From an uncultured Anaerolineales bacterium (GTDB lineage: Bacteria; Chloroflexota; Anaerolineae; B4-G1), in assembly GCA_964530325.1 (NCBI GenBank), contig CAZHAX010000002.1:6400-70399 (forward strand): a DNA stretch of 64,000 nucleotides, given 5' to 3'. Numbering within the stretch: the first letter of the stretch is position 1; the number at the start of each line of letters is the position of its first letter. The position numbers were made by a program, and so were the translations under genes. Below the pieces are notes generated by a model. That model worked only from the letters and a program-made list of their open reading frames with translations. It made no database searches and was not told the origin of the DNA. This document shows, piece after piece, positions 1 to 64,000 of this stretch.

Positions 1-1
1 C

Positions 2-1063
2 TATCGAGGGCCGTCCGTGGAGGGGCCGTACGGGGTCTACTTCGCCGGCGTGGTCGAGGGCTACGAACTCCGCGAAGACGACTTCGAGGGCTTCGTGGTC
101 GAGAAGCGGGTGCTGCAGGACGGGGCCTACACCTGGGTCGTCGAAGCGGTCGACGAATCAGGCGCCAGCCAGCAGGTGAGCGGCACGCTGACAATCGAGG
201 ACGCGGACGTAGCGCTGCCTGAGCTGCGCGGCTTTTCCCTTGTGCCTCCCGTCTTCACGCCGAACCGGGACGGGCTGGCCGACCGGGTGACGATCAACGT
301 CTTCCTGACCAAGGACGTGGACGAGATGGACGTCTACCTGGTGAGTCAGGACCGAGAGGCGGAGGACGATGGCTGGGAGCCGACCCGCTATCCGGTGGAG
401 TGGAACGAGAAGCTGACGGCCTACAACGAGGCCGGGCCGCACGAGTTCGACTACGATGCCGGTGTCGATCACGGCGCTGACCCTCCGGCCGATGGGACCT
501 ACGACGTGGTGATGCGGGCGCGCGACGCCGTGGGGCAGTGGACCGCGGTGACCGGCACTCTGACGATAGAAGATGGCGGCGTGCCCCGCGTGTACATAGT
601 GAACGGCGAGGTCGACTGGCCGATCGACAACCCGGAGTATTCGATCCCGCTGGGGGAGACGCTCTGGTTCTCGCTCACGGTCTTCAACGACAGCGGTGTT
701 CCGGTCCGGACGAGCGGGCCCCCTCCCGGCACTGTGTACGACAGCGATCAGGTTTACTCCACGCTCGGGGAGTACGTGCAGTCTGGCGTCTTTCGCATCG
801 GGGTCCACTGCGAGAACAGCATCACCAATCTCCCCTGGCGCTGGGCTGTGGGTGGGCCGGACGATCTCATCTCAGACGGTGAGGGGCACCTCTTCCTGCC
901 AGCTGGCGCCCGGGCGGTGGTCAGCGGCGGTATCCGTTTCGTCGACGTGACAGAGGCCCGGAACCCCCAGTACTGCTGGGTGGCTCTGATCCACGAGGAT
1001 GTGGAGATATCGGCGGTCAGTTCGCATGTCGACCCGCTGCGGGTGACCATCGAGGCGCCTTAG
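2..1063 (+). CDS. 5'-truncated secreted/extracellular beta-rich protein with FlgD-Ig/CHU_C-like repeats
   Basis: Frame is open back to the window edge (YRGPSVEGPY...). FTPNRDGLAD motif and YTWVVEAVD / YDVVMRARDAVG strands are typical of FlgD-Ig-like domains. Acidic, beta-rich composition. Confidence 0.5.
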   Translation, partial: YRGPSVEGPYGVYFAGVVEGYELREDDFEGFVVEKRVLQDGAYTWVVEAVDESGASQQVSGTLTIEDADVALPELRGFSLVPPVFTPNRDGLADRVTINVFLTKDVDEMDVYLVSQDREAEDDGWEPTRYPVEWNEKLTAYNEAGPHEFDYDAGVDHGADPPADGTYDVVMRARDAVGQWTAVTGTLTIEDGGVPRVYIVNGEVDWPIDNPEYSIPLGETLWFSLTVFNDSGVPVRTSGPPPGTVYDSDQVYSTLGEYVQSGVFRIGVHCENSITNLPWRWAVGGPDDLISDGEGHLFLPAGARAVVSGGIRFVDVTEARNPQYCWVALIHEDVEISAVSSHVDPLRVTIEAP

Positions 1064-1088
1064 CGCAGGCCCTGGTCGAGCGTGCTTC

Positions 1089-1109
1089 AGCGGCTTCCTT
1101 CAAGCCGCT
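1089..1109 (+). terminator. Short hairpin after the first CDS
   Basis: AGCGGCTT-CCTTC-AAGCCGCT, 8-bp perfect stem, no U-tract. Confidence 0.3.
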
Positions 1110-1237
1110 CTGGTGGAAGGAACAAGGGGAAACGCAGGTTGGGCGCGGTGAAAGGGGGAGCGTATAGCAGAAGACTAGGCACGCCGGCTGCAGTTGACCA
1201 TCGAAGCGTAGTCAGCAGACAAGAGGAGGAGACAAAG

Positions 1238-2302
1238 ATGCTTGTCAAGCGCTTGAGTATCTGTGCGCTAGTGCTCGTGTCATTCGCGTTGAGCGGGTGC
1301 GACATGTTCCCCACGGCGACGCCCACCGCCGAGCTCGGCTCGGCCGAGCGGCCGATCCAGGTCTACTTCGTCCCGTCGGTAGAGGCGGATACGATCGTCA
1401 CCGGCGGGGCGGTGCTCGAGGCGGCGCTGGAGGAGGCCACCGGCCTCGACTTCGAGGTCTTCGTGCCCACCTCGTACGGCGCCTTCGTCGAGGGCATGTG
1501 CGCCGCCGGCGGGGACGCCATGGGCTTCCCGGCCACCATGGCCTACGTCGTGGCCAACGCCCGCTGCGGCGTCGACGCCTCGATGATCTCCGTGCGCTAT
1601 GGGGAGGACTTCTACTACGGCGGGTTCATAGTCCCCCGCGATAGCTCCGCCCAGAGCCTCGAGGACCTGGACGGGCTGACCTGGGGCTATGGCGACGTCA
1701 CCTCGACGTCCGGCTACATCGTGCCCTCGATCATCTTCCCGGCGAATGGCGTCGAGCCGGGTGATACTGTCCGCACGGGCGGGCACAACCAGACCGTCCT
1801 TGCGGTCTACAGCGGCGACGTCGACTTCGGCACTGTCTTCTTCAACCCCCCGCAGCCGGCGGCCGGCAGTTCTGTCGACCCGTGGCAGTTCGGCGATCCG
1901 GTTGAGCCCTATGCTGCGGACGTGGACACCTGCGCCCTGACCGAGAGCGGCGGCGATATCCAGTGCGGTGACTGGTACCCGAAGGATGCCCGGAGAAGCG
2001 TCCGGGCTGACACGCCGGATGTGGTCCAAGAGGTCCGTCTCCTGGACATCACCGATCCGATCCCCAACGACTGCATGGCCTTCGGCGCCGATTTCCCGAC
2101 CGATCTGCGGGCGCAGATCGAGCGGGCCATCACGGCGCTCCAGGATGACGAGGAGACCTGGGGTGCAACGCTCCAGGTCATCTACAACTACGATGCCCTG
2201 GTCGACGTTGACGATTCCTACTACGATGGCATCCGCGACTACATCGAAGCGGGTGGCCTGGACATGGACGACATCGTCGGCATCCTCGAGACACAAGAGT
2301 AG
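1238..2302 (+). CDS. phnD: Phosphate/phosphite/phosphonate ABC transporter substrate-binding lipoprotein (354 aa)
   Basis: RBS AAGAGGAGG before ATG 1238; lipobox LSGC; motifs PTSY, YYGG, DVTSTSGY, GGH, IPND; followed by phnC and phnE. Confidence 0.85.
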   Translation: MLVKRLSICALVLVSFALSGCDMFPTATPTAELGSAERPIQVYFVPSVEADTIVTGGAVLEAALEEATGLDFEVFVPTSYGAFVEGMCAAGGDAMGFPATMAYVVANARCGVDASMISVRYGEDFYYGGFIVPRDSSAQSLEDLDGLTWGYGDVTSTSGYIVPSIIFPANGVEPGDTVRTGGHNQTVLAVYSGDVDFGTVFFNPPQPAAGSSVDPWQFGDPVEPYAADVDTCALTESGGDIQCGDWYPKDARRSVRADTPDVVQEVRLLDITDPIPNDCMAFGADFPTDLRAQIERAITALQDDEETWGATLQVIYNYDALVDVDDSYYDGIRDYIEAGGLDMDDIVGILETQE

Positions 2303-2320
2303 CTGATCGATCAGTAGAAC

Positions 2321-2357
2321 GACTGGGCAGGGGAGGATCTGACCCCCCTGCCCAGTC
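2321..2357 (+). other. Intercistronic stem-loop between phnD and phnC
   Basis: GACTGGGCAGGGG (2321-2333) and CCCCTGCCCAGTC (2345-2357) form a perfect 13-bp inverted repeat. Confidence 0.75.
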
Positions 2358-2387
2358 CCCCGCCAACCGCCTGGCAGGAGGTGGCCT

Positions 2388-3146
2388 GTGCTGAGACTGG
2401 AACATCTCACCAAGGTCTACGACGATGGCACGCGCGCCCTGAACGACGTCAGCTTCGAAGTACCGGATGGGCAGTTCCTGGTCATTATCGGCTTGAGCGG
2501 GTCGGGCAAGAGCACGCTGCTGCGCTGCATCAACCGGCTGATCGAGCCGACCGAGGGGCGCGTGATCTGGAACGGCGTGGACGTTACGGCGGCGCCGCAG
2601 GAGGAGATGCGCTTCATCCGCCGCCGCATGGGCATGATCTTCCAGAGTTTCAACCTGGTCAAACGGTCGAAGGTGATCACCAATGTGCTGGCCGGCCGGT
2701 TGGGGTACACGAACCCGGCTTTGAGCCTGCTCAATCGCTTCTCGAAGGAGGACGAGGAGCTGGCGCAGCGCAGCCTGGCGCGAGTGGGCATCGCGGACCA
2801 GGCCTACAAGCGGGCCAGCGAGTTGAGCGGCGGGCAGCAGCAACGGGTCGGCATCGCCCGGGCGCTTGTACAGGATCCTGAGCTAATGCTGGTGGACGAG
2901 CCGGTCTCCGCTCTGGACCCGGCCACTTCTCACTCGATCATGCGCTACCTGCAGGAGGTGAACGACAAGGACAAGGTGACGATCGTGTGCAGCCTCCACT
3001 TTCTCAGCCTGTCCCGCGCCTACGCCGACCGCATCGTCGCTCTCAAGGATGGGGAGATGGTCTTCGACGGGCCTCCCAAGGAGATCGACGAAGTGCGCTT
3101 CCGCGAGATCTACGGCGAGGATGCCGAAGAGGTGGAGATCAGATGA
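2388..3146 (+). CDS. phnC: Phosphonate ABC transporter ATP-binding protein
   Basis: Walker A GLSGSGKS, LSGGQQQRV, VDEP, SLH; GRLGY motif typical of PhnC; RBS AGGAGG. Confidence 0.92.
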   Translation: MLRLEHLTKVYDDGTRALNDVSFEVPDGQFLVIIGLSGSGKSTLLRCINRLIEPTEGRVIWNGVDVTAAPQEEMRFIRRRMGMIFQSFNLVKRSKVITNVLAGRLGYTNPALSLLNRFSKEDEELAQRSLARVGIADQAYKRASELSGGQQQRVGIARALVQDPELMLVDEPVSALDPATSHSIMRYLQEVNDKDKVTIVCSLHFLSLSRAYADRIVALKDGEMVFDGPPKEIDEVRFREIYGEDAEEVEIR

Positions 3147-4999
3147 CCAAGAGCCCTAGGTCTAAAGCGCGCAATATTGGCTTCATCGCCCTCGTCGTCA
3201 TTGGTGTTCTGATCTATGCCTACGGGTGGCAGGCCACTGACATCGACCTCGACGTTGCCCAGGACGAGGGCCGCCAGGAGCGGGTGGTTCGAGCCCTGCG
3301 GGGCCTGCTGAACCCTATTCTATTCGAGCGGGACACCGAGAGCGAAGTGGCCTACGCCTACTTCCTGGTGCCCTGTACGGACGAATCGCCCGAACAGCCT
3401 GACGTGGTCGAGGGAGAGCCGTACGTAGAGCTCACGCCGGACTGCGGCGAGGCGAGCGATCTGATAACCGTCGAGGTGTTCGGCTTTCGGCCGTACAGTG
3501 ATGGGTACATACGCTGGACTCCACCGGGGCGCTCGACGCAGACGCGGAACAGGTTTCGCACGGATGGGGACGGACATTTCCGATCTAGCGAGCTTAGGGT
3601 CCCGACCGCCAGCGAGAGCGACGAGCTGCAAGTGATCGAGGTGGAGGTGCAGTGGCCGGTTGGAGCGCCAAGGCCGAGCGAGGCGCTTACAACCACCATT
3701 GAGCGCATGATCGAGACGATCTTCCTGGCGCTCATGGCGACGACGCTCGGCCTGGTAGTGGCCATCCCGGTCAGCTTCCTGGCTGCCTTCAATCTTATGC
3801 GCCCCATCCGCAAGCCGCTGGGCAGCCTCCTGGCAACGCTGCTGCCGCTGCTGCTCTATGCCTTGTTGATACAGAGGCTGAAGGCGCTGGGAGCGCCCGA
3901 CGTGCTGGTGGATTGGTTGTCGCTCAGGCCCCTGATCGAGCAGGCGTACAACTTCGGCAACATGGGCTGGATCGGCGCCGGCATCCTCCTGGTTCTGGCG
4001 GCCGGATCATACGTCATCATCTTCAGGCTGCTGCCCAACCCGCACGACGTCTCAAGGCGAGGCAAGACAGTGCGCTACCTGCGCCTGGCGCTGGGGGCAA
4101 GCTCCCTCCTGACTGGAGCGGCGATTGCGTCTGGCGTCGGGAACCAGCTCGCTATCGCCGTCAGCGGCGTCCTGGGCGGCGTGTTGAGCAGCGTTGTGGG
4201 CACCGTATCTACCTTCGTTGTGCTGATGCTGCCCGGCGTCACAGGGCTGGTGTTCGCTGTTGTCCTTGGCACTCTGCTCAGTGGCCTGGTCGAGTCGCTC
4301 GTCGGTAGGCTCCAGGGCACAGCGGCTCGCCGCGCCCTTGGCCTCATGCTGGGAGCTGCTGCGGGCGGCCTGCTTCTCTACCTGGGCTACACGGCGATCT
4401 TCAACTTCTACAACCCGGGGGATCCGATGCCCCTCCTCTGGGAGATCACAGCCGCTGGCGGCGTCCTGGGTGGGATTGGCGGTCTCGTGCTTGGGGCGGA
4501 CCACTCGCTGCCTCTCGGCCTGATCATCTACTACGTAGTGCGTACTATTCTCAACGGTCTACGGTCGATCGAGCCTCTGATCATGGGCATCGTCTTCGTC
4601 ATCTGGGTGGGCATCGGTCCCTTCGCCGGCGTGCTCGCTCTCGCTCTCCACTCGATCGCCGCGCTGGGCAAGCTCTACTCAGAGCAGGTGGAGAGCATCG
4701 ACCCCGGACCCATCGAGGCGATCACGGCCACCGGCGCGACTCGCCTGCAGATGATTCGCTATGGCGTAGTGCCTCAGATCGTGCCGCCCTACATCGCCTT
4801 CACGCTCTACCGCTGGGACATCAACGTGCGCATGTCGACTATCATCGGCTTCGTCGGCGGCGGCGGCATCGGCTTTGTGCTGCAGCAATGGATCAACCTG
4901 CTGCAATACCGCGAGGCCGGGGTCGCCGTGCTGGCGATCGCCATCGTCGTCGCTGCGCTTGACTACGCCAGCGCGAAGGCGCGGGAGAAGATCACCTAG
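3143..4999 (+). CDS. phnE: Phosphonate ABC transporter permease, expanded (618 aa) with extracellular domain and inserted TM bundle
   Basis: ATGA overlap with the phnC stop; IETIFLALMATTLG...PVSFLAA and LRSIEPL...GKLYSEQVE...RWDINVRMSTIIGFVGGGGIG PhnE motifs. Confidence 0.88.
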   Translation: MTKSPRSKARNIGFIALVVIGVLIYAYGWQATDIDLDVAQDEGRQERVVRALRGLLNPILFERDTESEVAYAYFLVPCTDESPEQPDVVEGEPYVELTPDCGEASDLITVEVFGFRPYSDGYIRWTPPGRSTQTRNRFRTDGDGHFRSSELRVPTASESDELQVIEVEVQWPVGAPRPSEALTTTIERMIETIFLALMATTLGLVVAIPVSFLAAFNLMRPIRKPLGSLLATLLPLLLYALLIQRLKALGAPDVLVDWLSLRPLIEQAYNFGNMGWIGAGILLVLAAGSYVIIFRLLPNPHDVSRRGKTVRYLRLALGASSLLTGAAIASGVGNQLAIAVSGVLGGVLSSVVGTVSTFVVLMLPGVTGLVFAVVLGTLLSGLVESLVGRLQGTAARRALGLMLGAAAGGLLLYLGYTAIFNFYNPGDPMPLLWEITAAGGVLGGIGGLVLGADHSLPLGLIIYYVVRTILNGLRSIEPLIMGIVFVIWVGIGPFAGVLALALHSIAALGKLYSEQVESIDPGPIEAITATGATRLQMIRYGVVPQIVPPYIAFTLYRWDINVRMSTIIGFVGGGGIGFVLQQWINLLQYREAGVAVLAIAIVVAALDYASAKAREKIT

Positions 5000-5005
5000 G
5001 CCCGT

Positions 5006-5923
5006 ATGTCCCACCTGGCGGTAGTGATCGTCAGCTGGAACGTGCGAAGCCTGCTGGCGGGCTGTCTGAAGTCGCTGTATGTAGACCTGGAGCGCTCGGA
5101 GCCCGAGTCAGCGGTCTGGGTTGTGGACAACGCCTCGTCCGACGGTACGCCGGAGATGGTGGCGGAGTCCTTTCCGGACGTCCGCCTGATCGCCAATAAG
5201 GAGAATCTGGGCTTCGCCGCGGGGAACAACCTGGCTCTACGCCAGGCGCTTGTCCCCTCGGGGCGAAGCCCGGACTACGTCTGGCTGCTCAACCCGGATA
5301 CAGAGGTCCTTTCCGGGGCCACCCAGGCGCTAGTCTCGGCGCTCGAGGTGCGGCCGAGGGTGGGGGTGGGGGGGGCCAGGCTGCAGTACCCCGATGGCTC
5401 TCTCCAGCAGTCGGCCTTTCGCTTTCCCGGCCTGGCGCAGCTTCTTTTCGAGCTTTTCGCGCTCCCGGCGCGCCTGTACGACACGCCGCTGAACGGCCGC
5501 TACGGTCGCCGGCGATACGATGGAAACCAGCCTTTCGAGGTCCACCACCCTCTGGGCGCGGCGATGATGGTGCGGGCCGAGGCCGTGGCGCAGGCAGGGC
5601 TGATGGACGAAGGGTACCGGCTCTACTGCGAGGAGATCGACTGGTGCTGGCGGATGCGCAGGGCCGGGTGGGGTGCGATCTGCGTTCCGCAAGCCCGGGT
5701 TGTCCACTATTCGGGTGGATCGACCACCCAGGCGGCCACCAGGTCGTTCGTCGATCTGTGGACGAGCAGGGCGCGCCTCTACTCGCGCCTACAGGGCAGG
5801 CTGAAGCGGCGCCTGGCCCGTGCTCTCGTACGGGCGAGGATCTGCCGCAAAGCTCCGGGCGAAGGGGAAGACAAAGCCAGAGCCTGCCGGGAAGTGCTCC
5901 GCGCCTGGGGGCACGTTCGATGA
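5006..5923 (+). CDS. GT2 glycosyltransferase (WbbL/rhamnosyltransferase-like)
   Basis: VVIVSWN, VVDNASSDGT, NLGFAAGNN, LLNPDT, YCEEIDWC, VVHYSGGS. Confidence 0.88.
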   Translation: MSHLAVVIVSWNVRSLLAGCLKSLYVDLERSEPESAVWVVDNASSDGTPEMVAESFPDVRLIANKENLGFAAGNNLALRQALVPSGRSPDYVWLLNPDTEVLSGATQALVSALEVRPRVGVGGARLQYPDGSLQQSAFRFPGLAQLLFELFALPARLYDTPLNGRYGRRRYDGNQPFEVHHPLGAAMMVRAEAVAQAGLMDEGYRLYCEEIDWCWRMRRAGWGAICVPQARVVHYSGGSTTQAATRSFVDLWTSRARLYSRLQGRLKRRLARALVRARICRKAPGEGEDKARACREVLRAWGHVR

Positions 5924-6666
5924 GCCTGACCGCCGTGGTCCTGACGCTTGACGAGGAGAAGAACGTCCTTCCGTGCCTGGACAGCCTGGCCTGGGCGGAG
6001 CGGCGCGTTGTATTCGATAGCTTCAGCGGCGACGACACCGTAGCTCTCGCGCGCCAGGCCGGTGCCGAAGTGATCCAACATCCCTTCGAGGACTATGCCC
6101 AGCAGCGGAACGCTGCGCTGGAGGTGGTTGAGGCGGATTGGGTCTTCTTCGTCGACGCCGACGAGCGGGCGACGCCGGAACTGGCGGAGGAGGTGGGCCA
6201 AGTCACCTCGGGCGACGGCGAAGAGGCGGCCTGGTCGGTACCCAGGCATAACTACATCTTCGGCCGGCTCACTCTGGGAGCGGGCTGGTATCCGGATTAC
6301 CAGGTCCGCCTGGTGCGCCCGGGGAAGGTCCACTGGGAGCGGCCGGTGCACGAGATAGCTGTGATAGAGGGTGCAGGGGGATACCTGCGGAACCCACTCA
6401 TCCACCATAACTACGTCGACGTGGCCGATTTCGTCAGCCGGCAGGAGCGGTACACCAATATCGACGCCGGCATTCTCCTGCAACAAGGTGTGCGCCCCAG
6501 GTTCTATACGCCCTATTCCCAGTTCCTGCGTCACTTCTGGTTCCGTTTCGTGCGACTGCGGGGCGTGCGGGACGGGCTGCATGGGCTGCGATTGAGCCTG
6601 CTGACCGCCTACTACGAGGCGCTGAAGTACGGCAGGCTGGCCCGGCTGTGGAGGTCGAGGGCATAG
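5920..6666 (+). CDS. GT2 glycosyltransferase (KdtX/WaaE-like, 248 aa)
   Basis: ATGA overlap with the upstream gene; VLTLDEE, DSFSGDDT, QRN, FVDADE, WYPDYQVRL, VHE. Confidence 0.85.
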   Translation: MSLTAVVLTLDEEKNVLPCLDSLAWAERRVVFDSFSGDDTVALARQAGAEVIQHPFEDYAQQRNAALEVVEADWVFFVDADERATPELAEEVGQVTSGDGEEAAWSVPRHNYIFGRLTLGAGWYPDYQVRLVRPGKVHWERPVHEIAVIEGAGGYLRNPLIHHNYVDVADFVSRQERYTNIDAGILLQQGVRPRFYTPYSQFLRHFWFRFVRLRGVRDGLHGLRLSLLTAYYEALKYGRLARLWRSRA

Positions 6667-6780
6667 CGGGTAGACGCAGGGCACTTCTGGTGCGCTAGAG
6701 GCCTGTATCCTCAAAGGGAAAGGGCCTTTCCGGCGCTCGAGGAACCGCCTCTCTGCAGGCTTGGGCCTCGAACACCTACT

Positions 6781-6809
6781 TTGACCATGCACGCCAGGTG
6801 TGATATACT
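6781..6809 (+). promoter_or_regulatory. Sigma70-type promoter of the HNH gene
   Basis: TTGACC-17 nt-TATACT with TGn extended -10. Confidence 0.7.
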
Positions 6810-6870
6810 CCCCGCCGAAATCGGCAGTGAGCGAGGCAGCGAGGGAGTGAAGCGACGATCAGACGGCTCG

Positions 6871-7374
6871 ATGAACGAGCCTGTGTTGCTGCTCAACGGC
6901 AACTACGAGCCCATCAACGTCTGCACCACACGGCGAGCGATGGGGCTGATTCTGGCGTCCAGGGCCACAGTGCTGGAGAACGGGCGTGGGTACGTGCACA
7001 CCGTGTCCGCAATATACGAACGCCCTTCCGTCATCCGGCTCCTCTACACTGTGCGCAGGCCTCGCCCCCGCGTGCGGCTCTGCAAGCGGGAGATCCTGCG
7101 CCGCGACGCCCACACGTGCCAGTACTGCGGCAGCAGGCTCAGCCGCCTGACAATCGATCACGTCGTGCCCCGCTACCGAGGCGGCAGCTACGAGTGGGAG
7201 AACCTAGTCACTGCTTGCCCGCAGTGCAACAGGCGCAAGGGTGGGAGGACGCTCCAGGAATCGAGGATGGCACTCCTGCGCCCGCCCGCGGAGCCCAGGC
7301 CTACAGCGAAATACCTCTTCGGTCGCTACGGGGACGGCGAGGGCTCGTGGGCCAAGTACCTCGACGGCTGGTAG
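6871..7374 (+). CDS. HNH endonuclease (McrA/COG1403-like, 167 aa)
   Basis: VLLLNGNYEP N-terminus, PSVIRL, RDAHTCQYCG, TIDHVVPR..GG...WENLVTACPQCNRRKG. Confidence 0.9.
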   Translation: MNEPVLLLNGNYEPINVCTTRRAMGLILASRATVLENGRGYVHTVSAIYERPSVIRLLYTVRRPRPRVRLCKREILRRDAHTCQYCGSRLSRLTIDHVVPRYRGGSYEWENLVTACPQCNRRKGGRTLQESRMALLRPPAEPRPTAKYLFGRYGDGEGSWAKYLDGW

Positions 7375-7407
7375 TGCCTCTCAGTGGCTATACTGATCCG
7401 CAGCATG

Positions 7408-7436
7408 CGCGGGCCGGATGAAGAGTCCGGCCCGCG
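7408..7436. terminator. Hairpin between convergent genes, probable bidirectional terminator
   Basis: CGCGGGCCGGA-TGAAGAG-TCCGGCCCGCG, 11-bp perfect stem. Confidence 0.6.
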
Positions 7437-7468
7437 TTCACTTACCGGGTAGCCTGTAGGCTACGACC

Positions 7469-9484
7469 CTAGCCCGTCTCAGCGGCGGTCTCGGCGGCGG
7501 GTGAGGGCCCCGCAGCCATCTCTCCCAGTCGGGCCAGCTCCGCGGCCAGAGCCGCGGGGCTGACGGCTCTCTCATCGGCCAGCGCCATGATGCGTTCACT
7601 GCAGCGCTCCTGCTCTTCTGGGCTCAGCTCGGCCGGCGCCAGCCCGATGACGGGGATGCTGCCGGTCTCGGCGTCGCTTTGCAGCTGCTGGATCAGATCG
7701 AGTCCCGCCATGTCGGCGACGGCGGGGTTCACCAGGATGGCGTCCGGCTTCTCGCTGCGGGCAAGCTCAATTGCCTTGTCCGCATCCTGCGCGGTAGTCA
7801 GCGAGCAGCCAGGTGCAGTCCCCTCGCGCATCGCCGTCTCTGTTGCCGCATCGTCGTCCACGAGCAGGGCCTTCATTCCGTCCTCGCTCGTTCCGGCCGC
7901 AGCAACGCGCCGCATCAGCTCACGAACGTCGTCAAGCCGCAGTGGCTTTGCCAGCAGGTCGGCAGTGCCGATGGCGAAGCCAGATGGTCCGGCTGGTCGG
8001 CCGGACATGGCCACAATGGGGATGCTCTTGGTTCCCGGGTGTGACTTGAGGCTTGTCAGGAGGCGCAAGGCTGCCTGGCCCGGCAATGTGATATCGAGCG
8101 CTATGAAGCGGGGGTGCAGTTCTCTCGCCAGCGTGAGCACGCCGGAGTCGGTGTAGCGGGGCAGAGGCACGTAGCCCGCCTCTCTGAGGTGCAGGGCCAG
8201 GAGGTGGCACAACAGGCGGTCGCTCTCAACGACGAAGGCCAGGTCCTGCTCGGGAGGCTCGACATCGTCCGGCTGCCCGGCCGCGGCCTCCGGCGGGCCG
8301 GCGACCGGCAGCAGGAAGCGGAATGTGGCTCCGCGGCCAAACTCGCTATCCACCCAAAGACTGCCGCCGTGCAGCTCCACCAGTCGCTTGCTGATGGCCA
8401 GCCCGAGGCCTGTGCCGGTCATCTCCTCGCCTGGCTTCTTCTTACCCGCCTGGCGGAATTCCTCGAAAATGATCTCCTGGTCCTCGGGCTTGACCCCGAT
8501 TCCGGTATCCGATACGGAGAAGAGCATTGCGGTGGGATCGGCAAGCCGGCAGGATAGCGTGATGGTCCCTTCCTTCGGCGTGAACTTGTGGGCGTTGCTC
8601 AGCAGATTGAGCAGCACCTGCTTGATGCGGAAGATGTCCGCCTTCAACTGCGGGAGATCCTCCGGCCGCTCGATCTGGAATACCTGGGATTTCTTGTCCA
8701 CCAAGGGCCTGATCGTCGACTCCACGTTGCCCAGCAGGTCGCGAACGCTGAAGGGAGTTGGCTCCAGGGTGAGGCGGCCGGCTTCGATCTTCGATAGGTC
8801 GAGGATGTCATTGATCAACGCCATCAGATGCTCGCCGCTGGAGAGAATGTTCTCCAGGCATTCCCTCTGATCCTCAGTCACCTGGCCGACGATGCCGTCG
8901 ATCAGCACCTCGGAGAAGCCGATGATGGAGTTGAGCGGCGTGCGCAGCTCGTGGGTCATGCTGGCCAGGAAACTGCTCTTCAGTCTGTCCAGCTCCTGGA
9001 GGCGCGCATTCGCCTCCTCCAACGCGTCGGCCCGCTCTTCCAGCTCACGCCTGGCCTCCTCGAGCTGCTCCGTCCGTCTCCTGATCTCCAGCCTGGCCGA
9101 GTGCCGCTCGCCGGCGTAGCGGATGGCCCGCACCAGCAGGTCCGCATCGACCTTGCCCTTGACCAGGTAGTCCTGGGCACCCATCCTCACCGCAGTCACC
9201 GCCAACTCCCGGTCGTCGAGGCCGCTGAGGACTACGACCGGCACCTGGGGTGCCGCGGCCTGGATGGAGGAGAACGTGTTCAACCCGTGGCTGTCCGGGA
9301 GCGAGAGGTCGAGCAGGACCATCTCAATGTCTCCCGTGGCCAAACGCTCTAGCCCTGCCGAGAGGCGATCGACGTGCACGAGCTCGAAGGCCTCACTCCC
9401 GGCCTCAGCCAGGGTCAGCTGCAGGAGACGGGCGTCTCCCGGGTTGTCCTCGACCAGCAGCACCCTGACGGCCTTGTCTTCCAT
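7469..9484 (-). CDS. Hybrid histidine kinase REC-HisKA-HATPase-REC-REC
   Basis: N-terminal LLVEDN...LLDLSLPD; MTHELRTPLN; NLLSNAHKFT; DTGIG; GTGLGL; two C-terminal receiver folds, the last with Asn at the phospho-Asp position (AILVNP). Confidence 0.9.
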   Translation of the reverse strand: MEDKAVRVLLVEDNPGDARLLQLTLAEAGSEAFELVHVDRLSAGLERLATGDIEMVLLDLSLPDSHGLNTFSSIQAAAPQVPVVVLSGLDDRELAVTAVRMGAQDYLVKGKVDADLLVRAIRYAGERHSARLEIRRRTEQLEEARRELEERADALEEANARLQELDRLKSSFLASMTHELRTPLNSIIGFSEVLIDGIVGQVTEDQRECLENILSSGEHLMALINDILDLSKIEAGRLTLEPTPFSVRDLLGNVESTIRPLVDKKSQVFQIERPEDLPQLKADIFRIKQVLLNLLSNAHKFTPKEGTITLSCRLADPTAMLFSVSDTGIGVKPEDQEIIFEEFRQAGKKKPGEEMTGTGLGLAISKRLVELHGGSLWVDSEFGRGATFRFLLPVAGPPEAAAGQPDDVEPPEQDLAFVVESDRLLCHLLALHLREAGYVPLPRYTDSGVLTLARELHPRFIALDITLPGQAALRLLTSLKSHPGTKSIPIVAMSGRPAGPSGFAIGTADLLAKPLRLDDVRELMRRVAAAGTSEDGMKALLVDDDAATETAMREGTAPGCSLTTAQDADKAIELARSEKPDAILVNPAVADMAGLDLIQQLQSDAETGSIPVIGLAPAELSPEEQERCSERIMALADERAVSPAALAAELARLGEMAAGPSPAAETAAETG

Positions 9485-9489
9485 GGGCT

Positions 9490-9936
9490 CTACTCCATTG
9501 GCAGCATGACGACGGTCAGCCAGAAAGCCTGGATAGACCGCACTACTCGCATGAACTGGTCGAAGTCAACCGGCTTGCTGACGTAGCAGTTGGCGTGCAT
9601 GTTGTAGCTGCGGACGATATCCTCCTCAGCATCCGATGTCGTGAGTATCACCACCGGGATGCGCCGCAGCTGCTCGTCCTGCTTGATCACAGCCAGCAGT
9701 TCGCGGCCGTTCATGCGGGGCATGTTCAGATCGAGCAGAATCAGGTCAGGGCGCGGGGAGTCCTTGTATTCCCCCTCCTGGCGAAGGAAGGCGAGGGCTT
9801 CCACGCCGTCACCGACGACGTGCAGCTGGTTGAGGATCTTGCCCTCCTTGAAGGCCTCCTGGGTCAGGCGCACGTCGCCGGCGTTGTCTTCCGCGAGCAG
9901 GATCTCGATCGGTCTGTGTATCCTTCGGGATTGCAT
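9490..9936 (-). CDS. Single-domain response regulator, Rcp1-like
   Basis: [38 protein letters not shown]. Confidence 0.92.
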
Positions 9937-10015
9937 GGTCTACCCTCTCTGTGGAGCGGCCTTTCGATTGCTCGTGTTGAGCCTGGCTGCCTGACCGAAG
10001 CGGTCCGCGGTGGCC

Positions 10016-10024
10016 ATTATACCA
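10016..10024 (-). promoter_or_regulatory. Internal extended -10 promoter for the last two cluster genes
   Basis: TG-G-TATAAT on the minus strand, about 10 nt after the stop of the upstream receiver gene. Confidence 0.5.
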
Positions 10025-10031
10025 CTCTCCC

Positions 10032-10475
10032 CTAGTCGACGGGCAACTTGACCATGCTCAGCCAGAAGCCTTCGATCATTGTCACTACCTTGATGAACTG
10101 CTCGAGGTCGACAGGCTTGGTGATGTAGCAGTTGGCGTGGAGATCGTAGCTTCTGATCACGTCTTCCTCCGCCTGGGACGTGGTGAGGATGACTACCGGG
10201 ATGCGGGCCAGGTCCTGGTCCGCCTTGATCTCCGCCAGCACCTCGCGGCCATCCTTCCTGGGCATATTGAGGTCGAGGAATATGAGATCGGGGCGCGGAG
10301 CATCGGCGTATTCCCCTTCCCGGTGCAGGAAGGCGAGGGCCTCCACACCGTCCGGAACGACGTGGAGAGTGTTGAGCATGCTGCTCTCCTTCAGCGCCTC
10401 CCTGGTGAGGCGGACGTCGCCCGGATTGTCTTCGACGAGGAGGATGTCAACCGGTTGCGTCATCTGACTACTCAT
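10032..10475 (-). CDS. Single-domain response regulator, Rcp1-like (paralog of 9490-9936)
   Basis: Start reassigned to ATG 10475 ([17 protein letters not shown]); [11 protein letters not shown]; ANCYITKP; overlaps the kinase stop. Confidence 0.9.
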
Positions 10476-13308
10476 AGGTCCCTTCTCTCCTTGCTGGAAT
10501 GGTGAAACGGAACGTCGAGCCCTGGCCGGGCTTCGATTCCACCCAGATGCGCCCGCCGTGCCTCTCGACGATCTTCCTGCACAGCGCCAGCCCGATGCCG
10601 GTGCCTTCGTACTTGTCTCCAGCATTCAGTCGCTGGAAAAGCTTGAAGATTCTCTCCACGTACTGCGGCTCGATACCCGGTCCGTTGTCCTGGACGGAGA
10701 ACCGCCACTCGCCGTCGACTTCCTCTGCCCCAACGTGGATCCTGGGCGGCTGATCGTTTCGGAACTTGATTGCATTGAGGACCAGCTCGTGGAAGACGCG
10801 ATTCAGTTGGGAGGAGTCGCCGATCACCGTGGGCATGGTGTCGTGGGTGACGGTCGCCTCGGTCTCTTCGATCATCGGCCACAGGACGGACAGGGCCTGC
10901 TTGAGCAGGCGGGAGCAATCCGTGCGGCGGAAGGGCTGGCCGTGCGTTTGGACGCGCGAGTAGTCGAGCAAGTCGTTGATCAGCCGGCGCATCGATATCG
11001 CACCCTTCACGGCCTGGTCGATGTACTCGCCGGCGTCGCTGCCCGGCCTGTCCGCGTAGCGGCGCTGAAGCATCTGCACGTGGCCGGCGATTGCGCGCAG
11101 CGGCTCCTGCAGATGGTGGGCCGCCACGAAGGCGAACTGCTCCAGCTCCGTATTGGAGCGAGACAGCTCGTCAGCCTGCTGGGCCAGCACCCGCTCCGCC
11201 TCCTTGCGGTCGGAGATGTCCGTGAAGCCGGCCAGTGAGCCAGAGAACTTGCCGTCTGCGAAGCGGGGAGTAGCGCTGACGAGGAACGGGATTCGCCTGC
11301 CGTCCTTGTGCAGCAATTCGACCTCGTACCGGTCTGCCGCCCCTCGCCTGCGCCGGTCGTCAGCTTGCTCGATGACTGCGTGCTGGTCGGGCGGCACGAC
11401 GATCGTCCAGTCGCGGTCGACGAGCTCGTCGACCTCGTAGCCGAGCCTGAACGCCAGGGCGGGGTTGACGAACAGGAAACGGCCTTCGTAATCCTGTAGG
11501 GCGATCCCTTCCGCGATCGTCTGGACGATGCCTTCGTTGAACTCCATCAGGCGGCGCATTTCCTGCTGAGCTTCCTCCTTCTCCTGCAGCAGGAGCGCTC
11601 CCTTGAGAGCGGTGCTCACTTGCCGCCACAGCATCTCATGGAGCATACCCTCGCGCGACATCTCGACCACGGCGAAGCCCAGCTGTTCTTCTCTGAAGTG
11701 GAGCGGTTCAACGAAGAGCGTGCGCTGCCGGTCGGGAGAAAGGAGCCCTTCCGGCATGAGCTGGCGTGAGGGGAAGCGCTGTGCCTCTGGGCTTAGGTCC
11801 CTGCGGCCGTTCTCGTCGTAGGCCAGGATCAGGCGGGACTCTTCGCTGGGCAACCCCTGCCCCTCGTACAGGGAAAGGAGGACAGTCCTGGCGCCGAGCG
11901 GGGGCAGCTGGTCGACCACGGCATCGAGTAGCTGCGGAACGTCAAAAGTGGTCATCAGCACATGGCTTCCCTCGAGCACATCCAGCGCCCACCGCTGCGA
12001 TTGCAGCCTGGCGAAGGCCTGTGCGTTCTGGGCTGCTCTGCCGACGAGAACGCGCGCCTGCTGCCACAGGTCCTCAGCGGCAGAGCGGCCCGGTTCTTGG
12101 GCTAGGAAGGGGAGGGCTCTACGCCGCAGTTCAGACAACACGTCTTGCCAACCCCCCACGCTCTCTCCCTCTGCCACGACCCTGTCCAGAGCCGTGCTCA
12201 CCGCGGCCAGGAACGCGGTCGCCGAGCCCTCTTCCAGGTCGGATTCGAAGGCCTCCGCGATGTCCTCAACCAGATGCGCGTGTCGACTCGCGAGCCTTTC
12301 GCCAAGCGCCTCCGCCGCCCCGGCGACAATGCTGGCTCTGTGGTCGGCGAGGGTGTCGTCAGGAGCTGCGGGCACAGCGTCTCCGCTGAGAGCCGAGGCG
12401 CGAATCGCGACTTCCGGCGGGCAGCCGCACGATTGGCGGGTGACCAGCCGCGTGTCCAGCACGATGCGCTCTGGCACCGAGCGGCCTGCCAGAAGATCCA
12501 GGAGCAACTCAGCCGCACGCCTCCCCTGGTCGTAGAGAGGCTGGTGGATGGTAGTCAGCGGAGGTGTCACAAGGCTGCTCATCTCGACGTCATCGAATCC
12601 TACCAGGGCCACGTCGCGCGGGACCCGGATGCCCCGGAGCTGCATGGCGCGGAGCGCTCCCAAGGCCATGTCGTCGTTGGCTGCGACTACTGCCTCGAAG
12701 CTCGCCTTCCGCTCGTCCAGCAGGATGCGAACTGCCTCCCCGCCGGTCAGCTCGACGAAGTCTCCGGGCGCTACGAGCTGGGGATCCAGTGGGATTCCAT
12801 GTCGGGCCAGGGAATCGGTGTAGGCACGGAAGCGCTCGTCAGCCTCTTGGTGCCCCTCCGGGCCACGGATGAAGGCGATCCGGCGCAGGTCGTGGCGCTC
12901 GATGAGATGGTCTACTGCCTGGCGCACGCCTGAGTAGTTGTCGACGACCAGGCTGGGAATGCCCTCCAGTCCAAGGGCGATACTGACCATCGGCAGCGGG
13001 CGGAAGCGGTCGCAGAAGGCCTGGGCTTCCTTGAGGGGCACGTAGTTGCCCAGTGAGCCGGAGAGGATGACGAGCCCGTCCACGTTCTCGGGTCCCACCA
13101 GGTCATACAGGACGTTGCGGTGTGCGTCGTGGCTGTACGGAGCTCTCAGTGAACGGCCGGGGAAGCAGATCAGATTGGCGCCCTTCTCCTGGGCTGCGTC
13201 CGCGACGCCCGGCCACACGTGAGCCTGGTATCGCTCTCCCATGCGGTCCAACAGCAGGCCGATCGTCTGTCGCTCCTTCTGCTGCCTACGTCTCTTCTTC
13301 GCGCTCAT
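10468..13308 (-). CDS. Cytoplasmic histidine kinase: LacI-type ligand-binding domain + helical/GAF-like + PAS + HisKA + HATPase (946 aa)
   Basis: [43 protein letters not shown]; PAS FLFVNPA...[10 protein letters not shown]; AHHLQEPLR; LNAIKF; DNGPGI; GTGIGL. No TM helix or HTH seen. Confidence 0.88.
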
Positions 13309-15242
13309 CGGGCGGATGCTCCTCCCCGGCTGCTGGTTCTATCGGGGATCGTGAAACTGAAGGTCGACCCCTTGCCGGGCTCCGACTCCGCCCAGATTCT
13401 CCCTCCGTGCCGTTCGACGATCTTCTTGCACAAGGCCAGCCCTATTCCCGTCCCGGGATAGTCGTCTGTGCTGTGTAGCCGCTCGAAGATGTGAAACACT
13501 CGCTCCAGGTATTGGGTCTCAATGCCGATCCCACAGTCCTCGACCGAGAAGAGCCAGCAATCCACCTGGCGGCGCGCGCTGATGTGGACACGAGGGCTCT
13601 CTTCACGGCGGAACTTTGCCGCGTTCTCCACCAGGTGCTGGAAGACCTGCCTCAATTGCCTGGCGTCAGCGTGGACCGTGGGAAGGTCCCCCAGGCTCAC
13701 GACCGCGCCTGTCTCCTCAATGATCCCCCTCACCTTCGTCAGAGCGCGTTCTATGACCTCGACGGTATCCACCGGCTCGAAGGGGGCACCGTCGGAAGTG
13801 ACGCGCGAGTAGAGGGTCAGGTCGTTGATCAGCCTCTGCAGGCGAACGGCGCCCTGAACGCAGAACGAAATGAACTCCCGGGCGTCTGCGTCAAGCCTAT
13901 CTCCATAGCGCCTCTCGAGCAGGCGGCTGTAGCTGGCTACCATCCGCAGCGGTTCCTGGAGATGGTGCGATGATACGTGGGTGAACTGCTCCAGTTCGGC
14001 GTTGGCCCGGGCCAGTTCCTCCGCCTGGCGGGCCAGGGTCATCTCCGCCTGCGCACGCTCCGCGAGTTCCCGCTGTTGGGCCTGGTAGAGCTGGGCGTTG
14101 TCGATGGCCACGGCTATGTGGTCTGCCACGGTTTGGAGGGTTGCCTCCTCTTTCGCTGCCAGCCCGGTCGCATCAACGGCCTCGATGCTCAGGGCGCCAA
14201 GCATGCGGCCACGGGACCGGAAAGGAAGGGCAATCTCGGCACGCTGCGCAGGCCCGGATCGATCGTCGACTGTGGCGCCAAGAGTACCGACCGGCGTGAT
14301 GACTGGCTCGCCGCTGCCGATACACCTGCCTACGCCGGTCCGGCCGTCTATGGTCACTTGCTGGCCTATCTGCACGGCCACGCTGTGGCCATTTCCGCTG
14401 GCGGCCCGCAGCGTCGCTGCTCGGAGCGATTGGTCGGCGATGAACAACGCCACACGGCACACCCCGACAGGGCTCAGAGTCTCAAGGGTGTTATCCGCCG
14501 ACTCGGCAAGCAGTGTCTCCGGATCGAGTATCGATTGGCTGGCTCGGGATAGCTCGGCTGTGGACTGCAGTATCGAGGTCTGGTGGCGGAGGAGCTCGTT
14601 GGTGTCCGTGAGCCGCGCATTCGCCTCTGCCGCGGCCGTCAGCGCCGCCTGCATCCCGTTGCTGAATGAGGCCAGGATCGCTGTCGTGGCGACCGTCACC
14701 AACAGGAAGAACGCACCCTCAGCGACGAGCGGGGCGAGCGCGCTGAGGTCACCGGCGTAGCGCGGGACGATCCAGCCCCGGCTGATAGCGACCACGAAGC
14801 CCGCGTAGGTCAGCATCGTGATCAGGCCGGCGACGGCCCCCTGACGAGCGCCCAGCAGAACGTGGGCCAGGGCAGTGAGCAAGAGCAGCCACAGGCGGCC
14901 GCTTCCCGCCAGTCCTCCGCTGGCGAAGGCAACGAGCGCAATGGAGTAGGTGACCACGAGAAGCGAGATGGCCCGTACCTGGTGATGCAGGCCCCTTGCG
15001 AGGGCAACGACCAGGACGATCAGCCAGGCGGCGATGAAGGGGGCTATGGCCAACAGGGCAGACCCTCCAGCAGGGGCGTGCGGTGCGTCCGTAAGGGAGA
15101 GGTAGTAGGCGACCACCGCAACCGGTCCGACCGCTGCTGCAGCCAGGAGCAGATGGGAGAGCATCTGGCTGCGCCAGCGGTCGATCTCCGCCGGCGAGTG
15201 CGCAGCCCTGCCTTCTGTGTGCTTCGTGGTCCGATTAGTCAA
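13305..15242 (-). CDS. Membrane histidine kinase: about 5 TM helices + GAF + HisKA + HATPase
   Basis: Probable TTG start overlapping the upstream TGA (alternative ATG at 15164); hydrophobic N-terminal helices; GAF ...LGALSIE...VADHIAVAIDNAQLY; [10 protein letters not shown]; GTGIGL. Confidence 0.85.
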   Translation of the reverse strand: MTNRTTKHTEGRAAHSPAEIDRWRSQMLSHLLLAAAAVGPVAVVAYYLSLTDAPHAPAGGSALLAIAPFIAAWLIVLVVALARGLHHQVRAISLLVVTYSIALVAFASGGLAGSGRLWLLLLTALAHVLLGARQGAVAGLITMLTYAGFVVAISRGWIVPRYAGDLSALAPLVAEGAFFLLVTVATTAILASFSNGMQAALTAAAEANARLTDTNELLRHQTSILQSTAELSRASQSILDPETLLAESADNTLETLSPVGVCRVALFIADQSLRAATLRAASGNGHSVAVQIGQQVTIDGRTGVGRCIGSGEPVITPVGTLGATVDDRSGPAQRAEIALPFRSRGRMLGALSIEAVDATGLAAKEEATLQTVADHIAVAIDNAQLYQAQQRELAERAQAEMTLARQAEELARANAELEQFTHVSSHHLQEPLRMVASYSRLLERRYGDRLDADAREFISFCVQGAVRLQRLINDLTLYSRVTSDGAPFEPVDTVEVIERALTKVRGIIEETGAVVSLGDLPTVHADARQLRQVFQHLVENAAKFRREESPRVHISARRQVDCWLFSVEDCGIGIETQYLERVFHIFERLHSTDDYPGTGIGLALCKKIVERHGGRIWAESEPGKGSTFSFTIPDRTSSRGGASAR

Positions 15243-17704
15243 TCTTCTCTGTCCGGTAGGCTGAAGCTGAAGGTGGAGCCCTGGCCGGGCTCCGACTCCA
15301 CCCAGATGCGGCCGCCGTGGCGCTCGACGATCTTCCTGCACACAGCCAGGCCGATGCCTGTGCCGTCGTACTCGTCTCGCGTATGAAGGCGCTGGAAGAT
15401 CATGAAGATGCGCTCGAAGTCGCTCGGGTCGATGCCTATGCCGTTGTCTCGTACGGAGAGGATCCAGCTCGAGTTCTTGCGCTCTGCGCCTATGTGCACC
15501 TCGGGCAGGGTATCCTTCTTGTGGAACTTGATGGCGTTGCCGATCAGGTTCTGGAGGAGCTGGGTCATCTGGGTAGCGTCGACGGACAGAGTGGGCATGT
15601 CGTCGTGGGTGATCTTGGCTCCGTTCTCTTCGACGGCCACGCGCAGGTTGAGGAGAGCCAGCTCCAGGACCTTGCCGGTGTCGGTAGGCTCGAAGGGTTT
15701 GCCCCGGGTGCCGACGCGCGAGTAGGTGAGCAGGTCGTTGATCAGCGTCTGCATGCGGCTGGCGCCATCGACGGCGAAGTCAATGAACTCGTCGGCGTCG
15801 TCGTCGAGCTGGCCCTTGTAGCGTCGCTCGAGCAGCTGGAGGTAGCTGCTGATCATACGGAGGGGCTCCTGGAGGTCGTGGGAGGCAACGTAGGCGAATT
15901 GCTCCAGCTCCGTATTGGAGCGGGCCAGCTCCTCCTCCGTCTCTCGCAGTTCCTTGACTACCCTTCCACCCTGCAGCGCAGTGCTGATCTGGGTCGCCAG
16001 TGTCTCATACAGCTCGTGCCTGGGCTCCTCCATGCCGAAGGCCACGAAGCCAAAGCAGCTCTCCCGGAAATAGAGGGAGTTGATGCAGAGGTCGAATCGC
16101 CCGTGACCGCGGAGAATGTCCTTGGGCAGGAGAAGGCGGGCATCATACCGCAGCCCAGCGGGCCCCAGTTGCCTGCGGCCACTATTGTTGTAGGCCAGCA
16201 TCAGTTTGGCCCCGTCCCCCGGCAAACCAGGGTTTTCGTACAGCGATATGTAGCAGCTCTCGATACCCATCGCTGGCAGGTGTTCGGCCGCCTCATCCAT
16301 CAGGGATGCCAGATCGAAGGACGTGAGCAGGACCTGCGCGGCTGCATTCCGGGGAGCGGCTTCGTGCTCCTCTTCGATCCTGCGGTATGCGTCTGCGGAT
16401 ATGGCCAGGTCGTCGAAATGGGCGCTGGCCAAGAGCCAGATGACTGCGGCTCTCCTTGCCCGATCCACGTCGGTGGGAAGGCCGAGCGTATGGTCCCGGA
16501 GCACCGACACGGCCCGGTTCCAAGGTCCGATGTCGACCCCTCTGGCCAGCGCCTGGCGAAGCGCCGCGTCCTGCCGGGCTGTCCTGTCGAGCGCGGCCAG
16601 GAAGCGCTCCGGCGGGCCGCGGCCCTCCAGGTCATCCTGGAACGCCCGAAGGAGCTTCGGTGCCTCCCGGCTGAATGCAGTATCCTGCACGCCTGAGCCG
16701 CCGAATATCTCAGAGATCTGTGACTTCACCGGCTTGGCCGCACCTGCCCTCCCCCTCTGTTCGCTGGTGTGCGCTACAACTGAGACCTCAATCGGAGCGC
16801 GAGGTGGGCATCCGCACGACTGGCGAACGACCAGCTCGGTGGGGAGTGTTTCCTCCAGAGCCGTCTCCTCGCCTGCCAGCATCGAGATCATCACCTCCAC
16901 CGCCCGCTCCCCCATCTCCTCGATGGGCTGACGAACGGTCGTCAGAGGCGGGAGCGAGACGCGAGCGTCGGCAACGTCGTCGAAGCCGGCGATAGCTGCG
17001 TTCTCGGGCACGTGCAGCCCGCGCGACTCCAACTCCTGCATTGCCCCGATGGCCATAACGTCGTTTGCGGCGACCAGGGCGTCGAATTCGACCATCCGCT
17101 CATCGATCAACACGCTGACCGCCTTGGCGCCGGTGTGGAAGATGAAGTCGCCTGGCACGACGAGATCTGGATCGAACTCGATTCCGTTCGCGCCGAGCGT
17201 CTCCGTATAGGCCTGGTAGCGGGTCTCAGCGTCCTTGTTGGCCTCGGGTCCACGAATGAAGGCGATGCGCCGGCGGCCGTGATCCTTGACCAGGTGTTCC
17301 ACCTCGCGGCGCAGCCCGGCCATCCCGTCTACGATCAGGCTGGTGACGCCCTCGACGAGAAAACCGGCGCTCAGCGTTGGCAGCGGATGGAAGCTGCGGC
17401 AGAACTCCGCGAACTCCTGCCAGCCGACTCCGCGGCCCAGCACGGAGGCGTTGATGAGCACACCGTCCACGCTCTCCTTCGACACCAGCTCGTAGATGAC
17501 GTTCCGCTGGTACTCATACTGGTTGGTCGGCGAGACCCGGAGCGAGCCGCCCATCAGGCAGATCAGGTTCACGTCGTGCTCGCGTGCAGCGCGGCTGACC
17601 CCTCTCCACAGCGCGGACTGGTACCCGCCAAGGCCGAGGATCACGTCGATGAGTAGCGCAATAGTCGGCCTCTTCCCCATTCTGCTCCTCTCGCCGCTGC
17701 CCAT
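15239..17704 (-). CDS. Cytoplasmic histidine kinase: LacI-type ligand-binding domain + helical/GAF-like + HisKA + HATPase (821 aa)
   Basis: TIALL, VDGV, IAFIRGP, ANDVMAIG, GFDD, PPLTTVRQP, RQSCGC; canonical SHDLQEPLRM; GNAIKF; DNGIG; GTGIGL. Alternative start at 17680. Confidence 0.88.
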   Translation of the reverse strand: MGSGERSRMGKRPTIALLIDVILGLGGYQSALWRGVSRAAREHDVNLICLMGGSLRVSPTNQYEYQRNVIYELVSKESVDGVLINASVLGRGVGWQEFAEFCRSFHPLPTLSAGFLVEGVTSLIVDGMAGLRREVEHLVKDHGRRRIAFIRGPEANKDAETRYQAYTETLGANGIEFDPDLVVPGDFIFHTGAKAVSVLIDERMVEFDALVAANDVMAIGAMQELESRGLHVPENAAIAGFDDVADARVSLPPLTTVRQPIEEMGERAVEVMISMLAGEETALEETLPTELVVRQSCGCPPRAPIEVSVVAHTSEQRGRAGAAKPVKSQISEIFGGSGVQDTAFSREAPKLLRAFQDDLEGRGPPERFLAALDRTARQDAALRQALARGVDIGPWNRAVSVLRDHTLGLPTDVDRARRAAVIWLLASAHFDDLAISADAYRRIEEEHEAAPRNAAAQVLLTSFDLASLMDEAAEHLPAMGIESCYISLYENPGLPGDGAKLMLAYNNSGRRQLGPAGLRYDARLLLPKDILRGHGRFDLCINSLYFRESCFGFVAFGMEEPRHELYETLATQISTALQGGRVVKELRETEEELARSNTELEQFAYVASHDLQEPLRMISSYLQLLERRYKGQLDDDADEFIDFAVDGASRMQTLINDLLTYSRVGTRGKPFEPTDTGKVLELALLNLRVAVEENGAKITHDDMPTLSVDATQMTQLLQNLIGNAIKFHKKDTLPEVHIGAERKNSSWILSVRDNGIGIDPSDFERIFMIFQRLHTRDEYDGTGIGLAVCRKIVERHGGRIWVESEPGQGSTFSFSLPDRED

Positions 17705-17726
17705 TGTCTAGCTCTCCTACGGCGCG

Positions 17727-18293
17727 CTACCTGGGCTCAGTCAGGGCCAGCAGCGCCTCCAGCTCGCCTAGCAGGCCGTCCGCCGTCGCTCCCTGCGCCA
17801 CGAAGGAGTCCGCGCCGGCTGCCAGGGCCGACCTCCTCTGATCTGCGCTGCCGATTGCCAGCACCAGGATGCGACGGCCATCGTCAAGGCCCCGCAGCCA
17901 CCTGCAGAAGGCCGCGCAGCCGGGCGTGGTCCTGCTCACGTCGACCAGCACGGCGTCCGGGTGAAAGCGCTCGACCAGCGCGCCGGCCTCGAACTCACTC
18001 TGCGCCCACAGCACGTCGAAGCGGGTCTTCCCTCCAAGCTCGCGGCGCAGCTGCCCCGCTACAACACCATCGGCGAGAACGAGGAGACGGGGTTGCGAGG
18101 CGAGCGAGGGATGTACCGGCATCCCGTACTCCTCCAGGAAGGACAGGAAGTCGGCGAGCACGATGCGGTAGTGGCCGCCCGGAGTGGCGTAGGCCTTCAA
18201 CTCGCCCTTCTTGATCCAGTTGACGATCGTTGCCTGGGAGACGTGACAGTAGTCGGCGGCCTGGCCTGTAGTGAGCGGATCAACCCTGTCCAT
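17727..18293 (-). CDS. Excisionase-type HTH (HTH_17/MerR-like) fused to an atypical receiver domain (188 aa)
   Basis: LTTGQAADYCHVSQATIVNWIKKGELKAYATPGGHYRI, then a REC-like fold (PDAVLVD, AGADSF) lacking the conserved Lys. Confidence 0.82.
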   Translation of the reverse strand: MDRVDPLTTGQAADYCHVSQATIVNWIKKGELKAYATPGGHYRIVLADFLSFLEEYGMPVHPSLASQPRLLVLADGVVAGQLRRELGGKTRFDVLWAQSEFEAGALVERFHPDAVLVDVSRTTPGCAAFCRWLRGLDDGRRILVLAIGSADQRRSALAAGADSFVAQGATADGLLGELEALLALTEPR

Positions 18294-18384
18294 ACACACA
18301 GTCCTCGACGAGCGGGTGTAGAGAACGCACAAGCTTGGGCGTTGTTGCGGCTTTTTGCGGATTCTTGCGATTTCAGCTAGCCTC

Positions 18385-18439
18385 AGTCTAGCACATCGGC
18401 TGCCTGGCGGCGGTGTCGGTACGGTTACAGCTACGTTAC
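18385..18439 (-). promoter_or_regulatory. Promoter with 11-bp-period direct repeat (OmpR-family-type box) for the signalling cluster
   Basis: Minus strand: GTAAC-gtagct-GTAAC, 33 nt, TAGACT preceded by TGTGC. Confidence 0.6.
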
Positions 18440-18530
18440 CGGCAGAGCGGGAGGGGACTTGCCCCTGAGCACGTACAGGAGGCGCAGGGGTGTGCCCCCA
18501 CTTGACCTGGCGCGGCAGCCTCAGCTGGTG

Positions 18531-18556
18531 TATAATACTAACCGAACACCTGTTCT
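18531..18556 (+). promoter_or_regulatory. uvrB -10 element and LexA SOS box
   Basis: TATAAT at 18531-18536, then CGAAC-ACCT-GTTCT (18543-18556) over the expected TSS; matches the GAAC-N4-GTTC LexA motif of Firmicutes, Actinobacteria and Chloroflexota. Confidence 0.85.
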
Positions 18557-18570
18557 ATAGGGCTGTGCCA

Positions 18571-20616
18571 ATGGCGCGACTAGAGCTAGTCTCCCAGTTC
18601 CAGCCTACCGGCGACCAGCCGGAGGCGATCGAGTCCGTCGTGAAGGGCGTCCGCGATGGGTTCAAGCATCAGACGCTCCTGGGCGCTACTGGCACCGGGA
18701 AGACTTACGTCATCTCCAACGTCATCGAGCAGGTGCAGAAGCCCACACTGGTGCTTGCTCACAACAAGACGCTGGCAGCCCAGCTCTATTCCGAGTTCAG
18801 CGACTTCTTCCCCAACAATGCGGTCGAATACTTCGTCTCCTACTACGACTACTACCAGCCCGAGGCCTACGTTCCCAGGCACGATCTGTACATCGAAAAG
18901 GATGCCGATATCAACGAGGAGATCGACCGGCTGCGGCTGGCCGCAACGACCTCCTTGCTCTCCAGGCGGGACGTGATCATCGTGGCCTCCGTATCCTGCA
19001 TCTACGCTATCGGTGATCCCGAGGAATGGGGCAAGGTCGTGGTCAAGCTGGCCCGGGGTGAGCACCATCGGCGCGAAAGCCTCCTGCGACACCTGGTGAG
19101 CATCTACTACGAGCGGAACGATCTTGACCTGAAGCGGGGAGCGTTTCGTGTCCGCGGCGATACTCTCGACGTCGCCCCGGCGTACGGCCAGACAGCCTAC
19201 CGCATCGGCTTCTTCGGCGACGAGGTGGAGCGCATCAGCGAGATCGACCCCCTTACCGGAGAGCTTCTGGGCGAAATGGAGGAGCTGCAGATCTTCCCCG
19301 CCAAGCACTTCGTTACCCCAGAGGACAAGAGGCAGGCGGCGCAGGTCGACATCGAGGCGGAGCTGGAGGAGCGGCTGGCGGAACTGCGCAGCCAGGACAA
19401 GCTGCTGGAGGCGCAGCGGCTTGAGCAGCGCACAAAGTACGACCTGGAGATGATCCGCGAGGTTGGCTACTGCTCCGGGATCGAGAACTACTCGCGCCAC
19501 CTGCAGCAGCGGCCGGCCGGGTCGCCCCCGTGGACGTTGATGGACTACTTCCCGGCGGACTTCCTGCTCGTGGTGGACGAATCGCATATGACGATTCCGC
19601 AAGTGCGAGGCATGTACCACGGCGACCGGCGCAGGAAGGAGACGCTCGTCGAGTATGGCTTCCGCCTGCCCTCAGCGCTCGACAACCGGCCGCTCGATTT
19701 CGAGGAGTTCGAAGCCCGGATCAACCAGGTGGTGTACACGTCCGCCACGCCGGGCCCCTATGAGCTGGAGAAGAGCGAGCAGGTGGTGCAGCAGATCATC
19801 CGGCCCACGGGCGTCGTCGATCCGCAGGTTATCGTCAAGCCGGTAAGCGGCCAGGTGGATGATCTGGTTGGGCAGATCAACGAGCGCGTGGCCCGCGGCG
19901 AGCGCGTGCTCGTTACCACGCTGACGAAGCGTATGGCAGAGGACCTGGCCGATTACCTGCGCGAGTTGGGCATCAAGGTGCACTACCTGCACAGCGAGGT
20001 ACATACGATCGAGAGAGTGGAGATACTGAGGGACCTGCGGCTCGGGGCCTACGACGTTGTCGTGGGCATCAACCTTCTGCGCGAGGGGCTCGATCTGCCC
20101 GAAGTGAGCCTGGTGGCCATACTCGACGCAGACAAGGAGGGGTTCCTCAGGTCGGATACGGCGCTGATCCAGACGATCGGCCGGGCCGCGCGGCACGTCG
20201 AAGGCACGGCGGTGATGTATGCGGACAAGGTGACTGATTCGATGAAGCGGGCGCTGGAGGAGACGGAGCGGCGGCGACGGGTTCAGATCGATTACAACGA
20301 AGAGCACGGGATCGTGCCCGCCACGATCGTGAAGGAAGTACGGGACCTGACCGATCGCGTTCGTGTGGAGGGAGCTCCCGAGCCGAAGGCGGGGTTGAGC
20401 CTGGAGGATCTGCCGAAGGACGAACTCTCGCACCTGATCCTGGAGCTGGAGAGACAGATGAAGAAAGCCGCCGGCGAATGGCACTTTGAGAAGGCAGCGC
20501 TCCTCCGTGACCGGATCATCGATCTGCGGGCCGTGCTGGCGGACAAGGAGGCGGGGGACAAACCTGCCTGGGAGTGGGAAAGGCTACGGGCTCGACTTGA
20601 GCAGGGGGACGGATAG
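18571..20616 (+). CDS. uvrB: Excinuclease ABC subunit B
   Basis: [60 protein letters not shown]-terminal UVR coil. Confidence 0.98.
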
Positions 20617-20892
20617 AGGGGGCGGGATGCCGCGCTCTTGCTCCAATCCCCTGGCTCGCCGGAGCCTGAAGGCCTTGGCCCTCCGCTAGTCTCAGCGCAA
20701 CGACGAAGCGACTCTCTCCAGCTGGATTGCCCCGGCCTGACTACAGCGCGCTGCTCTTCTGCTACCCTGCTTCGCGAGGGCGGGGGAACAAGAAGGCGCC
20801 CCTCTTCGTCATTACAGGCAGACCGAATGGTCGCAGCCGCCGGCGGACGTGGCGGCCGGCCGGATAGAGGTCGGCGATGCAGAGGGACGGGA

Positions 20893-21363
20893 ATGACTAC
20901 TAAGGTGATGATGGGTTTCGTGAGCGCGATTCTCTGCTCGCTGGTGGCCTGTTCGGCGGCGGAGCCAACGCCGACGCCTACGTCTGAGTGCCAGCTGCAC
21001 GACGCCGCGTTGGGTCTGTCCGTGGCGAGGACGACGGTGCGCAGGGGGGAGCAGCTAACGGTCACGGTCTATCTCTCCAATACCGGCTGCGCGCGCCTTG
21101 GGCTGCCCGAATACCGCCTGTTCGTCATACCTGAGGAGGGTGGGGAGCCCCTGGATCCAGTCTATCCCGCCTCTGTCGTCCACAGCCTGGCCGTCGCGCC
21201 GGGGGATGGTGACTCTGCCGAGTTCACGCTGCGTGCGGCGGAGGCCGGCCTGGTCAGGCTCGAGGCCTCCGTGAGCTTCGAGGCTCACCTCGGCTATCCG
21301 GGCCCCGCGTACTGGGCATCCTGCGCTGCCGAGGAGGGTATAGTGGTGAGGGTCGAGCCGTAG
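20893..21363 (+). CDS. Lipoprotein with one Ig-like (CARDB/DUF11-like) domain
   Basis: Lipobox LVAC, PT-rich linker, GEQLTVTVYLSNTG beta-strand pattern. Confidence 0.6.
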   Translation: MTTKVMMGFVSAILCSLVACSAAEPTPTPTSECQLHDAALGLSVARTTVRRGEQLTVTVYLSNTGCARLGLPEYRLFVIPEEGGEPLDPVYPASVVHSLAVAPGDGDSAEFTLRAAEAGLVRLEASVSFEAHLGYPGPAYWASCAAEEGIVVRVEP

Positions 21364-21473
21364 GCCCTGCCCAGCCTTCGCTCGAAGGGGGATGTGCTTA
21401 CCTGCGCGGTCTGTCTTGATGCGGTTGGCCACAGCGACTCAGACTGAGCGAGCAATCCGTAGATGAGGTGACC

Positions 21474-21989
21474 ATGAGAACGCGAACTGTCTGTCTTGTC
21501 TTTGTCCTCCTTGTCGGCCTGCCGTCCCTGGTAACCTGTGTGCCGCCCGCCTCACCCACGCCCAGCCCCACGGGGAGTGAACTGGTCGAGGTGACGGTAT
21601 ACTTCACAGATCAGGATCGCTACGCTGCAGGCCTGGAGCCGTACGAGGTCGGAGTTGCCCGGTCCGTCTCCGCGGACGCATACTTGCCCGAGGTGGTCCT
21701 ATCCGAGTTCTTCGCGGGGCCCACTCCGGCTGAGCAGGCGCAAGGTCTGGTGGCGATCGCGAGCGGCGCGACCGGCTTCAGCTGGCTCAGTATCGAGGGT
21801 GGTATTGCGCGCGTCTATCTGAACGGCGCTTGCTCGTCGAACGGCGCAACGTACACCATAGCCCAGCCGATAACGAAGAACCTGCGGCAGTTCGACGAGG
21901 TGGAGCACGTGAAGATCTACGACGACTCGGGCGAGACTGAGGTGCCCGAGGGTCCTTCGGACTCTATTCCATTCTGCCTGGAGCCGTAG
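21474..21989 (+). CDS. GerMN-domain (lipo)protein
   Basis: Signal peptide/LVTC, PT linker, VTVYF, FAGPT..E..QGL, SIEGGIARVYL, ITKNLRQFDEVEHVKI. Confidence 0.78.
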   Translation: MRTRTVCLVFVLLVGLPSLVTCVPPASPTPSPTGSELVEVTVYFTDQDRYAAGLEPYEVGVARSVSADAYLPEVVLSEFFAGPTPAEQAQGLVAIASGATGFSWLSIEGGIARVYLNGACSSNGATYTIAQPITKNLRQFDEVEHVKIYDDSGETEVPEGPSDSIPFCLEP

Positions 21990-22090
21990 CAGAGCGCCGC
22001 CCTACCCGGCCAAAGTACGGGCGGCCGCAGGGCGCGTGGAATCACTGGGATAGCGGCGCGCAGCCTTTTCTCACCGGACTGAGCGCGGCG

Positions 22091-23128
22091 TTAGTAGAGC
22101 CTGTACTCCTCGCGCAGCCTGTCGGAGAGCTCGCGCGTGACGCGAAAGACGTGCTCCGCCACTGCAACAGACAGCGTGCCTGTGCCGCAAGCGGGGGTAA
22201 CCAGAGACTGAGCGAGCAGTTCAGGGCGCTCGAACCCCTTTCCTTCGAACAGCGCCAGCGCCCGTTCCAGTACCTCGCGCGCCTCTTGGGCGGTGATCGT
22301 CGCTGCCGCGTCGCCGGAGCTGGGCACCACTCCCCAGGCCAGCATACCGCCGCGCCCCAGGAAACCGCGCAGCTCCTCCGGGTATAGGGCCACCGTCTCG
22401 GCGTACTCGTAGGCGTCGAACGAAAGGATGTTCACCGACGTCCCCAGGAGCAGGCTCCAGTCCGTGTTGGCGCAGCAATGCGCGCCGGTCCAGCCCTCCA
22501 GGCCGGAGAGGACCTCCTCCAGAGCATCGATCACCTGTTCCCGAGGCAGGCTGGCGTAGGCGCTGCCCACCATCGACAGGAACGGTTCGTCCACGAACAT
22601 GATCGTCCGCGGGCACAGCTTGCGCAGCTCTCTCTCCTGCCACTGGCCGTGACGGAGAGCGTTCTTGACGATCATGTCTCGCATCATGTCGTCGTACAGG
22701 CTGGGTCGCCGCTCCTGGTCCGTCACCTGCAGGCCGAAGCTGATCGGTCCTGTTACCTGCCCCTTGACAGCCCACGCTCCATCGAGCGGTCCGGCAGCGG
22801 CGAAGCGGTGGAACCCGGCGGCGTACTTGGCGGTGAGGGCGAACCTCTCCGGCTCCTCCTCGAGGAACGCGGCGTAGAAGGGCTCCGCGGCGTCCAGCCA
22901 GCCATCGCTGAGCTGGACAGTTATCTTCTCTCCATCTGTGACAATACCCGGCAGGTACTCCGAGAACTGGGCGTACATGTTCTCCCAGAAGTCGCGGCGC
23001 GGCAGCTGTGGCCAGAAGGGGATGTCCTCGAACGTCTCCAAGATCAGCGCGACAGCCGCCGCCGCGTCCTTGTGTGGAGTACTGCCGATTCCGGTTGCCC
23101 GGCAATTGGGGCGGGCGGACTGACTCAT
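22091..23128 (-). CDS. Core-MetE (folate-independent, MesB-like) methionine synthase
   Basis: Single catalytic barrel (345 aa): GIGSTPH, PFWPQLPRR..ENMYAQFSE, KGQVTGP, DEP, Zn ligands H-x-C (GAHCC) and TPACG; no N-terminal folate-binding barrel. Confidence 0.75.
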   Translation of the reverse strand: MSQSARPNCRATGIGSTPHKDAAAAVALILETFEDIPFWPQLPRRDFWENMYAQFSEYLPGIVTDGEKITVQLSDGWLDAAEPFYAAFLEEEPERFALTAKYAAGFHRFAAAGPLDGAWAVKGQVTGPISFGLQVTDQERRPSLYDDMMRDMIVKNALRHGQWQERELRKLCPRTIMFVDEPFLSMVGSAYASLPREQVIDALEEVLSGLEGWTGAHCCANTDWSLLLGTSVNILSFDAYEYAETVALYPEELRGFLGRGGMLAWGVVPSSGDAAATITAQEAREVLERALALFEGKGFERPELLAQSLVTPACGTGTLSVAVAEHVFRVTRELSDRLREEYRLY

Positions 23129-23139
23129 CTGCTCTAGCC

Positions 23140-23928
23140 CTATCCGCCCTGTGCCGCAGACCTGAGGCGACCGATGAAGAAGGCCAGGCTGGCTCCCAGG
23201 ACGGCGCCGGCCGCGGCGAGGAACAGCCAGTCAGTCGGCTCAGTGGGGTCCTCACCAGTCACAGGCAAGAGCGGGGCCTCCGGCTCGTACGGCTCCGGCA
23301 CCGGCTCGGGAGTGCGGTAGGCGATGTCCAGGTAGGGGCTGGTGGTGGGATCGCCCGCCGTTAGCCGGCGAGCGGCGGCCCAATCGTCCGCCGTAGAGCT
23401 CAGATCGGCCGAGGTGACGGCCAGACCGTTGTTGGGCGTGCCGGCCCGCCAGGCCTGCACCAGCGCGGTGATCTCCCAGCTGTACCAGCCGGCCGCCGAG
23501 GAGACGTCCGTCGTGGCCAAGGCGGCGTCCAGCGCGGGCCAGGCGGACATGTTGTTCCAGTCGATCGAGGCAGCGCTCCAGGCCGCACTTACGCCGTAGA
23601 CGGACATCGGAGCACTGCCGGCGTCGGGTGACCAGTCGTCCACGTAGACCTGGAGGGTAGCCGATTCGATAGTCGCGTCTGCGGGAATCGCGCCAAGCGG
23701 AAAGCGCAGGTAGGTGCGGCAGAAGACGTCGCTACCGGTGTCGGGGCCCACGTAGTTGCCGAAGGGGAGGATCGTCTCGCTCCAGCGCTCGCCAGAGCCA
23801 GGATCCTCCGAAAGGACGCCGACGCTCTGGTCCGGGCCGACGCTCAGGTGGCTCTGCGCCACGGCGGTCGTGCCCAGGGCAGCTGCACAAAGCGCGATCG
23901 CGCAGAGGGGGAGGAGTAGTCGCTTCAT
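23140..23928 (-). CDS. Secreted DNRLRE/CBM96-like domain protein with LPXTG-type sorting signal
   Basis: Signal peptide; RTYLRFPL..IP.DATIESATLQVY, WEITALVQAW...NNGL, PYLDI; then LPVTG + hydrophobic helix + RLR tail. Confidence 0.75.
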   Translation of the reverse strand: MKRLLLPLCAIALCAAALGTTAVAQSHLSVGPDQSVGVLSEDPGSGERWSETILPFGNYVGPDTGSDVFCRTYLRFPLGAIPADATIESATLQVYVDDWSPDAGSAPMSVYGVSAAWSAASIDWNNMSAWPALDAALATTDVSSAAGWYSWEITALVQAWRAGTPNNGLAVTSADLSSTADDWAAARRLTAGDPTTSPYLDIAYRTPEPVPEPYEPEAPLLPVTGEDPTEPTDWLFLAAAGAVLGASLAFFIGRLRSAAQGG

Positions 23929-24006
23929 CAGTCCCTCCTGTTCACTGGGGCCATTCGGCCCGGCTACGCCTGGCGATTCCGGCGCAAGCGCATCCGGCTG
24001 CGCGTA

Positions 24007-27000
24007 CTACTGCAGCTTGTCCTTGATGGCTGCCTGTCGCGGCCACCAGCCGGTGTAGTTGCTCATCACCAACGGAAGGAAGGCGAAGTTCGTTCGCAGC
24101 GTGGCGTTGATCTCAAGCGGGCCTCCCAGCCGGTCCTCTACGACAACCTGGCGCGGAGTGAGCCCCGCATGCGGGAACTCGTGCACGAAGCGCCCGTCCG
24201 TGTAGGCGATGATACGATAGGAGTCGGGCGGCGCCAACGGCGCCCGAGCCCAGGGCCCGGTATCGCCCGGTACGAACTCGAGAACGAGACCGACCGTCCT
24301 TCGCCCGCCTGGCGGCATGTCCGGCAGGGCGAAAGAGGCCCAGTCACTGCCCTGCGCGGCTGTGGGCACGGTGGAGGAGGTCAGCGTCACTCCAGACGTG
24401 AAGGCGACGGTGATGAGGTTGCTCTTGGCGATGTAGTCACCCTGGTTGAAGACGCCGACGTCGACCGCAGCCTGGTTCAGCACATTGGGCGCCACTCCGT
24501 CGATACGGCGGCCCGTCGTCGTATCGGTCACCGCCTGGACCGTGTAGGAGACCACCAGGTTCGCTCCGTGCACCTCGACCGTCTGCAGGTTCCCCGTGTC
24601 TGTGTAGACCTGGGCGAAGTCGTCCGTATACGTTATCACCGGTGCGTAGTCGATCACGAACGTGCCGCTGCCGTCGATCGCAGCTTTGGATCGGAGGACC
24701 ACGAACAACTCGCCCTGGCGCTCCCCGTTCTCCAGCCAGGGCATCTGGCTGGCGTCGAGCGTGGCCGATACAGGCAGCGTGAACTCCACTTCTGTGCCGC
24801 CTGAGACCGTGCTGGTCACGAACGATACCGGAGTCAGGGCGCTGAAGAGCGCGGTTCCCGTGGAGACATGGCCGACGGCCAGCTCGGCCTGCAGGGCAGC
24901 CGCCTCGGCGGCGTTGGCCAGCCCTGCCTCGATCGGGGTGGTCCACCCAGGGAGCAGATCCTCCAGCTCTAGGTTGATCGCCTGGCCCCAGACGGTCTGC
25001 ACGTCGCAGTAGCCGTGGGAGCCGACGCCGATCTCGGCAGCCGGTACCTCGAAGTAGGCCGGCAGGCCGTCTGCAGTCACGGCGAATTCGATCTTGTGTA
25101 CCTCGCCCACGTCGGCGAAGGCCGGGTCGACTTCGACGTCGTAGTACCACACCGTGCGCCAGGCATCGGTCACGATAGCCTGGTGGAGGAAGGGGAAGTC
25201 GAAGAAGAGCGGCTCGATTGACATCGTCTCCGTCACGCTGCGGGTGGTGACAGTGATGCCGGAGGGGGCAGTCGGCGTGATGATCAGATTGGTCAGCGTA
25301 ACGCCGTGGTTGTTCCGTATCTCCAGCCGGACCTGCGTCTCCTCTCCGGGAGCGACGCGGGACCACAACAGGTCGGGCCCGTGGCGGCCGCCTACGTAGA
25401 CGGTCGCGGCCATGTCGCCGAAGCCGTACGACTTGATGAACGGGTCCCAGCCCACGCAGCGCGGGTCCCAGGGATCCTCGATGCGCAGGAAGTGGTAGAC
25501 CTCGTCGTCGAAGGTGGCTACGAGAACAGGCTCTACCGCCTTGTTCACCTGGGCGTCAGCCGAAAGGCCGAAGACCGCCTGGACGTGGGTGTCGTAGACC
25601 TCGTATCTGCTGGGCCCCACTGCCTTCTGGTGGTAGACGAAGCGCGCCCCATCATCGATCTTCATCACACCCTCGCGGTGGAAGTCCGGGTAGGTGCTCA
25701 GCGTGGTGCTGATAAGCAGGCCCTCACGGGCCTGGCTCTCCAGGTACTGCTGGAAGTAGAGGTAGTCGTAGGCTGGGACGGTGACGACTGTGATCAGATC
25801 TGTGTCCGTGAGGTAGCCCTGCAGGTGGAGCGAGTCCCAGGAGCTCTCCCAGTCGCCGTACATTGGCAGCAACTCGAATCCACGTCCGCGGAACATGCCC
25901 TGGGCGATCAGCGTCTCGTCCTTCTGGAGAGGGTCCATGGCCGGGTCGAAATCGGACCATGTCTTCAGGTAGAGCTGCAAGTCCGCTCCCTCTCGGCAGG
26001 GCAACTCCAGCACACGCACCTCGCCGCGCCCGTCGTCATCGCGATCCACCTTGATCTCGAAAGTGGTGTTGACGACGGCGTGATACTCAGGCGGCGGGAA
26101 GGGGACGATATCGTAGAAGACGGTGCGCAACTCCATTTCCTGCGGGCGATCCCAGATGTCCTGGTAGGCCACGCGGGGCATCTCGTGGGGAACCGGGATG
26201 TGGATCACGCCACTGGCGAGATACTCGTGGTAGGGGATGGGGTGGCCGCCCAGGTTGGTGTAGACCGAGCCGCCCGAGCCATCGAGTACCAGGCTGGGGC
26301 TGATCGGGTCGCTGGCGAAGGACACCGTGCGGCTGAGAAGCTCGTGGCTGAACAGCCCGTAGCGGACCGCGGGCTCCTGGTAGTCGTACCCCGGCAGCGG
26401 CCCAAAGTCCCAGACCATCGTCAGCGCCGGAAGGAGGATATCTCCCTCGGTGGTGACGGTGATGTACTGCTCGTAGCCGGGCGGGATAAGCACGGAGTTG
26501 GTGAAGCCGGGCGTCGTCGTGAAGCTGCCGCTATAGGTGTAGACGTGTCTGGGGCCGTTCTCCCAGGTGTTGAGACTGTAGAAGGTGCCGGCGGCGATCG
26601 TCGTCGCCCCATCTATCTCGTCGGGGAGCGGGTAGACGGGTGCCGGTGTTTCGTAGAAGAAGACCTCGTTCAAGGCCCACAGCGTGTCCGAGAGAGAGTC
26701 TGTCGTGCTCGCGCCCCAGGCGTCTGTGATCACCTGTGGTACCAGCCTTTGGTCGTCTACGTCGACGATGGGGGATATGAGCGCGACCACGTCCGTGACC
26801 ACTATCGACTTGGCCCCGGTCTCCTCCTTGTTCTCCAGAGTGAGAGCGATATCGAAATAGCTGCCGTCGCTCGATAGCGGGTAGATGCCGTCGAGCTCGA
26901 TGTCCCTGTCCCCCACCAATCGGGCCGCCATCAAGGCGTCGATCTCAAGCTCATTGCGGACCACGTGGCGCGGCAATCCTGCCGGGTGCAGCTCAGTCGT

Positions 27001-28413
27001 CCAGTAGGAGTCGACGTAGTGGGCAACGGCGGTCGATACGAGCGCGGCGCCCGCGGTGCCGGAGGGTGCCTCGGTGTAGGCGACATAGCTGAAGTCCGTG
27101 TCGCCGGGAGATACCGCGGCGGCAGTCCAGACGATCGTCGTCGTTCCGTCCGGGTTGGCGACGAGCGAGTCCGGGGCAGGGGAGAAGGAAGAGAGTGTCG
27201 TCGAGAAGCCCTGGTGAAGCGTCTCAGTGATCACGACTTCGGCCAACGGGCCGTCCCAGTAGTCCTTGAAGGTGGTGGTGATGGCGATGGGCACGCCGGG
27301 CTCGTAGGCCGGGATCGTGCTGCAGCCGGCTGCGTCCGTGTATTGCTGGCACAGCGTCCCGTAGATGCCACCCCGCTCCCCCATCGCCCAGAGCAGTGCG
27401 TCCAGCACCTGAGGGTGGTGGTTGATATCGTCAGAGGGATGGCCGTTGAACAACACCACCCGCCCGTCTCCAGGCGTCGCCAGGCCGATGGCCACGGAGC
27501 CGGGCTGTGACGTGTCCGCGAACGTGGCGATGGCCGTTATGCCAGCCGTCGCCATGATCGCCGGCTCGTCGAGGACGTAGGTCGTCTGTGAAACCCAGGA
27601 GAACGTGAGCGGATGATCCGGCAGCAGCACGTTCAACTGTCCCTCGTTCGAGGGGTGGGTAACGCGTGTGCTCAGGTCGACGGTGCCGGCAGCGACCAGG
27701 CCGGCTGCCTCCACAATGTAGGCGCCGTTCGACTGCGCGTATAGGAAGCCGCCGGCCTCTACGAAATCGCGGATGGCATCGAGGCCGGCGCTTCCCAGCC
27801 CGGCCGCCACGTCGTCCGCGTATCCGATGCGCATGGCGGGCAGGATAAGGATGTCGTAGTCATCCAGGTCAGAGAGGATCTGGGTTTCCGTGAGCGTGTC
27901 GAAGTAGGGGCAGCCCTGGGGGGTCTCTTCGCACCACAGGTAGACCCGGAAGAGCTGCTCGAAATCGCCCTCCTCCCAGACGACCAGTTGATCGTAGGGA
28001 TCGGTCGCGGAACCATAGAAGATAGCCACCTGCCGCGGATGGAGGGCCAGGGAGCGGCCGACGGTGAAGGACGCTGTAGCGAGAACGGAGTTGAAGTCAC
28101 CGCTCAGCGGGCCGAGCACGGCGCCCGGAGCGTAGTCTGCCGCGTCCACGGTGGCCGTCACCGCCGTCCAGGCCAGGTCCGGGTGATCGTCGTGATGCAG
28201 TGCGCGCCACAGCTCCTTGTAGGCGTTGCGGCGCTCGACGACGCCGGTCTGCCCGGCGCCCAGGGGCGTCAGCTTCTCTCCTGCCGGGAATGCGTAGTCG
28301 CCTGGCGCAGCGCGCAGCGGTCTGGCCAGGGACACGAGAACCAGGGCGACAGCGCAGGCGGCCAGACCAAGCGTCAGGAATAGGCGCAGCGAGCGATTCT
28401 CTAATGTGCTCAT
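24007..28413 (-). CDS. Large secreted protein of unknown function (1468 aa): GATase-like domain, DUF11-like Ig domains, C-terminal FLPLVM tail
   Basis: Signal peptide; LDDYDILILP...DAIRDFVEAGGFLYAQSNGA class-I GATase-like fold; acidic beta-rich body; RBS AAGGAG. Confidence 0.7.
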   Translation of the reverse strand: MSTLENRSLRLFLTLGLAACAVALVLVSLARPLRAAPGDYAFPAGEKLTPLGAGQTGVVERRNAYKELWRALHHDDHPDLAWTAVTATVDAADYAPGAVLGPLSGDFNSVLATASFTVGRSLALHPRQVAIFYGSATDPYDQLVVWEEGDFEQLFRVYLWCEETPQGCPYFDTLTETQILSDLDDYDILILPAMRIGYADDVAAGLGSAGLDAIRDFVEAGGFLYAQSNGAYIVEAAGLVAAGTVDLSTRVTHPSNEGQLNVLLPDHPLTFSWVSQTTYVLDEPAIMATAGITAIATFADTSQPGSVAIGLATPGDGRVVLFNGHPSDDINHHPQVLDALLWAMGERGGIYGTLCQQYTDAAGCSTIPAYEPGVPIAITTTFKDYWDGPLAEVVITETLHQGFSTTLSSFSPAPDSLVANPDGTTTIVWTAAAVSPGDTDFSYVAYTEAPSGTAGAALVSTAVAHYVDSYWTTELHPAGLPRHVVRNELEIDALMAARLVGDRDIELDGIYPLSSDGSYFDIALTLENKEETGAKSIVVTDVVALISPIVDVDDQRLVPQVITDAWGASTTDSLSDTLWALNEVFFYETPAPVYPLPDEIDGATTIAAGTFYSLNTWENGPRHVYTYSGSFTTTPGFTNSVLIPPGYEQYITVTTEGDILLPALTMVWDFGPLPGYDYQEPAVRYGLFSHELLSRTVSFASDPISPSLVLDGSGGSVYTNLGGHPIPYHEYLASGVIHIPVPHEMPRVAYQDIWDRPQEMELRTVFYDIVPFPPPEYHAVVNTTFEIKVDRDDDGRGEVRVLELPCREGADLQLYLKTWSDFDPAMDPLQKDETLIAQGMFRGRGFELLPMYGDWESSWDSLHLQGYLTDTDLITVVTVPAYDYLYFQQYLESQAREGLLISTTLSTYPDFHREGVMKIDDGARFVYHQKAVGPSRYEVYDTHVQAVFGLSADAQVNKAVEPVLVATFDDEVYHFLRIEDPWDPRCVGWDPFIKSYGFGDMAATVYVGGRHGPDLLWSRVAPGEETQVRLEIRNNHGVTLTNLIITPTAPSGITVTTRSVTETMSIEPLFFDFPFLHQAIVTDAWRTVWYYDVEVDPAFADVGEVHKIEFAVTADGLPAYFEVPAAEIGVGSHGYCDVQTVWGQAINLELEDLLPGWTTPIEAGLANAAEAAALQAELAVGHVSTGTALFSALTPVSFVTSTVSGGTEVEFTLPVSATLDASQMPWLENGERQGELFVVLRSKAAIDGSGTFVIDYAPVITYTDDFAQVYTDTGNLQTVEVHGANLVVSYTVQAVTDTTTGRRIDGVAPNVLNQAAVDVGVFNQGDYIAKSNLITVAFTSGVTLTSSTVPTAAQGSDWASFALPDMPPGGRRTVGLVLEFVPGDTGPWARAPLAPPDSYRIIAYTDGRFVHEFPHAGLTPRQVVVEDRLGGPLEINATLRTNFAFLPLVMSNYTGWWPRQAAIKDKLQ

Positions 28414-28523
28414 CTCATACTCCTTGCGGCCACCGTCCCCACGGCGGGTCGCGATCGAAGCGACGCTTGGCCCACTGAGAGAAGAACGGCCGTGGCCAGG
28501 TTACTCGTCAAGGTAGTTCAGCA

Positions 28524-29417
28524 CTAGGGCGCGAGGCGTTCCATCCAGGGCAGCACGTACATGACCACGCCTACGCTCACACCCCAGAGCAAGATCGTCA
28601 CCTGAAGTGGACGATCTGAGAGGATGATCTCCTCGGGGGCGCCGCCGATGCCTTTCACGTGTAGGAGGTACAGGTAGCGGAAGATGCCATAGAAGACGAA
28701 CGGTATAGTCAGCATCATCAGATTGCCTGCCGGCAGGTTGTCCGCCGAGAAGGTGTAGAGGGCGTAGGCAAGAAGCATGGAGGCCGTGACGATGCTAATC
28801 GCATGGTCGAGCAGGGGCAGGTTGTATTCCTGCAGGCTCTCCCGGTGCGCGTTGGCGTTGTCCTTCAACAGCGTCAGCTCATGGCGCCTCTTGCCGAAGC
28901 CGACCAGCAGCGCTCCCAGCATCATGCAGATATAGAGCCAGGGTGAGAAACGCTCGGCATCGGCCAGGGGCACACCAGCCGCCACGCGAAGCAGAAAGCC
29001 GGCGGCGACAACCATCACGTCGATGATCACCAGGTTCTTCAGCCAGAATGAGTAGGCGACCTGGAGCAGGAGATAGATGGCCAGGACGATGCCGAAGCCT
29101 GTGTTCAGCAGGAAGGCCAGAACCAGGCAGATGACGCCTATGGCGATGGCGGCCGCTCTGGCCGTGCCCACGCCGAGCTCTCCGCTCGCCAGCGGACGGT
29201 TCCGCTTACGGGGGTGCTGGCGGTCCTTCTCGATATCCGCCAGGTCGTTGATCAGATAGACACAGCCTGACCCCAGACACATCAGTACGAACCCGCCCGT
29301 CGTCTGCAGCAGGTGGGGCAAGCTGGTCAGCTTTAGGTCGAACACGAGTGCGGCGTAGACGAAGATGTTCTTCAGCCACTGCTTGGGTCGCATGGACTTC
29401 AGAAGAGAGAGGATCAT
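28524..29417 (-). CDS. UbiA-family prenyltransferase (decaprenyl-phosphate phosphoribosyltransferase-like)
   Basis: MRPKQWLKN, YLINDLAD..DRQHP.KRNRPLASG, LKNLVIIDV, FGKRRHE, PFVFYGIFRY. Confidence 0.88.
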   Translation of the reverse strand: MILSLLKSMRPKQWLKNIFVYAALVFDLKLTSLPHLLQTTGGFVLMCLGSGCVYLINDLADIEKDRQHPRKRNRPLASGELGVGTARAAAIAIGVICLVLAFLLNTGFGIVLAIYLLLQVAYSFWLKNLVIIDVMVVAAGFLLRVAAGVPLADAERFSPWLYICMMLGALLVGFGKRRHELTLLKDNANAHRESLQEYNLPLLDHAISIVTASMLLAYALYTFSADNLPAGNLMMLTIPFVFYGIFRYLYLLHVKGIGGAPEEIILSDRPLQVTILLWGVSVGVVMYVLPWMERLAP

Positions 29418-29612
29418 TGCGCTGCCCTCCGGGCCGCCTTGAGAGTGGTGCCGATCATACCAGAGATGGCCGCTTTGGGCAAGCGTGTGAAGCAGGGTTC
29501 GGGGGAGCGCGGTCCGATCTTCGATGCGGGATACCGCATCGGCACGTTCCCGAGACGAGACAGGCAGCGCCCCGTCGACATCCAGGCGACCGGGGGCTGA
29601 TGCTGCCGGGTC

Positions 29613-29641
29613 TTGTTCTCGCGCCGCTTTTCTAGTATCCT
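29613..29641 (+). promoter_or_regulatory. tlyA promoter, probably leaderless
   Basis: TTGTTC-17-TATCCT, 8 nt before ATG 29650. Confidence 0.5.
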
Positions 29642-29649
29642 AGGGTGGG

Positions 29650-30450
29650 ATGGCGAAGAAGTCCGGCAAGGAACGTCTGGACATGCTTGTCGTTGACCTT
29701 GGGCTTGCCGAGAGCCGCTCGCAGGCCCAGGCGCTGATACGGGCAGGCCTGGTGCGCGTGGATGGGCAGATCGCGGACAAGCCCGGTTCTCGAGTCGCCG
29801 GCTCTGCCGAGATCGCCTTGGAGCACCCCCCTCCCTTCGTCAGCCGCGGCGGAGAGAAGCTGGAGGCGGCGCTGCAGCGGTTCGCCGTAGATGTTGAAGG
29901 ACTGATTGCAGCCGACGTGGGAGCATCGACGGGCGGTTTCACCGATTGTCTGCTCCAACGAGGAGCGCTGTGTGTATATGCGATCGACGTAGGGTACGGC
30001 CAGCTCGATTGGCGCCTGCGGAATGACCCCCGCGTCGTCGTCATGGAGCGGACGAACGCCCGCCTCCTGGAGAGCCTGGCCGAGCCTGTCGACCTGGCCG
30101 TCGCCGACGTCGTGTTCATATCACTGCGGCTCATCCTGCCAACCGCCGTCCGGTGGCTGAAGCCTGAGGGCCAGGTGATCACGCTGATCAAGCCGCAGTT
30201 CGAGGCCGGGCGGGCTCGCGTAAGTAGAGGGGGAGTCGTTCGGGACCCCGGGGTATGGCGCAGCGTGCTGGAGCGAGTTCTGGGGACGGCTGCGGAACTG
30301 GGACTGGGGCTGCGCGGGCTTATGCGGTCGCCACTACTCGGGCCGAAAGGCAACGTGGAGTACCTTTCCTGGTGGACATTGGGGGCGGAGGCGCTCGATT
30401 CGGCGGAGGCGATCGATGCCTGTCTTGCGGAGGGCACTGGCGATGAGTGA
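29650..30450 (+). CDS. tlyA: TlyA-family rRNA 2'-O-methyltransferase
   Basis: S4 domain ERLD.L.V..GLAESRSQA, FVSRGGEKL, DVGASTGGFTDCLLQRGA, DVGYGQL, DVVFISL, LIKPQFE, GNVEYL. Confidence 0.95.
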   Translation: MAKKSGKERLDMLVVDLGLAESRSQAQALIRAGLVRVDGQIADKPGSRVAGSAEIALEHPPPFVSRGGEKLEAALQRFAVDVEGLIAADVGASTGGFTDCLLQRGALCVYAIDVGYGQLDWRLRNDPRVVVMERTNARLLESLAEPVDLAVADVVFISLRLILPTAVRWLKPEGQVITLIKPQFEAGRARVSRGGVVRDPGVWRSVLERVLGTAAELGLGLRGLMRSPLLGPKGNVEYLSWWTLGAEALDSAEAIDACLAEGTGDE

Positions 30451-31687
30451 GGGCAAGGCGCAGGCGGACCGGCTGGGGAGAATGCTCGAGATAAGCCGCG
30501 ATCTTGCTTCCACGGTGCATCTGGAGCCTTTGCTCCACAAGATCGTCGGCGCGGCCGCCGAGCTGACCGAAAGCGAGGTCGCCTCTCTTCTGCTGTTGGA
30601 CGAGAGGAGCGGCGAACTGCGCTTCCGGGTGGCGACTGGGGACGAGAGAGGCCGGCTGCGCGACATCCCCGTTCCGGTCGATGGCAGCATCGCTGGATGC
30701 GTGCTCCTTTCAGGGGAGCCAGCAATCGTATCGGACGTGCAGACGGACGAGCGGCACTACGACCTGGTCGGGCAGCACGTGGGATTCGAGACCCGTTCCC
30801 TCCTGGCAGTCCGGCTCAGCCTTCAGGAGCGGCACATCGGCGTGCTCGAGGCGATCAACAAGCGAGAAGGAGAGCGATTCGACGAAGAAGATGTGGAGAC
30901 GTTGGCGACGCTCGCCTCTCAAGCGGCGGTGGCGATCGAGAATGTCAGGCTGGTAGGGGCGCTCCGGGAAGCGTACGACGAGCTGGGCAAGCTGGACCAG
31001 CTGAAGTCCGATTTCATCTCCGTCGCCTCGCACGAGCTGCGCACTCCGCTGAGCCTCATACTGCTCTACGCTGGTATGCTTCAGGAGAGGGTCGACGAGT
31101 CTGCCGAGCCGCAGGTCAACGCTGTCCTTCGGGCCGCGATGCGGCTGAAGCAGATCATCGAGACGATGCTCAATCTGCGCTATCTGGAGACCGGCGAGAT
31201 GGAGTTGCTTCCGGCCCGCATCGACCTGCGCAAGCTGCTCCAGGAGGCCTGCCGGGACTACAGTGACCTGGCCCACGCCAAGGCGCTGGTGATGGAAACC
31301 AGCCTGCCGGATCACGACGTTCAGATCGTGGCGGACAAACAGAAGCTGCGGGTGGTGCTCGATAACCTCATCTCGAACGCGGTTAAGTTCACTCCACAGG
31401 GCGGCCGCGTTCGGCTGAGCCTGCGTACGTCCGAGCAGGAGGTCGAGATCGAGGTGGCGGATACAGGGATCGGTATCCCAACAGAGGAGTTGGAGCGGGT
31501 ATTCGATCGCTTCTACCAGGTGGAAGACCACATGACACGGCGGCACGGCGGCATGGGCCTGGGGCTATCGGTGGTCAAGGGGCTGGTCGAGCTGCACGGC
31601 GGCCGCGTGTGGGGGGAGAGCGACCCCGAGCGCGGCAGCCGCTTCATCGTCGTCCTGCCCTGCGAAATGGCTGCTTCTGATCAGTAG
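30443..31687 (+). CDS. GAF-domain sensor histidine kinase (414 aa)
   Basis: GAF (GSIAG...IGVLEAINK), SHELRTPL, NLISNAVKFT, DTGIGI, GGMGLGL. Confidence 0.9.
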   Translation: MSEGKAQADRLGRMLEISRDLASTVHLEPLLHKIVGAAAELTESEVASLLLLDERSGELRFRVATGDERGRLRDIPVPVDGSIAGCVLLSGEPAIVSDVQTDERHYDLVGQHVGFETRSLLAVRLSLQERHIGVLEAINKREGERFDEEDVETLATLASQAAVAIENVRLVGALREAYDELGKLDQLKSDFISVASHELRTPLSLILLYAGMLQERVDESAEPQVNAVLRAAMRLKQIIETMLNLRYLETGEMELLPARIDLRKLLQEACRDYSDLAHAKALVMETSLPDHDVQIVADKQKLRVVLDNLISNAVKFTPQGGRVRLSLRTSEQEVEIEVADTGIGIPTEELERVFDRFYQVEDHMTRRHGGMGLGLSVVKGLVELHGGRVWGESDPERGSRFIVVLPCEMAASDQ

Positions 31688-31708
31688 CAGACAACGCCCC
31701 AGCGAGCT

Positions 31709-31737
31709 TTGCCCGAAGCAGAGGGCCGATGTATAAT
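31709..31737 (+). promoter_or_regulatory. Sigma70-type promoter of the sugar ABC permease operon
   Basis: TTGCCC-17-TATAAT. Confidence 0.65.
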
Positions 31738-31792
31738 GCGGCCCATCGTCTGGCAGGGGCGCAGGAGTTCTTGTGAGAGCTGGAAGCCGACA

Positions 31793-32728
31793 GTGAGTTC
31801 GCGTCTATCCACTTCGAGAGTGCAAAAACCGGGCCGGCGGCGCCGAACCGGCCTCTCCCGTTGGGAAGGGCGCGTCGGGCTGCTCTTGATCACGCCTTGG
31901 CTCGTCGGCTTCCTTCTGTTCAAGCTGCTGCCCATCCTCGCCTCACTGGCGATCTCGTTCACCGACTTCGAGATGATGCACCCGGACGAGATCCAGTTCA
32001 TCGGGCTGCGCAACTACTTTGGTATTCTGCGTGACGGGGATGCGGGCTTCAGCCTCTTCGCCACAACCGGCTTTGCGATCATCACTGTGCCGCTCCAGAT
32101 CGCCGTGTCGCTCGGGATGGCCCTGCTTCTCAACAGCAAGAGGGTCATCGGGAAACGGCTATACCGGGCGCTCATCTTCCTGCCCAGCGTTGTGCCGGGC
32201 GCGGTGATCCTCTACATCTGGTACGGTTTCCTCGACCCGACGACGGGCTGGCTCAACCGCCTGGTGGCTGAACCGCTGGGTTTGCCGCGTTTCTCGGGCC
32301 TTGGCGCCGGTGGCTTCGACATGTACCAGATCATGATCGCCCTGTGGAGCATTGGGCCTGGGTTCCTCATCATGCTCGGCGCGCTCAAGGGGGTGCCGGA
32401 AGAGCTGTACGAGGCGGGCCGCGTCGATGGGGCCGGGCCGGTGATGCGCCTCTTCAACATCACCTTGCCCGTCATCTCACCGGCGATCCTGTTCAGCGTG
32501 GTCATCAACCTCATGGCCGTTTTCGGAGGCATGCAGCTGCTGGATAGAGGGACGAGCTTCGTCGGCCAGTCGCCGTTTGACAACTACATCTACAACGTCA
32601 TGTTCCAGGCCGACCAGCTTGGCTATGCTGCCAGCCTCGGTTGGGTGATGCTGATCCTGATGCTGGCAACAACTGTGGCCATCTTTGCCACTGCGCGCTA
32701 CTGGGTCTATTACCCGGAGGAAGGGTAG
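31793..32728 (+). CDS. Carbohydrate ABC transporter permease (MalF/UgpA-like)
   Basis: PW..GF..F...P....ISFTD, GLRNY, EAA loop VPEELYEAGRVDGAG, ITLPVISP; GTG start inferred downstream of the promoter. Confidence 0.88.
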   Translation: MSSRLSTSRVQKPGRRRRTGLSRWEGRVGLLLITPWLVGFLLFKLLPILASLAISFTDFEMMHPDEIQFIGLRNYFGILRDGDAGFSLFATTGFAIITVPLQIAVSLGMALLLNSKRVIGKRLYRALIFLPSVVPGAVILYIWYGFLDPTTGWLNRLVAEPLGLPRFSGLGAGGFDMYQIMIALWSIGPGFLIMLGALKGVPEELYEAGRVDGAGPVMRLFNITLPVISPAILFSVVINLMAVFGGMQLLDRGTSFVGQSPFDNYIYNVMFQADQLGYAASLGWVMLILMLATTVAIFATARYWVYYPEEG

Positions 32729-32730
32729 CC

Positions 32731-33810
32731 GTGAAGCAGGCTGCACATCGTCACTGGCGCAACCGCCCCGCCTTTCGAGCCCTGGTCCGGGTCTGGGATG
32801 CCATCGGTACGGGTCTCGCAAACCTGCTGGCCGCTCTGGTCGTCCTGCTCTACCTTTTTCCCTTCAGCTACATGCTCTTTACTTCCCTCAAGGAAGCAGA
32901 TCAGCTTACGGATTCGAATGCCCCCATCTGGCCTGCCCGGATGGTGACCTTCAATTACGAGGGCGAGGATTACCCGCTCTACCAGGTGCCCACCGAAGAG
33001 GGTGTGCGGGAATTGGCGCTGTTCAATCCCCGGCGCGAGGACAGCGACTTCATCGATCCAGCCAACAGCGGTGCCGGCTTGATCACCTGGGAGGGGCGCT
33101 GGCGGCAGCTCGACCCGTTGTATGAGCCGTACCTGGCCTTCGAGAACTACGCGGCGCTGTGGGAGTCCGTTGACTTCCCGCGCTACATGGGCAACACTCT
33201 CTTCGTAGCCCTGGTGGGGGGCATCGGGGTCCTGATCTCTTCCATTCTGGTGGCCTATGGCTTCGCCCGCTTCCCCATACCCGCCGGTGGCATACTGTTC
33301 ATGGTGCTCCTGGGGACGGTCCTCATCCCGGAGAGGGTGACGCTCGTTCCGACCTACTTCATGTTCGTTCGCGTGCTGCGGTGGAATGGCACCCATCTGC
33401 CGTTGATAGTGCCCCAGTTCTTCGGCAACGCGATCCTGATCTTCCTGCTGCGCCAGAACTTCAAGAGCATCTCCCGGGAGATTGACGAGGCGGCGAAGCT
33501 CGACGGCGCCGGTCCGCTGCGCACGCTCGTCTACGTGATCCTACCCCAGGCCGTGCCGGCGATCGTCACCGTGGCCCTGCTCCATTTCTTCTACGCCTGG
33601 AACGAGATCAGGACGGCCTCGCTTTACCTGGGCATCAACCCGGATGGCTACACCATGGCCTTCGGCGTGCAGCGTTTCCAGAGCTACTTCCCGTCCGGCA
33701 ACATGCTGCAAGCGAGTGCCCTCATTGCCATGGCGGTGCCGGCCATCGTGCTGTTCCTGGTACAGCGCGTGTTCATGGAGGACGTGCTCGTGACCGGGAT
33801 GGAGAAGTAG
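32731..33810 (+). CDS. Carbohydrate ABC transporter permease (MalG/UgpE-like) with extracellular insertion
   Basis: FENY, AYGFARF, EIDEAAKLDGAG, FFYAWNE. Confidence 0.88.
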   Translation: MKQAAHRHWRNRPAFRALVRVWDAIGTGLANLLAALVVLLYLFPFSYMLFTSLKEADQLTDSNAPIWPARMVTFNYEGEDYPLYQVPTEEGVRELALFNPRREDSDFIDPANSGAGLITWEGRWRQLDPLYEPYLAFENYAALWESVDFPRYMGNTLFVALVGGIGVLISSILVAYGFARFPIPAGGILFMVLLGTVLIPERVTLVPTYFMFVRVLRWNGTHLPLIVPQFFGNAILIFLLRQNFKSISREIDEAAKLDGAGPLRTLVYVILPQAVPAIVTVALLHFFYAWNEIRTASLYLGINPDGYTMAFGVQRFQSYFPSGNMLQASALIAMAVPAIVLFLVQRVFMEDVLVTGMEK

Positions 33811-33863
33811 CCTGGCTGTGTCGGCTCTGGTCGTACCCGTTGCCAGGCAACCGTGAGGTGAGG

Positions 33864-35105
33864 ATGAGACCGCCCTTCCGTACCGTCGTACTGATCTGGC
33901 TGGCCTGGGCTCTGGTCCTGATCGGCTACCAGGCCGTTGTCGCCGTGCGGGTGGAGCTGGTGCGCCCGGACCGGGTGCTTCCTTGGACGGACACGGAAAC
34001 GACGGCGACCGCCCAAGACGACCAGCCGTACCTGCTCGACCCCTTCCTCAACCACCAGGTGTCCTGGGATTCGGAGTTCTACCTCTCGATCGCCGGGGTG
34101 GGCTACGACGATCCGCTCGTGCGCGCTACTAGCGAGGATGAGAACGGCGTATCGCTGAACTACGCTTTCATGCCTTTCTATCCCCACGTCATCCGTTTCA
34201 TCGCCCTTCCCCTCAGCCTGCTGGACCTGACCCCGATCGCCACCGGCACGTTGGCCGGGGTCATCGTTTCTGCACTGGGTACCCTGGCAGGAATGCTGGC
34301 CTTGTTCGATCTGGCGCGCGATGAGCTGGGGGATGCCGGCGGTGTCAGAGCTGCCTTCTACCTGCTCATCTTTCCCGGCGGCTTCTTCCTGCTGCAGGTC
34401 TACACGGAAGGGCTGTTCGTCGGGCTCGCATTCTCCTCCCTGGCGCTGATCCGCCGCCGCCGCATGTTCTGGGCTTCCCTCCTGGCCGTCTTTGCCACAT
34501 GGACGAAGGCGGCGGGAATCGCCTTGGCCATCCCGCTGGCCTTGGCCTGGATCGAAGAAGGGAGCTGGACCGCTCTGGACCTGGAATGGAAGCAGCTGAT
34601 GCTCCAGAAGTTCCCCTGGAGGGCGGCCCGGAAGCTGCTGCTCGTCCTGGCCCCTGCAATTGCCTTCTTCGTGTGGAGGCTCTCCTACTGGGGCTTCGCC
34701 TTCGGCAGCGTGGAGACCGCCGTCTTCGGGCGAGGGCTGTTCTCACTGACCCTGTCCGCAGCCACCTGGTCGGGCGCCTTTCGGTCGCTGTTCGGCGACA
34801 ACGCACAGGCTGCGGCATACTACCTTGTGGAGTTCGTCGCCATAGTGCTGGGTCTCGTGGCCTGCCTTGCCACGCTGCGACGATTCCCCGGGCCGAGTCT
34901 GTTTGGCCTGGCGGTGATCTTCCTTTCGCTCACCAGCGGGCCGGCCCAGGGCATGCACCGGTACGTCCTTGCGGCCCCATCCGTCTTTCTGTTCCTGGGC
35001 CGCCTGGGCAAGAATCCGGCCTTCGACAGAGCGTGGACCGCGGCCAGCATCATGTTCATGGGGCTGTTCGCGACGATGTTCACGTTCGATATGTGGGCGG
35101 GTTGA
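33864..35105 (+). CDS. GT-C fold glycosyltransferase (PIG-V/mannosyltransferase-like)
   Basis: WDSEFYLSIA..GY, AFMPFYP, YTEGLF, many TM helices, RYVL. Confidence 0.78.
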   Translation: MRPPFRTVVLIWLAWALVLIGYQAVVAVRVELVRPDRVLPWTDTETTATAQDDQPYLLDPFLNHQVSWDSEFYLSIAGVGYDDPLVRATSEDENGVSLNYAFMPFYPHVIRFIALPLSLLDLTPIATGTLAGVIVSALGTLAGMLALFDLARDELGDAGGVRAAFYLLIFPGGFFLLQVYTEGLFVGLAFSSLALIRRRRMFWASLLAVFATWTKAAGIALAIPLALAWIEEGSWTALDLEWKQLMLQKFPWRAARKLLLVLAPAIAFFVWRLSYWGFAFGSVETAVFGRGLFSLTLSAATWSGAFRSLFGDNAQAAAYYLVEFVAIVLGLVACLATLRRFPGPSLFGLAVIFLSLTSGPAQGMHRYVLAAPSVFLFLGRLGKNPAFDRAWTAASIMFMGLFATMFTFDMWAG

Positions 35106-35285
35106 GGAGGATAGCTTTCGAACGGCTGTCAGGCGTACCGCTTGGCGAGCGGGCAAGGACCCGGTGCTAGGCCGGGACGACGCTTTCTCTCTGAGCCTGA
35201 CTGCTCCGCAACCAATACGTCACCGCCGTGTACTAGCCCATATAGGCGTCTCTGAGGGCGCATCCATCGATTAGGGGGGAGATCA

Positions 35286-36215
35286 ATGACAAGCTTGAGG
35301 AAGTACGGAGTCGGTTTGGTAGCCGCGGCGGCGCTCGGTTCCTTGCTCTTGACCTCGTGTGCGCCCACAGCGGTTCAGCTGGCGCTCAAGGTGCAGGAGG
35401 GCGATGTCTACAGGGTGCGGATGATATCCCAATCGGTAACCCTGTCGTCCAGCGACGCGGGGGATAGCACATCCTACGATACGAGCGGGTTCGACATGAC
35501 CTTCACCGTTGCCGAGGTCGACGAGGATGGCAATATCTGGCTCGACATCGTATATGACTGGGCCACGACGGGCACGACGGCCGGAACAGGCGACGTGGAT
35601 GCGCCGGACGAGCCTGACCCCGGCGAGGAGGGTGTCGCGGAGCTGGAGGGCAGAGGATACTCGGCTAAGGTTGCTCCGAACGGCGAGGTGCTGGAGATCG
35701 CGGGCGACAACGATCTGCTCAACGAAGTCCTGGACGAGCTGGGGCTCAGTGATGAGGAGATCCTGCTCGGATTCGGACAGATGATCGAGAACATCATCGG
35801 CGACGATGGCCTGAAGGTTCAGGTGAGCAACGTTATCCCCGAGTATCCGGAGGGCGAGGTGGAAGTCGGAGATAGCTGGACGGTCACCAGCGAACTGCCC
35901 GGAACGCTGGCGATGATCGTGGAGACCACGTACACTCTCCGCGCGCTGGAGGACGGAGTGGCGACGATCGATGTGGCCTCTACGGTCAATACGGACCCGG
36001 ATGCCTATCCGCTCGACCTGACGCTGTACGAGATCACGTATGACCTCTCGGGATCGGGTGAAGGTCTCCTGCAGGTAGATGTGGATACCGGCTGGACGAG
36101 CAGCGCCACTATCACCTCCACGCTGTCCGGCGAGTCGCTCATCGTGATGGGCGACATGGAGTTGACCGTGCCGATGTCGGTGGAGGGCGTGACCACACTG
36201 GAGATGCTCGACTAG
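35286..36215 (+). CDS. Acidic lipoprotein, DUF6263-like
   Basis: RBS GGGGAG, lipobox LTSC, LKVQEGDVY, YPEGEVEVGDSW, VDVDTGW beta-rich pattern. Confidence 0.6.
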   Translation: MTSLRKYGVGLVAAAALGSLLLTSCAPTAVQLALKVQEGDVYRVRMISQSVTLSSSDAGDSTSYDTSGFDMTFTVAEVDEDGNIWLDIVYDWATTGTTAGTGDVDAPDEPDPGEEGVAELEGRGYSAKVAPNGEVLEIAGDNDLLNEVLDELGLSDEEILLGFGQMIENIIGDDGLKVQVSNVIPEYPEGEVEVGDSWTVTSELPGTLAMIVETTYTLRALEDGVATIDVASTVNTDPDAYPLDLTLYEITYDLSGSGEGLLQVDVDTGWTSSATITSTLSGESLIVMGDMELTVPMSVEGVTTLEMLD

Positions 36216-36309
36216 CGGCCTGCTTCTTCTAGCACGCCAACCCCTCCATAGAGGATGGCACCCGGCACCCGAACAGGAAGCCGGGTGCCTCTCTTTCAGC
36301 GGCGCTGTC

Positions 36310-36337
36310 TTGACAACCGCCCCTGCCAGGCTAGAAT
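36310..36337 (+). promoter_or_regulatory. lepA promoter
   Basis: TTGACA-16-TAGAAT. Confidence 0.65.
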
Positions 36338-36359
36338 GGTGCGTGGAAGGGTGGTGGTC

Positions 36360-38168
36360 TTGGATCAATCCCGCATCCGCGATTTCTGTATCATTGCCCA
36401 TATCGATCACGGCAAGTCGACGCTGGCCGACCGGCTGCTCGAGCGGACCGGCACGATAACCGAGCGCGACATGAAGGAGCAGGTGCTCGATTCGATGGAT
36501 CTGGAGCGGGAGAAGGGTGTGACGATCAAGGCTTCGGCCGTCAGAATGTCCTACGAGGCCCCAGGCGGCCAGGAATACGAGCTGAACCTGATCGATACGC
36601 CGGGCCACGTCGACTTCTCCTACGAGGTGAGCCGGGCCCTGGCCGCGTGCGAAGGGGCGCTGCTGGTCGTGGATGCAGCCCAGGGGATAGAGGCCCAGAC
36701 GCTGGCCAACCTATATCTGGCCTTGGACGGCGACATGGAGATCATCCCGGTCGTGAACAAGATAGATCTGGCCATTGCCCGGCCGGACGAGGTGGCGCTG
36801 GAGTTGGCTGACCTGCTGGGGATGCAGCCGGACGACGTGCTGCACGTCTCCGCCAGGGAAGGGCGGGGCGTGGAGGAGCTGCTTGAGGCAGTGGTCGCGC
36901 GCTTGCCATCGCCCCGAGGCGCGGCTGAATCCCCCCTCCGAGCGCTCATCTTCGACTCGCACTACGATCCCTACAAAGGGGTCGTCGCCTACGTGCGGGT
37001 TGTCGACGGCGTGCTGAGGGACGGCGAGGCGCTCCTATTGATGGCGACTGGCTCTGAGACCGAGCCGGTGGAGGTGGGCATCTTCAAGCCGCAGATGAGC
37101 GCCGTCGAGCGGCTGACGGCGGGAGAGGTAGGCTACGTCGCTACCGGGCTGAAGACGATCCGCGAGTGCCAGGTAGGCGATACGATCACCTCCGCCGTGC
37201 AGCCAGCGCCCGAGGCGTTGAGCGGCTATCGTCCGGTCAAGCCGATGGTCTTCGCCGGCCTCTTCCCTATCGAGGGCGAGGACTACAACGCGCTGAGGGA
37301 TGCTCTACAGAAGCTCCAGCTGAACGACGCCGCCCTCGTCTTCGAGCCGGAGAGCTCGCAGGCGCTCCAATTCGGCTTTCGCTGCGGCTTCCTGGGCCTG
37401 TTTCACATGGAGATCGTACAGGAGCGGTTGGAGCGTGAGTACGGTCTGGAGCTGATCGCCACCGCTCCGAGCGTGGCCTATGAGCTGCTTACCCACAGCG
37501 GGGATGAGATCACTATCTCCAGCCCGGCGGATCTGCCCGACCCGGCGACGATCGAGGAGATACGCGAGCCGTGGATGCGCATCCAGGTCTTCACCCCGGC
37601 GGACTATATCGGGTCGGTGATGGAAGTGGTGAAGCGGCGGCGCGGCGAGTACGTTTCCACCGAGTACCTGGACGCCCAGCGGGTGATGATCGCCTATGAC
37701 GTGCCGCTAGCCGAGATGATCGTTGACCTACACGACAGGCTCAAGTCCGTCACCCGGGGTTATGCCTCGATGGACTACACATTCGCCGGCTACCGGGCTG
37801 GCGATCTGGTTCGGATGGACATCCTGGTGAACAAAGAGATACTGGACGCGCTGGCTCTGATCGTCCACCGCGACCAAGCTCAGGAGAAGGGCAAGGCGCT
37901 GGTGCACAAGATGAAGGAAGTGATCCCCCGGCAGATGTTCGCCGTCCCGATTCAGGCGGCTATCGGCGGCAAGATCATCGCCAGGGAGACGGTGAGCGCC
38001 TTGCGCAAGGACGTGCTTTCCAAGTGCTACGGGGGCGACGTCAGCCGCAAGCGAAAGCTGCTGCAGAAGCAGAAGGCGGGCAAGAAGAGGCTCAAGCAGT
38101 TTGGGCAGGTGATGGTTCCTCAGGAGGCGTTCCTGGCGATGCTAAGCCTGGGCGAGGACGAGGGCTGA
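36360..38168 (+). CDS. lepA: Elongation factor 4
   Basis: TTG start; [60 protein letters not shown]. Confidence 0.97.
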
Positions 38169-38176
38169 GAAGGCCG

Positions 38177-40090
38177 ATGGCGCGAGACGGCCTCCGCATA
38201 GCCGTAGGTCTGGGGCTTGTCCTCGCTGCCCTGGCCGGCTGCTCGGGGACGGGTGGGATCGAGGTCGGCACTCGCCGGCCCGGGGGCACCGCTGTGGCCG
38301 TGCCCACGTCGGACACGTCCATCGCGGCGGGGCCCAAGTTGCTTAACGTCTGCGTGCTGGGCGAGCCCGATTCGCTCTACTTGTACGGTGGCTCCGGAAT
38401 CGACGCCACTCAGCACGTTCTTGCATCGCTGTACGATGGCCCCGTCGACTATCTCGACTACACAGCACAGCCGGTGATACTGGAGAGCCTGCCCAGCTTC
38501 GCCGCCGGCGATGTGATCACCCGCGCGCTGCGGGCCTATCCCGGCGATATCGTCGTCGATGCCGAGGGTCAGGTGCAGGAGCTGGCCGCTGGACTTCGAG
38601 TGCGCCCGGCCGGATGCTATCGGGATGAATGCGCCGTCAGGTTCTTCGGAGAATGGCTGCTCATGGAGCGCATGGAGGCCACCTTCACGATCAAGGAGGG
38701 GGTCACCTGGTCGGACGGCGAGCCGGTCACAGGGGCGGACTCCGTCTTCGCCTACCAGGTCGTGCGGGATCCGGCCACGCCCGTAGGAGACTACATCGTA
38801 GAGAGAACGACGAGCTACGTCGCCGTGGGAGAGCGGGGCGTGAAGTGGACCGGTATCCGGGGCTACTACAACTCCACTGTGGCGACGGCCTTCTTCGCTC
38901 CGCTGCCCAAGCACCAGCTGGAGGATTACACGCCGGAGCAGCTGCTGCAGATCGAGGAGACGAGGCGAAGCCCGCTCACCTGGGGGCCCTTCATCGTCGA
39001 CGCCTGGGTCGCGGGGGAGTATCTGGCGCTGTCACCAAACGAGCATTACTTCCGCGCCGCCGAAGGGCTGCCCCATCTCGATCAACTGGTCTTCAAGTTC
39101 GCCGATGACGCCGCGGAAGTGGCCGCCCGGGTCCTGACGGCGGAGTGTGACTTGGGCGTAGGTGTGGGATACTCGGATTGGGAGCCGTTTCTGCCTCTGC
39201 TTGCGGCCGCCGAGGACCGGGGCGAGGTGCGGCTGGTCACGGCGGGTACGGACCTGTGGGAGCACATCGATTTCGGCATCCTGCCGGCATCGTACTACGG
39301 GAGGCCTGCCTTTTTCGGCGAGGCGGCAATAAGGCGGGCGATCGTCCAGTGCATAGACCGCCAGGCGATCGTCGACGAGGTCACCTACGGGCACGGCACC
39401 ATCTCCCACAGTTACCTGCCGGCCGAGCACCCGCTCTATGCTGGCGACCGGCTCGTGCAGTGGGACTACAACCCCGGGGCGGCTAATGCACGGCTCGAGG
39501 AGTCCGGCTGGATCGACGCCGACGAGGACGGCGTTCGTGAGTCACACAGCGTCCCGGGAGTCTTTTCCGGCACGCCGCTGAGAATCACGCTGCTGGCTTC
39601 GTCGGATGATCTGATCTCGCGTCAGGTTGCCGGTATCGTCCGAGTCAACCTGGCAGACTGCGGGGTAGACGTTGAAGTGGAGATGCTGGCGTCGGAAACG
39701 CTGCTGGCGCCTGGCCCGGACGGGCCTGTCTTCGGCCGGCAGTTCGACATGGCGGAGATGACGTCCGACCTGGACGCGACCGGGACATGCCGGCTCTTCC
39801 TTTCGTCCGAGGTCCCCTGGGGTCTGGCCTGGGAGGGGATCAACCCCAGCGGGTATTCCAGCGAGGGTTTCGATGCAGCTTGCGAAGCGGCGCTCAGCGC
39901 GCGGCCGGGCTCCGACGACCACCAGCAATACCACGAGCTGGCCCAGGCGATCTTTGCCCAGGAGCTCCCGGCAATTCCGCTTTTCTGGCGGCCGCGCCTG
40001 GCGCTGGCCCGCCCGCACGTTCTGGGCTTCGAGATCAACAGCACTGCTCCGAGCGACCTTTGGTCGGCTGAGACGCTGGACATCGAGTAG
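38177..40090 (+). CDS. Family 5 (peptide/nickel) ABC substrate-binding lipoprotein, orphan
   Basis: Lipobox LAGC, EPDSL, WSDGEPVTGADSVF, GPFIV..W, RRAIVQCIDRQ, LPAIPLFW. Confidence 0.88.
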   Translation: MARDGLRIAVGLGLVLAALAGCSGTGGIEVGTRRPGGTAVAVPTSDTSIAAGPKLLNVCVLGEPDSLYLYGGSGIDATQHVLASLYDGPVDYLDYTAQPVILESLPSFAAGDVITRALRAYPGDIVVDAEGQVQELAAGLRVRPAGCYRDECAVRFFGEWLLMERMEATFTIKEGVTWSDGEPVTGADSVFAYQVVRDPATPVGDYIVERTTSYVAVGERGVKWTGIRGYYNSTVATAFFAPLPKHQLEDYTPEQLLQIEETRRSPLTWGPFIVDAWVAGEYLALSPNEHYFRAAEGLPHLDQLVFKFADDAAEVAARVLTAECDLGVGVGYSDWEPFLPLLAAAEDRGEVRLVTAGTDLWEHIDFGILPASYYGRPAFFGEAAIRRAIVQCIDRQAIVDEVTYGHGTISHSYLPAEHPLYAGDRLVQWDYNPGAANARLEESGWIDADEDGVRESHSVPGVFSGTPLRITLLASSDDLISRQVAGIVRVNLADCGVDVEVEMLASETLLAPGPDGPVFGRQFDMAEMTSDLDATGTCRLFLSSEVPWGLAWEGINPSGYSSEGFDAACEAALSARPGSDDHQQYHELAQAIFAQELPAIPLFWRPRLALARPHVLGFEINSTAPSDLWSAETLDIE

Positions 40091-40128
40091 CGCGCTTCCC
40101 GGCGGCACAGAGCAGTCACGGTGGTGAT

Positions 40129-41793
40129 ATGGAGACCAGGCAGGATCCACTAGCGCCGCGCATACTGGTCGTTGAAGATGACCGCGACATGGTGGTCCTT
40201 CTGAAGCATATGCTAGCTCCCGTCCACGCTGACGTGCTCGTCGCCTACTCGGGGGACGAGGCCTTCAAGGTGCTGGTTGAGCAGGCGGAGACGGGCAGGC
40301 CGGTCGATCTGATCCTTTTGGACATAATGGTTCCGGGCATGGATGGGTACGAGGTGGCGGCGCGGGCCAAGGCGGACCGGCGGCTGCGCGATGTATCTAT
40401 CATCATGACCACGGCGATCGACTCTGTCGAGAGCAAAACGCTCGGCTTGGGGCTGGGGGCGGACGACTACCTGACGAAGCCCTTCGATCCCCAGGAGCTC
40501 CTGGCCCGGATCGACGCTGTGATGCGCGTCCGCCGCAGCGAGGCGGCGTTGAAGCGGCGCAACCAGGAGCTGGCTGCCCTTGTCGAGGCCAACCGCATGG
40601 TCAGCTCGAGCCTCGACCTGGATGAGATCTTGGCGGCTACCATGCGCGGCATCGGGGGGATCGTTCCGGTGGAAGCGGGCCTGGTGGTGCTCGTCGGCGA
40701 GGAGAGCGACGAGCTGGAGGTGCGCACCACCTTCGGGCCGGAAGAGGACGGAAGCGGCAGGAAGATGGAACGGGGGGAAGGGGTCATCGGCCACGTGGTC
40801 GAGTCGGGCCAGCCCAGGCTGGTGAACGACGTGGACCGGGACCCACACTTCCTGCCGGAAGTAGACGAGGTTGGAGGGGTCACGGCCCAGAGCATACTCT
40901 GCGTGCCACTGGCCGCGCGCAGCCGGGTCATCGGCGCGATGCAGCTGCTCAATCGGTCCGGTGGGGCGTTCACCGACGAGGACCAGGAGCTAGTGGAGGC
41001 GATAGCGGCCTCTGTGGCCGTGGCCCTGGAGAACGCCGCCCTATATGGGGAGCTGGCGGACTTCGCGCAGGAGATAGAACGCTCGCAGGCCCAGCTGGTG
41101 CAGGCAGAGAAGATGGCGGCCATCGGCAGGCTGGCTGCTTCGGTCGCTCACGAAATCAACAACCCTCTGCAGGCGATTCACAACACTCTGCATCTCTCCC
41201 GGCAGGAGAAGCTGGGGGCGGAGAAGCGACGCGAGTACCTGGAGATGGCGGAGAGTGAGGTGAAGCGCCTGATCAGCATCGTTCAGCGTATGCTTGATTT
41301 CTACCGGCCGTCCAAGGGAGGTGTCGCCCTCGTCGACGTAAACGAGGTCGTGGAGAACGTTCTGAAGCTGGCGGCGAAGAAGATGCAGCACAGCGGCGTC
41401 GCCGTGAGCGCCGACCTGGGTGAGCTGCCCCCGGCGGAGTTGGTGCAGGACCAGATCGCCCAGGTGTTCCTGAACCTGGCGATCAACGCCACCGAGGCTA
41501 TGCCTGGCGGCGGGGAGCTATCCGTGCAGACGATGCTCTCGGACGACGGGGAATCCGTGCTGGTGAAGTTCAGCGATGGCGGAGAGGGGATGAGCGCCGA
41601 GCAAGTGGCCAACCTGTTCGAGCCCTTCTACACCACCAAGCAGAACGGCACCGGACTCGGCCTGGCCATTAGCTACGGTATAGTGGAGCGGCACGGCGGC
41701 GACATCGAAGTGGTGAGCCAGCCCGGTGAGGGGTCCACCTTCACCGTCCGTCTGCCTGTACAGGGGGTGCGTGGGGATCGCAGCCCAGGGTGA
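40129..41793 (+). CDS. Hybrid kinase REC-GAF-HisKA-HATPase (NtrB-like core)
   Basis: ILVVEDD, LLDIMVP, KPF; GAF; AHEINNPL, NLAINA, TTKQNGTGLGL. Confidence 0.9.
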   Translation: METRQDPLAPRILVVEDDRDMVVLLKHMLAPVHADVLVAYSGDEAFKVLVEQAETGRPVDLILLDIMVPGMDGYEVAARAKADRRLRDVSIIMTTAIDSVESKTLGLGLGADDYLTKPFDPQELLARIDAVMRVRRSEAALKRRNQELAALVEANRMVSSSLDLDEILAATMRGIGGIVPVEAGLVVLVGEESDELEVRTTFGPEEDGSGRKMERGEGVIGHVVESGQPRLVNDVDRDPHFLPEVDEVGGVTAQSILCVPLAARSRVIGAMQLLNRSGGAFTDEDQELVEAIAASVAVALENAALYGELADFAQEIERSQAQLVQAEKMAAIGRLAASVAHEINNPLQAIHNTLHLSRQEKLGAEKRREYLEMAESEVKRLISIVQRMLDFYRPSKGGVALVDVNEVVENVLKLAAKKMQHSGVAVSADLGELPPAELVQDQIAQVFLNLAINATEAMPGGGELSVQTMLSDDGESVLVKFSDGGEGMSAEQVANLFEPFYTTKQNGTGLGLAISYGIVERHGGDIEVVSQPGEGSTFTVRLPVQGVRGDRSPG

Positions 41794-41800
41794 GGTGACA

Positions 41801-42619
41801 ATGGACAGTCACGATCGAGCGATTCGATTGATGGTCGTGGACGATGAGGCTGTGGCCCGCGTCTCGATGGCCGAGGTGCTGAAGCTAGAGGGGTACGAGG
41901 TGCACACGGCGGCCAGCGGGGAGGAGGCGCTGAGCCTCCTGGAGAAGAGCGGCCCGTTCGACCTCATGGTGCTCGATCTGAAGATGCCGGGGATGGACGG
42001 GCTGGAGGTGACCGAGGCGGTGGGCGAGCGCTCGCCCGGAACGGTGATCATCTTGCTGACCGCCTTCGCCACGCTGGAGACGGCAATCGACGCGGTGCGC
42101 AAGGGAGCGCACGACTACCTGCTGAAGCCGTGCCCTGTCCCGGAGGTCCTGGAAAGCGTGCGCAAGGGTCTGGAGAAGCGCCACCAGGAGAGGCAGCGGC
42201 AAGTGCTCGTGAACCAGCTGGAGCAGACGATATCGCGGCTGGCTTCAGTGGAGGGTGGCGAGCTTCCCCAGCCGGCTGCCCCTGTCCGCGCCGACCGCTT
42301 CGCCAAGATCGGCGACCTGGCGCTCGACCGGCAGAAGCACGTGGCCTCGATGGGCGGCCGGCCGCTTGATTTGACACCGACAGAGTTCAAGATACTGGCT
42401 TGCCTCATGGAGACGCCGGACGAAGTCTGGAGCCCTCGGGACCTGGTGCGGCGGGCGCAGGGCTACGATACGGATGCCTGGGGAGCCCGGGCAATCGTCC
42501 GTGTGCACATCCGCCGCCTGCGTAAGAAGATCGAGCAAGATGCCTCGAATCCCCGCTACATAGTCAACGTGCGGGGTGTAGGCTACCTCCTTTCCTCGGG
42601 TCGATCCGGCTCTGAGTGA
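41801..42619 (+). CDS. OmpR/PhoB-family response regulator with coiled-coil linker (272 aa)
   Basis: MVVDDE, LDLKMP, YLLKP; winged helix LDLTPTEFKIL...VRVHIRRLRKKIE...NVRGVGY. Confidence 0.92.
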   Translation: MDSHDRAIRLMVVDDEAVARVSMAEVLKLEGYEVHTAASGEEALSLLEKSGPFDLMVLDLKMPGMDGLEVTEAVGERSPGTVIILLTAFATLETAIDAVRKGAHDYLLKPCPVPEVLESVRKGLEKRHQERQRQVLVNQLEQTISRLASVEGGELPQPAAPVRADRFAKIGDLALDRQKHVASMGGRPLDLTPTEFKILACLMETPDEVWSPRDLVRRAQGYDTDAWGARAIVRVHIRRLRKKIEQDASNPRYIVNVRGVGYLLSSGRSGSE

Positions 42620-42702
42620 GTGTCGCTCGCAGCATCCCTCGCCTTGGCCGCGCTGGCGGCGGCCTTGCGGCGCGCCAGTAGGGCCAGATTCAGCGTCCCC
42701 AC

Positions 42703-42759
42703 CCGTAACCAAACCGTAACCCCTTCGTTACATGTACGTCCGGGGCAGTGTGGTATCCT
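42703..42759 (+). promoter_or_regulatory. Promoter with 11-bp-period direct repeat (OmpR-family-type box)
   Basis: CCGTAACC-aaa-CCGTAACC (GTAAC-N6-GTAAC), 33 nt, TATCCT preceded by TGTGG. Confidence 0.65.
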
Positions 42760-42869
42760 ATGGTTGGCCGCTGCGCCCGGCACCAGCGCAGGCCCCGCCG
42801 TCTACACTCTTTACACGCTGGCTGCCGGGGCGATTGGTAGACGGCGGGGTGTTTGCTGGGCAGGAAGAG

Positions 42870-43094
42870 ATGGGTGTGCAGATGGTGAATGCTGATCAGA
42901 CTGTAGATCTAGTCGAGGCTCTGAGGAGGGCCGGTAATCCGCGCGTGGCGGCATCACAGCGGTTGCGCCGGCTGTTGCAGGAAGTCTCGATGAGGAGCCG
43001 CTGCGGAGCTATCGATTCGGACGACAGGCGATCGCTCGTCGGCGGAGTGGGCGAGTCCGGGCTGGTTCCGGAGAGCGCCGGCGGCGGTGAATGA
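42870..43094 (+). CDS. Small hypothetical protein (about 70-74 aa)
   Basis: Purine-rich AGGAAGAG before ATG 42870 (alternative 42882); lies between the promoter and the protoglobin-like gene; no recognisable motif. Confidence 0.4.
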   Translation: MGVQMVNADQTVDLVEALRRAGNPRVAASQRLRRLLQEVSMRSRCGAIDSDDRRSLVGGVGESGLVPESAGGGE

Positions 43095-43127
43095 GGGCAG
43101 GTCTCTTCCGGGCGGTGGAGGAAACTG

Positions 43128-43727
43128 GTGGGGATGACGGCCTGGTTTGACACGGTCAAGGCCTGTGTAGGATGGGACCTGGCCGACCAGGCGCAGATCG
43201 CCAAGCTGCGCTCCTGGCTGAACTCGAACCTGAGCCAGGTTGTCGAGTACTTGGGCGAGCAGCTGGCGGAGTGCAAGGGGGCACACGCGCTGATGTCGAA
43301 CAAGCGCTTTGTGCGCCGCCTGCACGCCACGCTCGGTGAGTGGCTGTCTGGTCTACTCGAAGGGGCGTTCGAGGGGGAGCGCGCTCAGGAGCGCCGGGCG
43401 TTCGGAACGGGGCTGTTGGAGCGGGACCTGACGTTCAACGACGTCATCCTGCTGGAGGGGCTGGCCAGGAGCCGGCTCTTCGAGCTAGCCCGCGAGCAGC
43501 TCAGTGACGACGCAGAGGCGCTGTCGGCAACCATGCGGAGCCTTGACAAGGCGCTGAATCTCGATTCCGCGCTCATCTATTCCGGTTATCTAGAGGTTCG
43601 CGATGCCGAGCTGGAGCGCGCTCTCCTGGACCGCTTTCTTACCGTTACGGGCTTCAGCCGGACGCTGTACGAGAACCTGGTTGAGGCACGCAGCAATGGG
43701 GTCGCGGAGGTAGCCCGGGCTGGCTGA
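43128..43727 (+). CDS. Protoglobin/globin-sensor-like domain protein lacking the proximal His
   Basis: RBS GGAGG; KACVGW...D, RLHATL.EWL.GLLEG, C-terminal FLTVTGFSRTLYENL; RRAFGTGL replaces the usual R.IG..H. Confidence 0.6.
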   Translation: MGMTAWFDTVKACVGWDLADQAQIAKLRSWLNSNLSQVVEYLGEQLAECKGAHALMSNKRFVRRLHATLGEWLSGLLEGAFEGERAQERRAFGTGLLERDLTFNDVILLEGLARSRLFELAREQLSDDAEALSATMRSLDKALNLDSALIYSGYLEVRDAELERALLDRFLTVTGFSRTLYENLVEARSNGVAEVARAG

Positions 43728-43790
43728 CCGCCATACCTGGGCTGCCCGCAGCCCACCCTCCCTTCTCGGCGAACGCCCCTTCGAGTACAT

Positions 43791-43819
43791 AGAGCCGGGC
43801 CTCTCAGAGGCCCGGCTCT
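43791..43819. terminator. Strong hairpin between convergent genes
   Basis: AGAGCCGGGCCTCT-C-AGAGGCCCGGCTCT, 14-bp perfect arms. Confidence 0.7.
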
Positions 43820-43960
43820 TCACGTGCTGCGGATCGGGAGAGGAAGACCCGAGGTGTGCACTGGGCTGTGTCGGGCAGCTGAACCCCGGCGCAGCGCATA
43901 GCCGGGCCAGGGCGCTCAGAGTGCGGGGCCGTCACCAGGCGGCCACGTCCTCTAGGAAGA

Positions 43961-44057
43961 AGACCCTAAGGGTCTGGGACGGTTCGAAACGGCGAAGGTG
44001 TTTGGCGGCTGCTCGCCCCAGATGATCGCTAGGCCTCATAGCAGACCCTTAGGGTCT
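43961..44057. repeat. Inverted pair of 15-bp palindromes (REP-like)
   Basis: AGACCCTAAGGGTCT (43961-43975) and AGACCCTTAGGGTCT (44043-44057); each is palindromic and they are reverse complements of each other. Confidence 0.8.
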
Positions 44058-44069
44058 AGCGCGCTTCGA

Positions 44070-47000
44070 CTACGGGCCGCCGTATCCCCGAAAGATGAGG
44101 ATCAACCTGACGCGGCACGGCTCCGCCACCACCCACGCCGGCCGTTCAAGTAGTAGTCCCGTCCCATCCTCCAAGAAGGCCACGGAGTAGTGGGGCAGTT
44201 GCAGTGGGTCGGCGGGCAGCTGCAGCGCGTAGGTCACCGTGATCTGCCCGCCGGAGACGATGCTCCCTGCCCAATCGACTGCGTCGTCCGAGGCGGCTGC
44301 GCTCCCTCCCCCCGCCCAGACCAACGAGCCCGGCACGTACTCGGCGGTCGTGGGCAACGAGATCGCTACCGTCGCGCTCACCGCGGTCGCCGGCCCGGCG
44401 TTCGCCGCGGCGAGCGCGCAACTCACAACTGTCCCCGGCCGTGGCCGCTCCGGCTCGCACCACAGCGCCGAAGGGGATAGGTCCGGCGCGCCGATGCGCA
44501 CCACCGCGCCCCGGTCGAAACCTATGGAATGGTCATCCAGCCGCAGCCGGGCCGTGTTCGTGATCTGCGTGCCCGCGGTGCCCGTCAGCACCGCCGCGTA
44601 GGTCACCGTCACTCCCTCCCCCGGCCCCAGCTGCCCTGTCCAGCTCACCCGCGTCGTCGGCGGATCGTACGTCGCCGGCCCGGCCAGGCTTCCCGGCAAG
44701 ATCGTCGTGCTTGCAGGCAGGGTGTTCGAAAGCGACGCTGTCACTGTCAACGGGCCGTCGTTGCTCAGGAGTAGGGTGTAGGTCACAGCATCGCCGCTGC
44801 CCATCGCCGGCCGATTGGGGGAGAATGTCGAACCCCCTAGCCACGATAGCCACCCGACGGCCTGCTGCATCACCGCCGGACGCTCCGCCTCCGCCAGCGT
44901 CTCGAAGGGGAAGGAGAGGAAGACGGCCCTGTGATCCCCCTCTTCCCTCGAGAGCGCGATCGCCCGCCGGCCCTGATCGCGGAACGACACAGCCGTGCCC
45001 GGCCAGGGCTCGACTGCGTCCGACCAGTTGCGGAAGGGGTAGTCCAGCTCGTACGGTCCCAGCCGGTCGCCGGCCGGGTCGCCCACCACGCCTGTAGCGC
45101 TTGTCGCTGTGATGTCCTCCGCGAACGAAAGCAATCCCAGGCAGCGCCGGCTGAACGCCGAATCGCCGTGGAAGTACAGGAAGTCCTGTGACGAAAGGAA
45201 GAGGCGGCCTCCCTCTTCGAGGTAGCTCTCCAGCCAGCCGAGCTGCTCGCTCGTCACCGGTCGGTACCAGTCGTACCCCGTCCACCAGACGACGATCGGG
45301 TAGCGGGCCAGGATCTCGGGGTATGGGCCAACGTCCCAACCCGACCCGGTCGCCGGATGGGACTCCCAGACGTCATACGGCAGCCCTGCCGCACCGAGCG
45401 CCGCCTCGTACTTGGGGCGCTGTTCGTACCACCGGTCGTCGTCCACCAGCAGGATCGGTGCCGGCGCCTTCGTCGTCAGCGTGGCCGTCTGGACAAGCGT
45501 GGGCGAGAGAGTGGACTGGGCGGTGACCGTCACCTCGTCGCGGGCGTCCAACGCTGTGCTGATGGGAACCGTCACGCTGATCACCACGTTGTCGGACGTA
45601 CAGGGGCTCAGTGTGAGAGCGGGCGTGCTCAGCTGCGTGCTCCACGAGTTGCCCGAGAGCGTCAGTGTGAACGCGTCGCTGCTGCCGCTCTGGCCAACGT
45701 GGCGCAATCGCAGCGCGTGGGTGACGATGCTGCCTGCTACGCCGATGCCTGTCTGCTCAGCAGGGCTCAGCTCGAAGCCGACAGCCGCCGGCTCGGCGGC
45801 CAGCCAGTCGAGCGCCGTGCTCATGATCTCCTGGCGGCCCGCCCGGCTCTCTATGGCCTCGAACCCGAAGGATAGGTAGATCACCTTGTAGGGCAGGCAG
45901 GTGCCGATACTCAAGGCCCCACATCCGCCTTCCCGGTAGACGAGAGCCCCGGCCGCGCTGTCGGGATCGAAGGGAGCCACCACGTCCGGCGAGAACTGAT
46001 TGTCCGCCCCGCCGGGTCCGGCGATCGTGATCGTCCGCCCGGCGAAGAGGCTGCCCTCCGCGCCCTCCAATACCCAGTCATCGGCGTTGTCCTCGACGAG
46101 TTGGGCTTTCAGGTAGTCCCGGTAGTACGGAGCGTAGAAGAAGCCCGTACCCCCGTCGTCCAGGTAGCCCACATCCTGCCCGCTCAGCAGGAGCCGTCCG
46201 CCGGAGGAGAGGTGGCCGGTGATCGCCGACTGGGCCCCAATGGACCCAGGGGCGTCCTCCGGAGCGCTCCAGACGACGATGCCGTAGGGCGTCAGGTCGC
46301 CTGCCTCCGGTACGTCGCCCGGGAGCGACTTGACCACCCACTCGTCGTAGGTATATGCCAGATCGTCGAGCGCCTCCTGGTAGTAGCCGATCTGGCTGTC
46401 GTAGTCCCAGGCGCCGCTGTCGACGAGTAGGATCGAAGGCGCCGCGGGCAGGGCGAGGGAGACGGTCGTTGCCTGGCCGGCCGTGATATATGCCGTGGCT
46501 GTGAGCACCCGGTATCCCAGCTGGCTGGCCCGGACTACGTAGACCCCCTCCGGCGGCTTGAATCTGTACGAGCTGGCGGTGGCCGTGAGCGGGGTGCCCT
46601 CGAGCGTGATCGTGGCCGTGAGCGGCGCGCCCGTGGCGGCGGCGGTGGCGTTTGCCTGTAGCGTCCCCGTGGGCAGCGCGCTCAGCGAGAAATCGGCCAC
46701 GCTCACCGTATCCGTGGCCACCCCGATACTGCTGATCGCACCGGACAAGTGGCCGAAGGCGGAGGCGTTCAGGTCGTAGGTCCCGGGAGCGATGGCCATC
46801 GAGTAGAGCCCGGCACCGTCAGAACTTGCACTGCCCCCTCCGCCCTCGCCGTGGGGCGTGGCGATGACCAAGGCGCCGGCGATCGGCTGGCCAGTGCCGT
46901 ACGTCGTGACCGTCCCGGAGATGTAGCCGGGATGGGTGACGCTCGCCAGCGCGGCAAAGACATCTATCCGCCCCCAGCCGGAGTCGTTGTTGGGCACCGG

Positions 47001-48386
47001 CGAGCCAAGGGGCACGGCTGTGCTGGTGATGATGTGATAGGTGTCGCTGATCGTCAGCGCCGGGTTGGCCGAAAGCAGCAGCGCGCTCAGGCCGGCGACG
47101 TGCGGCGCAGCCATCGACGTGCCCTGCTTCGTGCCGTATACGCCGCCGGGCAGGCTGGAGCGGACGCCGACGCCCGGAGCGGCGACGTGCGGGCGTATCT
47201 CACCCCAGGGCGAGGGGCCACGGCTGGAGAAGCTGACCACGTCATCGTCCGAGTCTGTGGCTCCCACGGCGAAGGCCTCTGGCAGGGCGGCCGGCGAGCC
47301 GACCGTGCCCTCGAGCGGCCCGTCGTTGCCATTGGAGAAGATGGCGACGATGCCGGCGACCCGCAGGGCCACGATGTCGGCCCGGAACGTGGTCAGGTAG
47401 CCGTTCGAGCTACCCCAGGAGCAGTTGACGACGTCGGGCGCGCGGCCCGGGTCGCCGCCGGGGGCCAGCAGCCATTCGAAGCCGGCGTGGATCCAGGAGT
47501 CCCAGCCGTGGCCGGTGCTATCGAGGACCTTCAAGGCGATCCACTTGGCGCCGGGCGCCACGCCAATACCGGACTGTCCCACCGCTGTGCCCAGCGTGTG
47601 TGTGCCGTGGCTGTGATCGTCCATCGGATAGAGCGTGCCGTTGACTGCGTCGTACCAGTTGCCGCTGTGCACGTGCGAGCCGTGGGGGTTGTAGCCCCGA
47701 TAGTTGGCCTGCAGGTCCGGGTGAAGCCAATCAACGCCCGTGTCCATTCCGGCGACCGTTGTTCCCGTGCCGGATATACTGAGCGAGGCCCACACCTCGG
47801 GTGCGCGTACCTGGGCTATGTTCCACTCCACCGCCGAGGCGCTGGAGCTGACCAGCGATTCCGTCGTCTCCCTCTCGTCCAAGATCCAGCGGCGGTAGTG
47901 GTCGAGGCGGATCGTGGCTATGGAGCGGTGCTGCGCGAGCGCCCGGATTAGTGAGGGGCGGGCCTCCAGAGCGAGTCCGTTGAAGATCCAGAACGACCTG
48001 AAGGAGCGGACGAGGCCCGCGGCCCTGGTCGCCTCCAGGAAGCCGATCAGCTCTGACTGCGACCGCGCTGCTGTAGTCTGCAGCGCTTCTACCGCGCGCC
48101 GAGCGCTGTCTTCGGCGTCCGTCCCGCGGGAACTCGCCTCTTCCGGGTCTGCCTGCTCGCGGAGCTCGACGATGACCCGGAGCTCGTCATGCTCGCGCGA
48201 CCTAGCCAGCGCCCGGACCAGCTCGGGAGCGAGCACGCCCCCCGGCGGGTCAGGCTGAGTCGCTGCGTCGCTCGCCGGGGTTGGCGGGTCGCGCGCGGGG
48301 GGAGGCGGGGGTTCGCCCCCGCTGGCGCTGGCCCCGGTAGCCAGCAGGAAGAACAGACAGGCCAGCCAGCGAGCACTCCTCTTCAC
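44070..48386 (-). CDS. Large secreted S8 subtilase: prodomain + catalytic domain + carboxypeptidase-regulatory-like, GATase-like and DUF11 modules (about 1438 aa)
   Basis: GTG start with signal peptide; triad GMDTG, HSHGTHT, GTSMAAPH; DUF11-type GDAVTYTLLLSNDG. Confidence 0.92.
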   Translation of the reverse strand: MKRSARWLACLFFLLATGASASGGEPPPPPARDPPTPASDAATQPDPPGGVLAPELVRALARSREHDELRVIVELREQADPEEASSRGTDAEDSARRAVEALQTTAARSQSELIGFLEATRAAGLVRSFRSFWIFNGLALEARPSLIRALAQHRSIATIRLDHYRRWILDERETTESLVSSSASAVEWNIAQVRAPEVWASLSISGTGTTVAGMDTGVDWLHPDLQANYRGYNPHGSHVHSGNWYDAVNGTLYPMDDHSHGTHTLGTAVGQSGIGVAPGAKWIALKVLDSTGHGWDSWIHAGFEWLLAPGGDPGRAPDVVNCSWGSSNGYLTTFRADIVALRVAGIVAIFSNGNDGPLEGTVGSPAALPEAFAVGATDSDDDVVSFSSRGPSPWGEIRPHVAAPGVGVRSSLPGGVYGTKQGTSMAAPHVAGLSALLLSANPALTISDTYHIITSTAVPLGSPVPNNDSGWGRIDVFAALASVTHPGYISGTVTTYGTGQPIAGALVIATPHGEGGGGSASSDGAGLYSMAIAPGTYDLNASAFGHLSGAISSIGVATDTVSVADFSLSALPTGTLQANATAAATGAPLTATITLEGTPLTATASSYRFKPPEGVYVVRASQLGYRVLTATAYITAGQATTVSLALPAAPSILLVDSGAWDYDSQIGYYQEALDDLAYTYDEWVVKSLPGDVPEAGDLTPYGIVVWSAPEDAPGSIGAQSAITGHLSSGGRLLLSGQDVGYLDDGGTGFFYAPYYRDYLKAQLVEDNADDWVLEGAEGSLFAGRTITIAGPGGADNQFSPDVVAPFDPDSAAGALVYREGGCGALSIGTCLPYKVIYLSFGFEAIESRAGRQEIMSTALDWLAAEPAAVGFELSPAEQTGIGVAGSIVTHALRLRHVGQSGSSDAFTLTLSGNSWSTQLSTPALTLSPCTSDNVVISVTVPISTALDARDEVTVTAQSTLSPTLVQTATLTTKAPAPILLVDDDRWYEQRPKYEAALGAAGLPYDVWESHPATGSGWDVGPYPEILARYPIVVWWTGYDWYRPVTSEQLGWLESYLEEGGRLFLSSQDFLYFHGDSAFSRRCLGLLSFAEDITATSATGVVGDPAGDRLGPYELDYPFRNWSDAVEPWPGTAVSFRDQGRRAIALSREEGDHRAVFLSFPFETLAEAERPAVMQQAVGWLSWLGGSTFSPNRPAMGSGDAVTYTLLLSNDGPLTVTASLSNTLPASTTILPGSLAGPATYDPPTTRVSWTGQLGPGEGVTVTYAAVLTGTAGTQITNTARLRLDDHSIGFDRGAVVRIGAPDLSPSALWCEPERPRPGTVVSCALAAANAGPATAVSATVAISLPTTAEYVPGSLVWAGGGSAAASDDAVDWAGSIVSGGQITVTYALQLPADPLQLPHYSVAFLEDGTGLLLERPAWVVAEPCRVRLILIFRGYGGP

Positions 48387-48396
48387 AGCACAAACG

Positions 48397-48511
48397 ATTA
48401 TATCAGAAAGAGGGCGTTCGCCCAGGGGGTGGCGTCCGGGTTGGTGTGGCCCTGCCGGCGTCCGGTAGGGGCAAGGCACGCCTCGCCCCTACGGCGTCGT
48501 TCTGCTATAAT
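48397..48511. promoter_or_regulatory. Back-to-back extended -10 promoters (subtilase / methyltransferase)
   Basis: Minus strand TG-A-TATAAT at 48405-48397; plus strand TG-C-TATAAT at 48503-48511, followed by RBS GGGAGG. Confidence 0.65.
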
Positions 48512-48528
48512 CCACACGGGAGGCACGA

Positions 48529-49182
48529 ATGAGCGCTGTGTTCATGCGCGTGCTCGAATCGACGCCCGACCGCTACGACGCCGTGATGAGGGCGCTGACG
48601 CTTGGACGGGTCGAGCGGAGCTACGATCGCCTGGCCGCGCGCCTCGAGCCGGGCTGGCGCCTGCTCGACGTCGGCGCCGGCACCGGCGGGCTGGCATTGC
48701 GTGCGGCGGCGCGAGGCTGCCAGGTCTTGGCTATCGACGTCAACGCTGGGATGCTGGCAATCGCCCGGGGCAAGGGGGACGCGGCGGGCCTTGCTGGCCG
48801 CGTGGAGTGGCGGGAGATGGGCGTGGCGGAGGTCGATAGCCTCCCTGCAGCCGGCTTCGATGCCGTCTCTGCCGGGCTCTGTCTGTCTGAGCTGTCCGCA
48901 GACGAAAGGCGCTACTTTCTCGGTCAGGCGCTCAGGCTGCTGCGGCCGGGAGGGCTGCTGCTGCTGGCGGACGAGGTAGCGGCGCCGGGGCTGGCCGGGC
49001 TGCTCCTCCGCGCGGTCCGCGTCCCCCTCACCGCGCTCACCTGGCTGCTGGCTGGCAGCACGACGCGGGCCGTTCCCGATCTGGAGGGGCTCGTGAGGAG
49101 GACAGGGCTTGAGATCGTGGAATCCCAGTGTGGGCTGCTGGGCGGGTGGCAGGAGCTGGTGGCCAGGCGGCCTAAGGATTGA
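48529..49182 (+). CDS. cpaM: Class I SAM-dependent methyltransferase, CpaM (corrinoid-protein-associated)-like
   Basis: MRVLESTPDRYD..MRALTLGR N-terminus, LLDVGAGTG, DVNAGML, AGLCLSELS.DE; HgcAB-like fusion gene 1.2 kb downstream. Confidence 0.68.
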   Translation: MSAVFMRVLESTPDRYDAVMRALTLGRVERSYDRLAARLEPGWRLLDVGAGTGGLALRAAARGCQVLAIDVNAGMLAIARGKGDAAGLAGRVEWREMGVAEVDSLPAAGFDAVSAGLCLSELSADERRYFLGQALRLLRPGGLLLLADEVAAPGLAGLLLRAVRVPLTALTWLLAGSTTRAVPDLEGLVRRTGLEIVESQCGLLGGWQELVARRPKD

Positions 49183-50071
49183 GGACCTGCACGGTCGGCC
49201 GCAGCCCCAGATCATCGATCAGCCCGTTCAGTTCTATGTCGTTCAGCCGCCGGCCCTTGCCCGCGTAGGCGGTCAGAGCCGCCTCGAGAGCGTTTGTGCC
49301 GAACGAGCGGCCGTCGTAGCGCGGGGTGGTCGTGACCACTTTGTGCACCCCCCGGGACGCGAGCAGCCCGACGTTCTCCTCGGTCGTCGTGTTCGTGACC
49401 ACCGTCTTGCCGGCCAGGTCATTCGGCATGTACTTGCGCATGAAAAGAAAGTCGCCGGCGAGCAGATCGGCCTCCTCGAAGCAACGGGTATGCTTCGGCT
49501 CCTGTTCCGCCCCGCCGCTGCCGTAGAAGATCATGCTCATAGGGAAGAAGCTGACGATGGGCAGGAGGACCCGCGCCAGCCTGCGGTAGCTTTCGATGCC
49601 ACGCACCGGGATGGGGAGGCCCAGGCCGACCATCAGATCGCCAAAGACCACCTCATCCGCCGCCTCGGTGACCGCCTCGGCCAGCCCCAGCCTGTCGACG
49701 GCCATCGGCATGAAAGCCTTCCGGAAACGGGGCCGGCCTCCCAGATCCGCTTCGGCCAGTTCGAAGACCCGCCGCTCGAGCGTGTGCTTCAGTCCGCGGC
49801 CGTCGACGACCGGCGTGTGCCGCACGCCCCGTACCAGCTTGAGCGCGGCGCGGAGGGGATACTCGCGCTGACCCAGCCGCAGGTAGAGATCGGCGCCGCC
49901 TACACCGAGCGCATCGACCTGTCCGTCGAGCTCGGCAAAGAGCCGCTGAGCGGCCGGCACGTCGCCATCGGTGCCTATCCGCTCGACGCTGACCGGTGTG
50001 CCGGCGAGATTGGCGACCACGCGCTTATCGCGCGCTGAACTACCCAGGCTTACGCTGACCGCTCTCTTCAT
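49172..50071 (-). CDS. Conserved protein of unknown function (family often labelled quinate 5-dehydrogenase, 299 aa)
   Basis: MKRAVSVSLGSS.RD, ERIGTDGD, DGQVDALGVGG, VVDGRGLKHTLE, GKTVVTNTTT, GRSFGTNALEA; TATAAT at 50104-50099. Confidence 0.75.
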   Translation of the reverse strand: MKRAVSVSLGSSARDKRVVANLAGTPVSVERIGTDGDVPAAQRLFAELDGQVDALGVGGADLYLRLGQREYPLRAALKLVRGVRHTPVVDGRGLKHTLERRVFELAEADLGGRPRFRKAFMPMAVDRLGLAEAVTEAADEVVFGDLMVGLGLPIPVRGIESYRRLARVLLPIVSFFPMSMIFYGSGGAEQEPKHTRCFEEADLLAGDFLFMRKYMPNDLAGKTVVTNTTTEENVGLLASRGVHKVVTTTPRYDGRSFGTNALEAALTAYAGKGRRLNDIELNGLIDDLGLRPTVQVLNP

Positions 50072-50140
50072 GGGCGCCCCTTGGGTTCTCCGGGCGGCAT
50101 TATACACCTCCGCGCGGGCCTGCGAAAGCGCCACGGATCT

Positions 50141-50241
50141 ACCGCAGAGAGCGCAGAGATCGCGGAGAAGCCGAAAGCGGCGGGGAGGGGGCAGCCCCGA
50201 AGAGGATTGTCACCCTCGGCGCCCTCTGCGTGCTCTGCGGT
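50141..50241. repeat. 101-bp element bounded by imperfect 27-bp inverted repeats built from three 9-mers
   Basis: Left: ACCGCAGAG AGCGCAGAG ATCGCGGAG. Right (reverse complement): ACCGCAGAG CACGCAGAG GGCGCCGAG. Confidence 0.75.
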
Positions 50242-50266
50242 TGGTGTGTCCGGAGGGGCTGTCTGC

Positions 50267-50295
50267 TTGTGCTCGCCTGGCCCGCAGGCTATAAT
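50267..50295 (+). promoter_or_regulatory. Promoter of the HgcAB-like gene
   Basis: TTGTGC-17-TATAAT. Confidence 0.55.
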
Positions 50296-50352
50296 CATTC
50301 GCGCAGAGGCTGATGCCCGCAGTCGCCGCCTGTTCTGGCTTGTTTGCGTGCA

Positions 50353-51450
50353 ATGATTGACACAGCGCTGCCCCGGCCGCTGTTGTGGCTTGTCACAACA
50401 GCGCTTCGCCTGCTTCCCTGGCCTACTCGCACAGGGCTGCGCCGTGTGGGCAGCCCGGGTCCGTCGTCCTCTGTCGTACTCACGGCCAACTTCGCGCTGA
50501 CCGTGCAACGGGTGAGGCGGGCGCTGCGCGGCCTCGATGCCTGGCTCCTGGTGGCGAACTCGCGCGGCATCAACGTCTGGTGCGCCGCCGCCGGCGGCCA
50601 TCTGACGACGCACGACGTCATTTCCTCGCTGAAGACGACCACCGTTGCCGATAGTGTATCGCACCGTCGCCTCGTGCTGCCCCAGTTGGCGGCCGCCGGC
50701 GTGGAGGCGGACGAGGTGCGGCGGCGAGCCGGCTGGGAGGTGGTCTGGGGGCCGGTCGATGTGCGCGATCTGCCCTCGTTCCTGCAAGGCGAGGAGTCGC
50801 CCCAGATGCGCCAGGTCGAGTTCGGGCTCCTCCAGCGCGTCGAGATGGCCGTGATGTGGGCCGCTCCGCTTTCTCTGCTCGCCCTGGCCGCAGCGCTCGT
50901 CTGGCCAGAGGGGGCGCTGCCGCTCCTGGGTACCATCTGGGGCCTTGCGCTGGCCGTCTATCTCGCTTTCCCTCTATATGAGCGGCTCGTCGCACGCACC
51001 GGGTTGGCCGGCTTCCTGACCCTGTTTGGAGTGTTTGCCGTGGCAGGGGCCGCGATGGTTGACATACTGGGCGGCAACCTGGCCTGGCCGTTCCTGCTCC
51101 GCTGGGGTGGGATTGGCTTGGCTACGGTCTTCATGCTCGGGATCGACCTGGCCGGCAGTACTCCGCTCTACAAGAGCTGGGTCCAGCCCGAGCGCCGCTG
51201 CACTGTGGCCCTGGCTGTGGAGCGGTGCACAGCCTGCGGTCGCTGCGCCGAGGTCTGCCCGCGAGGGGTGTTCGTCGTGGAGCGGGTTGCCGCCCTGCGC
51301 CAGGCCGATCGCTGCGAGCAGTGTGGGGCTTGCATCGTCCAGTGCCCGGAGGACGCACTCAGCTTCGCCGGCCCGGGCGGTGAGAGCGTCGGTGCCGACA
51401 TCATCCGCAGGCACAAGCTCAACCTGCTGGGGCGGAGGGGCCACGACTAG
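50353..51450 (+). CDS. Fused HgcAB-like protein: CdhD/HgcA-type corrinoid domain + TM helices + 2x[4Fe-4S] ferredoxin (about 365 aa)
   Basis: TGL.RVG.P...S.V.LTANF.LT, WLLVANSRGINVWCAAAGG, RRLVLPQLAA.GV, WGPV; hydrophobic helices; CTACGRCAEVCP and CEQCGACIVQCP. Start could be TTG 50344. Confidence 0.9.
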   Translation: MIDTALPRPLLWLVTTALRLLPWPTRTGLRRVGSPGPSSSVVLTANFALTVQRVRRALRGLDAWLLVANSRGINVWCAAAGGHLTTHDVISSLKTTTVADSVSHRRLVLPQLAAAGVEADEVRRRAGWEVVWGPVDVRDLPSFLQGEESPQMRQVEFGLLQRVEMAVMWAAPLSLLALAAALVWPEGALPLLGTIWGLALAVYLAFPLYERLVARTGLAGFLTLFGVFAVAGAAMVDILGGNLAWPFLLRWGGIGLATVFMLGIDLAGSTPLYKSWVQPERRCTVALAVERCTACGRCAEVCPRGVFVVERVAALRQADRCEQCGACIVQCPEDALSFAGPGGESVGADIIRRHKLNLLGRRGHD

Positions 51451-51531
51451 CGGTGGCTCCAGGCACAGCGCTCGTCCTCGGGATTGCTCGAGGAGTCTGA
51501 GAATGACGTATCCGTCTGGGGAGGCGTCAAC

Positions 51532-52479
51532 GTGAAGAAGGTGGCCAAGTTCGTCAAGGCCGTAGTCAAGAACGTCGAAACAGTGATCGTGGGCAAGGCT
51601 CGCCAAGTCGAGCTCCTCCTGGCTGCGGTGCTCTGCCAGGGTCACGTCCTGATCGATGACGTCCCCGGCGTGGGCAAGACTATGCTCGCCCGCGCGGTAG
51701 CGGGCAGCATGGGGCTCGATTGCAGGCGGCTCCAGTGCACGCCCGATCTTCTGCCCAACGACATCACCGGAGTGAATGTGTTTAACCAGAAGACCGCCGA
51801 ATTCGAGTTCCGCCCGGGCCCCGTCTTCGTCAACATCCTCCTGGCGGACGAGATCAACCGGGCCACGCCGCGGACGCAGGCCGCACTGCTCGAGGCCATG
51901 CAGGAGCGGCAGGTATCGATCGACGGGGTCACGCATCCGCTCGACGCCCCCTTCCTGGTTCTGGCCACGCAGAACCCGGTCGAGCACGAGGGCACCTTTG
52001 CCTTGCCGGAGGCGCAGAGGGACCGCTTCCTGATCAGCCTGTCGCTGGGCTATCCCGAGGGCGAGGATGAGATAGAGATGCTGCGCAACCTGCGGAAGAC
52101 CCACCCGATCGAGGCCATCGGATCCGTTGTCGACGGATCGAAGCTGATCGACCTGGCCGACCTGGTGACCGACGTCCACGTCGACGAGACAGTGGAGCAC
52201 TACATCCTGGCCATTGTGCAGGCCACCCGCACGCACTCGGACGTTGGCCTGGGGGCCAGCCCGCGCGGCTCGCTGGCCCTGTACAAGATGGCCCAGGCCA
52301 TGGCTGCGCTGCAGGGCCGCGACTACGTGCTGCCGGACGACGTAAAGGAGCTGGTTCCGCTCACGCTCTCCCATCGGTTGATCATCAGACCCGAAAGCCA
52401 GCTGCGAGGACGTACTCCGGCGAGCGTGCTCGAGCGCATAGTCGAGGACACGCCCTTGGATGTGGGCGATCATCGGTAG
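51532..52479 (+). CDS. moxR: MoxR-family AAA+ ATPase
   Basis: RBS GGGAGG; DDVPGVGKT, QCTPDLLP.D, LADEINRATPRTQAALLEAM, ATQNPVE, GASPRG. Confidence 0.93.
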   Translation: MKKVAKFVKAVVKNVETVIVGKARQVELLLAAVLCQGHVLIDDVPGVGKTMLARAVAGSMGLDCRRLQCTPDLLPNDITGVNVFNQKTAEFEFRPGPVFVNILLADEINRATPRTQAALLEAMQERQVSIDGVTHPLDAPFLVLATQNPVEHEGTFALPEAQRDRFLISLSLGYPEGEDEIEMLRNLRKTHPIEAIGSVVDGSKLIDLADLVTDVHVDETVEHYILAIVQATRTHSDVGLGASPRGSLALYKMAQAMAALQGRDYVLPDDVKELVPLTLSHRLIIRPESQLRGRTPASVLERIVEDTPLDVGDHR

Positions 52480-52490
52480 ACAGCGCCTCC

Positions 52491-53672
52491 ATGCAGAGCT
52501 TCGGGCCGTTCCTGCTGCTCCTCCTGCTCATTGCGGTCCTGCTGCGTGCCGATTCCTTCGTCCTCGTTGCCTATGTTCTGCTTGGAGCCTACCTACTCTC
52601 TGACATGTGGACCCGCCATCTAATCGGGCGGCTGCACGTCCGGCGCACCTTCACCGATCGAGCCTTCCGCGGCGAACGGATTGCCGTGGAGGTGGAGATC
52701 GACAACAGCAGCTGGTTGCCGGTGCCCTGGCTGGAGATTGGCGAATCGCTGCCGGTCGGCCTGGCTAACCCGCCGTTTCGGCGTGCCGCCATGGGCATTG
52801 GGCCCCGGGGAAAGAGGCATCTGCGCTACGTGCTGGCCTGTCAGCGTCGAGGATATTACAGCATCGGCCCCGCCGTGCTGCGGACGGGCGGATTGCTGGG
52901 TATCAGGCCCGTCAGCCGCAAGGTGACGCCGGCCGACCACCTGATAGTCTATCCCGAGGTCGTCAGCCTGGGCCAGCTCGGTCTGCCCACCCGCTCGCCG
53001 CTAGTCGTATCTGCCGCTCAGGTTTCACTCTTCGAAGACCCGGCCCGGGTGATGGGTGTGCGGGACTACCAGGTGGGCGATTCGCCACGGCGGATGCATT
53101 GGACGGCGACGGCCCGAGTGGGCAAGCTGCTCGTACGGCGGTATCAGCCTGGCAGCGCTCGGGAGACGCTTGTCTGCCTGGATCTGGATCGGGAGAGCTA
53201 CAGCCTGGGCCAGCCGTACGACTCCGCGGAACTGGCGATCGTCGTCGCCGCCTCGATCGCTAATCACACTGCTGTTCGCGAGCGGCTGCCAGTCGGCCTG
53301 GCGACGGAGGCCTTCGACCCGGAGCTGGGCCGGAATGCCCGCTTCCTCATCCCGCCTGGGTCTGGCCAGGCCCATCTGATACGACTGATGGAGGTGCTGG
53401 CCAGGGTGCAGATGTCCTCCTCGGCCCCGTTCCAGGAGCTGCTGCTACGGGAGACGCTTCGGCTGTCCTGGGGAAGCACGCTGGTGGCGATCACTGGCAG
53501 TGAGAGCGAGCCGCTTCTCGAGGAGATCTTCAGAATCAGGAGTTCCGGCTTCGCCGTGGCCCTGGTCCTGGTTGGGCCTGGGCGCAGTTCGTCTGCATTG
53601 CGGAGGGGGGCGACGGGTGTTGGTCTGGCCGTGCACCGCGTGTGGCGGAAGAGAGACCTGGAAGCCTGGTGA
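52491..53672 (+). CDS. DUF58-domain protein (MoxR partner)
   Basis: RRGYYSIGP, VYPEV, GVRDYQVGD..RRMHWTATAR.GKL; follows moxR. Confidence 0.88.
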   Translation: MQSFGPFLLLLLLIAVLLRADSFVLVAYVLLGAYLLSDMWTRHLIGRLHVRRTFTDRAFRGERIAVEVEIDNSSWLPVPWLEIGESLPVGLANPPFRRAAMGIGPRGKRHLRYVLACQRRGYYSIGPAVLRTGGLLGIRPVSRKVTPADHLIVYPEVVSLGQLGLPTRSPLVVSAAQVSLFEDPARVMGVRDYQVGDSPRRMHWTATARVGKLLVRRYQPGSARETLVCLDLDRESYSLGQPYDSAELAIVVAASIANHTAVRERLPVGLATEAFDPELGRNARFLIPPGSGQAHLIRLMEVLARVQMSSSAPFQELLLRETLRLSWGSTLVAITGSESEPLLEEIFRIRSSGFAVALVLVGPGRSSSALRRGATGVGLAVHRVWRKRDLEAW

Positions 53673-55255
53673 CGGAGTCTGAAGGCTGGACGGGAAGGGT
53701 GTTCCGGCCCCTGGTCGTAGGGGCGATGGTTGCCTGCCTGGCGTTGGCAAGCGCCGGCCTGCTCGCTCTCGGCGGAGTATGGCTGAGTACAGCCGCCCTG
53801 GTGCTGATACCGCTGCTGGCAGCGCTGGAGAGCGCCAGCACGCGCCGCCTGATCAAGGCACGATTGCTCTGGCGCCTGGGCGCAGGCAGGACGCGGGCGC
53901 TCGAGATCGTACTCCTGTTCATCATGGCCCGTCTGGTGAGCTATCTGGGGTATTCCTGGGCCGATATCGTGGCCGAGGCGCGGCTTTGGCCGGTCGATCC
54001 ACTGGCAATGGCAGGGCCGGTGCAGGTGGCGGCGTTCGGCACAGCTCTGCTGGCGTGGTGGGCGGTGAATGCCACGGAGCGCGACTTCGAGCGTATCGGC
54101 GGCCTGCCCGATTCCGACCGCCGCGGGCGCAGCCGGGACTATGTGCCCCCGCGGGCGACGGTGACTGCCCGCATCTTCGTCGGAGGCGCGCTGCTGCTCA
54201 TCCTGACGGCTTTCCCCTACGCCAGTTTGGTGGCCGGCAGCGGCTTCTACACCATATCGAGGCCCCTGCCGCTGTACCTGGCAGCCTACTTCGTGCTCGG
54301 TCTAGCTCTGCTGGCACTCGTGCAGCATGCGGAGCTCCAACACTGGTGGAGGGCGAGCGGCGTCCGGGTCAGCCTCGGCCTGGCCGGGAGGTGGGCTCGC
54401 TACAGCCTGGCCATCGTCGCCCTGGCGACGCTTGTCGCCCTCGTTCTGCCGACGGACTACTCCTTGGGCTTGTTTGACCTTGCCTCTAGAGCGCTCTATC
54501 CGCTGGTCGTCGCGGCCTCCTACGTAGCCTACGGGATCCTCGTCGCGGCGTTCTTCATCATCGCGTTGTTGGGGAGGCTAACCGCTCTTCTGCTGGGGAA
54601 CGGGCCCGCGCCGATGGCAGGGCCGCCCGCTGAGCCGCCGGTGGTAGAGCCGATCGCTCCGCTGCCGAACTGGCTGGATATCCTCCGATCGGTTGTCTTC
54701 TGGGCAGCCACGGTAGCTGGCGCGGTATACGTGGTCCGCAGTTACCTTCGCGATCATCCAGCCGTGTTGCGCTCGCTATCCAGGATAGGATGGGTCCGCG
54801 GCCTGCTAGATGGCCTGGCCAGGCTTTGGGGGCAGGCCGCGCGGGCCGCTGCCGCCGCCCGGGAGCTCGTCTCGCACCCAAGCCTGCGCCGGCGCCGGCG
54901 CGGGTCGCGTGCGCGTAGACGTCTCCGCCTTCTTAGGCCGGGCTCGCTTCCACCTCGTGAACGGATCTGGTACTACTACGGGAGCCTCCTGCGGCGTGCA
55001 GCCCGATCGGGGTTGCCCAGAGGCGGCAGCCAGACCCCCTTCGAGTACGAGGCGGCAGCCTGGCCTGCGCTGGCTGGGGCCAGGGATGACATGCGGCTTC
55101 TGACTCAGGCCTACGTGGAGGCACGCTACAGCGCCCACGCGATAACGCCGGAAAGGGCCCAAGAGGCACGCGCCCAGCTGAGCCGCCTGATGGCGGCGCT
55201 CAGGTCGGCGGACGTGGGACGCAAGAGCAAAGGCGAGGCGGCGACGTCGCCCTGA
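53669..55255 (+). CDS. Multi-pass membrane protein with C-terminal DUF4129
   Basis: GTGA overlap; many TM helices; YGSLLRRA...GLPR..SQTPFEY...LTQAYVEARYS. Confidence 0.8.
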   Translation: MTESEGWTGRVFRPLVVGAMVACLALASAGLLALGGVWLSTAALVLIPLLAALESASTRRLIKARLLWRLGAGRTRALEIVLLFIMARLVSYLGYSWADIVAEARLWPVDPLAMAGPVQVAAFGTALLAWWAVNATERDFERIGGLPDSDRRGRSRDYVPPRATVTARIFVGGALLLILTAFPYASLVAGSGFYTISRPLPLYLAAYFVLGLALLALVQHAELQHWWRASGVRVSLGLAGRWARYSLAIVALATLVALVLPTDYSLGLFDLASRALYPLVVAASYVAYGILVAAFFIIALLGRLTALLLGNGPAPMAGPPAEPPVVEPIAPLPNWLDILRSVVFWAATVAGAVYVVRSYLRDHPAVLRSLSRIGWVRGLLDGLARLWGQAARAAAAARELVSHPSLRRRRRGSRARRRLRLLRPGSLPPRERIWYYYGSLLRRAARSGLPRGGSQTPFEYEAAAWPALAGARDDMRLLTQAYVEARYSAHAITPERAQEARAQLSRLMAALRSADVGRKSKGEAATSP

Positions 55256-55460
55256 GATAGCCGGGTCTCCGGTCCCGGAGCTGGGGTCGCCCCGGTTGTC
55301 TCGGTTTCTAGATTGTGCTTCCAGTCGCCGCGCCTAGCAGCAACCCTCTGCGAGCGCTGCTCCGTCTCGGGTGGGCCTTCTGCAACAGGCTGCGCCAGCC
55401 CGCCCGGCTCTCGCGCGTGGGCGGCGCCGTGCTGGCCCACTCGCAGTCTCGCGCCTTTCC

Positions 55461-55489
55461 TTGACGCCTCATCCCCTTGCCTGTAGAAT
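55461..55489 (+). promoter_or_regulatory. Leaderless-type promoter
   Basis: TTGACG-17-TAGAAT, 8 nt before ATG 55498, no SD sequence. Confidence 0.7.
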
Positions 55490-55497
55490 ACGCGCGT

Positions 55498-56346
55498 ATG
55501 GGGCGGCCACCTGTTGTCACCTTGACGACCGACTTCGGGATGGCCGACGGCTATGTGGCGGCGATGAAGGGGGTCATTCTCCGTATCGCCCCGGAAGCGC
55601 ACCTGATCGATATCTCGCACGAGATTGAGCCCCACCGCGTGCGAGTTGCAGCTTTCGTGCTCTACGCTGCCTACTCGTACTTCCCCGACCACACAATTCA
55701 CATCGTGGTCGTAGACCCCGGGGTGGGCGGTGACAGGCGGGCTATCGCCTTCGGCACGCCCGCGGGCAGTTTTGTTGGTCCGGACAACGGCGTCTTCACC
55801 TACATAATGGCACGGGAGGAGATTCAGCAGCTGGTCGAGTTGCGAGAGCCAGGCTACCGGCTCGATCCGCTGAGCGGCACGTTCCATGGCCGAGACCTCT
55901 TCGCGCCAGCTGCCGCCCATCTGGCCACAGGCACGCCACTGGGCGACCTGGGTCCTTCAGTCGACGATCCCGTTACTCTCGCACTACCGCTATTGGAGGT
56001 CGGCCCGGCGTCGCTGAAGGGGGAGGTGATGCACGTCGATCGCTTCGGCAACGCGATAACGAGCATCGGCCGGCTGGCATGGCGCGGCGCGGAGCTGGTG
56101 CTCGATCCGGCCTTCGGGCGGGGCGGGCCGTCGGGAGGAGCGGCCTTCTCCGCTCAGGGCGCCGTGACGGACGCTGCGGGCTGGGAGATCACCGGCATCT
56201 GCCGTACGTATGCTGAGGCAGACCGGGACCAAGTGCTGGCCCTGGTCGGCAGCGGGGGATATCTGGAGATCGCCATGCGTGAAGGGAGCGCCGCCCGGGA
56301 GTTACGTTTGAGTGCTGGAGCTCCCGTGGTGGTTCGCTATTCATAG
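55498..56346 (+). CDS. DUF62 SAM hydroxide adenosyltransferase (chlorinase/fluorinase superfamily)
   Basis: [45 protein letters not shown]; Asp-Arg-His triad present. Confidence 0.9.
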
Positions 56347-56386
56347 GCAGTCTGGAGCCGTGCTCCGGATCTGTTGGAGGGCTGCG

Positions 56387-57664
56387 ATGGAAGGATTCGC
56401 AATCGAAGGTGGGCATCCTCTCTCTGGTACGATCGTACCGAGCGGGAACAAGAACGCTGCCCTGCCGCTGCTGGCGGCCTGCCTGCTCACGGACGAGCCG
56501 GTGACGCTGCACAACGTCCCCGCCGTGGGTGATGCGGAGACGATGGGCGAGCTGCTAGCCCACGTCGGGGCTTCAGTGGAGAAACGGGATGCGAACACCT
56601 GGCGCGTGACTGCGGCGAAGATCTGCACTACCGACCTTCCGGCGGAGCTATTTGGCAGCATCAGGGGCTCGATCACTCTCGCCGGACCTATGCTGGCCCG
56701 GGCGGGTTCGGTGCGGGTGCCCCGCCCAGGCGGCGATGTGATCGGCCGGCGCCGGGTGGACACGCACTTTCTGGCCCTCAGCGGGCTTGGGGCGGAGATG
56801 GACGATGGTTCCACTTTCCGCCTGCGGGGCAAGCGGCTGCGCGGCGCCGACGTCCTCCTCGACGAGGCGAGTGTGACCGCCACAGAGAACGCGATAATGG
56901 CCGCCGTGTTGGCCGAAGGTACCACTACCCTGCGCAATGCCGCCTCTGAGCCGCACGTGCAGGATCTCTGCCACCTGCTCTGCTCGATGGGTGCCAAGAT
57001 AGGTGGTATTGGCTCGAACACGCTGACCATACACGGAGTCGATCAGCTCAAGGGGTGCGAGTATACGCTTGGACCCGACTACATGGAGGTTGGCAGCTAC
57101 ATCGCTCTGGCAGCGGTGACCGGAGGGGAGCTCCTGATCAAGGGCGCGGCGCCGCAGCAGCTATCGATGGTTAGTATCGTCTTCGAGCGCCTGGGCGTGC
57201 GCTTCGAAGCGCGCGGGCAGGATGTCTTCGTTCCCACGGAGCAGCCCCTGGAGATTGTCCCTGATATCGGAGGGGCGATCCCATCCATATACGATGCCCC
57301 TTGGCCCGCCTTTCCTGCCGACCTGATGAGCATCGCCATTGTCGTCGCCACGCAGTCTTCTGGGACGGTCCTCTTCCACGAGAAGATGTTCGAGAGCCGT
57401 CTCTTCTGGGTCGACAAGCTGATCTCGATGGGTGCGCGAGTGATCCTATGCGACCCGCACCGCTGCGTGGTGCAGGGGCCGTCGCCGCTTCACGGCGACG
57501 AGGTGGATAGCCCGGACATCCGGGCCGGGATGGCGCTGCTCATCGCCGCGCTGTGCGCCGACGGCAGGAGCGTCATCCGGAACATCCGGCAGATCGACCG
57601 CGGCTACGAAAGGGTGGAGGAGAAGCTGCGCTCGGTGGGGGCGAAGATAGAGCGCATCTCCTGA
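56387..57664 (+). CDS. murA: UDP-N-acetylglucosamine 1-carboxyvinyltransferase, Asp-type
   Basis: [62 protein letters not shown]. Confidence 0.95.
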
Positions 57665-57679
57665 GCGCGCTGCTTCTGC

Positions 57680-58207
57680 CTAGGGCACCACATAGGTATC
57701 GACCAGCTCGCCATCGGCGTCCCTCAGCGTCAGCAGGTCGCCGCTGCCCCAGGCCGGGGATGTCCGTCCCCAATAGACGACGGCCGGTCCGGACGTGCCT
57801 GATGTCGAGCGCAGCCGCACCTCGCCGCCCAGGAAGAGCGTCAGGTCGGGAAAGCGGAACGCATCGCCTCTCGTATCTGCAAGGGTCCAGCCCGTCATGT
57901 TGACCAGCTCCGCGCGATTGTAGAGGATCACCAGCTCGGCGTCGAGGTTGCCTGCGTCCAGCACCTGGCCGATCTCCACAGGTGGCTCGGAGGGAGTTGT
58001 GGGTTGCGGGTCAGGAGAGGCAGTCGGGCCGTCGGCCGCGGGCGTGAAGGGGGCGGTAGTGCCCGCTGCGGGTGAGGCGAGCGCTCCGGTCGGAGCCGTC
58101 GGGCTGGCCCGCTCGGTGCCCTGCCGGGCAAGAAGGAACGTGGCTGCCGCCGTAGCTAGCACGGCCACGGTGACCACAGCGGCGATCGCCAGCCTGCGTT
58201 CCTGCAT
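57680..58207 (-). CDS. Membrane-anchored lamin-tail-domain protein
   Basis: N-terminal TM, PT-rich linker, ELVILYN...VNMTGWTL.D, VYWG, W.SGD.LTLRDADGELVD; minus-strand TGTGC-TAGAAT at 58302-58297. Confidence 0.8.
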   Translation of the reverse strand: MQERRLAIAAVVTVAVLATAAATFLLARQGTERASPTAPTGALASPAAGTTAPFTPAADGPTASPDPQPTTPSEPPVEIGQVLDAGNLDAELVILYNRAELVNMTGWTLADTRGDAFRFPDLTLFLGGEVRLRSTSGTSGPAVVYWGRTSPAWGSGDLLTLRDADGELVDTYVVP

Positions 58208-58360
58208 TGAATCGAATGCCTCCCCCGGCAGCCGCGGCCGACTGCACGCGTCTCAAAACGCATGGCCGCTTCGACGTCCACCGCGTTCCGTCCACCATTC
58301 TAGCACAAAGCTGTGGGATAGGTAGAGCTGTTCGCCCCTCGCGGTCCGGAATGGCGTTGA

Positions 58361-58389
58361 TTGCCAAGGCCGCCCGCTTGTGATAGACT
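58361..58389 (+). promoter_or_regulatory. Promoter of repeat-domain lipoprotein 1
   Basis: TTGCCA-17-TAGACT with TGn. Confidence 0.6.
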
Positions 58390-58498
58390 AGCACAATGAG
58401 ACCGCCGCACTCTGTTGGGGTGCAGTTGCGCCGGATCGCCAGCGGGGTCAAGCGTGCTGCCCGCTGGCAGGTCCGGGTGCATACTAGAAAGGAGCGAG

Positions 58499-59041
58499 AT
58501 GAGGTACGGAAGGTTTGCCTTGGCGCTGGCCTTGCTGGTGACGGCCGTGGCCTGCACGGGAGGTGGAGATGACACGACGACTGATGATGGTGACGCCATC
58601 GTGACAGACGAGCTCGACTTCACGGCCGATGCCGCTTTCGGCGGTGTAGAGCTCGAGTCCGGCTTCATGCCGGATCCCTATACGGTGGACGTGCTGAGCG
58701 GCGGAACCGTCGACGTCGATGCCCTGGATATCGGCTCCGATTGCCGCGGCTATGCAGCCACGGCGCCGGACTTCAGGTTAATCCTCTCCGATTCGTCCGC
58801 CATGATCCGCATCTTCTTCGTTGCCGATGAGTCCGGCGAGGATGCTACTCTGATCATCAACGAGCCTGGCGCCGGCTGGGTCTGCAACGACGACTATGGT
58901 GGCGTCAATCCTATGCTCGAGTTCGCGCCGGCGGACGAAGGCACGTACGACATCTGGGTCGGCAGCTTCAGCGCTGATGACCTGATAGTGGGCACCCTCT
59001 ATATCACCGAGCTGGCCTACGAGCCGAGCGACGTACAGTAA
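58499..59041 (+). CDS. Acidic lipoprotein with one GFxPDP/CNDD (PPC-like) domain (180 aa)
   Basis: RBS AAGGAG; lipobox AVAC; ELESGFMPDP, C.GY, PDFRL, WVCNDD, YDIWVGSF. Confidence 0.75.
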   Translation: MRYGRFALALALLVTAVACTGGGDDTTTDDGDAIVTDELDFTADAAFGGVELESGFMPDPYTVDVLSGGTVDVDALDIGSDCRGYAATAPDFRLILSDSSAMIRIFFVADESGEDATLIINEPGAGWVCNDDYGGVNPMLEFAPADEGTYDIWVGSFSADDLIVGTLYITELAYEPSDVQ

Positions 59042-59060
59042 CTCATAGAGGTACCGTCTC

Positions 59061-59091
59061 AGCAGCCAGGGCGCTCGGGGCCCTGGCTGCT
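59061..59091 (+). terminator. Terminator-like hairpin
   Basis: AGCAGCCAGGGC-7 nt-GCCCTGGCTGCT, 12-bp perfect stem. Confidence 0.65.
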
Positions 59092-59161
59092 TGCACGTCC
59101 GGACGGCGTGCGCCGCCGAGCCAGGCGCCACTCTTGCCTTGCGATTGGCACCAGAGACCTA

Positions 59162-59190
59162 TTGCCCGGCGTGGGGCCTTGTGCTAGACT
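59162..59190 (+). promoter_or_regulatory. Promoter of repeat-domain lipoprotein 2
   Basis: TTGCCC-17-TAGACT with TGn. Confidence 0.6.
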
Positions 59191-59379
59191 GACACCAGTT
59201 GCGAGCTACACCGCTGCTCTGCAGATTCCGGGGCTGCGGCTGCTCATGGCGCAGCCGCACTTCCGGATGCTGCCGTGCCCAGTGCTTCCTTGCCCCGTTG
59301 CCCGGCGCAGGGGAGCTTGGGGGCGCCTATGGCATTGTGGCTGGCAGCGCAGAGACCAAACTACGAATGGAGGAATCAA

Positions 59380-60453
59380 GTGAGATCGCTAAGACTGACG
59401 TTCGCGGCCGTGCTGCTTCTGTCGATGCTTGCCTGTTCGCTGGGCGGAGGAGAAGAGGAAGCCACCCCGACGAGGACCACTGTTCCCACGCGTACGCCCA
59501 GGCCAGAACAGCCCACACGCATGCCCACCGAGGAGCAGGATGCGCCACCCGGCGACGGCCTCGATTTCAGGCTGGAGCCCAATTTCGGTGAGGTGGAGCT
59601 GGAATCAGGCTTCTTGCCCGATCCGTTCACGGTGGCTGTGGTCAGCGGCGGGCCCGTCTACGTTATCGACTATGACCTGGGCGACGAGTGCTGGGGATAC
59701 GCCACCAGCTCTCCTGACTTTCGCCTGTATCTCACCGATTCGTCCCCGGGCCTGCGCTTCTTCTTCGTCGCGGACGTGCTGAACGATGATGCGACGCTGA
59801 TCGTCAACACGCCGGACAACGAGTGGGTGTGCAACGACGACTACGGCAGCGGGGTCGATCCGCTGGTTCAGCTGGTTCCAGCCGGCGCTGGCCAGTATGA
59901 CATCTGGGTGGCCAGCTTCAGCGAGGACGAGTTCGTGGATGGCACGCTCTACATAACCGAGATGGACATCACTCCGGATGACTACAGCGACGGCGCGTCC
60001 TTACCGCCGGCGGGTGGCAACGGGCTCGATTACAGCCTGGAGCCCAACTACGGCGAGGTCGAGCTGGCGTCCGGCTTCGTGCCTGATCCGTACAGTCTCG
60101 AGATGATCGCCGGGGGGCCGGTCGACGTCTACGCCTATGACCTGGGTGATGACTGCTGGGGATACGCAACCAGCTCTCCTGACTTCAGGCTGTATCTGAC
60201 GGACGCATCCTCCGGAATGCGTATCTTCTTTGTCGCAGATGGATCCGACGAGGACACGACGCTGATCATAAACACCCCCACTGGGGCATGGGTCTGCAAC
60301 GACGACTACGACAGCGGATACGATCCGATGGTCGAGCTGGCGCCGGCTGCAGCAGGCCAATACGACATCTGGGTGGGTAGCTTCAGCGAGGACGAGTACG
60401 TGGGGGGCACGCTCTACATCACCGAGGTAGCCCTCTCGCCCGGCGACTTCTGA
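59380..60453 (+). CDS. Acidic lipoprotein with two tandem GFxPDP/CNDD (PPC-like) domains (357 aa)
   Basis: RBS GGAGG, GTG start, lipobox MLAC, PT linker, two near-identical domains of about 135 aa. Confidence 0.78.
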   Translation: MRSLRLTFAAVLLLSMLACSLGGGEEEATPTRTTVPTRTPRPEQPTRMPTEEQDAPPGDGLDFRLEPNFGEVELESGFLPDPFTVAVVSGGPVYVIDYDLGDECWGYATSSPDFRLYLTDSSPGLRFFFVADVLNDDATLIVNTPDNEWVCNDDYGSGVDPLVQLVPAGAGQYDIWVASFSEDEFVDGTLYITEMDITPDDYSDGASLPPAGGNGLDYSLEPNYGEVELASGFVPDPYSLEMIAGGPVDVYAYDLGDDCWGYATSSPDFRLYLTDASSGMRIFFVADGSDEDTTLIINTPTGAWVCNDDYDSGYDPMVELAPAAAGQYDIWVGSFSEDEYVGGTLYITEVALSPGDF

Positions 60454-60474
60454 TAGGCTCAGCCGCTAGTCACG

Positions 60475-60509
60475 CTGGCAGCCCGGGCGACGTTCGCCTG
60501 GGCTGCCGG
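60475..60509 (+). terminator. Terminator-like hairpin
   Basis: CTGGCAGCCCGGGCGA-CGT-TCGCCTGGGCTGCCGG, 16-bp stem with two G-U pairs. Confidence 0.6.
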
Positions 60510-60538
60510 CACGTCTAGAGCCCACACCAGCAGCAGCG

Positions 60539-60567
60539 TTGTCAAACCCGGCGGGATGTGCTACACT
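60539..60567 (+). promoter_or_regulatory. Promoter of the nucleobase catabolism operon
   Basis: TTGTCA-17-TACACT with TGTG extended -10. Confidence 0.65.
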
Positions 60568-60618
60568 CCCGCCAGCCTGCCGGGTGAGTCGTTCCTGCCT
60601 GCGTCGGCCTAGCAGAAG

Positions 60619-61974
60619 ATGACCACGCTGCTTCTCAAGGGTGCTGACCTTCTCGTCACCATGGACGATGAGGACCGTCGGATCAGGGACGGCGGTCTCT
60701 TCGCCCGCGGCAACGTCGTCGAGCAGGTGGCGCCCAGCGCCGACCTCCCGCCTGACGCGGATTTGGTCGTCGATGCCAGCGGGATGGTCGTGCTGCCTGG
60801 GCTAGTCAACGCCCATCACCACCTGTACCAGACGCTCACCAGGGCGATCCCTGCCGCGCAGGATGCCCGCCTCTTCTCCTGGCTGAAGACACATTACCCG
60901 ATCTGGGCCGGGCTGACCGGCGAAGCGGTATACGTCAGCGCGCTGATCGGGCTGAGCGAACTGGTGCTCTCCGGATGCACCACGTCGTCCGACCATTTGT
61001 ACATCTATCCCAATGATTGCACCATCGATGACGAGATTCGGGCCGCGCAGGAATTGGGAATGCGCTTTCACGCCTGCCGCGGCTCGATGAGTCTGGGGGA
61101 GAGCCAGGGGGGCCTGCCGCCGGACGACGTCGTGGAGACGGAAGATGAGATCCTGCGCGATACGCGGCGAGCGATCGAGACCTACCACGATCCGGAGTCC
61201 TATTCGATGCTCCGGGTTGGTGTGGCGCCCTGCTCGCCCTTCTCGGTGACGCAGGACCTGATGCGCGAGTCGGCCGACCTGGCCCGGTCGTACGGGGTGC
61301 GCCTCCATACTCACCTGGCGGAGACCGTCGATGAGGAGGACTTCTGCATGCAGAAGTTCGGATGCCGGCCGGTGGAGTATGCCGCCGACCTGGGCTGGGT
61401 GGGCGACGACGTGTGGCATGCCCACTGCGTGCACGTGAGCACAGGGGAAGTCGATCTCTTTGCCAAGACCGGAACTGCTGTATGCCATTGCCCCAGCTCG
61501 AACATGCGGCTGGGCTCGGGGATTGCCCCGGTGCGTGACCTTCTCGAAGCGGGGGTGGCCGTCGGGCTGGGCGTTGATGGCTCGGCAAGCAACGACTCTT
61601 CCCACCTGCTGGCGGAGGCGAGGATCGCGCTCCTGCTGCAGCGCGTATCCGGTGATCCCAGCGCGCTCTCGGCCAGGGAGGCGCTGTTGCTGGCCACCAG
61701 GGGTGGGGCGCAGGCGCTGGGCCGGGATGATATCGGCCAGTTGGCGCCGGGGAAGGCGGCCGATTTCATAGGGCTGCGTCTGGATCGGCTCGACTACGCC
61801 GGGGCCCTCAACGACCCGCGCGGGGCCCTGGTCCTCTGCGCGCCGCAGCGTGTCGACCTTTCTGTGATCGACGGCCGGGTCGTCGTCGAGAACGGCCGGC
61901 TGCAAACTGTGGATGTTGGGCCAGTGATCGAAAGACACAACCAGATCAGCCTGGAACTGGCCGGCGCGGCCTGA
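60619..61974 (+). CDS. Amidohydrolase, 8-oxoguanine deaminase/AtzB-like
   Basis: PGLVNAHHHLYQTLTR, DHLY, RGSMS, APCSPFSV, LHTHLAE, WHAHCVH, HCPSSNMRLGSG, GVDGSASND. Confidence 0.85.
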   Translation: MTTLLLKGADLLVTMDDEDRRIRDGGLFARGNVVEQVAPSADLPPDADLVVDASGMVVLPGLVNAHHHLYQTLTRAIPAAQDARLFSWLKTHYPIWAGLTGEAVYVSALIGLSELVLSGCTTSSDHLYIYPNDCTIDDEIRAAQELGMRFHACRGSMSLGESQGGLPPDDVVETEDEILRDTRRAIETYHDPESYSMLRVGVAPCSPFSVTQDLMRESADLARSYGVRLHTHLAETVDEEDFCMQKFGCRPVEYAADLGWVGDDVWHAHCVHVSTGEVDLFAKTGTAVCHCPSSNMRLGSGIAPVRDLLEAGVAVGLGVDGSASNDSSHLLAEARIALLLQRVSGDPSALSAREALLLATRGGAQALGRDDIGQLAPGKAADFIGLRLDRLDYAGALNDPRGALVLCAPQRVDLSVIDGRVVVENGRLQTVDVGPVIERHNQISLELAGAA

Positions 61975-62017
61975 GCTGCGTCGGCGGTTTGATCGTCGGG
62001 CTGAAGAAGAGGACAAG

Positions 62018-62578
62018 ATGCAAACCCAGCTGCTGGATCTGCTGATGGCGCGCAAGGCCACGAGGGCTATCGCCAGCCGGGACGTGGAGCAGGAGAAGGT
62101 AGCCGCCCTGTTCGAGGCGGCTCGCCTCTCCGCCTCCTGTTCAAACAACCAGCCGTGGCGGTTTCTCGCGCTAACCGCGCCGGCGGCCCTGGAAAAGGGA
62201 CGCGAGGCGCTCACAGGAGGCAACTACTGGGCGAAGGCGGCGCCGGTGCTGATCTACGGCTACTCGAAGCCGGACCTGGACTGCCAGATAGCGGGCCGCA
62301 ACTACTACCTCTTCGACCTGGGGATGGCCGTCCAGAACATCCTGCTCCAGGCGACTGAGTTGGATCTCGTGGCGCGTCCTATGGCCGGCTTCTCTCCCAG
62401 CAAGGTCAGGGAGGCCTTTGGCCTGGCCGATGAGTGCGAGGTGATGGTGGCGATCGCCGTCGGCTACGAGGGCGACGTCTCGACGCTATCCGAGAGGCAT
62501 CAGCAGATGTCGCAGGCCCCGCGGGAGCGCAAGCCCCTTGGCGAGATCGTCTCATTCAACGGCCTGGGGGAAGGATAG
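62018..62578 (+). CDS. Nitroreductase-family protein
   Basis: ARKATR, AARLSASCSNNQPWRF, FDLGMA.QN..LQA, MAGF, RERKPL. Confidence 0.88.
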   Translation: MQTQLLDLLMARKATRAIASRDVEQEKVAALFEAARLSASCSNNQPWRFLALTAPAALEKGREALTGGNYWAKAAPVLIYGYSKPDLDCQIAGRNYYLFDLGMAVQNILLQATELDLVARPMAGFSPSKVREAFGLADECEVMVAIAVGYEGDVSTLSERHQQMSQAPRERKPLGEIVSFNGLGEG

Positions 62579-62581
62579 GGA

Positions 62582-63988
62582 ATGGCAAAGAAGGGCTCTG
62601 GAGGATCGCTGCTGATCCGGGGAGGCACGGTTGTCGCGCCTTCCGGCCCCCTGGAGGCTGACTTGCTGATCCGGGGTGAGCTGGTCCAGGCCATTGGCCA
62701 GGATCTACCAGCCGGGAATGCGGAGGTGCTCGATGCCAATGGGTGCATCGTGCTGCCCGGCGTCATCGATGCGCATACCCACATAGCTCTCGATACCGGC
62801 ATATACCAGACGTCCGACGATTGGTTCACGGCGACCAGAGCCGCTGCATTCGGCGGCGTAACAACCGTGATCGACTTCGCCACACAGAGCAAGGGGCAGT
62901 CCTTGAGGCAGGCGGTCGAGGAGCGGCTGGCGGAGGCGAAGGAGGCGACCATCGACTACGGTCTACACGTGATGGTCACCGACCTGCCGCCGGGGCGAGA
63001 GGCTGAGCTGGAGGACCTGGTGGAGATGGGCGCTCCAAGCATCAAGCTCTATACCACCTACCGGCCCAACTACTACGCAGACGATGCCACCATCCTTCGT
63101 CTCTTCCGGGCCTGCTCGGCCCTTGCTATCCGCCCCCTGGTCCACTGCGAGAACGACGATCTCATAGCGGCGGAGACGGAGGCGCTTGTGGCCACCGGCC
63201 AAACGGGCTGGCGCAATCACGGCCGCTCTCGTCCCCCTCTGGCCGAGCAGGAAGCCGTGCAGAGGATCCTCCTCCTGGCGGAGATGGCCGGGTGTCCGGT
63301 GCACATAGTGCACTGCACCACCGCGCAATCAGTCGACTTCATCGTCAGCGCGCAGGCTGAGGGGCAGATCGTCTCCTGCGAGACCTGTCCCCAGTACCTG
63401 CTGCTCGATGAGGAGTGCTACGAACGCGCGGATCCCTGGCAGTACGTGCTGCAGCCGCCCCTGCGGGATGGCTGGGATGCTGTTGCCCTGGGCATGTCGT
63501 TGCAGATAGGGGATATCGACCTGGTGGCCACGGACCACTGCGACTATACGCGCGACCAGAAGATGGCCTACGATGACTTCACCAAGACGCCGGGTGGCCT
63601 GCCCGGGCTGGAGACGCTGTTGCCGTTGATGTATACCTACGGAGTAGCTGAGGAGAGGGTCTCTCTGCTCAGGCTGGCTCAGGTCCTCTGCACCAACCCG
63701 GCGGCTGTTTGGGGGCTGTGGCCCCTCAAGGGCGCGCTCTTGCCCGGGTTCGATGCGGATGTGGTGATCTACGATCCGCGGACGCAATCGAGGATCGAGG
63801 CGCAGCGCCTTCATCACGTGGCTGGCTACACTCCTTACGAGGGCATGCCCGTACAGGGCGAGGTGAAGGCGACAATCCTGCGCGGGCAGGTAGTCTACAT
63901 CGATGGTGAGTTCGTCGGAAGTAGAGGCGCAGGCAGGTTCGTGCCGCGAAGGCTGCCCACGGTGGGCGCACCTGGGACTGCCCGGTAG
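62582..63988 (+). CDS. hydA: Dihydropyrimidinase/D-hydantoinase
   Basis: PGVIDAHTH, GGVTTVIDF, SIKLY, VHCEN, VHCTT, ETCPQYL, PPLR, ATDHC, PGGLPGLET. Confidence 0.8.
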   Translation: MAKKGSGGSLLIRGGTVVAPSGPLEADLLIRGELVQAIGQDLPAGNAEVLDANGCIVLPGVIDAHTHIALDTGIYQTSDDWFTATRAAAFGGVTTVIDFATQSKGQSLRQAVEERLAEAKEATIDYGLHVMVTDLPPGREAELEDLVEMGAPSIKLYTTYRPNYYADDATILRLFRACSALAIRPLVHCENDDLIAAETEALVATGQTGWRNHGRSRPPLAEQEAVQRILLLAEMAGCPVHIVHCTTAQSVDFIVSAQAEGQIVSCETCPQYLLLDEECYERADPWQYVLQPPLRDGWDAVALGMSLQIGDIDLVATDHCDYTRDQKMAYDDFTKTPGGLPGLETLLPLMYTYGVAEERVSLLRLAQVLCTNPAAVWGLWPLKGALLPGFDADVVIYDPRTQSRIEAQRLHHVAGYTPYEGMPVQGEVKATILRGQVVYIDGEFVGSRGAGRFVPRRLPTVGAPGTAR

Positions 63989-64000
63989 CTGTAGGAGGGC

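Follow-up and report, generated by a model that had tools for sequence, protein, structure and literature searches.

Two promoters of an Anaerolineae genome share a three-unit GTAAC array and an extended -10, an architecture resembling OmpR/PhoB-type class II sites

Two promoters that lie 24 kb apart in the window (the whole 64-kb stretch of DNA that was analysed) share an array of three GTAAC-like units, repeated at an 11-bp period and followed at a fixed distance by an extended -10, and this shared pattern is not due to chance. We lean towards the reading that both are class II promoters of the OmpR/PhoB type. The box on the plus strand (box 2) would then be ancestral and the one on the minus strand (box 1) recent, bound either by the same regulator or by a paralog that shares its recognition helix.

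The Anaerolineae are abundant in sediments and sludge and have few cultured members, and to our knowledge almost nothing is known about their transcriptional regulation. The prediction made here consists of a 27-bp operator, a likely regulator and a target gene that is conserved throughout the class; no cultured host is needed to test it. A direct-repeat box of the OmpR/PhoB type that replaces the -35 is a textbook mechanism, and the value of the analysis therefore lies in annotation and regulon mapping and not in a new principle.

The two promoters and the statistics of their shared pattern

The exact pair GTAAC-N6-GTAAC occurs twice in the window, at 18424-18439 on the minus strand and at 42705-42720 on the plus strand, versus 0.00 times in 100 dinucleotide shuffles. 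This agrees with an earlier note on this DNA, which had seen the repeat pair in no other promoter of the window. All positions and strings it had given for the two promoters were correct on recheck, including the TGTGn that precedes both -10 hexamers (Table 1). The distance from the end of the regulator gene to box 2, which it had put at 84 nt, came to 85 nt on a recount. The note had described an array of two repeats; the pair is real, and the description can be refined by a third unit in the same 11-bp phase (GACAC in box 1, GTTAC in box 2), with which the array abuts the -35 position. A consensus -35/-10 pair of the sigma-70 type was looked for in the intergenic regions of both boxes and found in neither, nor was there a hexamer resembling TTGACA, so that the remark that both promoters have no good -35 holds.

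Table 1. Boxes, promoter elements and genes in the window
Feature	Position	Strand	Remarks
Hybrid REC-HK	7469-9484	-	Pfam
REC	9490-9936	-	Pfam
REC	10032-10625	-	Pfam
PBP-PAS-HK	10468-13308	-	Pfam
MASE11-GAF-HK	13305-15341	-	Pfam
PBP-HisKA-HATPase	15239-17704	-	Pfam
All six signalling genes that follow HTH_17-REC	7469-17704	-	Pfam
HTH_17-REC gene	17727-18293	-	188 aa; first after box 1; Pfam
Box 1 extended -10, TGTG-c-TAGACT	18385-18395	-	Promoter of HTH_17-REC gene; TGTGc 18395-18391 immediately before TAGACT 18390-18385; 33 nt between unit 2 and TAGACT
Box 1 unit 3, GACAC	18417-18413	-	One helical turn downstream of unit 2
Box 1 unit 2, GTAAC	18428-18424	-	Spacer gtagct before it
Box 1 unit 1, GTAAC	18439-18435	-
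Box 1, three 11-bp-phased units	18413-18439	-	Predicted position about -61 to -35
REC-GAF-HisKA-HATPase kinase	40129-41793	+	Cytoplasmic; 8 nt upstream of regulator gene; Pfam
OmpR/PhoB-family response regulator	41801-42619	+	272 aa; Pfam
Box 2, three 11-bp-phased units	42705-42731	+	Predicted position about -61 to -35
Box 2 unit 1, GTAAC	42705-42709	+
Box 2 unit 2, GTAAC	42716-42720	+	Spacer caaacc before it
Box 2 unit 3, GTTAC	42727-42731	+	One helical turn downstream of unit 2
Box 2 extended -10, TGTG-g-TATCCT	42749-42759	+	Promoter of protoglobin-like gene; TGTGg 42749-42753 immediately before TATCCT 42754-42759; 33 nt between unit 2 and TATCCT
Small ORF in leader before protoglobin-like gene	42870-43094	+	74 aa; status uncertain
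Single-domain protoglobin / globin-coupled-sensor-like protein	43134-43727	+	197 aa; putative box 2 target; Pfam Protoglobin 3.3e-15

A relaxed scan, in which three units with at most four mismatches were combined with TANNNT at a spacing within one nucleotide, retrieved only box 1 and box 2, each with one mismatch, where 0.22 sites were expected; the motif is thus not at background frequency in the window, and background frequency is what the earlier note had named as refuting its proposal. The two-unit pattern with two mismatches, the -10 being ignored, is at background (14 found versus 12 expected) and is therefore uninformative; the signal resides in the exact units together with the fixed spacing to the -10. 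Both boxes have the two pentamers without mismatch, a C behind unit 2 and the register TGTGnTAnnCT; the spacers differ, with agreement limited to the pentamers and the -10 register.

A position matrix derived from 57 box 2 orthologs, spacers included, gave 39.9 for box 2 and placed box 1 second at 4.6, a score that was reached in 6 of 30 shuffles. It was discarded as a source of further sites in the window, since only box 2 scores high and the matrix over-fits the spacers that are specific to box 2. The non-significant score of box 1, and its being a single extra site, would fit a reading in which box 1 is a fortuitous match or a relic without function and box 2 alone is real. We consider this very improbable in view of the shuffles of the exact pentamers and of the third G..AC unit and TGnTAnnnT that follow at exact spacing. 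Moreover, the orientation of box 1 and its distance to the gene are right, the region holds no alternative promoter, and the box stands out as a footprint island in four lineages.

Box 2 and the kinase-regulator-globin locus

Judged from the orthologous loci, box 2 is conserved across the whole class Anaerolineae, beside a likely regulator gene. An orthologous box was found at 72 of 75 protoglobin-like loci (56 distinct sequences), and its information content is high over the entire 27 bp. The orthologs read (G/T)TAACCAAAtCGTAACCCCTTCGCAAC, followed after 22 nt by a -10 of TGGTATGCT, the units being GTAAC or TTAAC, then GTAAC, then GCAAC. All 56 distinct promoters have TGnTAnnnT, with its -10 hexamer 22 nt from unit 3 in 52 of them and 21 nt in 4, and the exact 11-bp period of the three units is kept in these 56 as well as in both window boxes. 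Immediately before the orthologous boxes there are, with few exceptions, genes orthologous to the REC-GAF kinase and the OmpR-type regulator. In fact, the arrangement of kinase, regulator, box and protoglobin is kept at about 60 diverged loci, and in protoglobin loci kinase and regulator are conserved together at 62-69% identity, the former being the candidate cognate kinase of the latter.

The regulator consists of a REC domain (residues 11-120) and a winged helix (residues 186-264; Pfam Trans_reg_C, 1.8e-22), with about 65 aa between them, an unusually long linker. The window contains no other Trans_reg_C gene (a tblastn search with the C-terminal domain of the regulator returned only the regulator). 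Its nearest families are MtrA, RpaB, PhoB and YycF, all of them under their equivalog cutoffs: RpaB, the second-best match, reaches 143 bits versus a cutoff of 330, and PhoB 124 versus 296. Among solved structures, MtrA (2gwr) and RpaA match best. No box was found upstream of the kinase and regulator genes, so that there is no sign of autoregulation. A scan for terminators between the regulator gene and box 2 found none, which makes read-through from the regulator gene possible.

Transcription of the protoglobin-like gene is predicted to start near position 42766 on the plus strand, and the leader from there to the gene measures about 360 nt. No Rfam family matched the 5' leader (42600-43200), and a search for family matches of the 74-aa ORF returned none; a gene of 70 aa is called at the position of this ORF in one other locus and is absent in two. 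The protoglobin-like protein has profile matches to the globins of AfGcHK (5ohe) and GsGCS (2w31). A Leu occupies the position of the proximal His of these structures, and heme binding of the known kind is therefore unlikely; an alignment of 27 homologs contains no invariant His. The photoglobin family (PMC8717448) was considered as the identity of this protein and set aside in favour of the direct matches to Pfam Protoglobin and the globins of globin-coupled sensors. The putative target of box 2 thus has a sensor-globin fold, with the AfGcHK and GsGCS globins as its nearest matches, and, as in AfGcHK, is coupled to a kinase-regulator pair; the coupling is genetic, however, and the globin is a separate protein and not fused to the kinase.

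The family of the regulator offers a further view on the box. Sixty-four homologs share an invariant recognition helix, ARAI(V/I)RVH(I/V)RRLR(K/Q)K (the ARAIVRVHIRRLRKK helix). Homologs with 63-67% identity precede a box and a Roadblock-like gene at four loci, the adjoining GTAAC x3 box being kept despite the changed downstream gene, and paralogs with 50-52% identity lie near a box and a REC-Roadblock gene at six. Since homologs and paralogs with one recognition helix are found by GTAAC x3 boxes with differing targets, the family very probably binds this box. Together with the conserved arrangement at about 60 loci, this makes the regulator encoded at 41801-42619 the very probable binder of box 2, and the view that this neighbouring regulator drives box 2 is well supported.

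Box 1 and the multi-kinase cluster

Transcription of the HTH_17-REC gene from the box 1 promoter is predicted to start near position 18378 on the minus strand. The neighbours in the cluster are separated by short gaps or overlap, and the HTH_17-REC gene and the six signalling genes after it presumably form one operon. The HTH_17-REC protein carries an HTH_17 (excisionase/MerR-like) domain (Pfam, 9.7e-13) and a degenerate receiver (Pfam Response_reg, 2.3e-4, under the family cutoff), and its match to the BldC family is weak (33 bits versus a cutoff of 77).

Conservation of box 1, in the form of a footprint island, is confined to close relatives of the window lineage (70-80% protein identity). 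CCGGTAACGnAnCTGTAACCGTACnGA(T/C)AC is kept in four lineages while the flanks have diverged, and TGTGCTA(G/A)ACTGAG is invariant at the promoter in three. No box was found at the HTH_17-REC orthologs with 45-55% identity, which have a consensus TTGAC-N17-TATAAT promoter instead. The link of the cluster to box 1 is thus not ancestral, and by this comparison box 1 is a recent, lineage-specific addition. The conservation in orthologous promoters, whose lack the earlier note had named as refuting, is therefore found for box 2, and for box 1 in the four close lineages, but not at the more distant HTH_17-REC orthologs. In the lineage of the window, a consensus sigma-70 promoter of the HTH_17-REC/multi-kinase cluster would have been replaced by a box-dependent one, which would place the cluster under the regulator at 41801-42619 or a same-helix paralog. 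It would constitute a clear example of regulon rewiring, in which a consensus promoter became an activator-dependent one in a single lineage.

Proteins of the BldC/Xis type, with an HTH_17 domain, can bind direct repeats cooperatively and head-to-tail. The HTH_17-REC protein, with its HTH_17 domain and weak BldC match, and with box 1 in the promoter of its own gene, might likewise bind the repeats, autoregulate at box 1 and act at box 2. This is unlikely, considering that box 2 is kept class-wide beside the OmpR-type regulator, that boxes follow homologs of that regulator at loci where no HTH_17 gene turned up incidentally, and that the HTH_17-REC orthologs of most lineages have box-less promoters. 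In addition, the OmpR/PhoB family is classically associated with 11-bp phasing, a position abutting the -35 and a GTAAC half-site (PMC10235972, PMC4168254).

Ownership of the boxes and comparison with known systems

In line with this, the earlier assignment of both promoters to the OmpR/PhoB type, on the basis of 11-bp direct repeats by the -35 position, an extended -10 and no -35, was upheld: three features of a class II site were found, namely repeats of 10-11 bp, a poor -35 that they abut (as counted from the predicted start) and a linked Trans_reg_C regulator. From the architecture, its conservation and the association of regulator gene and box we infer how binding and activation would proceed. 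The three half-sites would replace the missing -35, the last of them lying 22 nt ahead of the extended -10 (TGnTAnnnT). Winged-helix response regulators, once phosphorylated, would occupy the three units head-to-tail and recruit RNA polymerase through its alpha subunit or region 4 of sigma. The adjacent pair of REC-GAF kinase and OmpR-type regulator (40129-42619) would have box 2 as its ancestral target, and box 2 would drive the heme-less protoglobin-like sensor protein.

Judged from its matches in other genomes, the architecture of GTAAC x3 and an extended -10 is generic. In other Chloroflexota it precedes at least spoVS, Roadblock-like, YkuD, HhH-GPD, pilin, Fur and amtB genes, and many of these sites end in GAAAC; in the Dehalococcoidia the array precedes amtB-glnB. 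In other phyla the pattern precedes pstS and Na/Pi cotransporter genes (Pho regulon) as well as PdaC-like and cell-wall genes, the clostridial matches being found before genes of the cell-wall type. A general promoter or sigma-factor element of the Chloroflexota was rejected as an explanation, given that 424 kb around 57 Chloroflexota matches contain essentially one site per locus and that the HTH_17-REC orthologs use TTGAC-N17-TATAAT.

The occurrence of the pattern before so many unrelated genes, in Chloroflexota and beyond, does fit a shared architecture that is used by different regulators. Box 1 would then be bound by an OmpR-family regulator encoded outside the window (a same-family paralog, or a PhoB-, MtrA- or WalR-like regulator), and there would be no single regulon. 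That paralogs of about 50% identity share the recognition helix and have boxes of their own, that box 1 departs in its spacers and its third unit from the strongly conserved box 2 consensus, and that box 1 arose recently, point the same way. We regard this as a serious possibility that we nevertheless do not favour, considering that there are only two sites in 64 kb, one of which adjoins the only OmpR-type gene, and that the elements common to both boxes are identical. Moreover, among the matches listed, some genomes with the regulator module also have remote, non-adjacent box promoters, a spoVS box and a regulator-adjacent box being found together, for example, in Zod_Metabat.614 and GMC4.metabat2.178. 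The proposal of the earlier note that one regulator activates both promoters hence stands for box 2, by virtue of the conserved linkage and the invariant helix, whereas the link to box 1 is not established. It is plausible that the regulator at 41801-42619 drives box 1 too, and unproven because a paralog could own this box: the GTAAC half-site is generic to the PhoB/WalR/MtrA/RpaB clade and there are paralogs with an identical recognition helix.

A wider reading, which we offer tentatively and with more doubt than confidence, is that of a three-part class-wide module (kinase, long-linker regulator and heme-less globin) whose regulator family has many targets, which it would reach through GTAAC x3 boxes in front of spoVS, Roadblock/LC7-like switch proteins, L,D-transpeptidases and pilins, the regulon having captured the seven-gene cluster in the window lineage. 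If true, the promoter replacement would wire two signalling networks in series.

Pho boxes, the sites of PhoB/PhoP, are known for class II activation in which they replace the -35. Like the window boxes they are direct repeats with an 11-bp period that abut the -35 position of promoters without a -35, and TGTAAC x3 arrays precede the pstS and Na/Pi cotransporter genes of the other phyla. A Pho regulon was rejected for the window, as there are no Pho genes downstream, the kinase is a cytoplasmic REC-GAF protein and not PhoR, and the PhoB model score is far under its cutoff.

The layout in the window also resembles the activation complexes of GlnR and PhoB around a poor -35 (PMC10235972). The actinobacterial GlnR, of the OmpR/PhoB family, recognizes gTnAc-n6-GaAAC boxes, and several of its protomers are arranged head-to-tail around a non-optimal -35 in the presence of a good -10 (PMC10235972). 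The 5-nt sites and 6-nt gaps (an 11-bp period) are alike and GTAAC fits gTnAc, GTAAC-N6-GTAAC matching the a-site twice; the b-site GaAAC is absent from the window boxes and found in many of the other Chloroflexota sites. GlnR is an orphan that uses two or four a/b sites and targets nitrogen metabolism, whereas the window regulator is a canonical phospho-receiver protein whose gene has a kinase gene next to it; the boxes here are of three units, and the putative targets are a sensor globin and a kinase cluster. A GlnR chain is absent among the 60 of 155 PDB matches listed for the regulator. An ortholog of GlnR was rejected on account of the adjacent kinase, the best-matching families (MtrA, RpaB, PhoB and YycF) and the non-nitrogen targets.

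The sites of WalR/VicR (YycF), TGTWAH-N5-TGTWAH (PMC4168254), are hexamer direct repeats that share the 11-bp period. TGTAAC (box 1 unit 2) fits the hexamer, and YycF is among the best family matches of the regulator. They were nevertheless rejected, since the leading T is found in one of four units (CGTAAC and CGTAAC in box 2, GGTAAC and TGTAAC in box 1). Further differences are that this T varies in the box 2 orthologs, that there are three units, that the kinase is not WalK-like and that the window has no cell-wall targets. The HLR1 of RpaB is a paired direct repeat of (G/T)TTACA with two units and a 10-bp period, and it activates from sites centred near -48, about 50 nt upstream of the start (PMC6525291); the window boxes are predicted to be centred there too. 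Although its period, number of units, orientation and spacing differ from those of the window boxes, (G/T)TTACA corresponds to TGTAA(A/C) on the other strand.

The arrays and their genes

The two promoters described in the earlier note, 24 kb apart on opposite strands, were recovered on re-reading of the sequence with exactly the strings and coordinates it had reported. On the two strands of the 64 kb the pair GTAAC-N6-GTAAC has 2 matches, where 100 dinucleotide-preserving shuffles gave 0.00; indeed no other promoter of the window carries it. Alignment of the two regions revealed a third unit at both sites, one helical turn downstream; the two-unit architecture therefore stands as part of a larger element, a three-unit array with an 11-bp period. 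A relaxed scan of the window (three units, up to 4 mismatches allowed, and a TANNNT at a spacing of +/-1) returned only box 1 and box 2, with 1 mismatch each, versus 0.22 expected. At the scale of the window the motif is thus above background, and a chance origin was rejected on these counts and on the conservation of box 1 in four lineages.

Features of the two promoter regions
Feature	Position	Strand	Remarks
Six signalling genes	down to 7469	-	follow the HTH_17-REC gene
HTH_17-REC gene	17727-18293	-	188 aa; HTH_17 (excisionase/MerR-like) and degenerate receiver domain; faced by box 1
Box 1, -10	18390-18385	-	TAGACT, preceded directly by TGTGc
Box 1, unit 3	18417-18413	-	GACAC
Box 1, unit 2	18428-18424	-	GTAAC; 33 nt to the -10
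Box 1, unit 1	18439-18435	-	GTAAC, then gtagct
Conserved TATAAT	18531-18536	+	inside GGTGTATAATACTAACCGAAC (18521-18545)
uvrB	from 18568	+	divergent from the HTH_17-REC gene
Kinase gene	40129-41793	+	REC-GAF-HisKA-HATPase; precedes the regulator gene
Regulator gene	41801-42619	+	OmpR/PhoB-type response regulator
Box 2, unit 1	42705-42709	+	GTAAC, then caaacc
Box 2, unit 2	42716-42720	+	GTAAC; 33 nt to the -10
Box 2, unit 3	42727-42731	+	GTTAC
Box 2, -10	42754-42759	+	TATCCT, preceded directly by TGTGg
Leader	42766-43133	+	~360 nt
Hairpins	~42776-42800, 42802-42855	+	strong; the second with a 13-bp stem, CCCCGCCGTCTAC/GTAGACGGCGGGG
Small ORF	42870-43094	+	74 aa
Protoglobin-like gene	43134-43727	+	single-domain; after box 2 and the small ORF

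Neither intergenic region contains a TTGACA-N16-18-TATAAT-like pair, in agreement with the claim that both promoters lack a good -35. With the transcription start assumed to lie ~7 nt past the -10, the units are predicted at -61/-57, -50/-46 and -39/-35, and the array thus abuts the expected place of the -35 hexamer. For RpaB, a box centre near -48 is an activating position (PMC6525291), and the position of the arrays is thus consistent with activation.

The six genes behind the HTH_17-REC gene encode two kinases with periplasmic-binding-protein domains, a MASE11-GAF kinase, two single receiver proteins and a hybrid kinase. The TATAAT on the opposite strand, near-invariant in four related loci (L004-L006, L235), is probably the uvrB promoter. 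The regulator gene, the only Trans_reg_C gene within the window, ends 85 nt before box 2 (84 nt had been claimed). By the source names of their matches, the window's proteins point to Chloroflexota, class Anaerolineae.

In alignments the protoglobin-like protein matches the globin domains of AfGcHK (5ohe), a globin-coupled kinase, and of GsGCS (2w31), with Leu at the position of their proximal heme histidine. An alignment of 27 homologs contains no invariant His; the C-terminal motif VTGFSRTLYENL is invariant, and the product is probably a heme-less sensor globin. Both leader hairpins and the small ORF are kept in one relative (L001) and absent from two others (L002/L003); in other lineages the box 2 ortholog lies as near as 94 nt to the start codon. 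An Rfam search of the leader gave no match.

Conservation of box 2

Relatives of the protoglobin-like gene were gathered from assemblies and metagenomes, and the box 2 element was present in 72 of the 75 loci with at least 300 nt upstream (56 distinct sequences), as expected of a site conserved in orthologous promoters; the conservation extends across the class. The consensus reads (G/T)TAACCAAAtCGTAACCCCTTCGCAAC. Among the distinct sequences unit 1 reads GTAAC 41 times and TTAAC 15 times; 52/56 have GTAAC as unit 2, and 51/56 have GCAAC as unit 3. The -10 is always TGnTAnnnT, mostly TGGTATGCT, and follows unit 3 by 22 nt (52 sequences) or 21 nt (4). Information content is high over the 27-bp box and again over the extended -10, and drops in the stretch that separates the two and in the flanks; among proteins 51-86% identical, box 2 thus stands out as a clean phylogenetic footprint.

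Where enough sequence is available, the genes immediately upstream are almost always orthologs of the regulator (65-85% identity) and of the kinase (62-69%). Five loci (L035, L045, L061, L069, L073) keep the box with the protoglobin-like gene and have no regulator within ~3 kb, and others (L021, L027, L074/75) have an insertion between the regulator gene and the box. This assigns the box, as a promoter element, to the gene downstream and not to the tail of the regulator gene. In locus L027 the main box is accompanied, at a distance of 184 nt, by another box-like site on the other strand (positions 2554 (-) and 2738 (+)), which may belong to a divergent box-dependent promoter.

The regulator family and related arrays

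A search of 185,579 species genomes with the pattern GTAAC-N-B-N4-GTAAC-N6-GNNAC-N18..20-TGNTANNNT, in which the B leaves out most box 2 orthologs, gave at least 119 loci. About 55 of the 119 matches listed are from Chloroflexota, a phylum that contributes just a few percent of the collection's species, and among the matches listed nearly every Chloroflexota site has a same-orientation ORF starting 10-135 nt downstream. In at least 10 Chloroflexota loci a homolog of the kinase and the regulator lies just upstream of the box. With regulators at 63-67% identity (L120, L153, L167, L225) the box follows the regulator gene by 15-35 nt and its target is a Roadblock/LC7-like gene in place of the globin gene. 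A paralog at 51% identity (L124) is directly followed by the box; five at 50-52.5% (L116, L154, L178, L211, L224) have one gene in between and a REC-Roadblock protein encoded downstream. The regulator-box association thus outlasts a change of target gene, which is the strongest computational evidence available that this family would read arrays of three GTAAC units. The recognition helix ARAI(V/I)RVH(I/V)RRLR(K/Q)K is invariant in 64/64 regulator homologs recovered.

The REC-Roadblock family and its stand-alone forms are the usual box target beside regulator homologs and paralogs. Proteins with a receiver and a weak Roadblock/LC7-like domain occur in L116, L121, L124, L143, L183, L211 and L224, and the C-terminal domain stands alone in L120, L136, L167 and L225, where it has no Pfam match. 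The regulator itself is ~270 aa long, a length kept in orthologs; an unusually long, partly coiled-coil-like linker (RHQERQRQVLVNQLEQTISRL; residues ~121-185, ~65 aa) joins a receiver resembling NtrC-type receivers to the winged helix.

Other Chloroflexota matches group into orthologous promoters, and the genes concerned encode a YkuD L,D-transpeptidase, an HhH-GPD glycosylase, a prepilin, a solute-binding protein and Fur. At least six Chloroflexota MAGs have the box before spoVS; of eight such loci in several Anaerolineae MAGs (L114, L140, L168, L176, L181, L200, L204, L208) the gene was confirmed in all except L114 and L181. Their conserved GTAAC-N6-GTAAC-N6-GAAAC, followed by the -10 TG(A/C)TAA(G/T)AT, makes them candidate remote members of the same or a paralogous regulon. 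Several MAGs have two matches on separate contigs, and Zod_Metabat.614 and GMC4.metabat2.178 each combine a regulator-adjacent box with a spoVS box. In Dehalococcoidia the array precedes amtB-glnB (L127, L151, L170, L221; Pfam confirms the ammonium transporter in L221, the remaining three loci have homologous genes, and glnB comes next in L127). These arrays look like actinobacterial GlnR boxes, which suggests a GlnR-like nitrogen regulator in Dehalococcoidia.

In other phyla the array stands before pstS (Methylomirabilis, methanotrophs), before a Na/Pi-cotransporter-PhoU gene and the gene of an autoregulated OmpR-type regulator (Bacteroidales), and before PdaC-like cell-wall genes (Clostridia), sites that resemble Pho boxes and WalR-type sites. 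The pstS, cotransporter and regulator genes have arrays of three TGTAAC units with a -10 (L115, L130, L134, L179, L207, L222; L125, L149; L117, L123, L133, L163, L191, L201), which are apparently Pho boxes with the same half-site. The window's array is related to the motifs of WalR (TGTWAH-N5-TGTWAH; PMC4168254), of RpaB (HLR1, (G/T)TTACA; PMC6525291) and of GlnR (gTnAc-n6-GaAAC, with four protomers lined up head-to-tail about a poor -35; PMC10235972). Among curated families the regulator comes nearest to MtrA, RpaB, PhoB and YycF, with scores well under the equivalog cutoff in each case; the solved structures closest to it, among the best 60 of 155 PDB matches, are MtrA and RpaA. Given these families and the varied targets, a large clade of OmpR-family proteins thus shares GTAAC, repeated every 11 bp, as its half-site. 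With about one site per 8-kb locus in 424 kb, it is therefore not a general promoter element, and that explanation was rejected. The arrays are an instance of a well-known kind of regulatory site; a search of a literature library found no paper on this regulatory system, and its conservation depth in an uncultured class is notable.

In the mechanism we propose, the REC-GAF kinase would phosphorylate the regulator, which would oligomerise head-to-tail along the three-unit array (-61 to -35) and contact sigma region 4 and the alpha subunit, standing in for the missing -35, the remaining promoter strength coming from the extended -10. The output at box 2 would be the sensor-globin gene, plus the small ORF in the window's lineage. 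The analysis shows the architecture of the sites, their conservation and their linkage; binding, direction of regulation, transcription starts and operon extent are predicted from these. Comparative genomics gives good support to activation of the protoglobin-like promoter by the adjacent regulator.

Origin and ownership of box 1

The same regulator, or a paralog with the same helix, would drive the HTH_17-REC gene from box 1, and probably also the six signalling genes behind it. The claim that one regulon includes this kinase cluster is plausible but unproven. The serious rival is ownership of box 1 by another OmpR-family regulator, supported by the generic half-site, by the recognition helix common to the paralogs, by spacers unlike those of box 2, and by a spacer-inclusive matrix score of 4.6 that 6/30 shuffles reached. 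The HTH_17-REC protein itself, with its weak BldC match, might instead bind the repeats in the manner of BldC or Xis; against this, OmpR-type regulators are followed by boxes in loci that yielded no HTH_17 gene, and most HTH_17-REC orthologs have box-less promoters.

Box 1 is young, and its conservation is partial. It is present in four lineages, the window's own and those of three relatives whose HTH_17-REC proteins are 70%, 78% and 80% identical, where CCGGTAACGnAnCTGTAACCGTACnGA(T/C)AC and TGTGCTA(G/A)ACTGAG are kept while the stretch between them and the upstream flank have diverged; the site is therefore under selection. None of the orthologs at 45-55% identity has the box. All of these have a conserved consensus promoter (...CCCATTGAC-N17-TATAAT) with the -10 at a similar distance from the start codon, and one retains the divergent uvrB. 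The simplest reading is a promoter replacement, a notably clear case, in which the -35 half of a constitutive promoter would have been swapped for an activator array in the window's lineage. Upstream of the distant HTH_17-REC orthologs of L087, L089, L091, L093 and L094, AGTACCTTTnTCCCATTGAC-N17-TATAAT is strongly conserved; its conserved part ahead of the -35 may itself serve as an UP element or a binding site.

Follow-up and report, generated by a model that had tools for sequence, protein, structure and literature searches.

CpaM and a fused HgcAB-like protein, a conserved gene pair interrupted in an Anaerolineales genome, are probably the halves of one corrinoid-dependent methyltransferase

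The gene pair described here bears on the HgcA family, whose role in the cell has been a standing question since 2013 and whose fused paralogues tend to be dismissed as 'non-methylators'. The closest described system, HgcA/HgcB (Parks 2013; Zheng et al. 2024, PMC11588087), has in common with this pair a CFeSP-type corrinoid domain with a cap-helix Cys as cobalt ligand, a transmembrane domain, a dicluster ferredoxin for Co(I) regeneration and SAM as the likely methyl source. With purified true HgcAB, Co(I) was methylated by SAM (Kd 33 μM, k ~0.15 s-1) to a Cys-ligated methyl-Co(III), and the methyl group was taken without any class I methyltransferase partner (PMC11588087).

Other corrinoid systems also resemble the proposed pair. 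CFeSP (AcsC/AcsD) and MeTr (AcsE) of the Wood-Ljungdahl pathway likewise use a separate methyltransferase subunit to load the Co(I) corrinoid and an Fe-S cluster to reactivate it. However, the donor there is methyl-tetrahydrofolate on a TIM-barrel MeTr, whereas CpaM would use SAM on a Rossmann methyltransferase; in addition, CFeSP is soluble, has a Thr at the cap-helix position where the HgcAB-like protein has a Cys, and passes its methyl group to the ACS nickel site. In the MetH reactivation domain, the cobalamin-dependent radical-SAM (class B) enzymes and the TsrM-type enzymes, SAM methylates cob(I)alamin, as proposed for the pair, with low-potential electrons from flavodoxin, ferredoxin or Fe-S centres, and methyl-cobalamin methylates substrates beyond direct SAM attack. 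Their SAM-binding folds are unrelated to CpaM, the CX3CX2C radical-SAM motif is absent from the pair, and no radical SAM family was found among its Pfam and NCBIfam matches. Unlike these enzymes, CpaM/HgcAB-like is membrane-anchored, with a putative Cys lower ligand.

We analysed a stretch of 64,000 nucleotides from an uncultured Anaerolineales bacterium, hereafter the window. It carries an hgcAB-like fusion gene (50353-51450, plus strand) encoding 365 aa. Its corrinoid-binding domain spans residues ~1-150, and the codon of the cap-helix Cys77 is at 50581-50583. Four transmembrane helices follow (residues 159-264; 50827-51144), and a 2x[4Fe-4S] ferredoxin domain occupies residues 285-340 (51205-51372). 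The protein matches NCBIfam NF043039 with 400.4 bits (cutoff 285) over model positions 2-350 of 350, and in the 368-aa ORF Pfam recognised CdhD (residues 26-145) and Fer4 (288-345). The ATG at 50353 is the best supported start, the codon and its context ATGAT(T/C)GA being kept in two relatives, L081 and L082; the public gene call of 334 aa looks too short, since homologues cover 97-98 % of the longer form. Seemingly long HgcAB ORFs at some genome loci turned out to be over-extended starts in another frame and not fusions. In the AF2 model (pLDDT 91.3) four transmembrane helices are predicted, against five in HgcA/HgcB. The best structural match of this model is the HgcAB model 9a0b_A, followed by CFeSP, to which the corrinoid domain is homologous (superposition at 2.4 Å over ~129 residues).

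Several features separate this protein from true HgcA and HgcB. The A and B parts form one chain, and the family models give only 165.8 bits for HgcA (NF040863, cutoff 275) and 49.8 bits for HgcB (NF040864, cutoff 99), so that neither assignment was retained. The motifs NVWCAAAGGH, CTACGRCAEVCP and CEQCGACIVQCP are present, with Cys77 inside NVWCAAAGG; high-stringency HgcA calls use the cap-helix motif N(V/I)WCA(A/G/S)GK (PMC10087281), from which the window sequence departs. Among the 80 HgcAB-like genome loci described below, the cap-helix Cys and the motif N[VI]WCxxxGG are conserved in all. The ferredoxin domain has two complete CxxCxxCxxxCP motifs in the window, whereas 72 of 80 relatives are without the second Cys of the first one. 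The tail EDALSFAGPGGESVGADIIRRHKLNLLGRRGHD contains no Cys, and the HgcB-type C-terminal Cys pair, absent here, is also absent in 70 of 80 relatives.

The second gene, cpaM (48529-49182, plus strand), encodes a class I SAM-dependent, corrinoid-protein-associated methyltransferase of 217 aa. It scores 244.2 bits against NCBIfam NF043040 (cutoff 180), residues 3-214 aligning with model positions 2-216 of 216, and it also matches Pfam Methyltransf_25/11. The motifs MRVLESTPDRYD (residues 6-17), DVGAGTG (47-53) and AGLCLSEL (115-122), already pointed out in the initial annotation, all lie in this ORF. None of the family-invariant residues is missing (D47, G49, G51, T52, G53, D70, E96, E101, S120, E121, L122, D148); together with the class I fold of the AF2 model (pLDDT 84.5, Rossmann methyltransferase), this conservation indicates that the SAM-binding motifs are intact. 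Compared with the PDB, the model matches AtmM/RebM best by E-value and Coq5 best by TM-score (0.76); enzymes with the closest folds (Coq5, RebM, PmtA) work on small molecules or lipids. The initial annotation had considered that the methyltransferase might group with UbiE/MenG and act on quinones. This is not what we found: TIGR01934 gave 43.2 bits (cutoff 158) and NF001240 47.5 bits (cutoff 378), and a place among the UbiE/MenG quinone C-methyltransferases was rejected. Arsenite methylation of the ArsM type was rejected as well, because NF008823 scored 35.3 bits against a cutoff of 263 and the family is without the multiple conserved As(III)-binding Cys, C118 (conserved in at least 90 % of the family) being the sole near-invariant one.

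The initial annotation had named both families and stated that association with HgcA-like corrinoid proteins is what defines CpaM. Both are real curated NCBIfam families, and the association is near-obligate. The gene-neighbourhood survey that it had suggested was carried out on 80 species-level genome loci with an HgcAB-like gene, from many bacterial and archaeal phyla. In 76 of the 77 informative loci the gene immediately preceding the fusion gene, in the same orientation, is cpaM; three of the four exceptions among the 80 loci have less than 250 nt of upstream sequence and do not count as informative. In the reverse test, an hgcAB-like gene follows directly downstream in 24/24 informative CpaM-family metagenome loci and in 0/53 generic methyltransferase loci. 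Co-occurrence outside this genome is therefore near-universal, and the pairing is far beyond chance.

The two genes are also translationally coupled in the relatives: a 4-nt ATGA/GTGA stop/start overlap was found at 36 of 68 cpaM/hgcAB-like junctions, and most of the others lie within ~11 nt. When all ORFs of the 80 loci were clustered, and Pfam was run on 145 flanking genes, no third conserved neighbour occurred in more than 7 loci; the pair is a self-contained module beside which no other family recurs. Among the top 150 CpaM cluster representatives, at least 15, with lengths of 482-644 aa, naturally join CpaM and an HgcA(B)-like protein in one chain. In each of the ten that we scanned, a full-length CpaM precedes the HgcAB-like or HgcA-like domains; one such fusion was read straight from contig DNA (L110, 2413-4068). 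Some of these fusions involve un-fused HgcA-like proteins with a separate HgcB-like ferredoxin. The two proteins are co-inherited, with a Mantel r of 0.72 between their distance matrices that none of 999 permutations reached.

As judged by its sequence, the window pair is an additional member of the pair curated as NF043039/NF043040, with the usual order and orientation and both cutoffs passed near full length. However, the tight or overlapping junction found elsewhere is broken here by an opposite-strand gene and ~280 nt of intergenic DNA, so that cpaM stands 1,170 nt upstream of the hgcAB-like gene. The initial annotation had described just this arrangement, with a spacing of about 1.2 kb on the same strand, one minus-strand gene and a repeat element in between, and it holds in each of these details; but it had taken the separated layout for the architecture of the system. 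The split layout is instead a derived, lineage-specific insertion that interrupts a normally tight two-gene operon: the inserted gene stands between cpaM and hgcAB-like only in the window and in L081, a 71 % identical relative, and the ancestral adjacency is seen in the relatives L001, L002 and L083. After the split both genes are intact, each with its own promoter, and they were likewise kept in L081.

The inserted gene (49172-50071, minus strand) encodes a conserved hypothetical protein of 299 aa and overlaps the 3' end of cpaM by 11 nt in convergent orientation. Some NCBI records label this protein 'quinate 5-dehydrogenase'; it gave no match in Pfam (E <= 10, and also at 0.01), in NCBIfam (0.01) or among PDB sequences (E <= 1). 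It has 6,773 homologues, the best 120 of which are all at least 72 % identical. With no homologue at any of the 80 HgcAB-like genome loci, it was rejected as a component of the system. The downstream MoxR-DUF58-DUF4129 operon and the SAM hydroxide adenosyltransferase gene, syntenic only in close Anaerolineae-type relatives, were also rejected.

The linkage in both directions, the absence of a third conserved gene and the natural fusions argue that the two proteins form one enzyme, and we consider it reasonably probable that they are the two halves of a membrane-anchored, SAM- and corrinoid-dependent methyltransferase. The ferredoxin domain at the C-terminus, with two [4Fe-4S] clusters, would take up low-potential electrons and reduce to Co(I) the corrinoid held in the N-terminal CFeSP-type domain. 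SAM-bound CpaM would then dock on the corrinoid domain and transfer a methyl cation to Co(I), with release of SAH, and the resulting methyl-Co(III) would be stabilised by Cys77 of the cap helix. Finally, the Cys-ligated methyl-corrinoid, which the four-helix domain would keep at the face of the membrane, would hand the methyl group to an acceptor as a carbanion or radical equivalent. The domain identities, the linkage, the coupling, the fusions and the co-inheritance are observed; the direction of methyl flow, the loading by CpaM and the kind of acceptor, chemistry included, are what we infer as most likely. Such a methyl relay is better grounded now that translational coupling and CpaM-corrinoid fusions can be set beside SAM as the donor of true HgcAB (PMC11588087).

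The pair differs from true HgcAB by its obligate class I SAM methyltransferase partner, of which true HgcAB has no need in vitro. To our knowledge, no class I methyltransferase methylates a protein-bound corrinoid. A separate loader would not be chemically required, because true HgcAB accepts the methyl group of SAM on its own (PMC11588087), and CpaM might do something other than loading within the complex. Among the papers that could be searched, none deals with CpaM or links a methyltransferase to fused HgcAB. More tentatively, and as a possibility that we find less likely than the shared enzyme itself, the pair could be a widespread, self-contained 'polarity-inverting' methylase with a non-mercury acceptor, electrophilic or membrane-associated, and the CpaM-dependent form could be the ancestral function of the HgcA family, since CpaM is also fused to un-fused HgcA-like proteins. 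The acceptor may then be another metal(loid) or a lipid-soluble compound, and mercury methylation may have branched off from it, as a derived or accidental activity that does without CpaM.

Among the other explanations, the one that survives best, although we regard it as unlikely, is that CpaM is only a repair module, already proposed in the initial annotation as a MetH-like reactivation. SAM and reduced ferredoxin would re-methylate an oxidised Co(II) corrinoid, while the methyl group used in catalysis would come from elsewhere, for example from methylated folate or pterin or from a methyl compound in the environment. Reductive reactivation indeed needs exactly a ferredoxin domain and a SAM-binding protein, and the CFeSP relatives, which are the closest solved folds, use methyl-folate donors and separate activators (4c1n). 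However, the surroundings of the pair in the 80 loci have no conserved additional methyltransferase or folate-binding protein, the catalytic donor of true HgcAB is SAM (PMC11588087), and a 1:1 translational coupling with covalent fusions suits a stoichiometric catalytic subunit better than a repair factor needed only now and then.

We regard as speculative, and as quite improbable, a role of the complex in processing or trafficking vitamin B12, in which an incoming corrinoid would be reductively methylated to methylcobalamin at the membrane and handed on, with Co-S ligation used as in eukaryotic B12 chaperones. The membrane domain, the lack of a conserved acceptor-specific partner and of a metabolic pattern across phyla would fit such a role, as would Co-thiolate ligation, which is characteristic of the B12 chaperones MMADHC and MMACHC. 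Against it, the methyl-carrier proteins to which the corrinoid domain is homologous retain their cofactor, and genes for B12 transport or adenosyl/methyl-transferase trafficking do not accompany the pair in the 80 loci.

Hardly more probable, and by our estimate slightly less so, is true mercury methylation, with the pair acting as a variant HgcAB that produces methylmercury. The family is a sister to HgcA/HgcB, with the conserved cap-helix Cys and an HgcAB model as best structural match, but the HgcA score remains far below its cutoff, the methylator motif NVWCA(A/G/S)GK (PMC10087281) occurs in none of the 80 loci, and methylation needs the HgcB-type C-terminal Cys pair, which most of the family lacks. 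In addition, the HgcAB-like hosts that were assayed, both cultured organisms with a fused HgcAB (P. furiosus and M. methylutens), did not form MeHg above controls (PMC4646819, PMC5893877, PMC10087281), unlike HgcA/HgcB organisms. A negative whole-cell assay is no proof that the enzyme is incapable (Podar et al., PMC4646819), and one of these assays may be uninformative since cpaM looks N-terminally disrupted in a Methanococcoides MAG. Taken together, the evidence suggests that the acceptor of the methyl group is not Hg(II). Finally, the idea that the two genes are functionally independent, CpaM being a UbiE/MenG-type quinone or small-molecule methyltransferase nearby by chance, is plausible in the window, because another gene separates the pair by 1.17 kb and each has its own promoter, and CpaM has a weak similarity to UbiE/Coq5, but it is effectively refuted by the two-way linkage, the stop/start overlaps and the fusions, as well as by the low UbiE/MenG scores.

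If the pair is one enzyme, then a dedicated SAM methyltransferase, translationally coupled and covalently fused in many lineages, would make a defined two-component system out of what had been a vague paralogue; together with the 2024 finding on HgcAB and SAM, it would offer a route towards the natural acceptor and towards the function that the ancestor of mercury methylation had. The value of the window itself is smaller, as a correctly recognised intact member with an unusually interrupted gene order.

The regulatory elements around the split genes were also considered. TATAAT occurs seven times in the window (1.8 expected), four times inside 48397-50295, one ahead of each of four genes, which agrees with the separate TATAAT boxes of the initial annotation. 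That of cpaM (48506-48511, plus strand) precedes a Shine-Dalgarno GGGAGG at 48518-48523, but with its weak -35 match (3/6) it fell short in the full promoter scan. Ahead of the hgcAB-like gene, TTGTGC-17-TATAAT (50267-50295, plus strand; TATAAT at 50290-50295) is conserved in L082 (83 % protein identity) and L081 (71 %), a promoter acquired or retained after the split. The inserted gene has the only full sigma-70-type -35/-10 match in 48300-51600, TTCGCA-16-TATAAT (50099-50126, minus strand; 10/12 positions). Between these divergent promoters lies an imperfect inverted repeat (50141-50241) with 27-nt arms, 81 % complementary, which as single-stranded DNA folds with -33 kcal/mol (z = -4.4; none of 200 shuffles folded as well). 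It is present in a single copy in the window, so that a dispersed repeat was rejected; Rfam gave no match at gathering thresholds in the intergenic regions, hairpin included, and noise alone at E <= 1, which leaves a riboswitch or known RNA there unsupported. L081 has similar arm sequences with a longer spacer. A 28-nt perfect-stem palindrome, GTAGGGGCAAGGCACGCCTCGCCCCTAC (48465-48492), matching on both strands with a chance expectation of 0, lies between the divergent protease and cpaM genes. It is probably a REP-like or operator element, not proven to be part of the system, and a similar palindrome sits upstream of the hgcAB-like gene in L082.

We firstly compared the two proteins with curated family models. 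The methyltransferase encoded at 48529-49182 (+ strand, 217 aa) matches the NCBIfam model NF043040, 'corrinoid protein-associated methyltransferase CpaM', with 244.2 bits (cutoff 180), and the 365-aa protein encoded at 50353-51450 (+) matches NF043039, 'HgcAB-like fusion protein', with 400.4 bits (cutoff 285); Pfam recognizes in the latter a CdhD corrinoid domain and 4Fe-4S motifs. CpaM, the name used in the initial annotation, is a real curated family, both family assignments stand, and the motifs quoted there are all found in the sequence. It had also been envisaged that the methyltransferase might group with UbiE/MenG, but the UbiE/MenG, ArsM and BchM models reach 35-48 bits, far under their cutoffs of 158-378. 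The 365-aa protein stays under the cutoffs of the true HgcA (165.8 bits, cutoff 275) and true HgcB (49.8 bits, cutoff 99) models.

A profile of the fusion protein retrieved relatives in at least 548 species-level genomes, of which the best 80 loci were analysed. These loci belong to bacteria (Chloroflexota, Gemmatimonadota, Acidobacteriota, Binatia, Desulfobacterota, Myxococcota, Gammaproteobacteria, Spirochaetota, Aminicenantes, Bacteroidota and Actinomycetota) and to archaea (Thermococcaceae, Methanofastidiosia, Hydrothermarchaeota, Methanococcoides and an Asgard lineage). We observed that a same-strand CpaM homologue lies directly 5' of the hgcAB-like gene in 76 of these best 80 loci; three of the four exceptions have less than 250 nt of sequence available upstream. 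In the reverse test, the CpaM profile was run on metagenome contigs and gave 27 full-length members together with 53 generic methyltransferases used as controls: an HgcAB-like gene lies directly downstream of 24 of the members and of none of the controls, the other three members having at most 250 nt of downstream sequence. The association of CpaM with HgcA-like corrinoid proteins is thus borne out in both directions, and the neighbourhood survey proposed in the initial annotation finds the two genes together well outside this genome.

At 36 of 68 junctions the stop of cpaM shares 4 nt with the start that follows (ATGA or GTGA), and the majority of the remaining junctions fall within some 11 nt, a pattern diagnostic of translational coupling. 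Pairwise distances among the CpaM proteins are correlated with those among the HgcAB-like proteins (Mantel r = 0.72, with 0 of 999 permutations as high), and the mean divergence is equal in the two sets. When all ORFs were clustered and 145 flanking genes were searched with Pfam, no family besides the pair itself occurred at over 7 of the 80 loci; cpaM and hgcAB-like form a self-contained two-gene cassette. The genes at 51484-56346, downstream of hgcAB-like in the window, were rejected as members of the system: the MoxR-DUF58-DUF4129 operon, being found 3' of hgcAB-like only in the close relatives L001, L002, L082 and L083, as was the SAM hydroxide adenosyltransferase gene (SAM_HAT, 55477-56346), absent from all 80 diverse loci. 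Their position next to hgcAB-like is lineage synteny. In L081, a relative at 71% protein identity, SAM_HAT lies directly 3' of hgcAB-like (L081:3524-4381). A Methanofastidiosia MAG carries between cpaM and hgcAB-like an extra same-strand gene of 209 aa (L005:4317-4946), weakly similar to ArsM/UbiE-type methyltransferases.

The strongest evidence that the two proteins of the window would act as one enzyme comes from natural fusions. An exhaustive CpaM profile search gave 201 cluster representatives at E ≤ 1e-30, and among the top 150 there are 15 of 482-644 aa in which CpaM forms the N-terminal part. All ten long representatives scanned contain a full-length CpaM above its cutoff, followed in six by a complete HgcAB-like protein (triple fusion) and in four by the corrinoid and membrane parts of an HgcA-like protein, with no ferredoxin. 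The second type was seen directly in contig DNA at L110, a further homologous locus, where a single 551-aa CpaM-HgcA-like ORF without ferredoxin domain (2413-4068) overlaps by 4 nt a separate 95-aa HgcB-like ferredoxin with a Cys-rich tail (CGCISC...; the two genes span 2413-4352). Since this fusion scores between the HgcA and HgcAB-like models, it suggests that the CpaM partnership reaches beyond the fused HgcAB family. The fusion representatives differ from each other by more than 50%, which rules out sequencing errors and indicates that the fusions are stable and of repeated origin.

Descriptions of the fused HgcAB family go back to 2015, and in the literature it serves as an outgroup paralogue without assigned function (PMC4646819, 10.1101/2022.11.21.517362, PMC7438021). 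The association of CpaM with corrinoid proteins is already encoded in the NCBIfam names, and our literature search found no paper that names CpaM or describes a methyltransferase partnering fused HgcAB. Judged from sequence, the pair studied here is a fresh member of a curated family pair of predicted function, in an atypical interrupted arrangement. The survey is of wider interest than this instance, through the bidirectional linkage, the translational coupling, the repeated fusions and the fusion of CpaM to un-fused HgcA-like proteins.

CpaM is predicted (pLDDT 84.5) to adopt the canonical fold of class I methyltransferases, with AtmM, RebM, Coq5 and PmtA as nearest solved structures. Family invariants include D47, G49, G51, T52 and G53 of the glycine-rich SAM loop, D70, E96, E101 and the post-beta-4 motif S120-E121-L122; Cys118, ahead of this motif, is nearly invariant. 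The N-terminal MRxLESxPxRYD lid, which is conserved, and a hydrophobic helix spanning roughly residues 155-175 are both modelled with low confidence. In the HgcAB-like model (pLDDT 91.3, pTM 0.88), a corrinoid domain of the CFeSP type is joined to a ferredoxin domain through four transmembrane helices; as this number is even, both soluble domains are predicted to face the same side of the membrane. The structure that it matches best is the published integrative model of HgcAB (9a0b_A), followed by CFeSP (2.4 A over about 129 residues). An invariant cysteine occupies the cap helix, and N[VI]WCxxxGG is present in all 80 loci, whereas the motif NVWCA(A/G/S)GK by which true methylators are called (PMC10087281) is present in none. 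The window protein contains no Cys beyond its last cluster motif and therefore lacks the C-terminal Cys pair of HgcB, which mutagenesis showed to be needed (PMC11588087). Of the 80 family members, 72 are missing the second Cys in ferredoxin motif 1 (usually CxxAxxCxxxCP), implying a putative three-Cys, site-differentiated [4Fe-4S] or [3Fe-4S] cluster; both motifs are complete in the window protein (51205-51372) and its close relatives.

With purified true HgcAB, SAM methylates Co(I) to give a Cys-ligated methyl-Co(III), with electrons from HgcB (Zheng et al. 2024, PMC11588087). Transferring this chemistry to the sister family, we consider a methyl relay between CpaM and the HgcAB-like protein rather probable: CpaM would be the SAM-binding loader, the fused ferredoxin would regenerate Co(I), and the methyl-corrinoid would hand over the methyl, as a carbanion or radical equivalent, to an acceptor at the membrane face. 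The main caveat is that true HgcAB needs no partner of the CpaM type in vitro (PMC11588087). CpaM could instead act on the acceptor side, or it might be a repair module only, as the initial annotation also suggested, which we regard as unlikely. Mercury methylation by the pair is very improbable, given the motif differences from true methylators and the lack of methylmercury production by two fused-HgcAB organisms, the only ones tested, one being M. methylutens (PMC4646819, PMC5893877). In a Methanococcoides MAG, the cpaM upstream of fused hgcAB (L013:4928-5620) lacks model positions 1-58, containing the lid and the SAM glycine loop, and its ORF starts with a UvrD-like helicase fragment instead; the M. 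methylutens negative would be less informative if its cpaM had the same loss.

In the window, cpaM and hgcAB-like are 1,170 nt apart, separated by a 299-aa gene on the minus strand (49172-50071) that overlaps the 3' end of cpaM convergently by 11 nt. This inserted gene is absent from all 80 HgcAB-like loci, the pair is adjacent in L001 and L002, the closest genome relatives, and in L083 (70% relative), with MoxR nearby as in the window, and the split order is common to the window and L081; the interruption therefore arose by rearrangement within a single Anaerolineae-type sub-lineage. The two genes have remained intact since the split and retain every family-invariant residue. The inserted gene belongs to a very large and strongly conserved family, with 6,773 homologues, the top 120 being at least 72% identical, and matched nothing in Pfam, NCBIfam or PDB sequence searches. 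Its NCBI label 'quinate 5-dehydrogenase' finds no support in these results.

According to the ORF listing, the region around the split pair consists of four genes in two divergent pairs, the fourth being a subtilisin-type ORF of 1,469 aa (44070-48479, -). The window contains seven perfect TATAAT boxes versus 1.8 expected, and four of them lie within 1.9 kb (48397-50295), one before each of these genes, including the separate boxes already reported for cpaM and hgcAB-like. The inserted gene has the only full -35/-10 match of the region, a promoter-like TTCGCA-16-TATAAT at 50126-50099. The hgcAB-like box and a TTGTGC element 17 nt upstream of it are kept in the relatives at 83% (L082) and 71% protein identity, together with the leader and the ATGAT(T/C)GA start. 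This conservation speaks for a genuine promoter and for translation from 50353, and the public 334-aa gene call is probably too short. The leader (50296-50352; compare L081:2276-2335 and L082:~115-172) holds a small GAGGC...GCCTC stem, three sequences being too few for covariation. Because the TATAAT at 48397-48402 (-) falls within the listed protease ORF, the protease probably begins further downstream in reality, close to the signal-peptide-like VKRSARWLACLFFLL.

GC-rich palindromes and hairpins fill the intergenic DNA around the split pair. The repeat element noticed initially is an imperfect inverted repeat with 27-nt arms (50141-50241), single-copy within the window, whose folding beats that of all 200 shuffled sequences (z = -4.4). 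A palindrome of 28 nt is found separately, at 48465-48492. No Rfam family was matched around the split pair. Related GTAGGGGC.AGGCACGCCTCGCCCCTAC-like and CTCTGCG.GCTCTGCGGTTG arms are present in the corresponding regions of the relatives (L081:1810-2230; L082:1-90), and these may be REP- or MITE-like elements tied to rearrangement. Elsewhere in the window, at 9490-15934 and 58604-60448, lie long direct repeats (160-300 nt) of several families, diverged to 63-80% identity, which probably mark paralogous genes or domain repeats.

Follow-up and report, generated by a model that had tools for sequence, protein, structure and literature searches.

A gene in an uncultured Anaerolineales genome resembles hgcA and hgcB joined in a single reading frame, which raises the question of whether its product methylates mercury or transfers methyl groups to something else. 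The gene lies at 50353..51450 on the forward strand of the window, i.e. the whole 64,000-nucleotide stretch of DNA that was analysed. The predicted ORF proved to be real, with an ATG at 50353, a stop at 51450 and a product of 365 aa; an in-frame TTG is present at 50344. The JGI gene call gives a protein of 334 aa starting at Val32. The JGI start drops the N-terminal residues T16, R19, P22, P24, G28 and L29, which the family conserves without or almost without exception, so the longer, 365 aa start is considered correct. The nearest relatives of the protein are from Anaerolineales and Thermoflexia, at 64–68 % identity, and the proposed Chloroflexota host is supported, as one of Anaerolineae/Thermoflexia type, by the closest named relatives of each of two different genes.

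Family membership was determined using curated profiles. The protein scored 400.5 bits against NCBIfam NF043039 'HgcAB-like fusion protein' (cutoff 285, E 8.8e-120), with residues 11–337 aligned to profile positions 2–350 of 350. Scores were below cutoff for the HgcA model NF040863 (165.9 bits, cutoff 275, residues 26–197 only), the HgcB model NF040864 (49.8 bits, cutoff 99) and the CFeSP model PRK04165 (79.7 bits, cutoff 306, with just the last ~125 profile positions aligned). The original prediction of a fused HgcAB-like protein rather than a true HgcA is borne out by these scores and by a tree. In an NJ tree of the corrinoid domain (82 sequences, 165 columns, CFeSP 2h9a included), the fused clade containing the window protein was recovered in 169/200 bootstraps and the HgcA clade in 197/200. 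The HgcA references were database proteins retrieved with a partial HgcA-like query, and the returned proteins alone were used; several bear NCBI's HgcA name, and the six shown of the 40 in the tree all carry NVWCAAGK. An Anaerolineae HgcA was among the returned proteins, indicating that Chloroflexota also carry true HgcA. The window protein is 65 % identical to fused proteins, as against 37 % for HgcA and 26 % for CFeSP. It retains all 41 invariant columns of a 106-sequence family alignment. The gene encodes a complete, intact protein of the HgcAB-like fusion family NF043039, which was catalogued before and is curated and common; it is no new kind of protein.

A corrinoid domain of CdhD type and a membrane domain are combined in the single polypeptide with a pair of ferredoxin cluster motifs. 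Its AlphaFold2 (AF2) model was confident (pLDDT 89.9, pTM 0.87), and the top Foldseek match of the model was the HgcAB model 9a0b_A (E 2e-11), with the CFeSP B12 domain also among the best. The corrinoid-binding domain, of CFeSP/HgcA-type Rossmann-like fold, occupies residues ~24–150 (50422..50802, forward strand). Pfam matches were CdhD (PF03599) at residues 24–142 and two copies of Fer4, the PDB sequence search returned the CFeSP large subunit 2h9a (E 1e-11), and Foldseek aligned the domain to CFeSP structures with an rmsd of 2.5–2.7 Å over 128–130 columns. Within this domain, the family alignment defines the cap-helix region GINVWCAAAGGHLTTHD (residues 72–88, 50566..50616, forward strand), where the Cys77 reported in GINVWCAAAGG is confirmed (codon 50581–50583) and is presumed to be the lower axial ligand of cobalt. 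No variation occurs in the family at G72, N74, V75, W76, C77, G81 or G82, and 109/110 members have H87. The GK of HgcA is absent as originally stated; its described replacement by AGG is more accurately two substitutions with no insertion (NVWCAAAGG against NVWCAAGKG in HgcA).

The membrane domain, residues 159–269 (50827..51159, forward strand; AF2 DSSP and hydropathy), had been estimated at about four to five helices. Membrane helices are indeed predicted, and the AF2 model gives their number as four, at residues 159–181, 185–204, 218–239 and 245–269. The K/R-rich loops are at 205–217 and 270–284, which together with the four helices would place both soluble domains on the cytoplasmic side. 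Family-invariant residues of this domain include R162, W169, W196 and G268, with E164, P172 and F206 near-invariant, and the motif D265-L-x-G-S-T-P-x-x-K274-S is strongly conserved. The dicluster, HgcB-like ferredoxin domain follows at residues 283–340 (51199..51372, forward strand; Pfam Fer4). Cysteines in the whole protein are at residues 77, 283, 292, 295, 298, 302, 321, 324, 327 and 331, such that both predicted CxxCxxCxxxC clusters are complete and each is followed by Pro (C292-x2-C295-x2-C298-x3-C302-P and C321-x2-C324-x2-C327-x3-C331-P). No Cys occurs past residue 331, and the C-terminal Cys pair of HgcB is accordingly missing, as had been observed. Its position is taken by a conserved tail, ADIIRRHKLNLLGRR, at residues 348–362 (51394..51438, forward strand), modelled by AF2 as a short helix (348–354) and a disordered end. 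R352, K355 and R362 of the tail are invariant and P348 (Ala in the window protein), L356, N357, L358 and G360 near-invariant, with no Cys.

Relatives of the fusion protein were found in 471 of 185,579 species genomes. The cap motif had the GG form in 119 of 120 relatives, with no motif found in the remaining one and GK in none, and the position of the Lys in the HgcA GK was Gly in 110/110 aligned relatives. A Cys within 45 residues after the second cluster motif was present in 12/75 loci, with no conserved one family-wide. The window protein therefore has GG for GK and no Cys pair, as reported, but neither feature is special to it, both being common to the family as a whole.

The constant partner of the gene was cpaM, located upstream at 48529..49182 on the forward strand and encoding a 217 aa class I SAM-dependent methyltransferase (Pfam Methyltransf_25/11). 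The product scored 244.2 bits (cutoff 180, residues 3–214) against NCBIfam NF043040 'corrinoid protein-associated methyltransferase CpaM'. Its motif I is LLDVGAGTGG, in which the Cys of the family's usual GCGTG is Ala and the GxGxG is retained. This partner was absent from the original prediction, and a literature search found no paper mentioning CpaM.

A CpaM homolog adjoins the HgcAB-like gene in 77 of 80 species loci. In 73/80 it is the next gene upstream, in the same orientation, and three more have it upstream with a small gap or overlap at the ORF boundaries; the remaining 4/80 are cut at a contig end. In the reverse search of metagenomes from CpaM, an HgcAB-like sequence was directly downstream in 27/27 CpaM-grade loci with >240 nt of downstream DNA, being interrupted in one of these (L115), and in 0/49 loci of generic methyltransferases. 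Pairwise distances of the two proteins were correlated (r = 0.84, permutation maximum 0.23), and the nearest relatives of the window CpaM come from the same loci as those of the fusion protein (L001–L003). On one 4.5-kb metagenome contig, L116, which is the single source of this evidence, a single protein of 551 aa joins CpaM (219 bits, above cutoff) with the corrinoid and membrane domain of an HgcA-like protein and is followed by a separate HgcB-like ferredoxin. This natural fusion supports the tie of the family to a SAM methyltransferase. By gene order and co-divergence, cpaM and the fusion gene form a two-gene module.

All-against-all clustering of neighbours within 5 kb revealed no third conserved partner. 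The MoxR (AAA_3), DUF58 and DUF4129 genes that begin 34 nt past the stop were considered as partners and rejected, as only close relatives keep them (L001, L004 and L084, with L083 and other loci lacking them). The SAM hydrolase gene SAM_HAT at 55477..56346 was likewise rejected as lineage-specific synteny (0/80 loci). In Thermococcus atlanticus an ArsR regulator, an HMA P-type ATPase, a CitMHS permease and DUF302 surround the pair. ArsR-like genes occurred in 4/80 loci and HMA ATPases in 2/80, so metal(loid) context was treated as a hint and not as evidence. No cobalamin biosynthesis or uptake genes were present among the window ORFs scanned, and an Rfam scan of the entire window gave no riboswitch, whether of the cobalamin type, the SAM type or any other. 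The surroundings are otherwise ordinary chromosome, with UvrB, LepA, EPSP synthase, ABC transporters and histidine kinases. A stand-alone accessory job, with e.g. a soft metal(loid) or some membrane-soluble small molecule being methylated, suits a module without fixed gene context better than participation in a longer pathway would.

The reading we prefer, with a probability of roughly one half, is that SAM, via CpaM, methylates Co(I) and that the methyl group then passes to an acceptor, probably not Hg. The ferredoxin domain would feed low-potential electrons to the corrinoid to give Co(I). CpaM would bind SAM and offer its methyl group to Co(I), producing SAH and a methyl-Co(III) whose lower ligand is the Cys77 thiolate. 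The methyl group would then be handed to an acceptor that gains access to the cofactor where the membrane domain has its conserved face towards the cytoplasm. The more specific proposal of a self-contained membrane-bound machine, running from SAM through a class I methyltransferase and a Cys-ligated methyl-corrinoid to a non-mercury acceptor (for example As, Sb, Se, Te, Sn, Bi or a membrane-soluble small molecule), is put forward tentatively. If true, it would represent an unrecognised route of biological methylation in ~0.25 % of prokaryotic species, drawn from many phyla of both Bacteria and Archaea. We know of no class I Rossmann methyltransferase that methylates a protein-bound corrinoid, and CpaM would be the first known to load one. 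Precedent for the chemistry comes from purified HgcAB, in which SAM methylates the Cys-ligated cobalamin and the HgcB clusters are the electron source (PMC11588087).

The same precedent also suggests that CpaM may not be the loader, as purified HgcAB takes the methyl group from SAM with no separate methyltransferase (PMC11588087). The fusion protein could then be methylated by SAM directly, with CpaM either modifying the corrinoid protein or acting separately on the substrate or product, e.g. by adding the first or the second methyl group to one and the same acceptor. Such a role would be in keeping with the nearest characterised relatives of CpaM, which are, by weak scores only, small-molecule methyltransferases of the UbiE/MenG/UbiG and ArsM types, and with its PDB sequence matches, which are generic class I methyltransferases alone. 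However, the strict reciprocal adjacency, the co-divergence and the protein in which CpaM is joined in frame to the corrinoid domain at its N-terminus all speak for a physical complex of CpaM with that domain, and the conserved Cys of CpaM (the motif-I Cys and one other) do not form the As(III)-holding pair of ArsM. Direct methylation with a separate CpaM step is thus regarded as unlikely.

[quoted passage not shown] A genuine mercury methylase could nevertheless have escaped these tests if Hg was not taken up, if conditions were unsuitable or if CpaM was not expressed, and Podar et al. caution that P. furiosus cultures free of MeHg are no proof that the enzyme is incapable of methylating Hg (PMC4646819). 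The strict conservation of the cap Cys and NVWC and the overall fold match to the HgcAB model are also in line with mercury methylation. Against this are the two independent negative carriers, the scores below the HgcA and HgcB equivalog cutoffs, the separate clade, and HgcB residues C73, C94 and C95, which are reported to be necessary for methylation (PMC11588087) and have no counterpart in the fusion protein. Since the whole family lacks the HgcB cysteines on which Hg methylation depends, the acceptor is probably not Hg(II), and mercury methylation by this protein appears improbable.

For mercury surveys, the window gene is one more hgcA look-alike to filter out. Its predicted status as a false positive in such surveys would depend on stringency, given the cut-offs of PMC10087281 and the HgcA score reported above: it would apply at moderate HMM stringency and not at motif stringency. 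High-stringency HgcA calls use the cap-helix motif N(V/I)WC(A/S)(A/S/G)GK (PMC10087281), which the NVWCAAAG(G) of the window protein does not match, NVWC being kept and GK absent.

A further alternative is a mainly reductive corrinoid enzyme, in which ferredoxin-driven Co(I) chemistry would serve, e.g., the dehalogenation of halomethanes or membrane-soluble electrophiles and methyl transfer would be secondary. The built-in ferredoxin domain would be a permanent electron supply to the cofactor, and heterologously expressed HgcAB is reported to dechlorinate CCl4 (2026 preprint, 10.64898/2026.04.26.720869). That preprint deals with true HgcAB rather than the fused family, and a reductive function would leave the obligate SAM methyltransferase partner without a role, making this alternative distinctly doubtful. 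The preferred reading, methyl transfer from SAM via CpaM, is open to experiment: with the fused family described in 2015, its strict tie to a SAM methyltransferase and the 2024 finding on HgcA and SAM, the function is directly testable, and the cultured carriers Pyrococcus furiosus and Thermococcus are open to genetics.

The window itself adds little to the picture of the family besides an unusual split arrangement. Here cpaM is on the same strand as the fusion gene but 1.17 kb upstream, the adjacency being broken by an opposite-strand gene of 299 aa at 49172..50071 (reverse strand; the mechanical ORF reaches a GTG at 50134). This inserted gene had no match in Pfam, NCBIfam or the PDB sequence search and is labelled 'quinate 5-dehydrogenase' in some MAG annotations. 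It has 6773 homologs at E<=0.001, of which the best 120 are 72–85 % identical and 295–307 aa long, with those named among them being from Anaerolineales/Chloroflexi. It was found in 0/80 species loci. L083, with an HgcAB-like protein just 71 % identical to that of the window, has it at the corresponding site, and the window and L083 are the only case seen of a gene between the pair among >100 informative loci. Judged by gene order, an unrelated conserved gene has been inserted into the module in this Anaerolineae-type lineage and separates its two members.

As a consequence of the split, cpaM and the fusion gene would no longer be co-transcribed in the window, and their co-expression is an assumption of the proposed mechanism. 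The fusion gene seems to be served by a putative promoter of its own at 50267..50295 on the forward strand (TTGTGC, 17 nt, TATAAT; read from the sequence), ending 58 nt before the ATG. The automatic promoter scan did not include it, because the -35 hexamer matches at 3 of 6 positions only. Folding of the 5' leader was no better than that of shuffled sequence (z = -1.28). Both hexamers and their spacing are kept in L083, and the retention of the split layout and promoter-like sequence in so distant a relative indicates long-term maintenance. Decay of the module in this lineage, with the genes uncoupled by the operon split and the fusion gene left as a relic, is highly improbable: a gene between the pair was seen, among >100 informative loci, only in the lineage of the window and L083, but both genes are full length and score above curated cutoffs, no invariant family column has been lost, and layout and promoter are shared with L083.

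The proposed first half-reaction is like that of class B radical SAM enzymes (TsrM) and the methionine synthase reactivation module, in which Co(I) takes the SAM methyl cation to give methyl-Co(III). These are mechanistic analogues only. The radical SAM CxxxCxxC motif is absent from the fusion protein, judged by its Cys positions, and the SAM-binding folds are unrelated to that of CpaM, a small class I Rossmann methyltransferase. The CFeSP large subunit (AcsC/CdhE; 2h9a, 4djd) shares the B12-binding Rossmann-like domain, over ~128 residues at 21–28 % identity, and differs in having Thr at the position of the cap Cys, a TIM-barrel and N-terminal [4Fe-4S] domain, no membrane domain, and methyl-H4folate as the methyl source.

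Closer similarity is seen with HgcA and HgcB (NF040863/NF040864), which have homologous corrinoid and membrane domains, the same NVWC cap Cys and likewise a 2x[4Fe-4S] ferredoxin as electron donor, with SAM as the likely ultimate methyl source (PMC11588087). In contrast to this pair, the window protein is one polypeptide rather than two, has an obligate CpaM partner, carries GG for GK and HL for TF after the cap (HgcA NVWCAAGKGTF), has four predicted TM helices against the five reported for HgcA (PMC11588087), and is without Cys73 and the C-terminal Cys pair of HgcB.

The closest system is the HgcAB-like fusion family NF043039 itself, the 'fused HgcAB' of Podar et al. 2015, exemplified by Pyrococcus furiosus Q8U2U9, Methanococcoides methylutens, Kosmotoga pacifica and the OP8/OP9 lineages. 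The window protein shares its one-chain architecture of corrinoid domain, membrane domain and dicluster ferredoxin, its cap signature NVWCAAxGG(H/L)(L/F)TxHD and its tail RRxKLNLxGxR, and the locus likewise encodes CpaM nearby. It differs from other members, which mostly have Ala or Val at the second Cys position of the first cluster motif, in belonging to an Anaerolineae/Thermoflexia subclade (at least 58 % identity) that keeps all four Cys of this motif, and differs from the family as a whole in the separation of the pair by an opposite-strand gene, an arrangement otherwise seen in L083 only.

The ORF at 50353..51450 (+) was confirmed as a genuine gene encoding 365 aa, and the architecture read from the original prediction was largely borne out. 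The cap cysteine is Cys77 within GINVWCAAAGG, the two cluster motifs are complete CxxCxxCxxxCP sequences (C292/295/298/302 and C321/324/327/331), and no cysteine occurs beyond residue 331, confirming the missing C-terminal Cys pair. Pfam identified a CdhD corrinoid domain (residues 24–142) and Fer4 domains, and the nearest solved sequences were CFeSP large subunits (2h9a, E 1e-11). A confident AlphaFold2 model based on 106 family sequences (pLDDT 89.9, pTM 0.87) contained four transmembrane helices (residues 159–181, 185–204, 218–239 and 245–269), within the earlier estimate of about four to five. From these helices and the K/R-rich loops 205–217 and 270–284, we infer a cytoplasmic location for the corrinoid domain as well as for the ferredoxin domain. 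The top Foldseek match was the published HgcAB model 9a0b_A (E 2e-11, 32 % identity), followed by CFeSP B12 domains (rmsd 2.5–2.7 Å across ~128 residues). The public JGI gene call (P0001; locus L081, 1353-2357) is 334 aa and starts at Val32; ATG 50353 is the better start, because the Val32 call loses N-terminal residues (window 50353-50445) conserved across the family. Relatives P0035–P0048 (318–341 aa) appear similarly shortened at the N-terminus.

The profile searches that had been proposed gave a clear-cut family assignment. The protein scored 400.5 bits against NCBIfam NF043039 'HgcAB-like fusion protein' (cutoff 285) and fell below the cutoffs for HgcA (NF040863, 165.9 bits, cutoff 275), HgcB (NF040864, 49.8 bits, cutoff 99) and CFeSP gamma (PRK04165, 79.7 bits, cutoff 306). 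Consistent with this assignment, a neighbour-joining tree of the corrinoid domain (40 fused proteins, 40 HgcA fragments gathered from the database, the window protein and CFeSP 2h9a) grouped it with the fused proteins in 169/200 bootstraps, with HgcA as a separate clade (197/200). On average the window protein shares 65 % identity with fused proteins, against 37 % with HgcA and 26 % with CFeSP. The GG-for-GK replacement and the lack of a Cys pair hold as predicted, but they are family-wide among the fused relatives and not special to this protein: NVWC(A/S/G)(A/S)xGG was found in 119/120 relatives, the remaining one having no motif match, and GK in 0/120. H87 is near-invariant, and a conserved RRxKLNLxGxR tail follows the second cluster in place of the Cys pair.

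The protein search returned 1575 matches at E<=1e-5 (8000 candidates scored), and relatives were present in 471 of 185,579 species-representative genomes, with carriers including Chloroflexota, Gemmatimonadota, Acidobacteriota, Binatia, Desulfobacterota, Aminicenantes, Thermococcaceae and Bathyarchaeia. Among these genomes, the closest relatives were uncultured Anaerolineales and Thermoflexia MAGs (64–68 % identity). The predicted Chloroflexota host is reasonable, since the named best matches of the adjoining 299-aa gene also fall in Anaerolineales and Chloroflexi and the other genes of the window (among them UvrB, LepA, EPSP synthase, ABC transporters and histidine kinases) are those of an ordinary chromosome.

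A partner absent from the original prediction was found at 48529..49182 (+), where a 217-aa class I SAM methyltransferase scored 244.2 bits against NF043040 'corrinoid protein-associated methyltransferase CpaM' (cutoff 180). A CpaM homologue was located near the fusion gene in 77 of the 80 species loci. In 73 it directly precedes the fusion gene in the same orientation, and in 3 more it is also upstream, with a short gap or overlap at the ORF boundary; the other 4 loci end at a contig edge. No further conserved neighbour was found across these loci. In the reverse test, a CpaM alignment used as query against metagenome contigs recovered 31 CpaM-grade loci, and wherever the contig continued for more than 240 nt past CpaM (27 loci), an HgcAB-like sequence came directly next (interrupted in L115), compared with 0/49 loci of generic methyltransferases. 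Pairwise distances of CpaM and the fusion protein were correlated over 75 loci (r = 0.84; permutation maximum 0.23), and the nearest loci of the window CpaM are those of the window fusion protein. The literature search found no paper naming CpaM, NF043039 or NF043040; as far as could be seen, the pairing is on record in NCBI family models only. In L115 (5740-7518) the HgcAB-like gene breaks off after about residue 93 and is followed by genes resembling, from sequence appearance alone, an AbrB/MazE-type antitoxin and a MazF/PemK-type toxin; the module seems to be disrupted at this locus.

A natural fusion was observed on metagenome contig Ga0315296_10023111 (L116, 2413-4352), where a single 551-aa protein carries CpaM (219 bits, above the model cutoff) in frame with an HgcA-like corrinoid and membrane domain (NF043039 251 bits and HgcA model 216 bits, both under cutoff). 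Its cap motif is NVWCSARGGHFTAEE, and the gene that follows encodes an HgcB-like ferredoxin of 95 aa as a protein of its own, its tail rich in Cys (GCGCISC); both cap and scores are intermediate between the fused family and HgcA. This contig, a single case needing confirmation, points to a physical complex of CpaM and the corrinoid protein, may add a third architecture to the HgcA superfamily and suggests that the CpaM link reaches past the fused family. Separately, P0338 (218 aa, from a 792-nt ENA contig) has a true HgcA cap, NVWCAAGKGTF, followed directly by a ferredoxin-like CxxCxxCxxxCP segment without an intervening membrane domain, and may be a frameshift, a chimera or another architecture.

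The data show directly the domain composition, the strict conservation of the cap Cys, an intact dicluster ferredoxin and an obligate partner, CpaM. For purified HgcAB it has been established that SAM methylates Co(I), yielding methyl-Co(III) ligated by a Cys thiolate, with electrons coming from the HgcB clusters (PMC11588087). In the fused system, the ferredoxin domain would reduce the cofactor, CpaM would provide the SAM-binding site and methylate Co(I), and the methyl group would pass to an acceptor where the membrane domain presents its conserved cytoplasmic face (including R162, E164, F206-P-x-Y209 and D265-L-x-G-S-T-P-x-x-K274-S). We place this whole mechanism, with an acceptor other than mercury, at a probability of about 0.5. 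That CpaM works on the substrate or product, the cofactor not being its target, is clearly less probable. Hg(II) is an unlikely acceptor, because the fused family has no counterparts of the three HgcB cysteines reported necessary for methylation (PMC11588087) and neither cultured carrier tested produced MeHg (PMC4646819, PMC5893877); a true Hg methylase overlooked by those culture tests is accordingly doubtful. Similarly improbable is a corrinoid enzyme with a reductive or dehalogenating role, an activity reported for HgcAB in a 2026 preprint (10.64898/2026.04.26.720869). Decay of the module in this lineage can be largely discounted: cpaM and the fusion gene are both intact, and the fusion protein has lost none of the columns that are invariant in the family alignment.

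The two genes are 1.17 kb apart in the window, separated by a 299-aa gene on the opposite strand (49172..50071, −) with zero matches in Pfam, NCBIfam and PDB. It is highly conserved, and its homologues number in the thousands (best 120 at 72–85 % identity, the named ones Anaerolineales). The insertion is restricted to one sub-lineage, since it is shared with L083 (fusion protein 71 % identical), absent from all 80 species loci, and the pair is still side by side in L084 (70 % identical). Some MAG records label the inserted gene 'quinate 5-dehydrogenase', and an EPSP synthase gene of the shikimate pathway (56312-57664) lies 6 kb away. A putative promoter (TTGTGC-17 nt-TATAAT, 50267-50295), conserved between the window and L083, suggests that the fusion gene has its own promoter. 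Upstream of it, the block at 50205-50255 (TCACCCTCGGCGCCCTCTGCGTGCTCTGCGGTTG), with three C(T/C)C(T/G)GCG-like repeats, is largely kept in L083, where the encoded protein is down to 71 % identity, and may be bound by a regulator.

Downstream lies a SAM hydroxide adenosyltransferase/(R)-SAM hydrolase-like gene (55477-56346, +; SAM_HAT_N and SAM_HAT_C), in L083 the next gene after the HgcAB-like gene. It was disfavoured as a functional link to the module and probably reflects lineage synteny, because none of the 80 species loci contains it. In the cultured archaeon Thermococcus atlanticus (GCA_054657855.1; L085, 1394-7760), the pair is flanked on one side by a CitMHS-type permease, an ArsR-family regulator and an HMA-domain P-type ATPase and on the other by a DUF302 gene, which looks like a metal-homeostasis neighbourhood; this context is not general (ArsR 4/80 loci, HMA ATPase 2/80). 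Elsewhere in the window, two ORFs of near-equal length, one of 1468 aa without a Pfam match at E 1e-5 (24007-28413, −) and a 1469-aa subtilase (44070-48479, −; Peptidase_S8, CarboxypepD_reg, DUF11), showed no kinship (BLASTP E 2).

The first cluster motif (Cys292–Cys295, window 51226-51237) varies across the family. Comparing P0002–P0120 and L001–L080, position 295, the second Cys of the motif, was Cys in 39/39 relatives at least 58 % identical and Ala or Val in 65/70 more distant ones; over the 75 species loci in which both motifs were readable it was A in 52, V in 9, C in 7 and others in 7. Because Ala or Val predominates, most of the family has a three-Cys first cluster, either site-differentiated or [3Fe-4S]; the Chloroflexota subclade carries all four Cys. 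The lasting value of the analysis as a whole is at the family level, where the strict CpaM link renders the function of fused HgcAB directly testable.

The fused family has been known since 2015 and is held to be paralogous or a sister clade to HgcA (PMC4646819; 10.1101/2022.11.21.517362; PMC10087281). The window protein adds a member to this known and curated family, from a phylum where one would be expected, and is no new type of system. Compared with the mercury-methylating pair, the contrast in caps is diagnostic, LDTxG(I/V)NVWCAAGKGTFGT(D/E)E in HgcA and ANS(R/H)GxNVWCAAxGGHLTxHD in the fused family, and both HgcB clusters are four-Cys (PMC11588087), unlike the first cluster of most fused family members.
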